64,000 nucleotides of DNA from Octopus sinensis (lineage: Eukaryota), in assembly GCF_006345805.1 (NCBI RefSeq), contig NC_042998.1, positions 143,034,001 to 143,098,000 on the forward strand, written 5' to 3'. This document shows positions 1 to 64,000 of this stretch, in pieces. Positions within the stretch are counted from its first letter, which is position 1, and every line of letters begins with the position of its first letter. The position numbers and the translations under genes were made by a program. A model generated the notes under the pieces. The model was not told the origin of the DNA, ran no database searches, and saw only the letters and a list, made by a program, of their open reading frames with translations.

Positions 1-245
1 TGAAGAAATTACAGCATTTGGTACAATTGATAATTTCCGACTCTATTCCATAGGAATACCATATGTATTTGTGTGTGTGTGTGTGTGTGTGTGTAGACAC
101 GCACATATATGTACATATGTATATAATTAGAGGTGTCAGTTTCATTATTTATCAACGTTGCCTAACAACATAGTTGAGTTTCAGTCAGTCACAGTTACTC
201 AGACTAAAACAATTATTTTGGTTACTGTATAACCAGGCAGAGTAA

Positions 246-435
246 GGCGTTAAGCTGGCAGAATCGTCATCATGCCAGGCAAAATGCATAGTGGTATTTC
301 ATTCATCTTTACGTTCTGAGTTCAAATACTGCTGAGGTCGATGAAATAAGCCCCAGTTCAGTACTGGGGTGGATGTGATCGACTTACCCCCTCCATTGAA
401 CCTGCTGGCCTTGTGCCAAAATGTAAAACCAATAT
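246..435 (+). mobile_element. tRNA-derived SINE, family A
   Basis: Head TGGCAGAATCGT...TGAGTTCAAAT (A/B-box-like) followed by GAGGTCGA...GTACTGGGGT. Homologous to the well-preserved copy at 63121-63355. Confidence 0.7.
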
Positions 436-574
436 TTAGTTAGAGTCCATTTCATTCTGAATTCAAACCCTACCAGGGAAGATTTTTACCTTTCATCTAT
501 CCAGGGATGCTAAAATAAAGTATCTCTAGATTATTTGATTTCCAGCCTTGTGCTTATCTTAGAAATAATAATAA

Positions 575-990
575 TCCTTTCTACAAGGCCTGAAATTTTG
601 AGGGAAGGAGATAATTGATTATATCAACCCCAGTACTTTACTGGTACTTAATTTATTGACCCTGAAAGGATAAAAGGCAAAGTTGACCTCAGCAGAATTT
701 GAACTAAGAACGTGCAGACAGACTAAATGCCACTAAGCATTATCCTGGTGTGCTAACAATTCTGCCTGCTCACCGCCATAATAATACTAATAATATTAAT
801 AATCCTTTCTACTATTGGAACAAGGCCTGAAATTTGAAGGGAGAGGACAAGTTGATTGCATCAACCCCAGTGCATAACTGGTACTTATTTCATTGGCCTT
901 GGTGAAATTTGAACTCAAAATGTAAAGACAGACAAAATGCTGCTAAGCATTTTGCCCTGCATGCTAATGATTCTGCCGGGTCACTGCCTT
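575..990 (-). mobile_element. Two tandem family A SINE copies in a (TAA)n tract
   Basis: Reverse-complement family A sequence (CCCCAGT...CTGGTACTTA...AATTTGAACT...ATTCTGCC) occurs twice, separated by ATAATA repeats. Confidence 0.7.
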
Positions 991-999
991 AGAAATAAT

Positions 1000-1345
1000 A
1001 ATAACAAGAGTTCTCAGATAGCACAAACCTCCACCAAGGCAACACCAACTGATTAGCCAGAGAATATCTGAAATAAACTCGACTGCTCTCACAAACAAGA
1101 ATACTGAAAAATGAAACTGACTGCTCTCAAAAATGAAGTAAAAAAAACAGGAAAAACAATCCAGAATCCTTGTCCGGTACCAGATTGATCTCAAAATCTA
1201 ATCAGTTCATGCCAGTCATTAGACCAAACATCCCTGAATGTTTCATCTGAATCCATCCAGTGGTTCTTGAGATATCTTGCCCATGGACAAACAAGAAAAC
1301 ATGACTGAAAACAATACCTCTGCCTTCGCTAAGGCAAGGTAATAA
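1000..1345. mobile_element. Non-autonomous Helitron/Helentron (DINE-1/HINE-like) element
   Basis: Starts AACAAGAG, has internal TTTCATCTGAATCCATCCAGTGGTTCTTGAGATATC, and ends in the hairpin TGCCTT-CGCT-AAGGCA. Family call is by recalled resemblance only. Confidence 0.4.
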
Positions 1346-1354
1346 TAATATCAA

Positions 1355-1812
1355 TAATCCTTTCTACAATAGGCATGAGGGCTGAATTTTGAGGGGAGGG
1401 GAACAAGTTGATTACATTGACCCCAGTGTATAACTGTTACTTATTTCATCAGCCCTGAAAGGATGAATGGCAAAGTTGACCATGGTGGAATTTGAACTCA
1501 GAACATAAGGATGAATAAAATGCTGTTAAGCATTTTGCCTGGTGTGCTAACATTTCTGCCAGGTCACCATGTTAACAATAATAATAGTAATAATAATAAT
1601 AAAAGTAATAACTCTTTGTACTATAGGCACAAGGTCAGGAATTTTGCGGGAGAGTGTAGTTACTTATTGACACCAGTGCTCAACTGGTACATGTATTTCA
1701 TCAATCTCAAATTATGAAAAGCAAAGCCAACCTTGGCAGAATTTGAATTCAAAACATAAAGATGGATGAAATGCCACTAAATAATTTGTCTGGCATGGTA
1801 ACAATTCTACTA
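1355..1812 (-). mobile_element. Two further tandem family A SINE copies
   Basis: Same reverse-complement SINE motif twice, separated by (AAT)n. Confidence 0.7.
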
Positions 1813-1815
1813 AGA

Positions 1816-2700
1816 ATTATTATTTAGCATTTGGTAGTTTCAGGCAGATTTCTACTGCATCACCTGCTATACCTCTGTTGCTGAGATGTGCTCAACATTG
1901 TGTGTTCTTTTTTGTTGTTAGGGGAGTACAAACTCTTCCCTGTATTGTATTGCATTTGTTTATTTTGTTATGGGGTTTCGTCGCAGTCTTTTGTTGTATT
2001 ACTGTTTGTATTGTGCTGTGTGTACAATGCAAATTGTGTTCTTCTGTTAGGTATCTGCCCTGTAGAGTACATGTTGTGGAGGTGGTTTATTTTATTGGAT
2101 ATTTACTGTATAGAGTCTGTCTTTTGTTTGTGGATTGTTTTATTTGAGCTGTACTATTGAATTGACACTGTCTTGCGTAGGATGTGGGCTGTTCCTAGCT
2201 GGGCTATTTTTGGGGTACTCTGCATTGTGGGTCCAGGTATAGCTTCTACATTTTTGTTCATACATTTTAGTATCAGTGTTCTAGTTATTGCTGGTATTGT
2301 TTTCACCTTCGTGCCCCACATCTTGGATACTTCAATTTTGAGGTATTTTATTATTATTATTGCTCAACATTTGGTAGTTTCAGGCAAATTTCTACTACTT
2401 CACCTGCTACATCTCTGTATTGCTGGTGTGTGTGCAGCATTGTATTCTTTGCTGTTCTTGGGAGTGTGCAAACTCTTCCCAGTATTGTATTGCATCAGTT
2501 TTTTTTATTTCTCTTGAGGTGTGGGTGCAGTCTTTTGTTGTATTACTGTTTGTATTGTGTTGAGTGTGTAATGTATTGGTTTACTAGATAGCTGGTGGAA
2601 GTTTATTTCACTGAATAATTGCTGTATAGAGTTTGTCTTGTGTTTATGGGTTGTTTTGTTTAGGTTGTATTATTGAATTGATAGTGTCTTTATTATTATT
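1816..2700 (-). mobile_element. Two tandem 5'-truncated 3' ends of an RLE-type non-LTR retrotransposon (R4/Dong/NeSL-like)
   Basis: Minus-strand translation near 2165-2345 gives KYLKIEVSKMWGTKVKTIP and KIAQLGTAHILRKTVSIQ, typical of the C-terminus after the restriction-like endonuclease. 1820-2170 is repeated at 2350-2690, and each copy abuts a (TTA)n tract. Confidence 0.55.
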
Positions 2701-3319
2701 ATTAATATTATTATTATTTTCCTCTACCAGGGGAATTTCATACATGCAATACAAAAATGTAGACATAGGGGTTATAAATGTGTGGAATGGACAGAAATAA
2801 AGTTATATAAAAATAAATTGAATGTCACAGATGTTAATTTAATATATTATTGAACATTTTAAAAAATTGATAATAAGAAAGTATAGATGTAATGGACATA
2901 GTACACTAATATTTGCTTCTGCCACTTGTCTTTTGATTCTCAGGCAGTGTTTATGCTTTTAATGTTGTTCATACTGCCATGTGAAATGGAACTGCCCAGG
3001 TGTCAGAACCATAATGATAACTGTTAGGTAGATGATGATGGAAGTATATGTTTGATGTGTTTGTTGTCTGTGAATATTTTATATCTTGTGTTCTGGTTGT
3101 TCTAAGTTGTCCTTCATTATCATAAGTTTGAACTTGTTTAGGGGTTCTTTGTTTCTTGGATTTTGAAAGATTTTGCTGTCTGTTATACCATACATTGATA
3201 TTGTATAATTGTTCTTCATAGTGACCCTAATTCTGGGTTTCTAGTTTATGGAGGCTTTGTTGCAAATACACACACACACACACGCACACACACACACGCA
3301 CACACACACACACACACAT

Positions 3320-3484
3320 AGGCGCAGGTATGGCTGTGTGGTAAGAAGCTTGTTTCCCAACCACATGGTTCTGAGTTCAGTCCCACTGTGTGGTACCTTG
3401 GGCAAGTGTCTTCTACTATTGCCTTTGGGCTGACCAAAGACTTGTGAGTGGATTGGTAGATGGAAAACTGAAAGAAACCCATCG

Positions 3485-3523
<39 letters not shown>

Positions 3524-3890
3524 ATATATAACTCCAAGAAAGTTAGAGGTTGTGAATCCAACCCAGTAAATAAATAAGTTAACATAATATAATGTCTAAA
3601 AGTTGATGAACCACTTATTGTTCTCCTCCATTTTCTTATTGCTATATATATATATATATGTGTGTGTGTGCATGTCTGTGTTTGTTACCCCTATCGCTGC
3701 TTGACAACCAGTGTTGGTGTGTTTATGTCTCTGTAACTTAGTGGTTTGGCAAAACAACCAACAGAATAAGCACAAGGCTGATAAAAATAAGTCGTGGGGG
3801 GTTTATTTGTTCGATTAAAACCCTTTAAGGCAGTGCTCCAGCATGGGCACAGTCAAATGAATGAAACAAGTAAAAGAATAAAAGAATATA
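3320..3890 (+). mobile_element. tRNA-derived SINE, family B (bipartite, internal TA/TG microsatellite)
   Basis: Head TGGCTGTGTGGTAAG...GAGTTCAGTCCC, CORE-like ACCTTGGGCAAGTG and a 3' half ending GAAACAAGTAAAAGAATA. Other copies include 8877-9235, 46990-47380 (-) and 52595-53035 (-). Confidence 0.7.
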
Positions 3891-4861
3891 TGTATGTATA
3901 TTTGTGTGTATGTGTGTGTATTCATGTCTTGTCTTGACATCATGTGTTATTCATTCCCAATATTCCAATATTCTACAAAAACATGTTAGGCTAAGGGAAA
4001 ATATTACTTTGCTAGGAAACAGGTATGAGTTGATGACCAGAGGAAGGGCATGAAGCTGTTGAAAATCAAGTTCAATGAACTTCATCCAACTCATGCAAGC
4101 ATGGAAAAGTAGACGTTAAAATGATGTTGATTACACATCGGTCTTGGTCGAAAAGTACAACCACTAGAGGAATTGAACTCGAAATGCAGAAAGACAGCTC
4201 TAAATACCGCAAATGGTCTTGTTCCACATTTTACTGTCTGAAGCTCTGTTGTACTTTTTATAGTAGCATATCACCTGTGGTGTGTGTATCTGCGTGCATA
4301 CACAGCCATGTGTGAGAGAGTGAGTATTGTGTTTATATGTCCCTGGCCATATGTTTTCAAGGTATAATGTTAATAGCAACATACAGTCACGTTTATTATG
4401 TAAGTCTTATTACTTGGCAAACTTGTATAACTCCTCCTCCTCCTAATGCTGCTGCTGTTGTGATTTAACTTCTATTTTTAGTCACTACCTCTATTTTTCT
4501 CAGTGTAAATCTCGTGATAACCTTTTACTTTCTGAACACATTTCATTGCCAATGTCTTTTTTTTTTTTTGATTACACATTGCTGTCAGTAGTTGTAGTAT
4601 TGGTAGTAGTAGAAGTTGTGTAGTGGCTATGGTTGTGGTAGTTGTTGTGGTGGTTATTTAGCCTTATAATCAAAGGAATTTCAGATGTGACCATCCTGTT
4701 TTTTTCTGAGAAGGGAACCAACCTTAAACCACATATCCAACATATTCTTTTCTAAGAAAGGATGAAATCTGAGTACATTAGCTACTATTTCTAGTAGGTC
4801 AAGCCACCATGTAGAGGCTTCTTTGTTGCTCTGCATAGAGATGGTGGTTGTGGTGATAGTA

Positions 4862-4895
<34 letters not shown>

Positions 4896-7800
4896 TTCAT
4901 TGCAAGTCAATCCCATTTGGGCAGACTTATGATCAAAGGGAATTGCAGCCATGACCATCCAAAGTTTTTCTGTGTACAGCAAATCCAGGACCATTTTAAC
5001 TAATGTACATGTTTTTTAAGACAGTAGATTTGTGATTTGAGGGAGATTTGGCAAGTCAAGCAAGCAAAATACAAGCTCATGCTTAATAGTGATTGTGGTA
5101 TAACATGTACATCTCAATATCTTTTCTGAGCCATCTTTCTCTTTCTCTCTCACATTATGTCCACTCCATACTAGTATTTTTCAAACCACACCTCCATCTT
5201 TGTTTATTACTCCCTACATTTACCTCTACCCCCATTTCTACCCATCATTTACTCTCCTTTCACATCACTTTGTATCTTGAGCTGCTCTGGCATTTAGTCA
5301 CTACCACATCTATCTTCTTTCCAGTTATTCTCACCCACCCTTATGTAATGTAGTGTTGGCATGTATCCCCTGTATAGCAAGACACCTGAGCTTTATCCCT
5401 CCGTCTTACTTCTTAGCCTCCACACCTGGCATACAACCATCTCCCCACTCTCGATATCCCTCCTCCACTTAGTTGTGGGGACTTTTTCCTGTTCTTTCTT
5501 GCAAGTTACTTGGTAACCTCACTAGTGTTAATGTCACAAGAAAAGCACCAGTACACATTATAAAGGGTTGGCATTAGGAAGGGTGTCCAGTCATAGAAAC
5601 ATGCTAAAATTGACATTGAAGCTCAGTACAGCCCTGCAGCTTGCCAGATCCTGTCAGACTGTCTACTTTCCATGCTGGCATGGAAAGTGCACATTAAATG
5701 ATGATGTAGTGTTTATCTGTATGTCCCAGAAACTAATCGAAAAGATTTATGTTGCACAGATGCAGAAGAATGAAAGAAAGTGAGAGAAAAAGACTAAGTT
5801 ACATCTATATATACCTACATGAAACTTATGGACATATACAGATATGTATACAGATATGTGTAAATGTTAGGGTTAATAAGTACTTTACATTATAAAGTAC
5901 CCAGTCCACATTGTAAAGTGGTTGGCACTTGGAAGCACATCCAGCTTTGTCTGCGCCTATATACATATATGTATGACAAGCTTGTATCAGTTTTCATCTA
6001 CTGAATTCACTCGTCAGGTTTTGTCAGCCTAGAGGTAGAGTGGAAGACACTTGCTCAAGGTGTCATGCAGTGATACTGAACTCAAAACTGTATGGTTTCA
6101 GACATAACTTCTTAACCACATAACTATGCCTGTACCTAACATTATGCAAGTTTTTTTGGCTATAAAATATTCTATTCTTTTTTTCATATAAGTCTAAGAC
6201 CCTTGGCTACTAGAGATAAAATCAGACAATTGTTATACTGATGACGGCTATTTTGCCAGAAATTTGTGTCCACAACTATCCTCTTTTTTTCATACAATAA
6301 ATCTATCCTTTTTCATATCAACTTTGGAGAATACTTGAATCTTGAGAATATCTTCCCTTCTGAAGTGGAGTTTATCTTAATTGCTATTTGGTAATTATGA
6401 TACCTCTTCTGGACACACAGATAATTTTAATAAATCAAAAATTTATGTTGTATGACATCTAGTGTACCTGTAGTTGTCTTTATATGCACACACATACATC
6501 CATAAACATTGAATTGACACACATACACAAAATGAATTGTGATACAGTTTGTTTAAAAACCTCATTTATTATGTGCATACTTGTCCTACTTACATCTTTA
6601 TTTATATTTTATTTCTAGGTTGGATTATCATATAATATCACGCCTATGTTTGCTTGCCAGTATTAGGCAGCTAGCCAATTTTTGCAAATATAGTATATTA
6701 CATAACGTTTGTTCAAATTATTTCTCATGCACAGCTCTGAGTCCCTGCAGGGTTTTGTGGTATTCAGAATATGACATTGTACTCTTTCTGTCAATTCACC
6801 TGCCTTCATATTTCCCTCCATCTATATTAATAATGTATTTATTGTTGTTTGAGAAATTCTATAGTTCTTGACAACTAAAGATTCTTTTGTTGTTTTGGTA
6901 TCTGATTGTATCATGGAATCTCTTCAAATATCTGTTTTCTACAGTTCTATGTTTAAGAAATGGGGAATTATGTACATTATTTACGATTGACGGATATTTG
7001 TCCTCATCTTGTTTGTTGTTAACACAATGTTTCGGCTGACATACCCTCCAGGTGTCTTGGGGAAATTTCGAACCTGGGTTCTCATTCCTAAGGCATTTTT
7101 TGATGTTGTTGTTGTTGTTTTCTGACTACTCGGAAAAACTGGCAAGTCTTATAAGTGATGGTAGCTAGAGCAAGGTAAATAAAGACCCTACTTTGAAAAC
7201 AGAGAGGAAGTTGTCACAGATCTTGATCAAGAACAAGGATCACTTTACACCAATGAAGTACAGACAACTGACTCAACACTACAGTAAACTACCACACATT
7301 TACGGTCTTCCTAAGATTCACAAAGATAGTATTCCATTAAGACATATAGTGAGTTGAAGAGCTTCAGCATGAGATCCACTGAGCCGCTTCCTTGTGGATA
7401 TAATCAGTCTATTAGCAGGAAAGTCAACATTGTACGTGAAGAATTCCACCCACTTCACAGAACTGATCAAAGATACCCCCATTGAATGCAACCAAATGGT
7501 GAGTGTAGATGTGATAAGTCTGTTCACCTAAGTCCCAACTGGTGAAGCACTATCGGTGATTCAAGAAAAACTAGTGACAGACACCCATCTAAAAGAACAC
7601 ACTAGTATACCAATTAGAAACTTGATAGAAATGTTGACCTTCTGTGTAGAAACTACCTACTTCAGTATGGACACTGATATATATCGACAAGAAAAGGGTT
7701 TAGCTATGGGTTCACCATTATCACCAATAATAGCCAATATATACATGGAATACTTTGAGAATTTGGCTTTAGGATCAACACCACCAAAACCAACCTTATG

Positions 7801-8657
7801 GCGGTGATATGTTGATGATACCTTCATACTCTGGCCCCACCAGGAAGATGTCCAAGTGCTGTTAGATCATGTGAACTCAATAAAGCCTTCCATACAGTTC
7901 ACAATAGAAAAAGAAAAAGACAATCAGCTAGCATTCTTGGACGTATTAATAACATGCACCAAGTATGGATTCAGGACATCCGTATAATGCAAGCTGACCT
8001 TCACTGGACGACACCTCAACTACAACTCCCACCATCCATACAGTGTAAAGAGAGGGACTGCTCAGTGCCCAAAACATCGAGCAATGAATATAAGTAGCAA
8101 TCGTGATACCCACCACGAAGAAATGATCAAGCTCAGTAACAATCTATTAAGCAACAACTACACCAAAAGCATACTCTCCACTCCAATTATGAAGAAAAGA
8201 GAGGATGAAACCGATAAACTGTCCACAGTCTGTCTGCTCTATGTGAAAGGCCTCTCCAAAAAGATACCAAAGATATGCGGCCCATATAACATCAGGACTG
8301 TATTCAAAAGTAATACAACACTTCGCAAATATCTCCTTTGAGTAAAACCACCAATAGAAGAGAATATGACTAAGAACTGCGTGTACTCCATCCCACGCAG
8401 CTGTGGTAGCTTATACAAAAGCGAAACATGTTGCCCCCTCAAAATAAGGGTAGAGGAACATCGCAAAGCTGTGAAAGGAGGAGATCATGTATGGAAATTC
8501 ACTGGAAAATAAGAAAACTAAAAGAAGCAGCACATATGCTAGGACACAACAACCTCCTAAGCAGACCAAGTGCAGATATGAACAGCATATGGGAACTGGT
8601 ATTAAAGAAGGATAGGAGAATATTAGATTTATAAGCCCTAAAATTCACTCCATAATT

Positions 8658-8726
8658 GCCCATGGTGTAGTGGTTAAGAGTGCGGGCTACTAACCCCAAG
8701 ATCCCGAGTTCGATTCCAGTGACCTG
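8658..8726 (+). other. tRNA-like segment with Pol III A and B boxes inside the Penelope 3' region
   Basis: A box TGGTGTAGTGG (8663-8673), 7-nt loop CTACTAA, B box GAGTTCGATTCC (8706-8717). No intact acceptor stem, so not a functional tRNA. Confidence 0.6.
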
Positions 8727-8798
8727 AATAATAATTATAATAACAACAACATCGAAAAATACCTTAGGAATGAGAATGCAGGTTCAAAATTCTCCAAG

Positions 8799-8843
8799 AC
8801 ACCTGATAAAGGCTGGAGAGTATATCAGCTGAAATGTTGTGTT
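8799..8843 (+). ncRNA. Degenerate type I hammerhead ribozyme in the Penelope pLTR
   Basis: ACAC-CTGATAA-A-GGCTG..CAGCT-GAAA-TGTT-GTGT. The inverted copy at 7021-7055 reads CAGCC-GAAA-CATT-GTGT, implying an ancestral GAAACGTT. G8 is mutated in this copy. Confidence 0.65.
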
Positions 8844-10194
8844 AACAACAAACAAGATGGATTAAATATCTGGAATCATGTTCTTACGAACCACATGGTT
8901 CCAGGTTCAGTTCCACTGCATGGCACCTTGGGCAAGTGTCTTCTACTATAGCCTCAAAGCCTTGTGAGATGGAAACGGAAAGAAGCTCGCCATATATATT
9001 TATATATATATATATATGTGTGTGTGTCTGTGTTTATCACCCCCCCCCCCAACATCGCTTGACAACTGATGCTGGTGTGTTTACATCCCTATAACTTAGC
9101 GGCTTGGCAAAAGAGACCGATAGAACAAGTACTGGGCTTACAAAGAATAAGTCCTGGGGTCGATTTGCTCGACTAAAGGTGGTGCTCCAGCATGGCCACA
9201 GTCACATGACTGAAACAAGTAAAAGAGTAAAGAGTAATGTAAATAATGTATCTGTTTTCTGTTTCTTTCTTGCTTCAAAAAAACAATTCATATAAGAAAT
9301 AGAAATAGTCATATTTGATGTGAATCCAACTCTTGTTATATTACATATTGCCCAAATATTTTATCTGTTTTTATGTTCAAACAAGCCAGATCTGGTCTCT
9401 CACACCTATCCTACAATGTTATTCTAAAAATGCAACAATAACATTATTGAACTCTCAAAGTTAATTCAAAACAATGTGAAAAAATAAGTTCTGTGTTTGA
9501 TAGAAAAATCTGAATGCTAAAAGGTTAATGACTATTTTTCCATGCTTGCATGGGTCACACAGTGATTATTGAGGCAGATTTTATACAGCCAGATGCTCTT
9601 CCTGTCAACAGCCCTTACCTGTTTCCAAGCAAGGTGTTCATTAAATATCTTTACAGCTTGCACAATTTATTGTATCGTCTAGATGTTTGCAACCAATGGA
9701 ACCCAAGTGGTAATGTTCTGATGTTTCTAATAAAACTACTCTGTTGAGTTACCCTTATTTTTCATTTTTTTTTTCAAATTGTAAAGGCAATTTATGGATA
9801 CCCTGTATTTTACCTTGGTTGATAGGTTTTACATAGAAGACTGGTAATGAATAACATTACCTGCATGATGGTAATGATGCTTGTTTACAACCATTGCATG
9901 ATGATGAGACAAAAGTACACACACACACATATTGCTAACGTGATAAGAATTTAGAAACTTGAGAGAATGTGAATAATTCAATTTTCACAGTTGAATTAGA
10001 CAAAGCTATAAATAAAAAGCTTGTAAATATTGGGTTAAAATACCTTTTGAAGAGAAAAAAAATCAAAGGTTTCAACATTTTCCATCCAGAATATTTTTTA
10101 ACCCAATACTTACTTACTATTATTTACAGTTCTATCTACTTTAATTTCACTTGTGAAAAATGAATTTGTGTGTGTGTGCTTGCGTGCGTGCATG

Positions 10195-11443
10195 TTAGGT
10201 TGCTCCGAAAATTCTGAGCATTTTTAAGCTAAATCTTTTAACGCTTCATTGAACACACCTGAAACGTAACACAACCAAAACTTTGGCATTGCTTGAAGTG
10301 GTAGTGCATCTCTTTGTTCCTGGCTAAAAATAGATTTATCTTCCATTCTGGTTACCCTTTATTGACATTTGAAATGGATAGCCAAAAATTTCATATTCAC
10401 ATTGTAATGCTTTCCTTTTTCTAAAAAAAGGAGGAAATGCTGCAAAGACTTGTAAAAGCATTTGTGAAGTTTATGGTGATGATGCTGTAGGTGAATCAAC
10501 TGTTCGAAGGTGGATTGCAAAATTTAGAGCTGAGCAGTTTAGCTTGGAAGATGATAGTTGCAGTAGAAGACCTTCAAAATTGGATGAAGATGTTTTGAAG
10601 GCAAAAATTGAAGAAAACTTAAATATCATGACTAGAGAACTTGCAGAGGATTTGGAAATTTCTAAAAGTATGGCTTATGAACACCTAGTGAAGCTAGGAT
10701 ACATTTCTCACTATAATGTAAGGGTCCCTTGCAAACTCTCAGAAAAAATTGCTTGGACAAGTATTTTGTTTGTGATATGCTTTTGAAATGGAATGAAAGC
10801 CTGCCTTTTTTAAAACAATTTGTAACTGGAGATGAAAAATGGATTGTGTATGAAAATGTAGTGTGAAGAAGATCCTGGAGTTTGTGTAAGGATCCCCCAA
10901 AACAACAACCAAAGATGAATATCTATGCCAAAAAAGTTATGCTTTGTGTTTGGTGGGATCATAAAGGCATTATTTATTATGAGCTTCTCCTACAAAACTA
11001 GCCCATCAATTCTGATGTGTACTGTTGTCAGCTGGGTAATTTGAACCAAAATATCAAAGAATTGAGGCTGGAGATTACCAACAGGAAAGTGGTAGTGTTC
11101 CAACAAGACAATGCCCAACCACGTATCTTTGGCTACTCGAACAAAGGTACATGAGTTTGCTTGGGGTCTCTTAACCCATCTACCATATTCTCGTGATATT
11201 GTGTCATCTGGCTACCACTTGTTTTTGTCTCTACAGAACTCGTAAGAAAAAACATTTAACGATTTAGATGGAGTCAAAATACCAAATTTTATGCTGATTG
11301 AATAGTTAAATTGCCTGATAGATGGGTAAAGGTCATTAATAATAATGGAAATTATTTCATTGAATAAAATTTTTTGAAAAGTCAATTATTTATACCCCTT
11401 TTTGCATATTAAAAAAATGCTCAGAACTTTTTGAACAGCCTAA
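10195..11443 (+). mobile_element. Mariner DNA transposon, full length, transposase pseudogene (about 10374-11367)
   Basis: TIRs TTAGGTTGCTCCGAAAATTCTGAGCATTTTT and AAAAATGCTCAGAACTTTTTGAACAGCCTAA, followed by TA. Motifs VTGDEKWIVYEN, WWDHKGIIYYELL, QQDNAQP and PYSRDIVSSGYHLF. Stops and frameshifts present. Confidence 0.9.
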
Positions 11444-11551
11444 TATATATATATATATATATATATAGATTCAGATGAATTAAGTACCTAAGTTGAGGCA
11501 CCAGAATTTAGTACGGTATTATCCGTGCAATTTCAAAATAAGATGATTAAA

Positions 11552-11681
11552 ATCAAAATAAGCAAAAAGGATATCCAGAGGTAATGCAGTACGATCGTTT
11601 GAAGAAATTCCATTTAACCATGGAGTTGCTTGAAATGATTGTACTGCATTACCTCTGGATATCCTTGTTGCTTATTTTGAT
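11552..11681. repeat. Fold-back element, 61-bp arms with an 8-nt loop, containing hammerhead 3' halves
   Basis: 11552-11612 is the imperfect reverse complement of 11621-11681. The arms read GAAATGATTGTA-CTGCA (+) and CAAACGATCGTA-CTGCA (-). Confidence 0.8.
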
Positions 11682-11864
11682 ATATATATATATTTATATA
11701 TATATACACACACACACATGCGCGAGTAAGCACATAAATGCAAAACAAGATGGAAGAAATAGCACTCAGATTCCAATGGTAGACAATTGCAGCGTGGAAG
11801 GTGTTTGTAAGCCATTTAAGAAACACACAAAAGCCATTCGATTCACTTCAACGTTTAAGTTTAA

Positions 11865-11915
11865 TTTGTCAAAATATTTTCGTCGCTTTAAGACCGCGAC
11901 CTGTTCACTGACAAA
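11865..11915 (-). ncRNA. Type I hammerhead ribozyme candidate, G3-C8 variant (minus strand)
   Basis: TTTGTCA-GTGAACA-G-GTCGC-GGTCTTAAA-GCGAC-GAA-AATATT-T-TGACAAA: 7-bp stem I, 5-bp stem II and palindromic stem III. Confidence 0.65.
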
Positions 11916-11928
11916 TGCAGCACGGATT

Positions 11929-11979
11929 TTTGTCAGTGAACAGGCCGCGGTCTTAAAGCGACGAAAATATTTTGACAAA
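11929..11979 (+). ncRNA. Type I hammerhead ribozyme candidate, G3-C8 variant (plus strand)
   Basis: Same motif as the minus-strand copy, with one stem II mismatch (GCCGC/GCGAC). Predicted cleavage after 11972. Confidence 0.6.
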
Positions 11980-13070
11980 TTAAACTTAAATGTTGAAGTG
12001 AATCGAATGGCTTTTGTGTGTTTCTTAAATGGCTTACAAACACCTTCCACGCTGCAATTGTTTTCGTTTCAGCAGACGATCTCAGATCAAATAACTTGCT
12101 ATGCAAGTACATCTCTGTAATTCCAATGGTAGAGCAATATGCTTTTCATTAAAGCCGAAAAATCTTTACAAACTGTTACTTAGAATTTCACATTGCTATT
12201 CATTAGGCAGTTGTGATCAGAGTATGATTGCCACTGTCCCATGATTGGTAACATGAAACTCCGAGTAACAATTTGTAAAGATTTGTTTTGGCTTTGATAA
12301 GTACATATGCACACATACTTACAGCAGGCTTCTTTCAGTTTCCACCTTATAAATCTACTCATAAGGTTTTAGTAGAATGCACTCACTCAAGGTGCTGTAC
12401 AATGGGACTGAAACTGAGACCGCATGGTTGTTAACCACACAGCAACAGTATGTATCTTAATAACTTGGTAAAAAGAAAAAGCAAAACAAAATTTAGTAAA
12501 TAAAAGAATTAATTTTTTAAAGTTTTTTTTTTAGTAATTATTGATTAAATTAGAAATTCTTTGCCTTATTAGTTTGAGAAGCAGATCACTAAGTGAATCA
12601 AGCAGTCAAGCATTTAATCTAGTTTAAAGCCATGTCAACTAATTTTTTGGTGAGCAGAGTCATCGGATGGAGAAAATGAAGATGGTGGGGGCATTAAGTG
12701 GGAAAGTCATATCATTAAAATAGAAAGAAACTGAAGTGGGGTGGAGTGTAGTTACCTTTAGGACGACATACTTGACTGAAAAGTTTTCTTTTCACTTGTT
12801 TCAGTCATTGGACTGCAGCCATACTGGAGTAACTGCCTCGAGGGCTTTTAGTTGAACAAATTAGCCTGACTGTTTTTTAAGTCTGGTAATTGTTCTCTCA
12901 GTCTCTGTTGTCAAAACGTTAAGTTATGGGGACACAAACAAACCAACACCAGATGTCAAGTGGTGGTGGAGGACAAATACAAAGATAAAGAAACACACAC
13001 ATTCATATATGTATATGTGCTTGTGTGTGTGTATATGTATGGTAGATGGAAGATACAAGAATTTTTATTG

Positions 13071-13176
13071 ATCACAACAATTGTTTCGACACATCAAGCA
13101 TCAATCCCTCATGGGTGGGGTACTTAGCAACTGGTTCAGGAGCATTTGACAGTACAGATGTGTCTCTTCAGGTGAT
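13071..13176 (-). ncRNA. Type I hammerhead ribozyme with a long stem II insert
   Basis: Minus strand: ATCAC-CTGAAGA-GACACATC-(61 nt)-GATGTGTC-GAA-ACAATTGT-T-GTGAT. The core is complete and the cleavage triplet is GUU. Confidence 0.75.
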
Positions 13177-13321
13177 AAATAGATACAACTTGCTAAAATA
13201 ACAGTTCCACAATGTATCTTCTCATTTTGTGTAAAGAAAAGCAGCAAATTAAAGGATATAGTATTGTTTGTATAGAAGATTGAAATTAAAATAACAGATG
13301 CAAAAAAGGAATGAACACGCA

Positions 13322-13377
<56 letters not shown>

Positions 13378-14679
13378 TTATTTAACATCCGTTTCCATGC
13401 TGGCATGGGCTGGATGGTTCGACTGGAGCTGACCAGCTGGAGAGCTGCTCCGAGTCCAATTGTCTGTTTTGATATGGTTTCTATGACTGGGTACCCTTCC
13501 TATCACTAACCACTTTACAGTGTGTTGGGTGCATTTTATGTGCCACTAGGACAGATACATTCACGTGATACTGGCATGATTGAATTATACATGGCACTGG
13601 TACTGCAAGACAAAGATCTCTCAGCTGGGAGAGGGAGTGGGGCTATGGCCATAAAGGACATGCCTGCATGTACGAATGGCTATAATTTACTTAACTTGAC
13701 ATTCTCAAGTACAGCAAATTTCCACAAGTCCTGGTCCCTTAGCTCTTCTGTGAGGCCCAGCATCTGATGATACACACACACACATCTTATATACATGCTA
13801 GGCTTCCACACACTTTCTGTGTATCAAATTTACTCACAAGGCATTGGTTATCCCAGGACTATAGTAGAAGACACTTGCCCAAGGAACTAAACTTGTGCAA
13901 TGGAACTAAACCCAAAACCATGTGGTTGCAAAACATGCTTCTTTACCATACAGCTATACCTGCATCAAAAGATATGATTGTAAGTTCAAACTCTGTTGTA
14001 GTCATTGTATTGTATGTCCATTCATAGCACAAAAAAAGCATGTCATTGTCTTTAACAGACTGACTTCACAGTTGATATTGTTTGATGTTAACTAAAATTT
14101 AAAAAACTTCCTCCTCCTGGCAGCAAACCACTAAAACTTATGCTTCAATGACTCATGCAAATCTGAAGTTACTGAACCATTTAACTAATAACATCATGCT
14201 TCACTGGAAATATGAATTCAAAAACAACAACAATCTTAATTGCTACTTCTCTTTTTGTTTGTTAGTCTAGAATTGAAAGCTCTTCTAAACTTGAGGTAAC
14301 AATTATTTAGATTTCTTAGACTGATTGATTGGGCTTACTGAGGCTGGATAACAGGACTGAGATTGGATAATAGGACTAACTGTAACTGAGAGATAGTGGT
14401 AACCTAAAATGGGTGATAGGGATAATGGAGGCTGAGTGATAGGGCTCATTGTTCACAGGTGAGATTTTATCTGCATTTAAATTTGGAACCATTCTCTTAA
14501 AAAGTCTCTAATACTCCTACCCTATATGAAAACAAGCCTGTTTAATCCTTAAGACAAGCTTGGCTTAGATAGAAATTGATTTGACACAGAGTTTTACAGC
14601 TGGATGCTCTTCCTGTTACCAAACCTTACCTATTTTCCAAGTAAAGGATTTTTTTCATTTATTTACATCTGTGTAAAGA

Positions 14680-15060
14680 AGTGCCAATCTCTAACTGTGG
14701 AGGGAACCTGTGGAAGAGGTAGACCCAGGAAGACATGGGATGAGGTGGCAAAGCATGATCTTTGAACGTTGGGCCTCATGGAGGTGATGACAAGTGATTG
14801 AAACCTTTAGCGATATGTTGAGCTTGAGAAAACTCATCAAGCCTAGTGAAATCATAGTATTGGCTGATGTCAGTGGCACATAAAAAAAACACCCATTACA
14901 CTGTTGGAGTGGTTGGTGTTAGGAAGGACATCCAGCTGTAGAAACCATGCCAAACCAAACTGGAACTTGATGCAGCTCTCCAGCTTACCAGTTCCTGTCA
15001 AACCATCTAACCCAAGCTAGCATGGAAAGCAGATGCTTAATGATGATGATGATGATGACA
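14680..15060 (+). mobile_element. Interspersed retroposon family C with a (GAT)n tail
   Basis: GTGGTTGGTGTTAGGAAGGACATCCAGCTGTAGAAAC...AGCATGGAAAGCAGATGCTTAA(TGA)n. Related copies at about 5520-5705, 13380-13760 (-), 15900-16110 (-), 28135-28415, 36150-36640 (-) and 37650-37820. Confidence 0.6.
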
Positions 15061-15519
15061 CATACATATTACAAGGGGCTTCTTTCTTTTTCTGTCCACC
15101 AAATCCACTCACAATTCTTTGATTGTTTTAGGGCTATAGCAGAAGACACTTCCTTAAGTGCCATACAGTAGGGCTGAAATATAGTTGGGAAGCAAACTTG
15201 TTAATCACACAGCCAATGATAATGATATGACAGGCTTCTTTCAGTTTCCATCTATCAAATCAATCCACAAGGGCATTGGTTGAGGACACTTGTCCAAAGT
15301 GCAGTGCTATGCAACTGAACCTAAATGATGTGGTTAGAAAAAAAAACCTCTTAAATATACAGCCATGCCTGCTCCTGTGTGTATATGTGTAAAATGATAA
15401 TAAACCTGATACTTCAATCATTATATAATTATTCAAGATGTTATATATTTATAATCCACAAACCTCAATTTATTATTCAATTACTAATTACCGAAGTCTT
15501 CTTTTATGTTGTGAATTAA

Positions 15520-15610
15520 GATGTGTATATATGACCTTTGACACAGATGTGTGCATATGACCTTTGACACAGATGTGCATATATGACCTTTGACTCAAAT
15601 GCGACCTTTT
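15520..15610. repeat. Minisatellite, about 25-bp unit (AGATGTGTGCATATGACCTTTGACAC), 3-4 copies
   Basis: Direct repeats visible in the sequence. Confidence 0.85.
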
Positions 15611-17124
15611 GTTTTCCTTCTGTAGATAATGGATCCTAAGAACTGGGTGTGTCAGGTCCATAGACTGGGTGTTTACTATTTCTATATGCTATAGAATAGA
15701 TAAATAAACTGGTGTTGGGTTACTTGGTGAAATAAGCAAGGAGATAAAAGATTGGACTACAAAATCAAAGATCAGAAGTTCAAATCTGCTGCAAGTATTT
15801 TGTTGTGTGTCTTGATTTCCCATATGATTGCCTTTGTTCACCTGGTGTCATCCAGTTAGCCAGCATGGAAAACAGATGTTAAACTATCATTATGTTAATT
15901 TCATCATCATCATTGTTTAACATCTATTTTCCATGCTGGCATGGGTTGAATGATTTGACAGGATCCAACAAGCTGTTGTTTTGTGTCAAGCTCCAATATC
16001 AGCTTGTGGCATGGTTTCTATGGTTGGATGTCCTTCCTAATGCCAACCACTTTACTGTGTGTAGTGGATGCATTTCTCACACCACTGACACTAGTGATGT
16101 TACCAAGTAAGTTGCATAACTGGAAAAGAAAAGGAATAAGCCTCTTTAATTAAGTGCAGGGTAGGGGCTATTTGAGAGGGGGAAGGTGACTTTGTACAAG
16201 GTGCTGATGATGGGAATTAAAATATGATAGGAGGACAAGCATAGGTGTCTTGCTGTAGAAGAGAAGATACATGGCTACCCTCCATTATATAAGGGTGGGT
16301 GGGAGTAGCTAGGAAGAAATGATGGTAGCAATGGGATGCCAGAGCAAACTATTTAAATAAACACAATTTACCATCTATAGTAATTATACTAGTTACAATA
16401 ATGAATGTAATAATTAATGATATTTATACAAATAATACTAATAAATATAATTATAATAATAATAGTGATAATATTAATGACGGGTATAAACCCAAAATAA
16501 GTGAAATACCTCTGAATAGATAATGTATGCCATACAGCAAAATGTAAACAGAACTGCTACAATTAATTGTAATCTGAATAAAGATTTTAAAACCATGCTT
16601 CAACTGTAATACCAGTAGAAGTGATTATAAGACCAGAATTCAATTCAATTCACTTGGATTTAAAAAGTAACACTATCACCTTCAACTGAATTCCAACACA
16701 GGATGCTTGTTTGAATTAGTTCACTTTGAAAACATCATGAATGATGGACCCTTGATAAAATTACAGCAACTAGGATGCATAATTGCATACAGAGCAATAT
16801 GCAGTCACTGCATTAGAAACATATGTTGGTCAATGTTATATATGCTGTAGAAAACTTTTTAAAAAGAAGTTTGGGATGTGAATAAATCTCCATTTACCTC
16901 TTGGTTATCAGTTATATACTCTATGGAATATTTGCAGTTCTGAATAGGAATACAGAACTACCTGACATGTGAAACTTACAAGTACCAGTATCTCTTTAAG
17001 CTTGAGTACTTTGTAATTGGACTGTGGTGGATTGCCAGCATCTATATCAATTTGTGAGATAATATGATATCCACTAAGATAATATATATCTTTTATATAT
17101 ATGTGTGTGTGTGTATAATAATAA

Positions 17125-17895
17125 TCCTCTCTACTGTATGCACAAAGCCTGAAATTTTGGAGGAGGGGTCTAGTTGATTACATCAGCCTCAATATTTCAC
17201 TGGTACTTAATTTATCAATCCTGAAAGGATGAGAGGCAAAGTTGACCTCAGCAGAATTTGAACTCAGAATGTAGCAACAGACGAAATACTGCTAAGCATT
17301 TTGCCCAGAATGCTTATGCCTTAATGATGATAATATTTATAATAATCCTTTCTACTAAAGGGGAGGGGACTAGTCACATCGACCCCAGTGTTTCACTGGC
17401 ACTTAATTCCTTGACCCTGAAAGGGTGAAAGGCAAAGTTTACCTCAGTAGTATTTGAACTTAGAATGTAAAGGTGGACGAAATTCCACAAAGCATTTTGC
17501 CCAGTGTGTTAATGATTCTGCCAGCTTGCCGCCTTGATGATGATAATGATAAAAATAATAATAATAATGGTTTCAAATTTTGCCACAAGGGCAGCAGTTT
17601 TGGGAGAGGGGTTGAGTCGATTACATTGATCCCAGTGTCTAACTGGTATTTATTTTATTGATCCTGAAAGGATAAAAGGCAAAGTGACCTGGGAGGAATT
17701 TGAACTCAGAACATAGCGATGGGCAAAATACCACTAAGCATTTTGTCCAGCTTGCCACTTTAATAATAATAATAAAAAAATAATAATGATAATAATAATA
17801 AAATAATAATGATAATGATGATGATAATAATAATAATAAAATAATAATAATGATAATGATAATAATAATAATGATGATAATAATAATAATAATAA
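17125..17895 (-). mobile_element. Three tandem family A SINEs followed by a long (TAA/TGA)n microsatellite
   Basis: Three reverse-complement SINE copies, each separated by ATAATA tracts. Confidence 0.7.
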
Positions 17896-18880
17896 TGAGA
17901 TTATTGTATACAGTGGTTACATGTACTATATATGTGTGCATCTGCATGAGGGTGTGTGTATGATATTTGAAGGAGATTTGGCTGCTGTTACTAGCATATT
18001 GATGCCATGTAGAGGCTCCTTTATTGGCTTGCATGGATATCTTGGTGCTGGGTGTGAAGTAGAAACAGTATGTTTTGGTGAGTGTTATTACAAATAGCAG
18101 TAAATTAGTATACACGGTCCCTTATGAGATATATATTTGTGTGGAGCATGCACCAAGTGTACTTGTAGGGTGCATTTGTTTCAGGGCAGATATTAATCTG
18201 CTTGGCCTGACAATAAGTTATCCCGTTTGTTTATATAAGATTGAAGTATTTAGTTTTAGCTAAACTATTTTTATCTGACTAATTCTCTCCCATCTCTGTC
18301 TATCAATCAACACACATATGCACATATATGCATGTGTGTATATATATATATATATATATGTATGTGTATATGTACATGTATGTGTATATACACACACATG
18401 CACATCTGTCTATATACATGTATTCATACATATATATCATCATATGTATATACACACACACAGACATATGCATATATGTATGTATATATTGTGTGTTTGT
18501 GTATATGTGTGTGTGTGTATAATCTTTTTTTACTTGTTTCAGTCATTAGACTGCAGCCATGCTGGGGCATATTCTGTGTGTGTATGTATATACTCATTGT
18601 AACTCTGCCACAGATTTTCTCTGATTACATCACTCCTCCTCCTCTCCCCTCTCTCTGATTTCATCTTTTCCTTTCATTCTAGTTATGCCCCACCCTCTTT
18701 CTCTCTCTCTCTCCGTCTAATTATATCCCTCCTCCCCTCTCTAATATCATTACTCCCTTTTTCTCTTTGATTACATCTTCTCCCCACCTCATTATATCCC
18801 TCTCATTACATCCCCTACTCTGATTACGCCTTTCCGTCCTCTCTGTGATCTTCTTTCCTACCTTTCTCTTTTTGTCTTTG

Positions 18881-18915
<35 letters not shown>

Positions 18916-21625
18916 GTCACCTCTAATTCTCTACTCCCCCTCTCTTTTCCTGCTTCACTAACTATTTGAGCTTGGAAGTTCTGAAGTGTTTGGAATGCTG
19001 TCTTCTTGCACAAGATGTCTGCAAGTAAATACACACACACACACACAGAGGGATAACAATGTTTGTGCCAGTCTTAACTTACTCCAAGTAGTTCAGGCCT
19101 CAGTAAATCGTCTAATTATGTGATAATGTAGGCTGATGCTTACAACATTATGTAGAGTGATGCAAATAACATCAACTACAACAATATCAACAACAATAAT
19201 TATAGTTCACCAAACTCACAGTAGATGAATCATTATAAGTTTAAGGAGCAAGATATAATCAGATGAAGGGAGATAAATAGAAACACTTTAAAATTTCTGT
19301 TGCAAATACTTTGACCCTCTTTTTATATTTTTTTACATCAATTCAAATTTTCTGATGATGATGTGTGTATAGTGTTATTTTTTTTTCAACTTCTAAATGC
19401 TATTTTTTTTTGGTGGGTGGTAAGGGCTTAATTTTTTTTCCTCATTCCTCATCATAGATTCATGAGTCTGTTTGTTATAATTCTTTTTAAATTTGGCACA
19501 AACCCAGTCCAGTAATTTTGAGAGGAGGGAGCAAGTTGATTATACCAACCCTGCAGTACTTGACAGGTATTTTTTTTTTAATGCCTTTCCTCTCCCTAAA
19601 AAGATGAAAGGTAAAGTTGACCGTGGTGAAATTTGAACTCAGAACATGAAGAATTGGAGGAAATACTAGCAAAGGCATTTGTTCTGGTGCTCTACAGTGT
19701 GTGTGTGTAGTGTAGTGTCCTTTTTTTCAACTGTTAAATTCTGGGGATTTGGTGGTGGTGGTGGTGGGGGGGGGGGAACTCCCAATTTTTTTTGTTTATT
19801 CTTCATTGCCATTCGTCTTTATCTTTTATTTTTTACTTGTCTCAGTCGTTGGACTGTGACTACATTAGGGCATCACCTTGAAGGATTTAGTCAAACAAAT
19901 CAACCCCAGTACTTATTTTATAAACCTGGTACTTATTCTATTGGTCTCTTTTGCCAAATAGCTAAGTTACTGGGATGTAATTAACCAATGCTGGTTTCCA
20001 AGCAGTGGGGGGTGGGGTAAAAACACACACACACACACGTGAGGGCTTCTACATAGTTTTTATCTACCAAATTAACTCACAAGTTATTGGTTGACCAAAA
20101 GCTATTGTCCAAAATGCCATATAGTGGGACACATTTGTAATAATTCTTTCTAATTTTGGCTCAAGGCCAGCCCAGAAATTTTGAGGAGGGGGGCAAGTTG
20201 ATTACATTGACCTCATCACTTGACAAGTACCTTTATTTTCTTTCTTCTTTTGAACAGAATTGTTTTGGTGTAGCATTGTATGATATTAAATTAGATAAAA
20301 CTTCTTAAGAACAAAACAATTTTTCATGTTGTGTTATTGTTTTTATTTTATCAATTTCCAAAGTTGACCCTGGCGAAATTTGAGCTCAGAATATGAAGAG
20401 CCAGAAAAATTACCAGTAAATCATTTGATCTGATGCTCTAGCGATTCTGCCAGCTCAATGCCTTAAAGTCTATTTGTAATAATATTCCTTTGTTGGTGGC
20501 GAGCTGGGTGAAGTGCTTAGCAATATTTTGGCTGCCATTACATTCTGAGTTCAAATTCTTCCAAGGTCGACTTTGCTTTTCATCCTTTCGGGGTCGATTA
20601 AATAAGTACTAGTTACGCACTGGGGTCGATGTTATTGACTTAATACCTTTGTCTGTCCTTGTTTGTTTCCTCTATATTTAGCCCCCTATGGGCAATAAAG
20701 AAACAAATAATATTCTCTTGTTCTAAGTAATGTTAAGTTTGTCTGTAGTGATGTGGAAATCATCCTTTCAGCCCAGGTGTGATGTGTGTATATGTATGTT
20801 TTATGGCTGTGAAGACGCACTGAAATGGTGGTAGTGGCAGTGGCTGCTGCTGTTGTTTTTATGTATCTTTACTTGGTGCAATTGTAAGTTGTACTATTTA
20901 CTTCATCACTCATTTTAAATCTAGGCCAAGTACCTTCTGCTTACTTTGACTTCCTTTCGCTTCATTTTTGCCTCTTGAAACTTTATTTTTGTTTTTCTGA
21001 TTAATTATTGTTGATGTTTTTTTTTCTTTTTTGATGTTGAAATTATTCTTCTAACTGACATGACTGGTTAAAACTATGCATCATTTTTGATGCAAAGTAC
21101 AATATAGTTTTGCATGGATTATCACCACCATCATCATCATCATACCATTCCCTTTTCCATGCTTTCATGAATCAGACAGATTTTATTGGGGCATATTTTT
21201 CTACAGTTAGATGGATGCGCTTCCTGTCACCAACCCTCACCTGTTCAATATGAGGTAATATTTTCTCATGACCAGATATGTTTTTCATGGAAGACTGGAA
21301 ATAAACAACATTGCTTGTATGACAATGATGCTCATTTACAACTATCATGTGATGTCAAGGCAAGGCAGCACAAACACACACACACACACAATGGACTTCT
21401 TTCAGTTTCCATCCAATAAATACACTCACAAGGCTTTGGTTAGCCCTGGAGCTATAGTAGAAGACACTTGCCCAAGGTACCAGACAGTGCGACTGAACCC
21501 AGAACCAAGTGGTTGCAAAGGACAGGTTGGCTGCTTGGCTTCCCTCCCTTCTAATATTTACTCATCTCTTACCTGTTTTTCCAACTTGCGAGTATCTATA
21601 TTATTGTCATCTTGTTGCGATAATG

Positions 21626-22093
21626 CTGTGTAACAAATTTTTTATGTTTGTCTTTGATCAGTGTTATTTCCTGTTTGCTTTTATTTAGAACTCAAGGTAA
21701 ATTACTACTATTCCATTCAAACTTTGCTTTTGTGTTTTGAAACTGACCTATTTTCAATTACATTTCAGACAGATTCAGTTCTGAGTTGCTGAAGCAGAAA
21801 TATCGTAATAGCAAATATTCCGCTCACACTCAATACCACAGATTTGCCTGTCAGTTGCTTGACCTTAACCACTTGAGCATGTCTCTTAGTGGCTGACAAT
21901 ATGTGCATCTTTGATCATGAGCTCGAGTAATGGGGGAGCATCCTAGCCATGTGTCGAAACGGATTCTTTGGGGTTTGAATAAATGTAACAAAAGCAGAGT
22001 TTGAAGGAAATATTAGTCAGTTTTCATAGTTTCTAGGGAGAAGCAAATAGGAAATAACAGTTACTACCCAAGGACAAAAATTGCATGACACAG
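21626..22093. mobile_element. MITE with about 110-bp imperfect TIRs
   Basis: Ends CTGTGTAAC.../...TGACACAG with inverted GTTATTTCCTGTTTGCTT/AAGCAAATAGGAAATAAC and TTCAAACTTTGCTTTTGT/ACAAAAGCAGAGTTTGAA. Second copy at 42407-42891. Confidence 0.75.
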
Positions 22094-25000
22094 TTGTCTT
22101 CCTACTAATGTCTGTTTCCCTTTTTTAACTACTTCACCCCTTTATTCATTCTTCACTGTAACTTTGTCTCCCTCTCACTACTTCCCAATCAATATATTCA
22201 GCACCCCCAGTACACATTTAAACTCTCTCACCCCCACCCCATCCCAGTGAAGGGTCCTGCCCCAAAACCTTAGATTTTTTCCCCCCTTCTCATTGCAGTA
22301 ATATAATTCATTCCACTTTGCAATCTATTTGTATTACGGTCTTGCAAGGTGTGAGGCACCCTCACAAATGCTGGTGCCATGTAAAAAAGCACCTACAACA
22401 CTTTATATTCTGTGAAGTGACTGACATTAATAAGGATATCTTGTTAAAGAAACCATGTGAAGTAGACATTGGTGCATGATGCAGTCTCCTGACTTGTCAT
22501 ACTTTGTCAAACCATTCAACCCATTCCAGCATGAAAGCTGGGCATTTCATGATGATGATGATTGCTAGTTTCATTCAATTCTCCTTCAGTTCTATTTTGT
22601 TCCTAGTTTTTTTTTTTTTGTAAGATATCAGAAGGGAGATTTGGCTGCTATTTCTGGAAAGTCAAGCAATCTAGTAAAGGTGCCCTCATTGGTTTACTTA
22701 TGGAATATATGGTTTGGTTAGAAAGCCTTAATGCATGATTCACACCCTAGCCATCTCTATTCCCAGAAAAAATAGGGATAATTAGTTTTATCTCATCAAG
22801 GACTGTTCAACCCCTCTTGCATTAGTACCATGTAAAAACCACCCAGTACACTTTGTAAAGTGGCTGGTGTTAGAAAGGGCATCCTGCTGTTGAAACCATG
22901 CCAAATGACTCATGTGAGTACCAGACTATGAGAACAGTTGTTCCCAATAGAAAATGGCTCAGACTGTGATGATTTGTCAACCTATGGGAAACAAACATAA
23001 AATGATGATGACAATTATGTTGCTGCTGCTGCTGATGACATCGATGATGCCACTGCCATTGCTAACTATGACTCTGTAATCCAAAAGAAGGATGAAGTAT
23101 AAAACTGAGACTTCGATTATAGAATACTTCTTGATTCAAAATTAAGATGTTGATTATTTGGAATTCTTTGTTGGCATCAGTAGGACAAATGTCAATAAAA
23201 GACATGTATGGAAAGCTGCATTTTTGTCTTACATTCAATAGTATGCAGTCATAAGACTACCTGTGAGGACTATCCAATATTTTATTAGTTCTCTATTGAT
23301 CTCAACATCGAAAAATAGAAATCAATTTTGATTAGAAAACACCAAGCATTCTGGCAAGGATTTTGCACCATTCACTAAATTTATCTCTATCCCCATCTCT
23401 ATCCATTCTGTCGCTCTCCTTTCACACTCTTATGAACTTACCTACCCATTCACCTTGTCCGTTCCTCTTCATCACTTCTTATGCTCATCAGAATATGTCC
23501 TGACAACCCTTCACCATCTTCTCTTCTTTTCCAACTGGGGAAGACGTGTATCTCCTCTGCTGCAAGACATCAGCTTCTGTCCCCCTATCATACTTTAAGC
23601 TTTTCATTACTTGGCGCAAAGCCCCCTCCTTCAATCCTACATTCCAAAGGATCCTGTCTTGTAAGGTACTTGATTATCTCACTAATGCTGGTGCTACATA
23701 AAAAAAGCATCCAGTACACTCTGGGAAATGGTTGGCATTAGGAAAGGCATCCGACCATAACATCTATGCCAAAGTAGATACTGGAGCTTCATGCTGTCTT
23801 CTGACTCATTGACTCTTGTTGAACTATGTAAGCCATGCCAGGATGGAAAACAGACATTAAATGGTGATGATAAGGATGGTGATTTTGGTGTTATTCTTCT
23901 TGATATTTATTTCTCATTTCCTTTTCATTAAGGGCTGGTCAATGCTTACACTTAAACAGGACGTAATTTTTGAAACTACATGTATCTGGGGCTCTCAAAC
24001 TGGGATAAACAAGTGAAATTATGAGGGTAAGTGAGGTTTGTAAAAACACTGGATTTTTGAAGTAACTACAACCAATTAACTCATGTGTCTAAAAAATCTG
24101 TGAAGAAGACATTTGGCTATTCCCATCCATTTATTATTGTTGTGAACAGGATTTTTCACCAAGAACAAATTTTGTGTCCAGCTGTCAACTGAGAATGATA
24201 TGGGGTTACCTCTGAAACTTTACTTAGGACTGAATTACTTGTTAGAAAGAACCTGGCTGATCTCATTAAAAGTGAAACATTAAATTAAATTAATTTCTAA
24301 TACAGGACCCAAGGCAAGAAATTTGGGGGAGGGAACAGTCAATTATATTCAGCCTAGAACTTGACTGGCTTTTTAACCTTGAAAGGACAAGCTGTAAAGC
24401 TGGTCCCAGAAGAATTTGAATTATTATAAATTAAATAAGCACAGTTGTGACTGTGTAGATAAGAAGTTTGCATCCCAACCATGTGATCTCAGGTTCAGTC
24501 CCACTGTACAGCTCTGTAGGTAAATGCCTTCTACTATAGCCATGTTTAGCTTCATTCCTCTCTGTTCTGAGTTCAAATCTCACTGGAATCATCTTCATTT
24601 TCTGTTCATCCAAAGTTAATAAAATAAGTATTGATTTGTTTTGTCTACCACCATCACCACCACCTTTTTTTTCCAGAGTGAGCATTTTATTCAATAGACC
24701 TTGACTGATAACAATAAATGAAATCCATTATTATGCAAAATATGTTTATTTTAAAAATGGCAGCTGTTGTATAAAAGAAAGTTATGGAGAGAATAACAGG
24801 AGTTTTTACTTAATGCAAGCCAAGTTTGACTTTGTTGTTTTAACTAACTTTCATTGGTACACAATTACAATAGAGAAAGTGAGGAAGAGACTAGGTGGAG
24901 GAGTATATGTCAAATATTGGCTGACTTTAAAGCTGACTGGTGGCCCAGCACATAAAGAACAGGTTTTCATTGTAAATACTAGAGGTAGATGATACCCATT

Positions 25001-26184
25001 TACACAGCTGCTGCTTACATCTCTTGCTGTTACAGTGATCTTTTATGCCCTTAGATTTATATTCTGAACATTGCTGTCATTATGGGGGTGGAGTGTTGAT
25101 AGCAGAATTGGTAGAGAGCCAGAGAAAAATATCTTGTGATGTTTGGTTGTTCCTTCTGTCTTCTGAGTTCAAATCCTTATACAGAACCACTTTGCCCTTT
25201 ATCTTTCTGAAATTAATGAAACAAGTACCAGTTGTAGAAATACGTATTGGATATGATGTAATCAACTGTAATTTAGGAGGTGGTGCTCCAGCATGACCAC
25301 TGTACTATGATTGAGCCTGTAAAAGGATAAATAATCTCTGTTTTTGAAATATTGGACTACAGGCTCACACGTCATACATTTATATCTTCTACAAATATTT
25401 CATTAAGTATCAGAACATGACTCTAAATTCTTAAATTCTACATTGTTTGAAAATAGCAATGAAGCCTTCTGGTAATGTTATTCACATAAGATTCAAATGT
25501 CATGCATTCAAAATTCTAAATCATGAATTAAGTTTGTGGAGAAATATACCTGATGTGATTGGTTGTTGCTTAATCGTTCTGATTTCAACCTGCCCAAGAC
25601 TGCCTTTGGTTCTATGATACAAATTTCCTGTTTTAAAGTGATCTAAGTTAAAACCTTCCATCAAAATTTCATGTTAATTTTTGTTCCAAATACCAGTTTA
25701 ATCTTGACAAAGTTATTCTACTAAATTATTCATTCATTTTGAGAATTAACTGAAGCAAAGGCAGCATATTTCAACAGAAATGTGATAAATTAAAGCGTTA
25801 AAGTGATCTAAATTAAAATTTTATGTTAATTTATAGTCTAAACATCAGTCTAATAATGAAAGTTATTTTACTGAATTCTTTAATATTTTCAGAATAAACT
25901 GAAACAAAGATTGTGTATATCAAGAGATATGGGAACAAAGATGTCTTAATAGGTTAACCATATATGCTATTAAAAAGGCCATTGAGTTCATGACAGTATT
26001 TCATTTTAAATAAAATGTCATATTTCTAGAAAATGAAATCTTATAGTAATATTGGTTTCAAATTTTGGTACAAGGCCAGCAGTTTCCAGACAGGGTTCTA
26101 GTTGATTATATCAATCCCAATTAGTACCTATTTTGTCTTCAAAAAGATGAAAGGCAAAGTCAACATCAGTGGAATTTATTAATT

Positions 26185-26572
26185 ACTAGCAGTATCGCCC
26201 GGCGTTGCTCAGGTTTGTAAGGGAAATAACTATAAAGCATTTTTAGAGAGTTATAGCCAAAAAATAGCAAAAAAATGGAAAAAAATTATGGTAAATTTTT
26301 TTTTGAGATTTAAAAAAGGTAGAGTTGCGTCCCCTAGACAGTTTGTGGTTCGTATTCCTGATTCTCGACCCCATGTCGAATTTATCGATTTTTTTCAGAA
26401 CTGGGGGAACTTTTCAAAATTTTCGCTGCGTTAGTTTTGAATTATGACATTGGGCTATGTGTGTGTCAAGTTTCATCAGAATCGGTTGAAAGCCGTGGTC
26501 AGGGTGAGGGTACAAGCAAACAGACACACAGAAACACGCACAGACAAACTGCCGTTTATATAGAGAGAGATT
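26185..26572 (+). mobile_element. Non-autonomous Helitron/Helentron-like element
   Basis: Starts ACTAGCAGTATCGCCCGGCGTTGCTC, has internal AAGTTTCATCAGAATCGGTTG and a CAGACA-rich tract, and ends TTTATATAGAGAGAGAT. CpG-rich relative to flanks. Family call by resemblance. Confidence 0.5.
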
Positions 26573-28961
26573 AGAAATTGTTGAGTTGTAACAGCTGTAG
26601 GCTAAAGGTGTTGGCTGATCTTTTGACTCATTGCATTGTGTTGTATTTGTAACTACATAACACAAAACCTGACACTGAGCTGCCCCAACCACAAAAGCTG
26701 AATATAGGTCCTGTTAGGTACTATTTGTTCAGCTGTCATGGTTGAGTGGTTTTTGTGCTACTCTGTAATAACAACATCTTTGACTCTTCTGTCTAATTTT
26801 TGTTTTATAGTTACAGTGCCATGTAGAGTGAAATGAGCTCCTAGGCTGTGCTGACATTTAACTTAGCAGTTAAATGAAACATCAGTAGTTTTCTTTTTCT
26901 TTATCTTTCCTCAATGAGAACCTTTTCTGAAAGCCTTGTTGTGAGGTTTTGTCTTGGTGAGATTTCTTTTAAAATGAAAATCTGTAAAGTTTAAAAAATT
27001 TTAGGGAGCTTTTTTTTTTTATCCTCTCTCATTCTACCAGGTGCATCTGTTGGTAGAAAGTTAGTAAAATTAGAAAGTGGTAATACTGTCTTCATGCAGC
27101 TGGTGCTTTTCAATTAAAAAACAAAAATATTATCAATTAATTACTCTCGTGGTTTGAACCAGTGCATTTACATTTAAAATGTTTATCAAGAATGGTGAAT
27201 ATGAAATTTTTGCTACATGTTGTATAATACAAACTTCATGTTTTTAAAATGATATGTTTAAACTATCATTCAAAATTCCACATTAATTAATGTTCTAAAC
27301 ATCAGATTAATGATAGCAAACTTATTTTACTAAATTCTTCAATATTTTCAAGCAGATATATAGTAACAAAACAGTTAAAGGGAAAATCTTAGTCTAAGAA
27401 TTCATAAAGAGATATTTTGAAGCAAAAATCTGTAAAGTTTTAAGACCATTTTTTAATCTAAATGACAGGAATAATTTGATGAGAATGCTTCTGTCAATTC
27501 AATTTGTATTCTTCTTTCAGGTAAATATTGAGAGCATGAACATTTCTTGGTCGTTATTTGAAATAGATCCAATTCTCCTTTAGTCCCTCATATATTAACT
27601 TTATTATATTAACACTTTTGCTATCATACTTCTGTTGAAATGCACTGCTTTTGTTTCTATTAATTTTGAAAATACTGAAGAGTGTAATAAAATAGCTTTG
27701 TCATTATTAAGCTGCTATTTAAAGCATTAACTGAATGCATTTTATTGTGTCATTAACACTTAAAGAGGTTATCTTCAACAAGAGTTAAGAGGCTCTATTA
27801 GTAATTTTTATTCAGTTACAGTTTTAGTCAGGCTGCTTTGTGAAGTCCATGCCGTTAAATCCACTGCTTTCCCCCCTGCTATTTTTTGTATAGTTTTTAC
27901 AGCTAGCTGCCCTCCTTATCACCTATTACTTTGTAGCATGGACTAAGTGCATTTAATTATGCCAGTGGTAACAGATGCACTTTGTCCTATATCAATAATT
28001 TTTAATCAGAGTTTGTTTGTACTTTATCAGTTATTTTTTAATCATAAGCAGGTTGCAGTATACTGACTATCAGAGATTTGTACTTAGTGACCCTGTTGTG
28101 TAACAGTGATAATTTTATAAAACAATTTTGATCGTTACTAGCATCGCTTTACTGGCACTTGTGCCGGTGGCACGTAAAAAGAAAACATTCGAGTGAGGTC
28201 ATTGCCAGTACCACCTGACTGGCCCCCATGCTGGTGACATGTAAAAGCACCCACTACACTCTCAGAGTGGTTGGCGTTCGGAAGGCCATTTAGCTGTAGA
28301 AACTCTGCCAGATCAAGATTGGAGCCTGGTGTAGCCATCTGGTTTGCCAGTCCTCAGTCAAATCATCCAACTCATGCTAGCATGGCAAGCAGACGTTAAA
28401 CAATGATGATGAACGATGAATATATCTTGTAGAAATCCTCAGGTGCATATTTAAGTAGATGATTTTGCAACCATGTGGTTTTTGGTTTGGTCCCACAGTG
28501 TAGCACCTTGACCAAGTGTCTTCTACTATAGATTGAAGCTGTTCAAAGCCTTGTGAGTGAATTTGGTAGACAGAAACTGAAAAAAAAAGCCCATTTGGAT
28601 ATGTATCATAATCATTTAATATTTGGTTACCACACTCGCTTGAGTTGGATGGACTAATTGGACTGCATCAAGTGCCAATGTCAGCTTTGGCATGGTTTGT
28701 TCAGGGGATAACCTTCCTAATTCCAACAACTTTACAGAATGCATTGGATCTTTTTTTGTGATTTTACACACACACACAAATCTTTGTTTTTTACTTGTTT
28801 CATTCATTAGACTGTGGCCATGTGGGGGCACCATGTTGAAGAATTCTTAGTTGAATGAATACCCCTTTTTTTTCTTTTTTTCTTTTTAAGCCTGGTACTT
28901 ATTTTATCGATCTCCTTTTGCTAAACCTCTCAGTTACAGAGATGTAAACACATCAACACCA

Positions 28962-29571
28962 GGAGTAAAGATTTTTGCCAATATAACATAGCAGTCCTGG
29001 TTTAGGATGAATGTTGCTGTAATTTAGCCCCAGGAGACATCGTCTCCAGCTGGCTATACGACGTGATCTGTGTCCTTGTATTTTCGAACAAGGGAATCTA
29101 GCACCCCAACTCAGTTCAAAACAATATCTGTGTATTGCGATTTCCAGGTTATTTCCCTTCATCAGCACAGGATAATTGTTCGGCTTGAGGTGGCGCTGCC
29201 AAATTCTTGTTCGAAATATACAGTTTTCAAAGTGACAGCTAGTCATTGATCTATAAATTAGAAAATTACTATTTTTATATCTCACAATGAGAGATATTCA
29301 GCAACAGTACTTTGGAGTAAAGATTTTTGCTAACATAACATGGCAACTGGAGACAATGTTTCCTGGGGCTAAATTACAGCAACAATTGTCCTAGACCAGG
29401 ACTGCCATGTTATGTTGGCAAAAATCTTTACTCCAAAGTACTGTTACTGAATATTTCTCGTGAGATTTAAAAATAGTAATTTTCTAATTTATACATCAGT
29501 GACTAGTTGTCACTTTGCAAACTATATATTTTGAATGGGAATTTGGCAGTGCCACCTCCAGCTGAACAATT
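28962..29571 (-). mobile_element. Non-autonomous hammerhead-bearing element (retrozyme/pLTR-like): 352-bp monomer + partial repeat + inverted copy
   Basis: The first 32 bp of 28962-29313 recur at 29314-29345. 29346-29571 is the reverse complement of 29174-29313 joined to 28962-29050. It abuts a truncated family B SINE. Confidence 0.75.
29128..29170 (-). ncRNA. Minimal type I hammerhead ribozyme
   Basis: Minus strand: CTGTG-CTGATGA-AGGGAAATAACCTG-GAA-ATCGCAAT-A-CACAG. Perfect 5-bp stem I, near-palindromic stem III, weak stem II. Confidence 0.7.
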
Positions 29572-29934
29572 TTTTTGTTGTTTTTGAAGAACTGTAGCCA
29601 AATTTTTTGTGTTTAGCCACTATTGTTGGTTGATGGTGAATAACTGAGAAAAATGAGAAGTTATGCAAAAGCTACTGGAGATTGAGTTTCCCTAGACCCA
29701 CGTGTGCTGAAATAGGAGATGTTACAGTGGAATGGAGAGCTGATAAAGAAATATAGTAGTATGGTAGAGAAGGAAGGGTCAAATATAAAAATGACCCTGC
29801 CAGAGGAGGAAAACATGAAAATGGAAAAAGCAGGCAGTTATATTCAGAACATTTTCGAATAAAAATAGAAGAATTGAACACACGCCGCAGAAAGATTAGA
29901 AGAAATTTTGAAAGAACATATAGAAGACAGCATA

Positions 29935-31198
29935 CGAGGGGCGTTCAATAAGTAATGCCCCTGACCCACTTCCCATAGAAGTAGAGCAACGAAACTTGGA
30001 ACAGTTATTAGTCTTTTTCTACATAGGAACCACCCAGAGTTACGCATTTCTCCCATCGTTTGATGCAGTTCTGAAGACCGTTTTTGTAGAAGACCCCAGC
30101 TTGGTCCTCCAGCCACGACGTGACTTCAGAAATCAAGGCTGCATCATCTGGGAAATGCTTTCCTTTCAAAAACAACTTCATGGCTGGGAAGAGGTGAAAA
30201 TCAGAGGGTGCAAGGTCAGGAGAGTAGGGGGGATGGGGGATGAGTTCATAGCCGCACGCCTGTGCTTCTGATCTGGCGACACGCGAGTTGTGGATCGGAG
30301 CGTTGTCCTGCAAGAGGAGGATGCCTTTGCTGATCTTGCCCCGCCTCTTGATTTTGATAGCTTCTCTTAATTTCCTCAAAAGTGAAAAGCATAATAGACT
30401 CCTGTAATTGTGGCACCCTTTGCCAGGAAATCTGTCTTCACTACTCCGTCCTGGTCCCAGAAGACTGTAAGCATGACCTTGCCAGCGGAGGGCTGCACCC
30501 TTGCCTTCTTTGGAGGAGGTGAGTCACGGTGCTTCCACTGCATTGACTGGGCTTTGGTCTCTAGATCATAGTGATGGACCCAGGTTTTATCTTATGCAAT
30601 CAGTCTTTTGAAAAATTTCGACTCATCTTCTTGGCACATCTCCAAATTCATCCTCGAGCAATCGACGCGTTCTTGCTTCTGGAAAGGTGTGAGCAACCTG
30701 GGAATCCATCTGGCAGACACCTTTTGCATATGCAAATGGTCATGAATGATAGTTTCCACAGACCCGGTACTAATCTTGACCTCATGGGCTATTTGGTGAA
30801 TAGTTATGCGTCGATCTTCCAAAATGGCAGCCTCAACTTGACAGACAGATGCCTCATCAATGGCAGAAGGGGGCGACCAGATCTGGGAGCTGTTTCCACA
30901 GAGTTCCGACCATGTTTGAATTCATGATGCCAGCGTTTTACAAGGTCATATGATGGGGCATCATCACCATAAGTTACTTTCATTTCATCAAAAGTCTCCC
31001 GTGGTGTGCATCCTTTCAAATACAAAAACCGGATCACTGCTCGACACTCAACATGCTCCATTTCACACTTGACTCAGTTCAAACACCTGTAAATCGGAAA
31101 CCACAATTAGTTCAACGCTGTAATTTGCCACTTAATCTATAGAGATATAAATAATTGCACATGCAAAATTTCAGCTAGATCAAACAACTAGCCCCTCG
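29935..31198 (-). mobile_element. Mariner (DD34D) transposon with a disrupted transposase at 30008-31061
   Basis: TA-flanked ends TA-CGAGGGGCGTTCAATAAGTAATGCCCC ... GCCCCTCG-TA. Motifs ARWIPRLL, DKTWVHHYD, LQDNAPIH and HPPYSPDLAPSDFHLF. One stop at 30592-30594 and frameshifts near 30815 and 30385. Confidence 0.95.
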
Positions 31199-32206
31199 TA
31201 GCATTCTTTACGAGAGGAAAGAGATATGCATCGCTAGTGGTAACCTTTATATCAGAAGAGGAGGTGGAAAAAACCTCAAGCTGATACAGGAAGAAAAATG
31301 GACTTTGATGCCAAACTGTTTAGTCTGATTTGACATGGTTTCTACAGCTGGATGCCCTTCCTAACACTAACAACTCTGAGAGTGTAATGGGTGCTTTTTA
31401 CATGCCATTGGCACAGGTACCATTTACATGACACCAGTAACAGTCACAACTATGATCTCCAGGTGCCATTTACATGACACTGGCAATGGTCATGACTACA
31501 TTTTCACTTGGCTTAAGGAGTCTTTTGAAGCACAGCATATCGCCAAAGGTCTTGGTCACTTGTCATCGCCTCCTTGAGGCCCAACATTTGAAGATCATTT
31601 TGAGGATCAGGCTACTGGCAAATCTGTATTCGTGAAAAATCTGTTATTTTTTTGAATGAAGGCCTTTATATCAATTTACAGAAGTTCCCTTGTCTTTGTC
31701 TCTCATGTTCTCAGAAATACAACTAACCAGTAAAGAACCAGGCTGGTAGGACAAAAGATAAATACATTGTAGTTTAGTAACTGTTGTGATGTAAAAGACA
31801 AAAATAACAGTGTTTTGGAAGTATCTTTGTAAGCTATATTTCATTATTTGTGGTTAGCCATCCACAAATGATCGCCTGTATATACACGCGTGTGTGTGTG
31901 CGTATGTGTATGTGAGAAAACTGTAGGGAGTTACACAGCTGTATCAACAAGCATCAGGTAGTACAGTAGTTATTTGTGAGAAATTATCAGGTGTGTAGAG
32001 TATGAGGAGAGGTCGAACAGTCATTGTAAAGTGTTTTCATAATAGGGATTCTATGTTTTAGGGGTTGTAAAGGAAGAAAGCCATTACATTATTGATTTGA
32101 TATCTCGCTTGCATTCAATTTGCTTCACACACACACTTACATTCTGTTTCTCTCTCTCCTCCCACCTCTCTCTCTCTTAATTACACTTTGTAAATTTCTG
32201 TCTTTA

Positions 32207-32253
<47 letters not shown>

Positions 32254-33409
32254 CTGTGTGTGTATGTGTATATATATGTCTGTCACTGTTTTTTTCATAT
32301 ACACTTTGTCCTATACATTTCTTTTTCTCTTTCTTTTGCTTTTTCCTTGGACAGCTTTCACTCTTTCTCTCTCCCTCTCTTTCCCACTCACCACATTATT
32401 GATATGTAGTGTCATTACATTTTTTTTTGCCCCCTAAGCTAATGACCCCACTCTTCTCCTACTCCTGTCTCACCCATTTCCTGCTCCCACCCTCCCACTT
32501 GGTTTAATCAGTCAGCTGGAATTAGTTACCACACCCATTTCATAGTTATTGAGTTGGCATTAGAGAAGAAATACCTGAAAACTATTGAAAAATACAGTTA
32601 TTGACATGGTAATTTATATGAATTACTTATTTGCAGAACCTGCCAACCCATGTATTGTAAATTAATACAATATATTAATTTTATGATATATGTATTAATG
32701 TTTAAAGCATTTTTATCACATTTTGTTCAGATGTCTCTTTTAACATGTTGAATAAATTGAATATTCTTATGTGTCTGTCTCTTCTTGTGTCAGTTTCTGA
32801 GCGTGTGTATGTGCATATGTGTTTGTGTGTATACATCTGTTCTCACTTATTACTGTTTCACTCATCACTGATCTAGGATAGCACAATATGCTCAATCATG
32901 AACTGTGGATTGATCTGTGATGACACAAGCCAGAGGTCAGTTGAAGATTTTGTTTGTACTGCAAAAACACACCCAAGCAACCACCCACAATGGTCAGGTA
33001 CCCAGAATGCACTGACTATTGCTTGTGTTTACTTGACCATGTAGTGAGTCTGCATATTTTTTATACAGATTTATGCACGTGTGGGACCAAAACAGAAAAA
33101 ATACAAAGGTGCCTAACAAATGATGCTGACAAATGTATTCTCTAGAAATGATCAAGAAAATACATGATGGAAGTTTTGCTACTGTAGGCTGCAAGTTTGA
33201 TGTTAAATGAATCTACTATTTGTTTCATTTACAGTATGTGTGGATATGATTCGTTTATCAGTGTTTTTTTTTTTTTTAAACCAAATCCTGTGATAAGTGA
33301 GGATAAATGAATTACATCTATTTGAAGAAGGAATCATTTTTAACATGCACCATCATTTACCTTTACTTTTAATTCCTTTCACAGATTTCCCGTTGGTCTT
33401 GAAACGAAG

Positions 33410-34250
33410 ATGGAGGAACAGCTAGACAGCCTGGAGGATTGGGTGGCTGTCAAACACAACCCTTTCTCTGAAGGTCATCTACCTCCAAAAATCATCTTCA
33501 TTATTGGCTGGAATGAAGTGGAGAAGAAAATAGCCGTCACCAGTCGGCAACACAACCGAGTCGCCAGCGACCTTGCTGAAAGTGGCAACCGTACTGGATT
33601 ATTCACTTTTAGTGAGATACGAGCTGTTCACGAACTTCTCTGTCTTGTTCATGGCTGCCTTGCACCATATTTACCTGACATACCTGTCGAACCTCGTGGC
33701 CTCTGGACATTCATTAGTCCAATGCAGACCCCTGATAATATTGATGAAATCTGCAAGAACCTTGAACGGTACTTCCAGATTGTATTAGAGATTTGTAATG
33801 AACGTCTTCTTATATCGACTCTCTTTGAAGAATTCACTGCTGATGACTATTTTGAAAATTTTTCCGAGATCCATCGTCGTAGCTATGAAGAGGCAGTGGC
33901 TGTAGCTGAAGAACAGTTGGAAAATGTGCTGTTTTTGCGAGAAAGTTCCGTTACCATGTCTGAGAAAGAAGACATGTATAATTTGGAAGATGCTGCCATG
34001 GCTAAGCTGAACATTAATTTAGCAAGTTTTTATAATTTCCAAATACAGCCATTTTTGGACATGCGAGAATTAGCATTCACCAAGTTGCGTGAGGCACGTA
34101 AAAAGCTGCAGGATATAGATACGGGTGAACGGATCAAAGCTGAATATAGGAAAATATTCACTGAGTGGCAGGGACATTATGAACGAGCTTTGGATAATAT
34201 CCAAGAACTTTATATAAAATATTACAAGACCACTTGCAGTAATCTTCAGG
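33410..34250 (+). CDS. JMY: JMY/WHAMM-family protein, coding exon 1 (WHAMM-JMY N-terminal domain and start of coiled coil)
   Basis: MEEQLDSLEDWVAVK...FIIGWNEVEKKIAVT matches WHAMM/JMY N-termini. Acceptor TTTCACAG ends 33384 and donor G|GTAAGT starts 34251. 841 nt, ends in phase 1. JMY versus WHAMM orthology cannot be resolved. Confidence 0.92.
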
Positions 34251-34978
34251 GTAAGTTTTCTTTTCATTGAAAATAATGTTCCTTTCATACTGATATCTTC
34301 TTTCTTTTTATTTGACCTTTTTTTAGAATTTTTTATTCTGTTGCATTCTCCTCTGTCCATTTTTGTTTTCATATTTATTTTTATTGTTGTTTAGTTTCAG
34401 ATTAAACCTAACTAGTTGGTCCTTTATTTGGTCAAAAGCATTCCGGCCACGACCAATACGTTTTTTTCTTCAATTATAATAAAAATATCTAGAACTACAG
34501 TATTCAATGTGGCCTTCATTTTCTTAAGACAATAGGATGTGATTTGAGGGAGATTTTGCTGCTATTTCTTTTAGGCTGAATATCTTATCCTTGCCATCTA
34601 GACTAGAATGGTATGAAACTTTATCTCATTTTCACTCTCTGGACAGCAAGTTGAGAGAATCTTTAGAGCATCCAATGGAATGGTTCCTGGTGTTTGTTCT
34701 GACTCTCTGTGCTCTGAAATTCAACTTCACCTTTAATTCATTTTCAGAATAGATAAAAATGTACCTTTCCAGGGCAGTGGGTTGGGCAGAACAGTAAGAA
34801 TGTCAGAGCAGAGTATCTTGCAGTGTTTGTAGTAGGCCCTAATCTGTTACACATTTTAGTACAACCACCTGGCACCTTGGATGACTTTTATTCATTAAAT
34901 AATATTGCTTGCTGACAATTCACTATATATATGTGTGTGTCTGTGTGTGAGATATATATATATTATTTTTTATTCCAG

Positions 34979-35060
34979 CCATGCTTGAAAGAATGAAACA
35001 GGATAAAGAAAAATTTGGCAAAACAGCTTTTGATCTTCTGGGTGTTGATCGAATGAGACG
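34979..35060 (+). CDS. JMY: JMY/WHAMM coding exon 2
   Basis: TTCCAG|CC...CG|GTAAAT. Encodes AMLERMKQDKEKFGKTAFDLLGVDRMR (compare JMY DQKKFGKA). Phase 1 to 2. Confidence 0.88.
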
Positions 35061-36309
35061 GTAAATCATTTGCTTTATGTTTTTTGTGAGTAGTGGAAAT
35101 TTTAGCCTTCAACAATATTTGTTTAACCCTTAAACAGTGAACATCATAAATTGGTGTTTCATTAGAGAACAGCAGACATCATCAGTTTAATGTTTCAAAA
35201 CTTTTACATGAATATAGTCATCATTAGAGGAAAGTGAATATTTTACAGCACTTTTCAATAATGAGATTGTAAATTTTATTTTGTGAAAGACTAGCAATTA
35301 TGGTTTGTGTGCTTATTTGAAGTGGAAATAAGTATAAAATTTACCATTAATCTATTTGAACCAACCACATCTGGTCCAAATGTTCTGTCTGTTTTATATT
35401 CAAACTGGCCAGGTCTGGCTTCTCACACTCACCCTACATTGTCATTCTGGAAATAAGCAATCACATCATCAACTTCTCAAAGCTCTAAGATAACACATGG
35501 TCAATTCAAATCAATGTGAGTAAATAGACATATTTGACTGAGTTATCTGAATGTTAAAGGGTCCAGAAAAAGATATTTCTTTTTGTTTTTTGCCTGTTTG
35601 GCATACACATGCAACCATTTAAGGATTAATGTCCGTTTTTCCATGCTACTATGTGTTGGATGAGAACTGCTTACTTGAAGCAGTATTTTACAGCTTGATG
35701 TCCTTTCTGTCACCAACCCTTGTCTGTTTTCAAAGAAGGGATTTTTTTTTGCACTAGTTTTTGAAAACACAGCAGTTGCTTGTAATATCAACAAAGAATT
35801 CAAAATGTTGTATCACTGTTTTGTTCAGATGGTGATAAGCAAAACCATGAAATTTCAACATTCATGCATGCACACACACTCGTGCGCGCGTGCACACACT
35901 CACACAAACACACAGAGGCTTCAATACAGTTTCTGTTTACTAAGTTCCACCGAGAAGGAATTGGTTGACTGAGCTGTAGTACTTGCCCATGGTTCCATTC
36001 ACTCAAACTAAACCTGAAACCATATTGTAAAGTAGACTTTTTAAACCATCCAGCCATGCCTTTTCCCCTGCAGGCAATGTCTGGCTGTCTAGTCTCCTAC
36101 TAAAGGTACCTGAAAAATAATAACATCTGACATTTGAGCTGAAATAACCATCATTATCATCATCATTTAGCATTTGTTTTCCATGCTGGCATGGGTTAAG
36201 CAGTTTGACTGGAACTGGTAAGCCAGAGATATGCACTAGGCTCCAGTCTGTTTTGGCTTGGTCTCTATGGCTGGATGCCCTTCCTAATATTAACTACTTC
36301 ATAGAGTGT

Positions 36310-36545
36310 ATTGGATGTCTTTTACATGTCACCAGCATGGGTGCCTTTAACATGTCACCAACATGAGTACCTTTTACATGTCACTGGTATGGGTACCCTT
36401 TAAATGTCATTGGCATGAGTGCTTTTTACATATCACTGGTACAGGTGCCTTATACTTATCACTGCATGGATGCCTTTAATGTGTCATCGACGTGCCTTTT
36501 ATGTGTCACTGGCATGGGTGCCTTTCATGTGTCACCATCACTGGC
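36310..36545. repeat. Degenerate minisatellite, about 25-bp unit (TTTACATGTCACTGGCATGGGTGCC), about 9 copies
   Basis: Tandem expansion inside a family C retroposon. A smaller version occurs at 31390-31490. Confidence 0.75.
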
Positions 36546-37408
36546 CACATCTACAATTTCACTTAGCTTGACTTGTCTTCTCGAGTACAGCAAATCACCA
36601 AAAGTCACCATCTCATCCCACGTCTTCCTGAGTCTATCTCTTCTAAGAGTGCAGTAAGTCAGTGATTACTTTCACTGTGGAGACTGCTGAAAGATTGAGA
36701 CTGATTTGGTTGCAGCACGTTGTAGAGGGAGTGACCACACAATTGAATATGGTAATGGTAGTGGTGCTGGTGTTGGCGTTGATGGTGCTGATGGCAGCAG
36801 TTTTGGCACAGCTGTTGCTTTTGCTATTACTTCTCAAGTGTTTAAAAGTAGAAACCTTTGTTTACATGGTTTAACAATTAAAACTGAAAATCCCATCATT
36901 ATTACAATCTCGACATTGTTTTGTTGTTTTCTATATTTTATTCAACTGGTTGTTGTAATTGCAGAGTTTACTAAGGTAATTAAAACAGAATTCATTACTA
37001 CAGTTTGGAATGTCTATTTTAACTAAATATAGTGTTTAAATAAATTGTTTAATTTAATTTACTTTGGAAAAAATCTTTACTTTTTTTTCTTTTAAAGACT
37101 TAAGTAACATCATTAAAGAAATAATATTTGGTAGTGACAACTGCAAGGTTTTTTTTTGTGTAGCTGTGAAGTTTTCCTAATATGGTGACTTATAAAAAGA
37201 AAATAGATGTTAATTTAAGGTTGTTATTTTCAAGCAAGTTTAAGAATAACAGCCAAACCTTTACTGATGTTTCAGAGGGCGGTGATGATGAGAGACTCAA
37301 TACTGAATGTAGACTCAAATTTACTGTAAAATTCATTTTGAGTGTGACTTTATATTTCCCCTGATGGTTTTTTCATTTGGTCTGGTTGAATAAGCCATTG
37401 AGTAAAAC

Positions 37409-37624
37409 TTAATCCCTTGGCATTTAAACTGGCCATATCTGGCTCAAATATTCTACCTCTTTTATGTTTAAACTGGCCAGATTCAATCTCACACTTACCA
37501 TACAATGTCATTCTAAAAATAAACACTCACTCTTTTAAAATATTGAAGTCACATGATTAATTCAAAACAATGTGAATAAATAAGCATTACATTTGACAGA
37601 GTAGTCTGAATGCTAAAAGGTTAA
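37409..37624. mobile_element. TTAA-flanked MITE (piggyBac-like)
   Basis: TTAA-TCCCTTGGCATT...AATGCTAAAAGG-TTAA. Related copies at about 9330-9528 and 35347-35562. Confidence 0.6.
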
Positions 37625-38243
37625 AGTCTTAGTCCAAAAAACAGTATCTAATACACTCTGTAAAGGGGTCAGTATTAGGAAGGGCCCTTGCTGTAGGAAC
37701 TTTGCCAAAGTAGATACTAGAGTATTACTCAATCTCCTACTTGTCAGATCCTGCTGAACCATTCAACCCATGCCAGCATGGAAACTGGACATTAAATATT
37801 GATGTTGATGATGACGCTGATGGACATATGTATAAAAATGTGAATTAGTGCATACAGTTGGCATTGGTTCAATATATCATAATAAAGGTCAGAATACTAT
37901 AGCTGTGATGTCTTTTTATAATTCTAACCCTCATGGTAATTTTGTTAAGTTAGTGTCTATATTTCATTAAACATTTTCAAGAAATGAAATATTCTTATAG
38001 AAACCACTGAGCTTGATGACTTTTAAACATTACAATTGCTGTTCTTAAAGATTCATTAGAAAAGATGAAAATCAAAAATATTACTGAGACCTGTATCTAG
38101 TTGATTTCTCTAGGTAAATATCATGAATTTAAAAGCGTTTGATTTCAAATTATCTCCATTTCCGCATTCTTTTTCCTCACACTTTTGTTAGATTTCTCTA
38201 TTAATTTTCATTTATTGTCTCTATTTATGTACCAATTTTAAAG

Positions 38244-38334
38244 CATCCGGATAGATCTCTGCAACGAGCGGCTACAGCTTCTCCATAATATCCAGAAGGA
38301 ATACATACAGGAGCGAGACAAAGTGAAAAAAGAG
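38244..38334 (+). CDS. JMY: JMY/WHAMM coding exon 3
   Basis: TTTTAAAG|C...GAG|GTAAGA. Encodes RIRIDLCNERLQLLHNIQKEYIQERDKVKKE. Phase 2 to 0. Confidence 0.85.
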
Positions 38335-38476
38335 GTAAGATTTTAAAGATCATTAATAAGTAGACCCATTTCTTGAAAATTTTTAACCTTTTTTTATGAT
38401 ACCCATTGAATTATGTCAAATCATCCTACCCATGCTAACATGGCAAATAGACATAAAATGATTTTACAAATACATA

Positions 38477-39705
38477 CAGACATAACAGGAGTAAATAGAC
38501 ACCCTTATAATCATTAAAATTTATTTAAATCTGGAATTATACATTCTAATTATTTATTAATTATTATAATGTGAATATCTAATATTTACTAGACATGTCC
38601 CTTTGCATTTTTCAATTCGAGGACCCTACTAGGCATGCTGCTAATCAGATGACAAATATTCTCTTGAGGAATTTCTTGCCAAGTTTCATGCAGTAATCTC
38701 AAAAGATCTGGCTTTGAGGATACTTTCTTGTTTTTTTTACAAAGTGTCCTGTCCATTACAACCCAGAAATGTTCAATAGGGTTCATATCTGGTGACTGGC
38801 TTGGCCATGGAAGCTTTTTAATGCCATTCTCTTCCAACCAATCTTGGGTCATTTTAGCCATGTGACAAAGAGCCATATCTTTCATAAATAGCCCTCTTTA
38901 ATAATTTTACCACTGGAGAAGATTGGAAGGAGTCCTTTCTGTAATATGGACACATATTTATCTGAGTTTGTTTCCCTCACACTCTACAAGCTCTGGTCAA
39001 CCATTGCTCCAAATTGCTCCCCAGACCATCACAGAATAGCTGCTGTGTTTCGTTGTTGGCTGCAATCTTTTCACAACAAATTCTTGATCACAGAGTCTCT
39101 AGATCCACACTTGACCACTGTCAGAAAATACAGACTCATCAGGGAATATGACAGCATCCCAAAATGCTAGTGGCTTCTCCACCATCTCACTGGCCCAATT
39201 TTTTCTCTGCTTGATAATGGCTGGTCGAAGAAGTGGCTTCCTTCTTACTGCTCTGCCATAGTAGCCAAGTTTGTGGTGATACCTGACAGCTCTTCTGGGA
39301 CTGACATCAACTTGTTCTGCTATGTCAGAGGCCTTGCAACAAGGGTTATCCTCCACACTTTTTTTTAACAAAGTGAAGGGTCCTGTCAGAGGACCCTGGT
39401 TGACCTGGGTTATGTGATGTGTACTCCTTCCCTTCTCTGGTGAATTGCACAATCACTCTATTAACTGTAGGATCCTAAGGTTTCCTGCAATTTTAAGCTG
39501 ACTAATCCACCTTCAGATTGACCCACAATATGGTCCCTTTAAAATTCAGACAGTTCCAAGGCTTCTTTTGTACATGACATGATTAAAAAATCACTTATAG
39601 AACCTGAAGCATAAAAATGTCAATTAATAAAAAATATAAACCTTTTCAAGTTAAAATAAACATAAGCAATGTTTTATGGGTGTCTATTTACTTCTGTCAT
39701 GTGTG
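38477..39705 (-). mobile_element. Tc1-family (DD34E) transposon, degenerate, within an intron
   Basis: 28-bp TIRs CAGACATAACAGGAGTAAATAGACACCC and GGGTGTCTATTTACTTCTGTCATGTGTG, with TA on the left. Motifs RRKPLL, VIFPDES and WPSQSPDMNPIEHFW. Confidence 0.9.
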
Positions 39706-40299
39706 TGTGTGTCCAGATGTATATCTATTTATATGTGTATCCATTTATACATATAGTTTATATATCATGAGGCTTTCTTAGAGCTGGATTTTTTACAGGG
39801 AGCATGCCCTTGCTTACCCCCAACCTCAGTTTCTAGACATGAGTGATCCCGAGACCAAGGCTTCTGCCACAACTTTTAAGAAATGTGGTGGAAAACTAGC
39901 TCAGGAAGGTAGGGATGCTGTTCCCTGAGAGCCCTTTCGGAGCCCCTCTACCGGGCAAGATGAGGAGATGGTGTGAGAGCAGTTGCTATGGCATTGAGGT
40001 AGACTCCACCCCTTAACAAGGACAAAACCCGGATTTAAAACACTAGATGATGATGATTTATATATATCCAGATGTATATCCATTTATACATATCACTGCA
40101 TTCATGCTTATGCTTATCTCTACTTGTGAAAATGTCATACCTACCTTATGAAACATTTAACAGAAAGCCTATTAATGTTAGTACCCCATGTTTTCATACT
40201 GTATTATTTTCCAAAAGAGCATGTTGATGAAATATTTGAATATTTAATGGTGCTAATACTTTGATGACAATGTCTATATATTTTACATTTCCATCCTAG

Positions 40300-40465
40300 A
40301 TTGCATCTGTCAAAGAGTATCCTGAGGCCAAAGCAGAACTAGAGAAACTTGAAGAAAAAGTGTTCAATTGGACCCTTAAGATCCATGATGTATGTGTTAA
40401 AATTCTTGATGAAGAAGAAATCTTGGCAAAAACACAGATTGATGGCATTCTTAAGCAAGTACAAG
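40300..40465 (+). CDS. JMY: JMY/WHAMM coding exon 4
   Basis: CATCCTAG|ATT...CAAG|GTTGGT. Encodes IASVKEYPEAKAELEKLEEKVFNWTLKIHDVCVKILDEEEILAKTQIDGILKQVQ. Phase 0 to 1. Confidence 0.87.
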
Positions 40466-42053
40466 GTTGGTTTGTTTCATCATCTTGTTTACTCAGGATG
40501 GGAAATGTTAAGGTTGTATTTGAGGATTATATTTCAATAGTCTTGACTATTGAAAAGGTTGCAAGATGCATAAAAAATTTTAGGAAAATAAAAATAAGAA
40601 ATAAGTGCAAATTTTACCGGTGAGTGTGTTAAATTATAAGGCATAAAAAGAAAATGACTCTCCCCAGACACAACAGAATTTGCTTCAACACACGAACTCT
40701 AAAGAATCTTGCAAACCAAATCCAAAAACGAAATTATGTGATAAATTAATTGTAAATATTGGTGTTACATCTAGTATTTATCTGTACGAACTCTTATCAT
40801 ATTATTATAAGGAAAATGATTTAGCTAAAGATTTATTTGCATACACTTTATGAAGTTATACTCAAGCTTTTGTCAACGAGAGAATACAGTCAACCCAGTA
40901 TGAAGAAACGAAATAACATTCTTAAGATAAACATGACTTCCTAATTTCACTTTCAGATATCCTCACCTTGCTATTAAAAACACATTTTCTTAACCTTTTT
41001 AAACTGTCTTAAACATACATGCCAAACACCGTTATGAGTGTATATTACTTCTAACAATCTGTTTACACCTCATTACTTCTAGCATTCTGTCTACACCCCA
41101 CAACTAAATGATTGATAACTTGACATAACCACCAACATCCACACCATTATACTTTTGATCTGATTAACTTTTTTTTTTATTTAAAAAACTCTTTTGACAA
41201 GAATCAATCATGAAGTCTTGAGCCCTGCAAATTTCTTTGTAAAAAAGTTTATTATCACAAATAATATTACAAATGTTATAAATATGCAAAACCAGGTTAC
41301 CGAGAAATGATTACTTTCCTTACAAAGATTTCTACCCAATTTCTACACTTGTCACCTACTATTCCTTCTTTATCACTCCTTACTACCTGTTCTTCATTTT
41401 ATTCACCCTCTCACCCACACTTCCAGTTTTTCTGTCCCCATTCAGTTCTACTCGTTTTGTATCTTGAGGGTCTATCCTGACACCTCATCACCACAATGTT
41501 TACCTTTCTCCAGCTCCATCCTGACTGCTCTCACCTATTTCTTTATTATGTGTGTAGCCATGTAGCAGGTGGGTGGGTCCGTCCATTCATCCACCCATGT
41601 CTTGATATCATGAGATGGTTGTAAACAAGCATCATTGTCATACAACTGGTGTTATTTGTTTCCACACTTCTGTGGAAAACGTGCCTGGCCATGGGGAAAT
41701 ATTACCTTATTTGGAAACAGGTGAGGATTGGTGACTAGGAGGGCATCTGACTGTAGAATAATATGCCTCAACAGATTCCATTTGACCTGAGCAAGGCTGG
41801 AAAAGTGGATGTTAAAATGATGATGATGATCATGAGAAACTTAAGAGCAGAGAAGCAGATGTGACATGTAGGGTACAATCATTAAGTTCTGGAAAACTTA
41901 GTTATATAAATGTTAGCATGGCTAATGAAAGTCACTCTGGGAGTTGAAGGTATAAAAAGGTCCTTTTTTTGTTTCTTTTTATAAAAGTAATAATGAATTT
42001 TATGTGATGACAGTCACACTATACTTACACACATTTTTTTTCTGATTGGTCAG

Positions 42054-42220
42054 ATGAAGAAGAAGCTGGTGTTTTCTATGATGCATTTGAAGATGCAGAA
42101 AGTTTGAAAGATTATGATGAACCAATGACTACAGGAGCAGTATCTAACCCGCACTTGCAGCATCTAAAAAGTCAGATAAACCGTATCCAACAGAAGAAAG
42201 CGTCTTTTCGAAACAAAAAG
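42054..42220 (+). CDS. JMY: JMY/WHAMM coding exon 5 (GC donor)
   Basis: GGTCAG|AT...AAG|GCAAGT. Encodes DEEEAGVFYDAFED...IQQKKASFRNKK (compare JMY VVYYDTYE and KKSYLRNKK). Phase 1 to 0. Confidence 0.85.
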
Positions 42221-42406
42221 GCAAGTTTTTTTTCTTTTATTCACTGCAAAATCAAAGTTGGTCAAGTTCATAAGTTCAGTTACAATGACTTAGACTGCAG
42301 GGATTTTATTTATTTTTGTAGGCTATAAGGGGCAATAGGAATGTAGGAATAAGGAACAATACCCATAGTTTTTGCAGCCTCTCTGAGACCAGTGAGAATT
42401 GTTACA

Positions 42407-42891
42407 CTATGTAACAAAATTAAAATTTTTTTTTTTTTGTCTTTGGTCAGTAAGTGTTATTTCCTATTTGTTTATATCTAGAAATCAATGGAAATAACTA
42501 TTTTTCCCTTCAAACTTTGCTTTTGTGACCTGGACATCAATGTTTTGAAACTGACTTATTTTCCATTAGATTTCAGATAGCTTCAGCACTGAGTTGATGG
42601 AGCAGAAATATCATTATAGCTAATATTCTGCTCAACCACAGATTTGCTTGTCAGTTGTTTGACTTTAATCACTTGAGCATGTTTCTTAGTGGTGGACAGT
42701 ATGTGCATCTCTGATTGTGAACAGGAGTAGTGGGGGAGCATCATAGCCATGTGTTGAAAGGGTTTCTTTGAGATTTAAATAAATGTAAGAAAAGCAAAAT
42801 TTGTAGAAAATATTAGCCATTTTCCATACTTTCTAGTGGTAAGCAGAGGAAATAACAGTTACTACCCAAGGACAAAAATCGTGTTACACAG
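42407..42891. mobile_element. MITE, second copy of the 21626-22093 family
   Basis: Same TIRs and internal sequence (CCACAGATTTGC...GGGGGAGCATC). Confidence 0.75.
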
Positions 42892-44204
42892 AGTTATTAT
42901 TTTAATTCAACTTTCCTAAGCAATGCTTTGAATGAACTTGATATCAACCAAGGTGACATTTTGCTTTTCACTGCATCAAATAATTATAACTTCCAGTATT
43001 TAATCACATTATTATGGGTGTGGTAGTGTTTTTGCCTGTATAATTTCATATTACTGCTACAACTGTTTTCAAAGCTGAATTATATCGTCATTTATAACTA
43101 ATAAACTGTAATATTATTGTTTTTGTTGACATTCTGACCAGTTGCTCTGCACTTTCAAATATCTGTGAATTATAAACATCATCATCATCAACCCCCTAGA
43201 CATTACTATCTCAAGTATTAGGACTCGTAAGGCTAAACACCTGGTTTTCATAGCATATATGTGACCAAGATCACCACATTTCACCTGAACAGAAAGCTAG
43301 TTGCAGGGTTACACATTTACAACTAAGTAAACTGGAATAATGTGAAATGAAGTGTTTTACTCAAGAACACAAGCACTGTCCAGTTTGGGAATTGAAACTG
43401 CGATTTTGTGATTGTGAGTGCAACACTCTAACCACTAGGCCATGTGGTTTTACAATACAAAAAATATTAAAAATCCCATTCCTGAAAAACTGGTAAGATT
43501 TGTCAACAGGGAGAGTATCTGACCTAAAACACTCTCTCAAATAACCCCTTCCCCTGTTCAATTCATAATAGCTTTAAAGAAATGAATGAACTTTGTGCCT
43601 CATTGCATGAGAACTTGATTTGATTTGAGAAGAATTCATCATGAAATATTTAGTATACTGACCTACTTCTTAATTCTATAGTTTAGTTCACCAAATCACT
43701 GTCCCACTTTAAAATCCAACATAGTGAGTTTGTTTCAATTATATTATGTAATTAGCTTACTAACCGTAGCAATTGCCAAAATCTGTTTTCCCTAAGGAAA
43801 AATTTGACAGTTGTATTAGAATGTTAAGTGGCTTATAAACAAGCTACTTATTGTCTTGCTCAAAAATAATAGTTTCAATCTTTCCTGCACTGATTGATTA
43901 GAGAAGTAAATAAAGTTTGTTTGCTTTTTAAAATAAAAATGTCTCTAGAGACCTTATATTTGATTTGTAAGCTAGAAAACCTTTCAAATTTTATTTATAT
44001 ACTGCCGTGAAATGTAATTTTCCCCTAATGACTACCAATTAAAAATGTAGGTTAGCATAAAATATATGGGTGGTCATTGCTCTTTGCACTTGACTCTAAC
44101 TAGTTTCCATCATTCGACTGTGGCCATGCTGGTGCACTGCCTTGAGGGGTTTAGCTGATCAAATTGAAAAGAACAAGCAAAAATGGATCTATCATGTCAC
44201 AGTA

Positions 44205-44592
44205 TTTAATGCCTTCATTGCCATATTTCTGTTAAAATACACTGCCTTTGTTTCAATTTTAATTTTGAAAATAATGAAGTATTTTATAAAATAACTGTAT
44301 CATTATTAAAGTGATGTTTGGAAAATAAATTAGCATGAAATTTTGATGGAAGGTTTTAATTTAGACCACTTTAACCTTTTTATCGTCATATTTCTGTTAA
44401 ACTAAACTACCTTTGTTTCAATTCATTTTGACAATAATAAAGAATTTAGGATAATAAATATGTCAATAATAAGTTGGTGTTTGGGACCTAGATTAACACG
44501 AAATTTTAATAGGTGTAAATTTAGATCACTTTAAAATAAGGAATTTGTATCAATGAACTATGGTTAATCTCAGACAAATTGATAAAGGTTAA
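44205..44592. mobile_element. AT-rich MITE-like repeat with an internal tandem duplication
   Basis: CATATTTCTGTTAAA...TTTAGA(C/T)CACTTTAA occurs twice. Related copies at about 25600-25960 (-), 27600-27730, 46215-46530 and 63953-64000. Confidence 0.55.
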
Positions 44593-45528
44593 AGACAATA
44601 GGTGAATGGTATTAGTACAGTTGACACTAGGAGAATAGACTAGATTATGGAGCAGACTAAAAATGAGTTAGGGTGACAACTTCACCTGCTACTTGGGATC
44701 TACATGGACAGGAATGACCGGAGCTAAATGTTGGTGAAGACACCTAAAAGAGGATCCCTCTTCAGGAGTAATGCTAGCACTGGAACTTAACAACAAATAA
44801 CAGCGGACCAATGCAATAAAGTAAACAAAGCTGAAATATTTTTATATTTAATCAAGGTCATCACTTTAGAATGTTAATGATGTCTTTGATTGAAAATACA
44901 TCTGGTAGACTAATTAGTAATTTACTTATTGTTAAATTTTAATATTACATTGTGTGCACCAGACATGGCTGTGTGGTTAAGAAGTTTGCTTAGCAACTAC
45001 ATGATTTCAGGTTCAGTCCTAGCATATGGTTGATTGGGCTGTGTATTCCACTAGACATCCTTTTAGGCCTCAAACCATTGGTCCAGCAGAACATTGAACG
45101 TATGACAACTGGAGAGGAAGTGAGGGCTGTGCCAACAGTCAGCTGATTCTCATTTTCAGCTGACCAGACTGAAGCAATGGGAAATGTAGTACTTTGCCCA
45201 AAGACACAATGTACACCCAGTTCAGGAATTGAACCCAAGACCTTATGATCACACACATTCACAATAGGCTTCTTTCAGTTTCCATCTATCAAATCCACTT
45301 ATAAGGCATTGGTTGATCTCTGGGGCTATAATAGAAGACACATGCTCATGGTGTTATGAAGTGTGGGATTGAACCCAAGACCACATAGTTAGCAAACAAG
45401 CTTATTAACCAGACAGCCATGTTTAGTCTAAGTGATCTCTGACATTTTGGCTGGCTCGCCTTTGCCACTTTGCTACTTATAACTAATTGAACTGTTTTGT
45501 TGATTAATAATTGTCTTTGCTGCTGCAG

Positions 45529-45615
45529 GTATTGTTACTGAAACAAAAACAACAAAAAGATGAAGAAAAAACTAAGATGGAGGTCCATTACCAGCAACAT
45601 CACACAATACAGCTT
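45529..45615 (+). CDS. JMY: JMY/WHAMM coding exon 6
   Basis: CTGCAG|GTA...CTT|GTAAGT. Encodes VLLLKQKQQKDEEKTKMEVHYQQHHTIQL (compare JMY HHTVQL). Phase 0 to 0. Confidence 0.87.
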
Positions 45616-46598
45616 GTAAGTCTAGTTCTACCCTATCCCCCCTACTCTCGCCTGTCTTCACTCTTTTGCTGCTTCCACTTTCTCTCTGTCTTCTCATTCC
45701 TCTTATTTGTGTCCTCTTTCTTCTTTTCTCTTGTCTGTGTGTGTGTGTTTCCTTTTCTGACTCTATAAATCTATGTATGTCATCATTGTCATCGTCGTCA
45801 TTATCATTATCATCATCATCATCACTGTTGTCAGCATCATTATCATTATCATCTTTGTTGAAATGTCTACTTTCTCATGCTTGCATGTGTCAGAAGGAAT
45901 TCATTGAGGCAAATTTTCTTAGGCAGGATGCCCTTCCTACCAGAAACCCTCATCTGCTTCCAAATATTTTTTCCTTGGCTGATTATGTGCTTATGGGAAA
46001 TTGAAAATGGACAAGCATCATTTGTAAGACAGTGATTTTTGATCACAATGATTGCATGATGACAAGACAATGACACACACACACACTCTCTCTCTCTCAT
46101 ATATATATATTTATATATATATATATATATATATATGATGTGTTTCTTTCAGTTTCTGTCACTTGCCCAAGGTGTCATGCAACTGTCTTCTACAATAGCC
46201 TATTGATCACTCGAGCCCTTTTGTTACCATATTTCTTTTCTACTATACTGTCTTTGTTTCAATTAATTTTGTCAATAATAAAGAATTTATTTAAATAATT
46301 TTGTCGTTATTGAGCTGATGTTTGGAATATCAGGGGGCGGTGTTTGTATTAGAAGGGTTAATACAAGAAAGGCCATATTGGATGACATAGTACTGGATAT
46401 GCTTTGTTTGGTACTAAGCTCGTATTTGGAACATGGATAAACATGAAATTTTGTTGGTAAGTTTTAATTTGGATCACTTTAAAATGGAAAGTTTGTATTG
46501 TAGAATCAAGAATGGTCTCAAGCAGCTTAGAACATTCCAAAGTCTTTAAATTATTCAGTAACAGTTCAATTCCTATAAATTACCTTTTTTATTCACAG

Positions 46599-46694
46599 AA
46601 ACGTCGACAACATAAAGAAGAAGTGGATTCCAAACAGGAATTTATTCAGGAAGAACGCAGAAAAGCCATTAAGCGTCTCCAAGATTATAAGTTG
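46599..46694 (+). CDS. JMY: JMY/WHAMM coding exon 7
   Basis: TTCACAG|AAA...TTG|GTAAGA. Encodes KRRQHKEEVDSKQEFIQEERRKAIKRLQDYKL. Phase 0 to 0. Confidence 0.88.
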
Positions 46695-47519
46695 GTAAGA
46701 ACCTTTTTGCATCCATTCTTTAATCCAATAATTCCTTATCACAATAATTGCTGTTCACTCTCTAGCTTGTATCATGATGACTATTCTGTTATTAAGGCAT
46801 ATTTTTACTTGATATCTGCTGTGTTTCTTTAATAATATTTTTTCATCGTGGTACTATGGAGCTATTATACATTGGCTGCTCCATGACCTTGGGTTTCATA
46901 GACTTAAACCTGCATGGTAACTTTACTAGTACCAGTGATATGAAGAAACCACTCAGTATATTCTAGTTAATGTATCTTTTATCTATCTCTTGTTTCAGTC
47001 GTCGTTTGGCTGTGGCCGTGCTGGGGCACCACCTCGAGGAGTTTTAGTTAAACAAATTGACACTAGGACTGTCTTTAAAGCCTAGTATTTATTCTATTGG
47101 TCTCTTTTGCCAAACCACAGAGGTACAGGGATGTAAACACACCAACACTGATTGTCAAATAGGTAGGGATGGGGCACAAACACACAGCACAAAGTACACA
47201 CACAAATATATATATATGATGGGTTTCCTTCAGCTTCCTTCTACCAAATCCACTCACAGGGCTTTGGTTAGCCTGAGGCTATAGTAGAAGACACTTGCGC
47301 AAGATGCTATGCAGTAGGACTAAACACGGAACCATGCAGCTGAGAAGCAAGCTTCTTATCACACAGCTATGCTTGTGCTTGTATTTAAATTAATATTATG
47401 TTTCTTATCGTTTGCAATTTTCAAATCTGTTTAAAGTTGTGGCAGGGCAGTGGTGGGGTGGGATGGGGGGAAGTGTTTCTATTCTGTTCTGTTCTTTTTA
47501 TTTTTTACTTTTTCTCTAG

Positions 47520-48267
47520 AAATATCCGACACCATCTACAATCAGGCCACACAAGTACCAACCTGCCCACTCACAGAAAAGACCAGTTGCTAATTCCAAC
47601 TCACTAACTGCTTCACCAGACACTCATCCTTTAACACTGAATCTTCCAGAACCTGACAGTAAAAATTCTACTGCTAATCCTCTTAGTCAGTCATGGAGGA
47701 AGCATAACAAGAGAAAACAGCAAACAGATTTTGACATTCAGATATTTCAGTCTGGTGCTGGAGCTGTAAAAGACAGTAAAAGTCTTAGCAAAGAATCAGG
47801 ACTTGGTGAAGAAAAAGCAGTCACCAACGAAGAGAAGTTAATCTCGTCTCCTTCACTGTCTCCGGCTGCGTCGTCATCCACCGCCACCACTTCGCCAGAA
47901 ATCATCTCGGACGTATCACCACCAACAGACATTCTTCCTCCCACACTCACCCCTCAACAAGTCCCCTCTGTGTCATCGGTGCCCCCGCCACCGCCCCCAC
48001 CCCCACCCCCACCTCCTCCGCCCCCTCCGTTACCTCCTCCCACACAACAACAGCAGAAAGCTCCTTCGTCGGCACCTGATAGTAATAACAAAGAGGACAG
48101 AAAGAAAGTATTTATCAAAAAACAAACTGCTTTAAAAGACTTAAATGGACATTCTGCTGACTCTACCAGAGCACCGTCGGTCATTCCAAATCTGGAGAGC
48201 ATTTTAAGTAGTAAGAACCGTCTCAAGCCAGCCAGCCGACACATAAAACCACCACCCCTCAAACAAG
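47520..48267 (+). CDS. JMY: JMY/WHAMM coding exon 8 (Ser/Pro-rich linker, polyproline, WH2-like motif)
   Basis: TCTCTAG|AAA TAT CCG (KYP, compare JMY RYP). Open frame through polyproline to LESILSSKNRLKPA. Donor G|GTACTT. Phase 0 to 1. Confidence 0.87.
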
Positions 48268-48429
48268 GTACTTGTATTCTTTTTTTGTGTTTTCACTTCT
48301 TCACAGAGAAATCAATAATGCTGTTGCTGTTTTTGTTGTTATCATTGTTGTAAACTTCACAGCTTGAGTCACTGTGTAGAACGCCAATGTTCTGAATACA
48401 GTGTGAGTCCACGTAGTTCTGGATATGCT

Positions 48430-48670
48430 GAAGAACCCCTATAGCTTTTGGTACAGTGTAGACTTCAACAGCTTGGGTTAGAATATAGACTCTACAGCTG
48501 TGGCTGCAGTGTAGACCTGCATACTTATGGTCACAGTATAGATCTGTACAGCTTGGTTTGCAATGTAGACCTGTACAGCTTTGGTCATAGAGGAAACTTG
48601 TATAGCTTGGTTTCCAGTATAGACCTCCACAGCTTACATACAGTGTAACCCCGCTCCACAGCCTTGAGTA
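48430..48670. repeat. Degenerate minisatellite, about 27-bp unit (AGTGTAGACCTGTACAGCTTGGTTTGC), about 8 copies
   Basis: TAGAC...CAGCTT recurs at about 27-bp spacing. Confidence 0.7.
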
Positions 48671-48763
48671 CTGGCTATATATATATATATGGATAATAGA
48701 ACGAATGGTTTACACTTGGTAGCTTACTGGTAAAGCACGGTCACTTTCAGAGTGATTGTTAGG

Positions 48764-48964
48764 TAAATAACAAGTGAAAGACACAAGATGGAATATACGA
48801 GAAAATTTATTTATCACCTGACAAGATACGTCTGCACCACTAGTACTCCTGAACCAGTTGTTGAGTGTCCCACCTAAGAGGAGTCGATGCAAGATGTGTC
48901 GAAACAATTGTGATTAATAATAAATTCTGGTATATTCCATCTTCTGTCTTTCATTTGTTATTTA
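48764..48964 (+). mobile_element. Inverted-repeat-flanked degenerate hammerhead element, same family as 13045-13180
   Basis: ATCAC-CTGACAA-GATACGTC...GATGTGTC-GAAACAATTGT-GAT, flanked by about 45-bp inverted repeats at 48764-48810 and 48917-48964. Confidence 0.7.
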
Positions 48965-49171
48965 TATATAGATATGTATATATATTCTTTTACTTGTTTC
49001 AGTCATTTGACTGTGGCAATGCTGGAGCATTGCCTTAAAGGGTTTTATTAGAAGAAATCAAGCCCAGGACTTATTCTTTGTAAGCCTAGTACTTATTCTA
49101 TCAGTCTCTTCTCCTGAACTGCTTGTCAAGTGATGGTGAGGGGACAAACAAAGACACACACACACACACCC

Positions 49172-49636
49172 ATATATTAAAAATGGGGAAGGCTGGTTTA
49201 TGGTATTACCTTAGGTTTCCTGTCCATAAAGGGTTTATCTTTATGGCGTATCATAAGATCCCAAAACCCCGTTGGCTCATGACCTCTTAAAAGTATGGAG
49301 GGAGAAATGCCTCACTGCTCAATGGTAACAATTGGGGATTATCTCCCTTCACTATTGGCTATCAACTTCCAGCCGTGCTGCCATCTTGTGGGCTCCAAAA
49401 ACCTAGCAGGGACTGGATCCCAGAAGATAGCGGCACAGCTGGAAGTGCCTGCAGCAAAAGGAGTAATCCCCAATTGTTACCTTTGAGTAGTGAGGCATTC
49501 CCTGCCACTCCATATTTTTAAGAGATCATGAGCCAACAGGTTTTGGGGATCTGACGATACGCCATAAAGTTAAACCCTTTATGGACGTGAAACCTAAGGT
49601 AATCCCATAAACCAGCCTTCCCCATTTTTAATATAT
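49172..49636. mobile_element. Fold-back element, about 225-bp arms with a 16-nt spacer and a hammerhead in each arm
   Basis: 49172-49397 is the imperfect reverse complement of 49414-49636. It sits in the CA/TA microsatellite of a family B SINE. Confidence 0.85.
49546..49606 (+). ncRNA. Type I hammerhead ribozyme with an intact core, on the sense strand of the last JMY intron
   Basis: GGGAT-CTGACGA-T-ACG-CCATAAAG-TTAAACC-CTTTATGG-A-CGT-GAAA-CCTAAGG-TA-ATCCC. GUA triplet, predicted cleavage after 49601. Confidence 0.78.
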
Positions 49637-49699
49637 ACTGCTCTACATCTTAGAGTGTGCTTTTTCTTTCAGATTTATGTTTTTTACAAACGATATGTT

Positions 49700-49738
<39 letters not shown>

Positions 49739-50697
49739 GATGGGCTTTTTTCAGTTTCCCTCTAGCCAATCCACTCACAAGGCTTTGGCCAGCCCAAGAC
49801 TATGGTAGAAGACACTTGCCCAAAGTGCCATGCAGTGAGCCTGAATCCAGAACCATGTGGTTTGGAAGCAAGCTTCTTAGTACACAGCCACATATGTATA
49901 TATATATATATATTTATATGTGTTTGTATATATGTGTGTATGTGTATACAGTTAGATTTACAACTGCTTCTGGTGAATTTAGAGTATCATCATCCACTCT
50001 AGAGTATAGTGATGTTGTTAATACCATACTTAGCAGTATTACAGGTTATAATATACAGAGCAAATTTAGGACAAAACATGATAAACACAAGATGCTGATT
50101 ATACCATTTGTTGTCAATACAGAGAAGAAACCCAAACATATTGAAAGGTGGTGCCGCAGCATGGCCTCAGCCTCTGGCTGAAACCAGTGAAAGATAAAAG
50201 ATGTATACATCTCTCAAAAATCATCAAAGGCCCTTCCCAAGTTATATAGGCTCATAAGGCCAGTTTCTTGGATTCTGTGGCACATATATTTCCCACCTGG
50301 ATGGGATGCTACTCTGTTGCAGGTTTATTCACTTTCATAGCTTAGTGGACTGGAGCAGTGTGAAATGAAGTGTTTTGCTCATGAACACAACACATTGCAC
50401 AGTTCAAGAATCGAAACCACAATCTTACAATCATGAGTGCAAACCCACACACATGCCATGCTTATTACTCTTAGACTCCAAATTTTGAAAGGTGTGAGTG
50501 TTTATGTATGCATGGTTATGTGTGTATATACCTGCAAATGTATCTCTGTATGTGTGCATATGCTTATATGTGTACTGCATATTTGTATGTTGTACATTTC
50601 TATACCTATTACTGATGTTTGTCTAGTTATAACAGCTAATATATAATTATTACAATTACTAATATTCCCTTTTTTCTTTACTCTTTCATTTTTCTAG

Positions 50698-50915
50698 ATC
50701 CCATGGATGACATTTTAGATATGATCAAGAAAGGCGTCAAGTTACGCCCAACTACAGAACGGGACTCTGGCTGTGAACGTGGTTCTCCTTCACCGATTCC
50801 AAGCGACTCTCATCTGAAACTACTTCAGGAGAGTCTTAACCGAATCAATCGATTGACTCGTGACAGTTCACCTGAGTCTGACGACAGTGATTACGACAAC
50901 TTTGATGATTATTAA
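50698..50915 (+). CDS. JMY: JMY/WHAMM terminal coding exon (WH2 - central - acidic)
   Basis: TTTCTAG|AT. Encodes DPMDDILDMIKKGVKLRPT (WH2), HLKLLQESLNRINRL (central helix) and ESDDSDYDNFDDY before a TAA stop. Phase 1 matches exon 8. Confidence 0.9.
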
Positions 50916-51175
50916 CACCCAGCTGCCTTGTTCCCCCTCCTACCCACCCACTTAAATAACCTGCCATGAACCCTTCTTAGTTTCATTATTTCTGTATCGT
51001 TGTTTTGTCTTTTATTTTTATTATTATTATCATTACTACTATTTAGTTGTTTCCTAAACTCCCAGAGTGGATTTTTATATATTATTTGCAGAATTGAATT
51101 TTATTATTATTATCATTTATTATTATTATTATTATTATTATTATCATTATTATTATTATTATTATTATTATAGCA

Positions 51176-51984
51176 CATCAGATAAAATGCTTAGCGGCAT
51201 TTCGTCCATCTTTACATTCAGAGTTCATATTCCACTGAGGCTGACTTTGCCTTTCATCTTTGCAGAATCAGTGAAAAAGTACCAGTTGTGCACTGGGGTC
51301 GATGTCATTGACTTACTCCTCACCTGAATTTACTGGCCTCGTGCTAAAATTTGAAATCATTATTATAACTGGCAGAATTGTTAGCATGCCAGACAATCTG
51401 TCTTCACATACTGAGTTCATATACCGCTGAGGTTGGCTTTGTCTTTCATCCTTTTGAGGTTAATGAAATAGATATTAGTTGAGTACTGGGATCGATGTAA
51501 TTGACTAGACTACTCACCCAAAATGTAATAGAAAGGATTATTATTATTAAGGTGGTGAGCTGGCAGAATTGTTAGCACATCAGACACAATGTGTAGCAGT
51601 ATTTCTTCCAGCTCTTTATATACTGAGCTCAAATCCTGCTGATGTTGAGTTTGCCTTTCATCCTCTTTGGGTTGATAAAAGAAAGGATCAGTCAAGTACT
51701 GGTGTTGATGTAATCATCTAACCCCCAACCTCCTTTTCCCTAAAAAATTGCTGGCCTTGTACCAAAATTTGAAGCCATAAAGTGGTGAACTGGCAGAACT
51801 GTTAATGCGTAGGACAAAATGCTTAGCAGTATTTCTTACAGGGAGTTTAAATGCTGCTGAGGTGAACTTTATCTTTTATCCTTTCAGAGGTGATATGGTG
51901 ATAAAATAAGAACCAGTTTAGCACTGGGGTTGATATAATTGACTTATCCCTCCCTTGAAATTGCTGACCTCATACCAAATTATT

Positions 51985-52030
<46 letters not shown>
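51176..52030 (+). mobile_element. Four tandem family A SINEs between (TTA)n tracts, probably in the JMY 3' UTR
   Basis: Repeated TGGCAGAA...GAGTTCA...CTTTCATCC...ACTGGGGT units starting about 260 bp after the stop codon. Confidence 0.7.
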
Positions 52031-52031
<1 letters not shown>

Positions 52032-52823
52032 GTTACTCTTATAAATCTCTATTGTTTAATCAGAAAGATTTATTTAAAAAAGAAAGAATATTAATAATGC
52101 TGTTGCTGCAATCATGACTGATATCAAGATTTTTAGAATAAATAACTTTTGTTATCTTAGTCGTCATGTTTGTATCACATGACTTGTTAATTATGACCGA
52201 AAACAATGAGTTAAAAACAAGTTATTTTGCATATGATTTTTTTTGTTTATTTTTTTGTTTTTTTCTTTTGTTTTTAAGCTTTTTAGTCCCTTCATCTTGT
52301 TCTGTACAAGGTCTGTTGGTCATTGCTGTCCCCTTTCTTTATGTTTCATTTCCAGAATGTCATAAAAAAAATTCTTTTTTTTACATTTCAAAAGCAGAGG
52401 GTAAAAGATTCAATTGGTTCTCTTTGATTCTTAATCTTACTTCTCATGATTCCTCCTTATATTCTCTCCACCACCACCACCAAATCTACCCCACCCCCAC
52501 CCTACTGTACCTCATTTTAGTGAGGAGGCAAGATTCCATCATCTAGTGCTGTAAAATAATTTAATTCATTCAAGGTATTTCAGCTATATTTATCTTTGAC
52601 CATTGAACTACAGCCATGCTGGAGCACCCATCTTCAATGGTTTTAGTCAAACAAACCAAACCCTAGTACTTATATTTCTTTGTTTTATCTTTTTTTTATT
52701 GTAAGTCTTATACTTATTCTATCGTGCTCTTTTGCCAAGCTGCTAAATTATGGGGACATGAACAAACACTGGTTGTCACGTGTGGTGGTAGTGGTGACAA
52801 ACACACAAAGACACACACATAGA

Positions 52824-52879
<56 letters not shown>

Positions 52880-53692
52880 CGGGCTTCCATACAGTTTCCA
52901 TCTGCCAAATTCACTCACAAGACATCAGTTGGCCTGAGGCTATAATAGAAAGCACTTGTCCAAAGTGCCAGGCATTGGGACTGAACCCCAAATCACCTGG
53001 TTGTAAAGCGAGCTTCTTAACATCACAGCCATACCTGATTTAAAGTATTGAGATCTTTATCTTAAAGATATTAAGATTTCAGTCCCTGAGTAAAGTTCAA
53101 TTGTTAATGTACTTATTACATGTAAAATAGATTTTTGGTTGTTTCTGGAAGTATAGCAGTAAAGGATAAAGAGTAAAGACCCCTTTCGGTCATGAATGAC
53201 CATGGGATTGCACCTAGAAAGTTACCCTCTGAGGCACAAGTCCAGCCCAGGTTGTTTATGTAAGACCAGTTGTTATCCATGTGAACCAACCTCTCCTCTC
53301 CATGCTACCGATGTTATCCAAGGAAAAGGCAAAGGTTGATACAGCTTGGCATCAGTGATGTTGCAACTCATCTCTACAGCTGAGTGAACTGGAGCAACAT
53401 AAAATAAGGTGTTTTGCCCAAGAACACAACACACAGCCTGGTCCAGGTAAAACATTAATATAGAACCAATGACGGAGAGGGGGAGACCTGTAACAAGAGA
53501 CCAGGAAATAATTAATCTTCAAAACAATATGCTATTTTTTTCTCCTGGAGATTTTATCTGTTTATCTGAGATAAATATTAGATAACTACTTCTTAGAACT
53601 CTTTCCATCTTAAATCACAAATCCTTGATATCTTCCAGGTGAAATACAGCAAAATTTGTTTTAGGGTTTGTTTGATATACACACACAAACAT

Positions 53693-53727
<35 letters not shown>

Positions 53728-55639
53728 CAATTATTGTTTTGCTAGAAATCTTTATTTAATGAAGTCATAATAGATTTCATGATATATATGAATACACACA
53801 CACACACACACACACACACACCACACACACACACATACACACACACACACAGAGGTTAGGTGATGCAAATATGATAGTTTAATAAATGCCATAGCATGAA
53901 ACATTTGGTCCTTGAGTCACTTTTTAACTCCTGCCTGTTATATATAGTTATATATATCAAAGAAGTTGAAAATGCATTGGGATTCATTTAGATTTTTATT
54001 TCTACCCATGTGGAATAAAATAATTTTGTTTTATATATATATATATCCACTAAAATTATTTACATCCTTGAAAAAATATTCATCTATAATTTCTTGAAGA
54101 GTACCAACTTCATTCAGTTTTGCCCTGCTGAAAACTTCAACCTTGACCCTCACCCTCACTCCTTCCTAATTTTCAGTCATGCTCTCCCTTCCTGCAGCTA
54201 CAGTATTGTCCCTGCCTCCATTTTCAGTCTTGTCCTTCACTTCCAACATCACCCTTCCCCCTCTCTCCATATTTGTCATCCTCCTTCCTTCATCTTCAGT
54301 CTCCCCCCCACACACACATCACAGCTGACTCAAGTCTGCATCTCCACCATCTCCCCCAGTATTGCAACCACCAACATTTCCACCCAAATCCTGTTATCTC
54401 AGCTGGTTATGGATAACATCATCTCAGCTCTCTCTCTCTTTCTCCTTAAAGAATTGAATAAAACAAAATCTGGAGACAACAAAAACAAAAAAAATAAAAT
54501 GTTCAAAATAATTTAATCTTTTGATAGTTACCAACATATCAGTTGCTTTTTCTGTTCTATCAATGCTTGCTTTGAAACTAAAAAAAACAAACAAAACAAC
54601 AAACAAAAAACCCAAATATTTATATACACTCTGTTTTAGTTATAAAGTTTATTAAGTCTCATCCTACCTTATATTTTGTTCTTATATATAAAACTGGCAA
54701 GACTTTTTTTAAATATATATATGACAGTTATTAAATATTATAATTTATTACATTATAATTTCAAACTGTGAAACTTCTGCGAGTTATATTCATGAAACTA
54801 ATGAAATTTCGTGTTTTTCATTTTTGCTACATTTATCTTATTAATTTATTTCACCAATGTGATATACATGAATACATATGTATGTTTGTTTGCTTGTGTG
54901 TGTGCCTGTGCAAGCATGTAAATATGTTTATAATATTTAATGTGTGTGTCTATGTGCATGTATGTGTGTGTGCATTTTTATAATTTATTGCATATGTTTT
55001 CTTTTTTTTTTTGTTTTGTTTATAATTGAAAATCAATAATTATTAATTATATGTTTGTGTGTTAATTATCCTGGGTTTGGTTATTTATTGTTGAAGTAAG
55101 GCAGTGAGTTGGCAGAATCATTAGTGAGTTGGACAAAGTGCTTAGCTGTATATTTTCTGGCTTTTTACGTTTCTGAGCTTAAATCTTGCCATGGTCAATT
55201 TTGCCTTTCATTCTTTAGGGGCCGAACAAATAAAATACTAATCAAGCCTTGGGGTCGATGTAACTGACTAACTTCCCTTTCTCAAATTTCAGGCATTGCA
55301 CCTGTATTAAAAAGGCTTATTTGTTGTTGAAGTGCAATGAAATGGAGAGGTTATTAATTTATTGATAAAGTTTTTGTCAACAAAACATACAACTTTGAAT
55401 TGAAAATGATAGCAGTCAAACTGGGCATTTTTTAAAAAGGAATCTATTAGTGAGGTCCTACTCTTTTAGTACTTTTAATGGTGAATAATTATTTAAGGTG
55501 AGAAGGAGCAATCGTTTGATGAAAAATAGTATAGATTTAGAGTAGAAAGGGAGAAGAATCCTTGTATCATTCCTGATATTTAAGGATGTCGTTTACAACC
55601 ATCATGATGAGAACTACTTAGTTTTGTTCCTCTCAAAAA

Positions 55640-57420
55640 GAAACATGATCTGATTTTCAAGTATATATTTTGGGTTTCTTTAAGGATCATTGTGTGACCT
55701 TCAGACAATATTTATTTATTTTTTGATCAAATGTTGAATATGGTCTCGTTATAGAAAAGCTACTCTTTGATTTAAAATTCAAACTTCCAATCCCACCTGA
55801 ATTAACCTAGAAGTGATTGTCTCTTTTATGATAGTTGGCTGCCAGGGTGCACTGTGTCCATTGACACTTATAGTTTATTACTATCGATAAAAATGATCAA
55901 ATGAGCTGAAACACTAATATAGTTAATATAACCATAAATGTTATTTCTAAAACATTGATTTTGGCTCAGTAGTTTAATATTTTACCAGAGAACCACATAG
56001 TTTTCAGTGATGCCTTTTTGTCATTAAGATCAATATCTGGTTGCATATAGTTAAAAAAATAATGAAATATCCAGGGAATCACTGTCCTAACTGAAACACT
56101 AGTTCCTAATAAGCTAACTATCTTACTTACAAAATTCCAACACATAGCTAGTGCCATCAGAAAATCTTATGCTATAAATAGTTTTATACATAATTAGTTT
56201 TCTGTATTGGCTGATGTTACAGACGTTGAAGTTGAATGTTTCATGTTAGTTAGTTAATTAATTAGTTAGATGGTGGGTCAAGAAATTCTCAACATTGCTG
56301 ACATGCATCTTCCTTTCCTCTCTATAATCGATACTGTTTTGTATGCTCTTGAACAATTGGTTGATGTAGTGTTTTGCTGGTCTACCTCTTTCCTGTTTAT
56401 TATGAATAGGTTGCCGCTGAAGAACTTCAGCCGCTAACCCCACTTTTTGACACCAACTGTGCCCAATAAATCTCAGCCTGTGCTTTCATATTGTCTCTGT
56501 GATATAGGAGATATCTTGGTATAGTTCTTTATTAGTCATGTGTTGATACCATGAGATATTTAAAGCAGCACAGACCATTCTGTGCATGTGCCATTTAGTG
56601 TTTTCTTCATGGGAATTGTAAGTCAGATGGTGAGGTGATCTTGTGTTAGATGATGAAAGGTTAGAGTGTGACAGAGACAGAAACAGATGTCTTGCTGTAG
56701 GAAAAGTACATGGTTACACAACCAGAGAGAGAGAGAGAGAGTTAACAAGAAAGAGAGTAGAAACAAATGTCCATAAGAAATTTATTTTAGTTTTTCACAA
56801 AATATTTGATTTTCATATCTTATCCAGACAGTTAAGCATTCCCCATGCTTTACTAATCCTGATTTCAATATCACTCTTTGATTCAAAGATATAATGTTCA
56901 AGGTTTTGTAGTTTTCTACTTTTTTGATTTTTTCTCTATTTTAAGAGTGTAAGCTTTCAGTTCCATCTTGGTTGTGGTGGACTTGCTCACTGCTTTGATG
57001 AATGCTTTGATAAATGAAGGTTCAGTAAGATACAGCTAAAATGGTCATCACCCTATGGCCATCTGTGTTCTGGGTCAAAACTGAACATTTCCAGTAGCAT
57101 CCTCTACCTGTCTCCATAATCTTTTTCTCCATCACATCTGGACTTATGAAGAAAGTGTGATGGTATTGGTGCTGGTGTCTTGGTTTGCTGAACGACCTGC
57201 ACAGTAGGTCTTTATTATGGTGAGCATTGGTTTCTGCAAATCCAACCTCCACTCTCTTGTCCTTCAAACCTGTATTGGCTTGATGCAACAAGTTCCACAA
57301 GCCCAGTAGTTGCCAGGATGTAGGATTTGTATGGAACAACTAAAGACCTAATGGGCCTCATTTTGGTTGTAAATCATGAAATATCTATCAACTCTAGATT
57401 TTGGAGTACTTGATGTCCTT
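55640..57420 (-). mobile_element. Degenerate LINE fragments (RTE-like)
   Basis: Minus-strand RLRFIGHSW...RGRPAKHYINQL at about 56350-56480 resembles RTE-clade C-termini. The rest is heavily decayed and boundaries are approximate. Confidence 0.4.
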
Positions 57421-57890
57421 GAATATATTTATGTAAACTCATTCCTATATTCTAAACCTATCTTGTTTTAGAATAACAGTCTTATTTAGTTGGATATTTG
57501 CTTGAAAATTTTTTAGCAATATTAATATTTTGCAATGTCTTAAATTTTGAATATTTTATTTCTTGTTTATATTATTTTATATTTTTTCATTCTTTATTCT
57601 GAAGGATGGTCAGTCGTTAATTTGTTTAATTTTTATATATTCACTGCAATAGGTTTTGTCATTAAGTTTCATGTTGCTCCAGATTAGGGAATTTTTGAGA
57701 TAAACACACAATGCATTGGAACAATAACTATGCACTTTGGGCTGTAACCAATGCATGCAAGTCAAATAAAAGATTGTATGTTTTTATATTTAAAATGGCC
57801 ATAATGCATACACAAACACACATACACATGCACACACATGCATGCGCACGAATACATGCATACATACATATGTATATGTGCATGTGTGTG

Positions 57891-57924
<34 letters not shown>

Positions 57925-57939
57925 ATCATTATATATATA

Positions 57940-58579
57940 TATATATAATGTATGTGTGTGCATGTGCATATGTATGTATGTATGTATATATATATATGTC
58001 ATCATCATCATCATCATCATCATTTAACGTCCGCTTTCCATGCTAGCATGGGTTGGACGGTTCAACTGGGGTCTGGGGAGCCCGAAAGCTGCACCAGTCC
58101 AGTCAGATCTGGCAGTGTTTCTACAGCTGGATGCCCTTCCTATATATATGTATGTATTTATATATATATGTATGTATGTATGTATGTTTTTATTTATATA
58201 TATATATGTATGTATGTATGTATTTATATATATATGTATGTATTTATATATATGTATGTATGTATATATATATATATATAATGTATGTGTGTGCATGTGC
58301 ATATGTATGTATGTATGTATATATATATGTCATCATCATCATCATCATCATCATTTAACGTCCGCTTTCCATGCTAGCATGGGTTGGACGGTTCAACTGG
58401 GGTCTGGGGAGCCCGAAAGCTGCACCAGTCCAGTCAGATCTGGCAGTGTTTCTACAGCTGGATGCCCTTCCTATATATATGTATGTATGTATGTTTTTAT
58501 TTATATATATATGTATGTATATATATATATATATGTATGTATGTATTTATATATATGTATGTATTTATATATATGTATG

Positions 58580-58600
<21 letters not shown>
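57940..58600. repeat. Tandem duplication with a 331-bp period (family C tail + TATG/TA microsatellite)
   Basis: The non-microsatellite parts, 58021-58140 and 58352-58471, are identical by eye. Confidence 0.9.
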
Positions 58601-58611
<11 letters not shown>

Positions 58612-58764
58612 AGCACAATTAAAGGTTACAAACCTCATTCAGGGATAGCAAAATCCTATGAAAGCACTGGTTAATTACCTATACAAAGTATGTTGAACAT
58701 CATATTTAATACTCCACTGCAAGGTAACTATATAAACTGTGGTTTATATATATATTTTATTTAT

Positions 58765-59097
58765 TATAATAATAAGATGAGAGAATAGTAAAGTAGTTAA
58801 TAAATTATTATTTATCAATTAAAAAATTGACAAACATCCCTTACAGCTGTTTTAATTCACGCTCTCAGAAAATTAATTAATTAAATTAAAAATTATTTGA
58901 AAGCTGAATCTCTTCAGAGGTAGATAAAGGTATACAAAGTAGGCATTCAGTTTCCTCATATTGAGTAAACAGCTGAGGAAATTGAACACCTACTTTGTAA
59001 ACCTTTATCTGCCTCTAAAGAGATTCGACTTTCAATTAATTTTTAATTTAATTAATTAATAAATATTGATTTATTAATTACCTTTCTATTCTCTCAT

Positions 59098-59103
<6 letters not shown>
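58765..59103. mobile_element. Fold-back element with a degenerate hammerhead (minus strand, 58838-58920)
   Basis: Inner arms 58872-58958 and 58974-59058, plus outer inverted repeats at about 58770-58815 and 59059-59103. Minus strand reads CCT-CTGAAGA-GATTCAGCTTTCA...TGAGAGCGTGAATT-AAA-ACAGCTGT-A-AGG, with G12 mutated. Confidence 0.7.
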
Positions 59104-59139
<36 letters not shown>

Positions 59140-60042
59140 TCAATGTGGTGCTATATTACTAAAGGAACTTGTTACCCTTCAAGCAAGGGGATGGAAAAGA
59201 TGATGATGATTGGCTCAAAACATTTGCCATAGAACTAAATTATAATCAGCCACATTTTGTAAATTAAGTTTCTAAAATTTCTTTCTTTTTTATTTTTTTC
59301 ATTTTTTGCAATTGTTGAGATGAAAACAATACCAAACAGAAACAACTCTAGATCTTGGTTATACTGTCATAAATTTGAGTTAATTAATTCTAATTAAAAA
59401 GTTTTAATCTTTATTATTTACTTCAATAAATCTTTTTATATGCAGAATAATGTCGTGCTTTTACAAAGCTTGATCTTTTCTTGGAGAGAACGTGACAATG
59501 TTTCCCTCATGGTCCCCCTGCCCTCACCTCTCTCAGTATCCTTTTCCTTTGCTAGTTCTATTCAAGATTATTTCATTAAGCTTTATCAGCATTAGTTTTT
59601 CTATTATATATTTTTTGTTTTATACAATCAACCATACAGACTTATTCAATGCTGTTTTATTTTTCAATGTCCTCCAGTAAGAGGCCAGTATTAATATATT
59701 AGGTTTCATAAGCATTCTGTTATCATTTATCTGTTGGTGTTCTTGCCAATAAAAATCAATATGATTTAGAAGTGTGTGATGGTAAGTTTAAAATCTCAGT
59801 GTGTTCCTCCATTTTTAGTTGAGATTCCAATTCTGATGAACGTCTACAAATATTCCACATTTGCTAACATTCATTTCATTTGTTTTAAAAATATAATCAA
59901 AGATGTCACCTGACATTTCTTTGTATTGGAAAGATTGCTGTTAACTTCCCATATTGGAAAAATATGTATCTGTTTGTTTTATTTTGAAATATATTTATTT
60001 GCTATATATATATGTGTGTGCAAGTATAAATTATGCATGATG

Positions 60043-60360
60043 GCACATGGCCCAGTGGTTAGGATGTTGGGTTCATGATCATAAAGTTGTGGGTTCAGTT
60101 CCTGGTTTGGGCAGTGCCTATCTTGGAACAAAGTACATCATTTCATGTCGTTCCAGTTTACTCAGCTATAAATGAATACCAGTCATTTCTAGTGCAACCC
60201 TCTCTCCTTCCAGCTGTTACATCTTCTATGTTATGCTGGGCCAAGGGTGGGAGATCTGAGAGGGTGTCTACATCTGCTCACAACTTAATAGGCACCTAAG
60301 TCAATTAGCTGAAGCATGATACATGTTACCAAGTCATACTCACTTGCAAGTGGCGACTAT
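60043..60360 (+). mobile_element. tRNA-derived CORE-like SINE, family D
   Basis: TGGCCCAGTGGTTAGG...GGGTTCAGTTCCTGG...TCTTGGAACAAAGTAC...GTTCCAGTTTACTCAGCT. Related minus-strand copies at about 43200-43445, 45000-45250, 50220-50460 and 53175-53450. Confidence 0.55.
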
Positions 60361-62761
60361 GGTTGGTTTTGATGATTTATATGTTTGCTTGTGTGTATGT
60401 GTGTTTTATATGTGTCTGCTTGCGTGAATCCAAATGTTTCTACATTTCAGCGATGCTGCTTTTTGTCTTCCCAAGTTTTCCTTTGCCATTTTGTTCGACT
60501 CAGTTTACCTTTTGTTCATTTGTTGCATTACTCAAAATTTACACAGTTTATTCATGCAAATTGTAATTAAAGCTCTATCAATCAATTTTGTAGCAACTAA
60601 TGATCTGGTACCTCTTTTAATCTGGACAATTATGTGATAACATTTAAATTTCCTGCAACCATTATTAATAGCTTTTTCCACTACCAAGCCTTCACAGCCT
60701 ACATTCTTCCTACACCCTAACTAGTACAGCAAACTTACTAACCTCCTAAGCAGAATGAGATGATTTGGCATGGCTGACTGGATATTCAGCCTGTTTTGGT
60801 GGCAATACTTTTTAGCACTGGAGGCAAATGCTCTCTCATACACACACGTGCCTGCAGAAATATACACATATAGATAGAAAGAGTGAGAGAGACATTACAA
60901 TTTATTCATTGAACATAACTGACTTGAACACTTTCCCTCTCCTCCTACACAGACAAGGAAATATGTTCATACAAATAAGGGGAAATAGAGAGGGAGAGAA
61001 TGATATAAACTTTAAAATGAGTGAAACATTAAAATATATGATGTCAAATCAGCATTGAATGAGTAGCATGGAATTGGTGACACCAAAGTGGCTGTACCAA
61101 AACATCTCGTACCCCATCCTAAGACATTGTCTGTGAAGAGAAAGTTAATTGATAACATGCCTTCATGGCAGAGAATATTGTTTCTCAGTGTGAAAGAAGA
61201 AAAGATAATGTATACCCTACACAATTATGTTCCAGTGAGGCCCTTGAGGTTAGGAGGTTAGCATGTGGCAGTAGAGTTGGTTTTAAGTATTTGAGCTTCA
61301 TTTTATTATAGTTGTGAGGGCTGGAAGAATGTTTTTAATTTAAATACAGATTTCTAGTGAATAAAAGAGTATCGTGAAGGTTTAGCAGTGAAAAGTTACA
61401 AAATAATGTGGCTGCAATCTTCTAAGATTTTACTCAGAATTATTCTCACATGATCACTTTTTTTATCTGACTGAATGTATTGTCCAGCACTGTCTGGAAC
61501 CAAAGATGCCATAAAAATTGATGCTGAATCCGTACAACAAGTTTGAAAAGCATGTTCATAGTTTCTAAACAAAAAGGTTTATTCATATAAACTATCTGAT
61601 ATCTCTGAAAGAACATGGTTCACTTTCAAAGGTTATATTACACCTAACTATGTCTGCACTTGTACACGCTGCACTTTTAAAAACAAAAATGTCCACCATC
61701 TTGGTGTAATCCAGTAATCTGCAAATATTTAATTAAACTGGATTAATGTTAGTGTGTATTTCTATTTCATGCTTTTTCTTTCTTTCTTTTTTAATTACCT
61801 GATAGTAAATGATTAAGAGATTAGTTTATCTGATAGATTATCCAGCAGAAGAGAATTATAATACTTGTAAATTATATCATGACTAGAATGTTACCCTTCA
61901 TGTGGATGGGTAATGTTGGGAGTATATTTTTGCCGCTTTGGGTAATATCAGGAAGTATGGTATACATACAATAATTATAATTTAACCTTTTTTTATCAAA
62001 TTTCTTGATGAAATTAATACTAATTTTCTAAAAAAATATTTATTACCTTAAAATAAAATTAACTAAAAGAATTTCTCATTTGTATAACTCTTCCCGTAAC
62101 TTCTCTGTCAGTTACTCCCTCTCCTCCTCCTCTGTCTTTGTGTCTTTTTTTCTCCACTCATCATGCACCTTCTATGTGAACTCTCTCTATATATCTCTTT
62201 CTTATTCTCTCTCCCCCTCTCTCTATATGATGTAAAGCGTGACTGAAGAAATCAACCAACCAACTTATATATTGGCTATTATTGTATAGAAATATTTTGA
62301 TATTTAAATTGATATCAGTGAGCTGAGTCTCCATTAATTTTTTTTTTTTTTGAGATATTAAATAAAAATTTTATTTCATTTTATTTTTTTAGTTAACTCT
62401 TGTTTTAAAATTTTTAAAATGATGATTAAAACTGACATATCTTCATATACCAAACACAAGGATGGAAATAAAATTAAAAACATTTTGAACAGTTTCTTTT
62501 TTTTTATTTCAAAATTTGAAAGTCTGATTTTAAATGTAAATAAAATAAAATTGAAATGATAATGGCAATTCAAATTGATTCATAAAACACAAAGAAATTA
62601 TTTTATTATTGAATTCTCGATTTATCAAATTTAATTTCAGTTTTCAAAATCTAATTATGTAAAATAGCTTTCATACCTCCTCCATCACCCCTACCAATTT
62701 TATTTATGTAAACATCTGTTTGTCAATTGTGAATATCAACCCTTTACACACACACACACAT

Positions 62762-62817
<56 letters not shown>

Positions 62818-63120
62818 CCATTACCCACACACATGCACCTACACACAAACCCACACATATACGCCTACGCCTACATGCACCTGCTTAATATAAGCAACAT
62901 TATCTCAGAATTTTATCACTAAAAGCCTAAATTCCACAGAGATAGTAAGCTATTTCCTGAAATAAAGATGGTTGTGTGTAAAGGAAACAGTTATATGTTC
63001 AAGAATTAACAGAAAAAAGAATAAAATATTATTTTGTTTGCAAAATTGTTGATGTGAACTCATGTGTTGAATCAGATTTTGTTGTATCTGGGGAGGGTCA
63101 TTACGTCAACAATAAACACA

Positions 63121-63355
63121 TGGCAGCGAGCTGGCAGAACTGTTAGCAGCCGGGCAAAATGCGTTGCCATATTTTGTCTGCTGTTATGTTCTGAGTTCAA
63201 ATTCCGCCGAGGTTGACTTTGCCTTTCATCCTTTCAGGGTCGATAAATTAAGTACCAGTTACGCACTGGGGTCGATGTAATCGACTTAATCCGTTTGTCT
63301 GTCCTTGTTTGTCCCGTCTATGTTTAGCCCCTTGTGGGTAATAAAGAAACAAATA
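63121..63355 (+). mobile_element. Well-preserved family A SINE
   Basis: TGGCAGAACTGTTAGC...GAGTTCAAATTCCGCC-GAGGTTGACTTTGCCTTTCATCCTTTCAGGGTCGATAAATTAAGTACCAG (Nin-domain-like by recollection). AATAAACACAT(G) flanks both sides as a probable TSD. Close copy at 20496-20710. Confidence 0.8.
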
Positions 63356-64000
63356 AACACATGCATTGGTTCAGTTTCACTTTTTAATTATTTGTTAATA
63401 AACTAATCAACTGTTTGATCAATCATTCAATCAATCGGTTTATCAGCTAGGCTTGTCAGTGTCCTTTTGTTGCCATTCACAACCTTTTCAAGGATGATAT
63501 TCCCTCCATGTTAACTTAAGATATGTCTGTCTGAACCTTTGTTTTTTTAGGCTTTTTTTACTTTTAAGTAGTTGTATGGATATGAGTGGGATTCATTCTT
63601 AAGATATTCAGCTTATTACAGTGGTAATCCATTCTTGGCGGGTTGGTGCAGAATTAGTAGTCTGACTTCCTCTAACTTAGTTTCTATAACACCAGGTGAA
63701 GCTGTTAGTACACTAGCTTTGGCGTGTCTCGAATATCAGCATTAGTTGTGATATTCATCATCTCTCTTCGGTAACTCAAACAAACATTTTAGCTCGGTAC
63801 TGCAAGCTAACTAAACATGCATTAGATGTGCAGTGCTGCTTGTTTACAGTGATTAGCCTTAACTTCCCATGGCATCTGTTTTATTCTTAGAAGACTAAAT
63901 TATTAAAAATTAAGTGACTCTGTCAGTGACAGAATACAAATTATTCATGACCTTAACCCTTTTGTTACCATATTTGTTTTGAAATACACCCTTATTTCAA

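Follow-up and report, generated by a model that had tools for sequence, protein, structure and literature searches.

The window analysed here is a 64-kb stretch of the Octopus sinensis genome (contig NC_042998.1) that contains a decayed Penelope-like element and a set of short repeats with complete or partial type I hammerhead motifs (Table 1). Both halves of the hammerhead are present at six of the seven sites named in an earlier note on this DNA, and nine two-half motifs from six unrelated families were found, each in the order stem I, core box 1, stem II, GAAA, helix III, UH and stem I'. BLAST between the families gives similarity only for the pair at 13071 and 48764. The earlier note had described at least six unrelated families sharing a CUGANGA grammar, with a ribozyme in every element. 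The number of families stands, the shared grammar breaks down at 11783, where the core reads GUGAACA, and a ribozyme in every element is contradicted by 11552, which has only a half, and by the four decayed motifs among the nine. At 11552, GAAA, a palindrome and UA occur on both arms and a CUGANGA half in register is absent, and this copy of the site was rejected as a hammerhead. Mariner-type transposase remnants occur in the window as well, and no tRNA genes were found in it.

Table 1 Features of the window that carry or surround hammerhead motifs.
Positions	Strand	Feature	Remarks
7005..7116	-	Inverted, internally deleted Penelope 3' repeat; only the hammerhead 3' half kept	81% to 8739-8859
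7118..8509	+	Decayed 5'-truncated Penelope-like ORF with 7 in-frame stops: reverse transcriptase, then start of a GIY-YIG-type region	
8798..8843	+	Minimal type I hammerhead in Penelope 3' repeat, decayed (A8)	Also at relatives L002, L003
11552..11681		130-bp near-perfect hairpin; hammerhead-like 3' half only on each arm	
11770..11783	+	Left copy of 14-bp target-site duplication	
11784..11915	-	Inverted arm, G3:C8 family, without tail; intact motif 11915-11865, G3 at 11908	
11916..12119	+	Direct unit, G3:C8 family, about 204 nt; one-sided tail 12062-12119	
12120..12133	+	Right copy of 14-bp target-site duplication	X1 depth drops to about 500 past 12130
12148..12298		Old fold-back, 73%; both arms may hold hammerhead remnants, not significant	Not listed in the earlier note
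13044..13322	-	Repeat copy, fully intact hammerhead 13176-13071 (C3 at 13171)	Left homology edge 13044, right approximate
28962..29571		Minus-strand non-coding unit of roughly 352 nt, more-than-unit copy plus truncated inverted copy; hammerhead 29170-29128	
48764..48964	+	Decayed 13071-family member, last JMY intron	79% over 142 nt to 13044-13184; exon map
49172..49636		465-bp fold-back, last JMY intron; intact core +49551, mutated copy -49257	
58765..59100		Fold-back between microsatellites; second arm internally deleted; decayed hammerhead -58917	

The core is intact with a Watson-Crick 3:8 pair in five of the nine motifs (C3:G8 in three, G3:C8 in two) and broken in the other four. The motifs agree with the published consensus in the palindromic helix III and the U-rich 5' flank and, in six of the nine, in the extra base between positions 9 and 10.1. 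The 10.1/11.1 pair is G-C in four motifs, G.U in two, A-U in one and mismatched in two. Helix III is a perfect palindrome in 11783, 13071 and 58917, has an odd length in 49551 and contains one mismatch in 8803 and 29165; helix III duplex energies are -0.2 kcal/mol at 11783, -6.4 at 13071, -8.2 at 49551 and -2.3 at 29165 (partial duplex). Named by strand and core base 3, motif -13171 is intact (stem I 5 bp, stem II 8 bp, ACAAUUGU), as are the cores of +49551 (stem I 5 bp, ACCUAAGGU) and -29165 (stem I 5 bp, weak stem II with G.G at its base). The inverted copy -49257 carries U5, motif -58917 has A at G12 with a stem II of 6 bp and a stem I of 3 bp, and motif +48818 has A8 and has lost 3 nt at the cut site.

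A strict descriptor, built on the published consensus and, like the scored one, composed after the sites had been seen, gives three matches in the window compared with a mean of 0.036 over 500 shuffles, none of which reaches three, and no match in the reversed window. The scored search gives four matches at a score of at least 11, with none in 30 shuffles and none in the reversed window, where scores peak at 10.5. Scrambled cores on the real sequence give four such matches in 0 of 150 trials. The weak sites are not significant alone: 8803 scores 5.4, and 29165 and 58917 are missed. Two further candidates, site 6238 (core and stem II only) and a scored match at -42559 (score 8.4), were rejected as lying inside the control range. 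An Rfam search of the whole window and of 11750-13350 gave no hammerhead match, and its microRNA matches are hairpin or microsatellite artefacts. The earlier note had tied its reading to conservation of core and stems within families; in the two of six families examined (11783 and 13071) none of the 40 variant rows listed, out of 112, concerns a core position, and the majority alleles at 11945, 13096 and 13154 restore or lengthen stem II. Both families, which were also those examined for abundance, are abundant repeats.

One family is directly associated with a Penelope element, at 7005-8860. Its ORF matches the RVT_1 profile (E 3.7e-10) and is 67% to P0034, to which the region 3' of the reverse transcriptase also aligns. 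A Pfam search of the decayed window copy gave no GIY-YIG match; the relative P0092 has a GIY-YIG domain at its C-terminus. The hammerhead lies immediately 3' of the ORF and an inverted copy without the CUGANGA half lies 5' of it, a layout also described in the available part of bioRxiv 2021.04.23.441226. Motif +8803 forms both stems I and II but carries A at position 8 and AUGU as helix III. Related Penelope loci share the motif, with ACGU as helix III, 3' of the ORF at L002 and inverted and upstream at L003/L004, apparently a single locus present in two assemblies; the strict descriptor found no match in the remaining six of nine loci. The claim that the motifs are of Penelope type is thus borne out by the decayed 3' repeat, by the related loci that share its motif and by the abundance of the two tested families.

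The 48764 copy of the 13071 family contains a 54-nt inverted copy of its own 3' end joined at stem I, and the 5' structures upstream of the motif differ between the two family members. At 28962, self-BLAST gives a period of 352 nt, and the element amounts to about 1.1 units with one motif. There is no recognisable coding sequence between its repeats, only a 114-aa stop-to-stop frame. In the window no array was found in which two or more units each carry a complete hammerhead.

The element at 11783 is the only one of nine with a clear target duplication; a duplication of at least 7 bp was sought at seven other elements and none was found. Its inverted arm is 98.5% to the direct arm, and the predicted lowest-energy fold of the former is the hammerhead junction. 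The motif of the direct unit occupies 11929-11979 with G3 at 11936, C8 at 11941 and a predicted cut after 11972. Motifs -11908 and +11936 are both complete, with G3:C8 in place of the canonical pair and, as the earlier note had it, AAUAUU as helix III. The two swapped bases complement each other exactly, and neither the remaining nine core bases nor the two stems are disrupted. It is the least ordinary feature of the window and was overlooked in the earlier note.

The 11783 family is very high-copy and G3:C8 is its family state. Summed contig depth in four runs is 0.8-3.7 million over the 11783 arm compared with 8-53 on the single-copy flank. Canonical G8 stays below 10% in all four runs and canonical C3 below 10% in three (X1, X2 and X10). 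In these three runs there is one G>C change each, at 12075 and so not at G3, and every C>G change in X1, X2, X4 and X10 lies away from C8. These counts refer to 40 of 112 variant rows, which include one of the two G>C places in X4 and are compatible with a subfraction carrying A at position 3 or U/A at position 8. A C>T change at 11945, at about 99.6%, restores stem II. Run X10 still holds the G3:C8 state, although its single-copy flank differs from the window at 25 positions in about 490 nt and variants at about 50-60% in the other runs are nearly fixed in it. The depth at 11912, 12 nt from the edge of the stretch covered, is less than 1% of that at 11927, and the exact fold-back junction appears to be a minority form. 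Among the joints listed, four of the five that fall upstream of the motif end land at 11915, 11919 or 11922, which hints at a fixed short 5' end. In metagenome contigs the family pattern has no matches; viral locus L001, the sole match to a looser pattern, was rejected as no stem I closes at its junction.

The overall system is already known, since minimal Penelope hammerheads of type I, several families per genome and opposite-strand motif pairs 100-700 bp apart, arising from truncated elements, were described in 2014 (Cervera and De la Pena, PMC4209133, as far as available). The window shares with these metazoan hammerheads the type I topology, the extra base between 9 and 10.1 in six of nine motifs, the palindromic helix III, the unrelated families in one genome, the spacing of opposite-strand pairs and the location in flanking repeats; their Fig. 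S3 also shows A17 together with longer helices III, as well as forms lacking the extra base. The available part of that work gives 56 representatives with C3-G8, U3-A8 or U3-G8 cores and no GUGANCA, whereas the window has G3:C8, and the accessible supplement contains no cephalopod. Natural covariation of the 3-8 pair was reported by Perreault et al. 2011 (PMC3088659), with U3-A8 the sole variant named in the accessible text. Even in dimeric form, the minimal hammerheads in the literature show poor cleavage. Animal non-LTR retrozymes (PMC7229834; Li et al. 2026, bioRxiv 2026.07.22.740005) are likewise short non-coding units with type I hammerheads, read as Penelope derivatives, and the 352-nt unit at 28962 falls within their size range (mussel 350-390 bp). 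They differ in that tandem complete hammerhead units are absent from the window and the window motifs are minimal, not canonical.

A close parallel for the insertion at 11783 is the Anolis element PAc (Frangieh et al. 2024, PMC11167929, available part), a Poseidon element that cuts and extends both strands, reverse transcribes from two sites bounding the tail and uses mainly unprocessed RNA. The likeness extends to a one-sided tail, an AT-rich target and a hammerhead near the insertion 3' end. The 11783 tail is 58 nt compared with a published range of 30-40 bp, and 11784-12119 also has the head-to-head inversion and target duplication; extension of both strands would account for head-to-head copies. 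The PAc ribozyme is protein-assisted, its C3G/G8C double mutant partly regains cleavage, and ribozyme mutants do not stop insertion in vitro. PAc is autonomous with a C3-G8 core, and G3:C8 is there an engineered rescue, whereas it is the natural state of the 11783 family. The G3:C8 core is predicted to keep partial, weak self-cutting. Against cleavage stand the all A-U helix III with its weak dimer duplex of -0.2 kcal/mol, the U at base 17 and an inserted G where the published consensus has H.

We consider it likely that these repeats bear Penelope-type minimal hammerheads and were probably inserted by a Penelope reverse transcriptase-endonuclease, and that the abundant swapped G3:C8 family is, by prediction, a weak self-cutter. 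The Penelope protein would nick AT-rich DNA on each strand with a stagger (14 nt at 11783), and each nick would prime cDNA synthesis on the element RNA, with two start sites flanking the tail. The two cDNAs would end at or before the RNA 5' end and then join head to head, leaving a fold-back whose 3' ends point outward and whose tail is on one side only. Inserted copies hold the ribozyme 5' half, so the template RNA would have been uncut or tandem/circular. The ribozyme may trim the source transcript, either by dimerising through its palindromic helix III or assisted by protein. In a read-through host transcript of a genomic fold-back it would be silent in double-stranded RNA, and in whole fold-back transcripts it is predicted to lie buried. 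The majority of copies would be decaying relics. Selection on cleavage is not assured, given the poor cleavage of published minimal hammerheads and the insertion of ribozyme mutants in vitro. The earlier picture of Penelope-mobilised mini-elements keeps its Penelope-type motifs, with a Penelope ORF beside one of the six families; it loses the fold-back as the usual mobile unit, because the 13071-family 5' structures differ and the exact 11783 junction is apparently a minority form.

A different reading keeps the same enzyme and denies the short units: all families would be 5'-truncated inverted ends of autonomous Penelope elements, with no mini-elements. This holds for 7005-8860, PMC4209133 (accessible part) explains scattered single and opposite-strand motifs in this way, and the upstream differences between the 13071-family copies fit it, as would 11783-family copies extending 5' of 11916. 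The 28962 unit, however, repeats at 352 nt without recognisable coding sequence, the listed 11783 joints hint at a fixed short 5' end, and published work describes the retrozymes of animals as non-autonomous derivatives of Penelope (bioRxiv 2026.07.22.740005, available part). We regard this reading as a serious possibility, though on balance not a probable one.

The G3:C8 motif could also be a dead hammerhead, two substitutions in a master copy having hitchhiked while the family spread without need of cleavage. The insertion of PAc with ribozyme mutants in vitro (PMC11167929, available part), the weak helix III and the uncut 5' half in inserted copies are compatible with this, and a young growing family retains all bases of its master whatever their function. 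We nevertheless find it rather unlikely: the changes are exactly complementary, with nine other core bases and both stems intact, and G3:C8 persists in the divergent run X10.

MITEs have inverted repeats at both termini and a short fixed duplication. It is highly improbable, and was already disfavoured, that the fold-backs are MITEs and the hammerhead patterns by-products of palindromic AT-rich DNA, since for all the long inverted repeats, the symmetry of 49172 and 11552, the mariner-type remnants, the reversed-control score of 10.5 and the blank Rfam result, the reversed and scrambled-core controls retain the hairpins yet yield no matches, the right repeat of 11784-12119 stops 58 nt inside the 14-bp duplication, and the exact 11783 junction is apparently rare.

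What is new on the likely reading, Penelope-type insertion of minimal hammerheads, is the 11783 family with the G3:C8 swap as its natural state. In the literature searched, a natural G3:C8 core fixed in an animal repeat family was not found, only engineered cases, and neither was a report of cephalopod or octopus hammerheads. The survey of Lunse et al., reportedly the largest of Penelope hammerhead variants, may include G3:C8 or octopus cases. The general picture extends the known Penelope-hammerhead association to cephalopods and is of modest interest. If the G3:C8 RNA cleaves, it would be natural evidence for selection on the 3:8 pair in Penelope hammerheads, for which insertion in vitro needed no cleavage, and counts based on a CUGANGA descriptor would overlook whole families. 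A bolder and doubtful extension is that octopus genomes carry thousands or more copies of a Penelope parasite about 200 nt long, SINE-like and non-autonomous, with an active, naturally fixed G3:C8 hammerhead unseen by CUGANGA and Rfam searches, and that its insertions record both-strand priming and seed intronic double-stranded RNA. With its inversion, tail and target duplication, the young 11783 copy opens the two-strand priming model to tests across many copies in the genome. The accessible part of an O. vulgaris repeat annotation (PMC13282606) has 31 recently active Penelope-like families and leaves ribozymes unmentioned.

Two observations concern the distribution of the elements. The 64 kb hold seven loci, or about one per 9 kb, close to the one per 8 kb given in the earlier note, except that the loci are clustered. 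The adjacency to microsatellites that it also described is absent from the 11783 element and the Penelope copy; overall, a dinucleotide run lies within 15 nt of 7 of 17 element ends compared with 8.5% of random positions (P about 3e-4).

We read each site outward from its fold-back centre to find motif halves. Nine motifs in the window have both halves, and they fall into six families between which BLAST detects no similarity except that joining 13071 and 48764. The core is intact in five of the nine. The earlier note had placed type I hammerheads sharing a CUGANGA box in at least six unrelated families; its observation is confirmed in part, and its interpretation is likewise partly supported. 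Four of the nine motifs are decayed, the 11552 hairpin bears the GAAA-palindrome-UA half alone, on both arms, and 6238 is without helix III and stem I. At 11783 the proposed CUGANGA box is wrong: the core of the -11908/+11936 pair (strand and position of core base 3) reads GUGAACA, with G3, C8 and an extra G. In this pair stem II has 5 bp and closes with G-C, helix III is AAUAUU and stem I runs to 7–8 bp; folding prediction for the left arm of the element gives exactly the hammerhead junction as the structure of lowest energy. The C11.1-G12 step, which is conserved, forms a CpG dinucleotide; in several of the decayed motifs base 11.1 is T or base 12 is A, a pattern that would fit methylation-driven decay. 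An old fold-back at 12148-12298 has GAAA, a near-palindrome and UA on both arms, with degenerate CUGAUGA-like boxes; its arm differences resemble CpG decay, its depth is low at 80% likeness, and it is possibly a seventh family.

Coordinates of motifs and other features in the window
Feature	Position	Strand	Detail
Intact motif	-13171	-	
Intact motif	+49551	+	
Intact motif	-29165	-	
Intact motif pair	-11908/+11936	-/+	G3:C8
Decayed motif	+8803	+	A8
Decayed motif	+48818	+	A8 and deletion
Decayed motif	-49257	-	U5
Decayed motif	-58917	-	A12
C11.1-G12 steps	8830, 49588, 58854-58853		
Penelope ORF	7118-8509		7 stops
JMY-like ORF	33344-34270		
JMY exons	33410-50912	+	
Mariner/Tc1-type remnants	10382-11370, 30008-30927, 38589-39452		decayed transposase
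460-bp element	21635-22093, 42424-42891		copies 80% identical
Other repeat family	25606-25939, 27219-27730, 44205-44558, 46205-46509		partial-tandem and inverted
Tandem duplication	57860-58612		period 331 bp, 2.3 copies

Both search descriptors were devised after the sites had been seen, the strict one being modelled on the published consensus. It gives three matches in the window and none once the window is reversed; 500 block shuffles average 0.036 matches, and a G3:C8 match appears in one of them. The scored search gives four matches of at least 11, with none in 30 shuffles or in the reversed window (best 10.5). When 150 scrambled cores were searched for in the real sequence, none gave four such matches, and two gave a single match above 13. 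The decayed sites are not individually significant, and their assignment rests on context. An Rfam search found no hammerhead in the window or in 11750-13350.

The 8803 motif lies 3′ of a decayed reverse-transcriptase ORF that runs into a GIY-YIG-type region, with an inverted copy of the motif region 5′ of it. The preprint bioRxiv 2021.04.23.441226 gives this layout for Penelope-like elements. Among nine related Penelope loci from metagenome contigs, one (L002) has an 8803-like motif 3′ of its ORF, and L003 and L004, apparently one locus in two assemblies, have it inverted and upstream; at the other six the strict descriptor finds no match. Helix III is ACGU at the motif-bearing loci, which supports the stem III reconstructed earlier at 8799 (AACGTT). 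Every fold-back in the window has its arms head to head, so that the 3′ ends point outward. Of 17 element ends, 7 are no more than 15 nt from a dinucleotide run, compared with 8.5% expected.

The hammerhead/Penelope system as such is already known: PMC4209133 describes minimal hammerheads in Penelope repeats, with many families in one genome, covariation to U3-A8 and motif pairs on opposite strands 100–700 bp apart, and a 2026 preprint (bioRxiv 2026.07.22.740005) interprets retrozymes as non-autonomous Penelope derivatives. Our literature search, whose reach did not extend to the survey of Lunse et al., found no report of octopus hammerheads and, in the portions of the literature available to it, no natural G3:C8 core in print. 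What remains new is the fixation of G3:C8 in an animal repeat family of very high copy number.

Contigs of four sequencing runs (X1, X2, X4 and X10) were compared with 11900-13260 at 80% likeness. Single-copy flank depth is 49, 53, 8 and 18 in the four runs. Summed contig depth over the 11783 arm, which is not copy number, is 0.8–3.7 million, dropping to ~500 past 12130 in X1; even allowing ~30-fold inferred overcounting from overlapping contigs, this implies thousands of copies. The change table, which lists 40 of 112 variant rows, counts G>C changes at one place in X1, X2 and X10 (12075) and at two in X4 (one at an unlisted position), and C>G changes in all four runs lie away from core base 8. 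Because these places fall elsewhere, canonical G8 is below 10% in the four runs and canonical C3 below 10% in X1, X2 and X10. X10 departs from the window at 25 positions across ~490 nt of single-copy flank, and variants present at ~50–60% in the other runs are nearly fixed in it, yet it has the same G3:C8 state. At 11945 the window has C, but ~99.6% of family depth has T, which restores stem II. This exact form of the fold-back junction is apparently in the minority, since depth at 11912, close to the edge of the compared stretch, is less than 1% of that at 11927. Depth evidence at family level covers two of the six families, the other being 13071, which is also repeated (bins of ~10,000–69,000 in X1). 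Contigs of 80–85% identity span 13044-13260, and at 13096 and 13154 the majority allele lengthens stem II.

A 14-bp duplication (11770-11783/12120-12133) brackets the 11783 element, whose last 58 nt are present on the right arm alone. Introns can occur in Penelope repeats, and this one-sided tail starts (12060-12072) with a pyrimidine run and CAG, resembling a splice acceptor. No clear target duplication was found in the eight other elements. At 28962 the element comprises somewhat more than one copy of a 352-nt unit, together with an inverted part. The 48764 element (48764-48964) is a single case in which inverted and direct copies meet at the stem I complementarity, as if a cDNA end had snapped back; its relative 13071 runs on into different sequence. 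According to PMC11167929, an Anolis element cuts and extends both strands, its reverse transcription begins at two sites that bound the tail, and the RNA it uses is mainly unprocessed. Together with the insertion features seen here, this behaviour suggests a model in which both nicks would prime cDNA on element RNA, with the two products then joined head to head. Trimming of the source transcript would fall to the ribozyme, acting as a dimer or helped by a protein. Predicted hammerhead stem probability is 0.0 in the whole fold-back transcript versus 0.92–0.99 for the intact arm alone, so the hammerheads in genomic fold-backs are likely to be silent. Helix III of the 11783 family is weak (all A-U, predicted -0.2 kcal/mol). 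An engineered G3:C8 double mutant of a Penelope hammerhead partly regained cleavage, as the same source reports. The chance that the natural form can self-cleave may be put slightly above even.

The JMY-like ORF shares 99% identity with a JMY-like protein of O. bimaculoides, a match that identifies the window as Octopus DNA. The remainder outside the JMY exons consists of repeats, microsatellites and transposase remnants. The unit of the tandem duplication combines a microsatellite with a common short repeat, and the other repeat family in the table has no descriptor match. The terminal inverted repeats of the 460-bp element measure ~95 nt; it carries no convincing hammerhead and looks more like a true MITE. 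Within the last JMY intron, the 465-bp fold-back at 49172-49636 would yield a long double-stranded pre-mRNA, a possible target of A-to-I editing.
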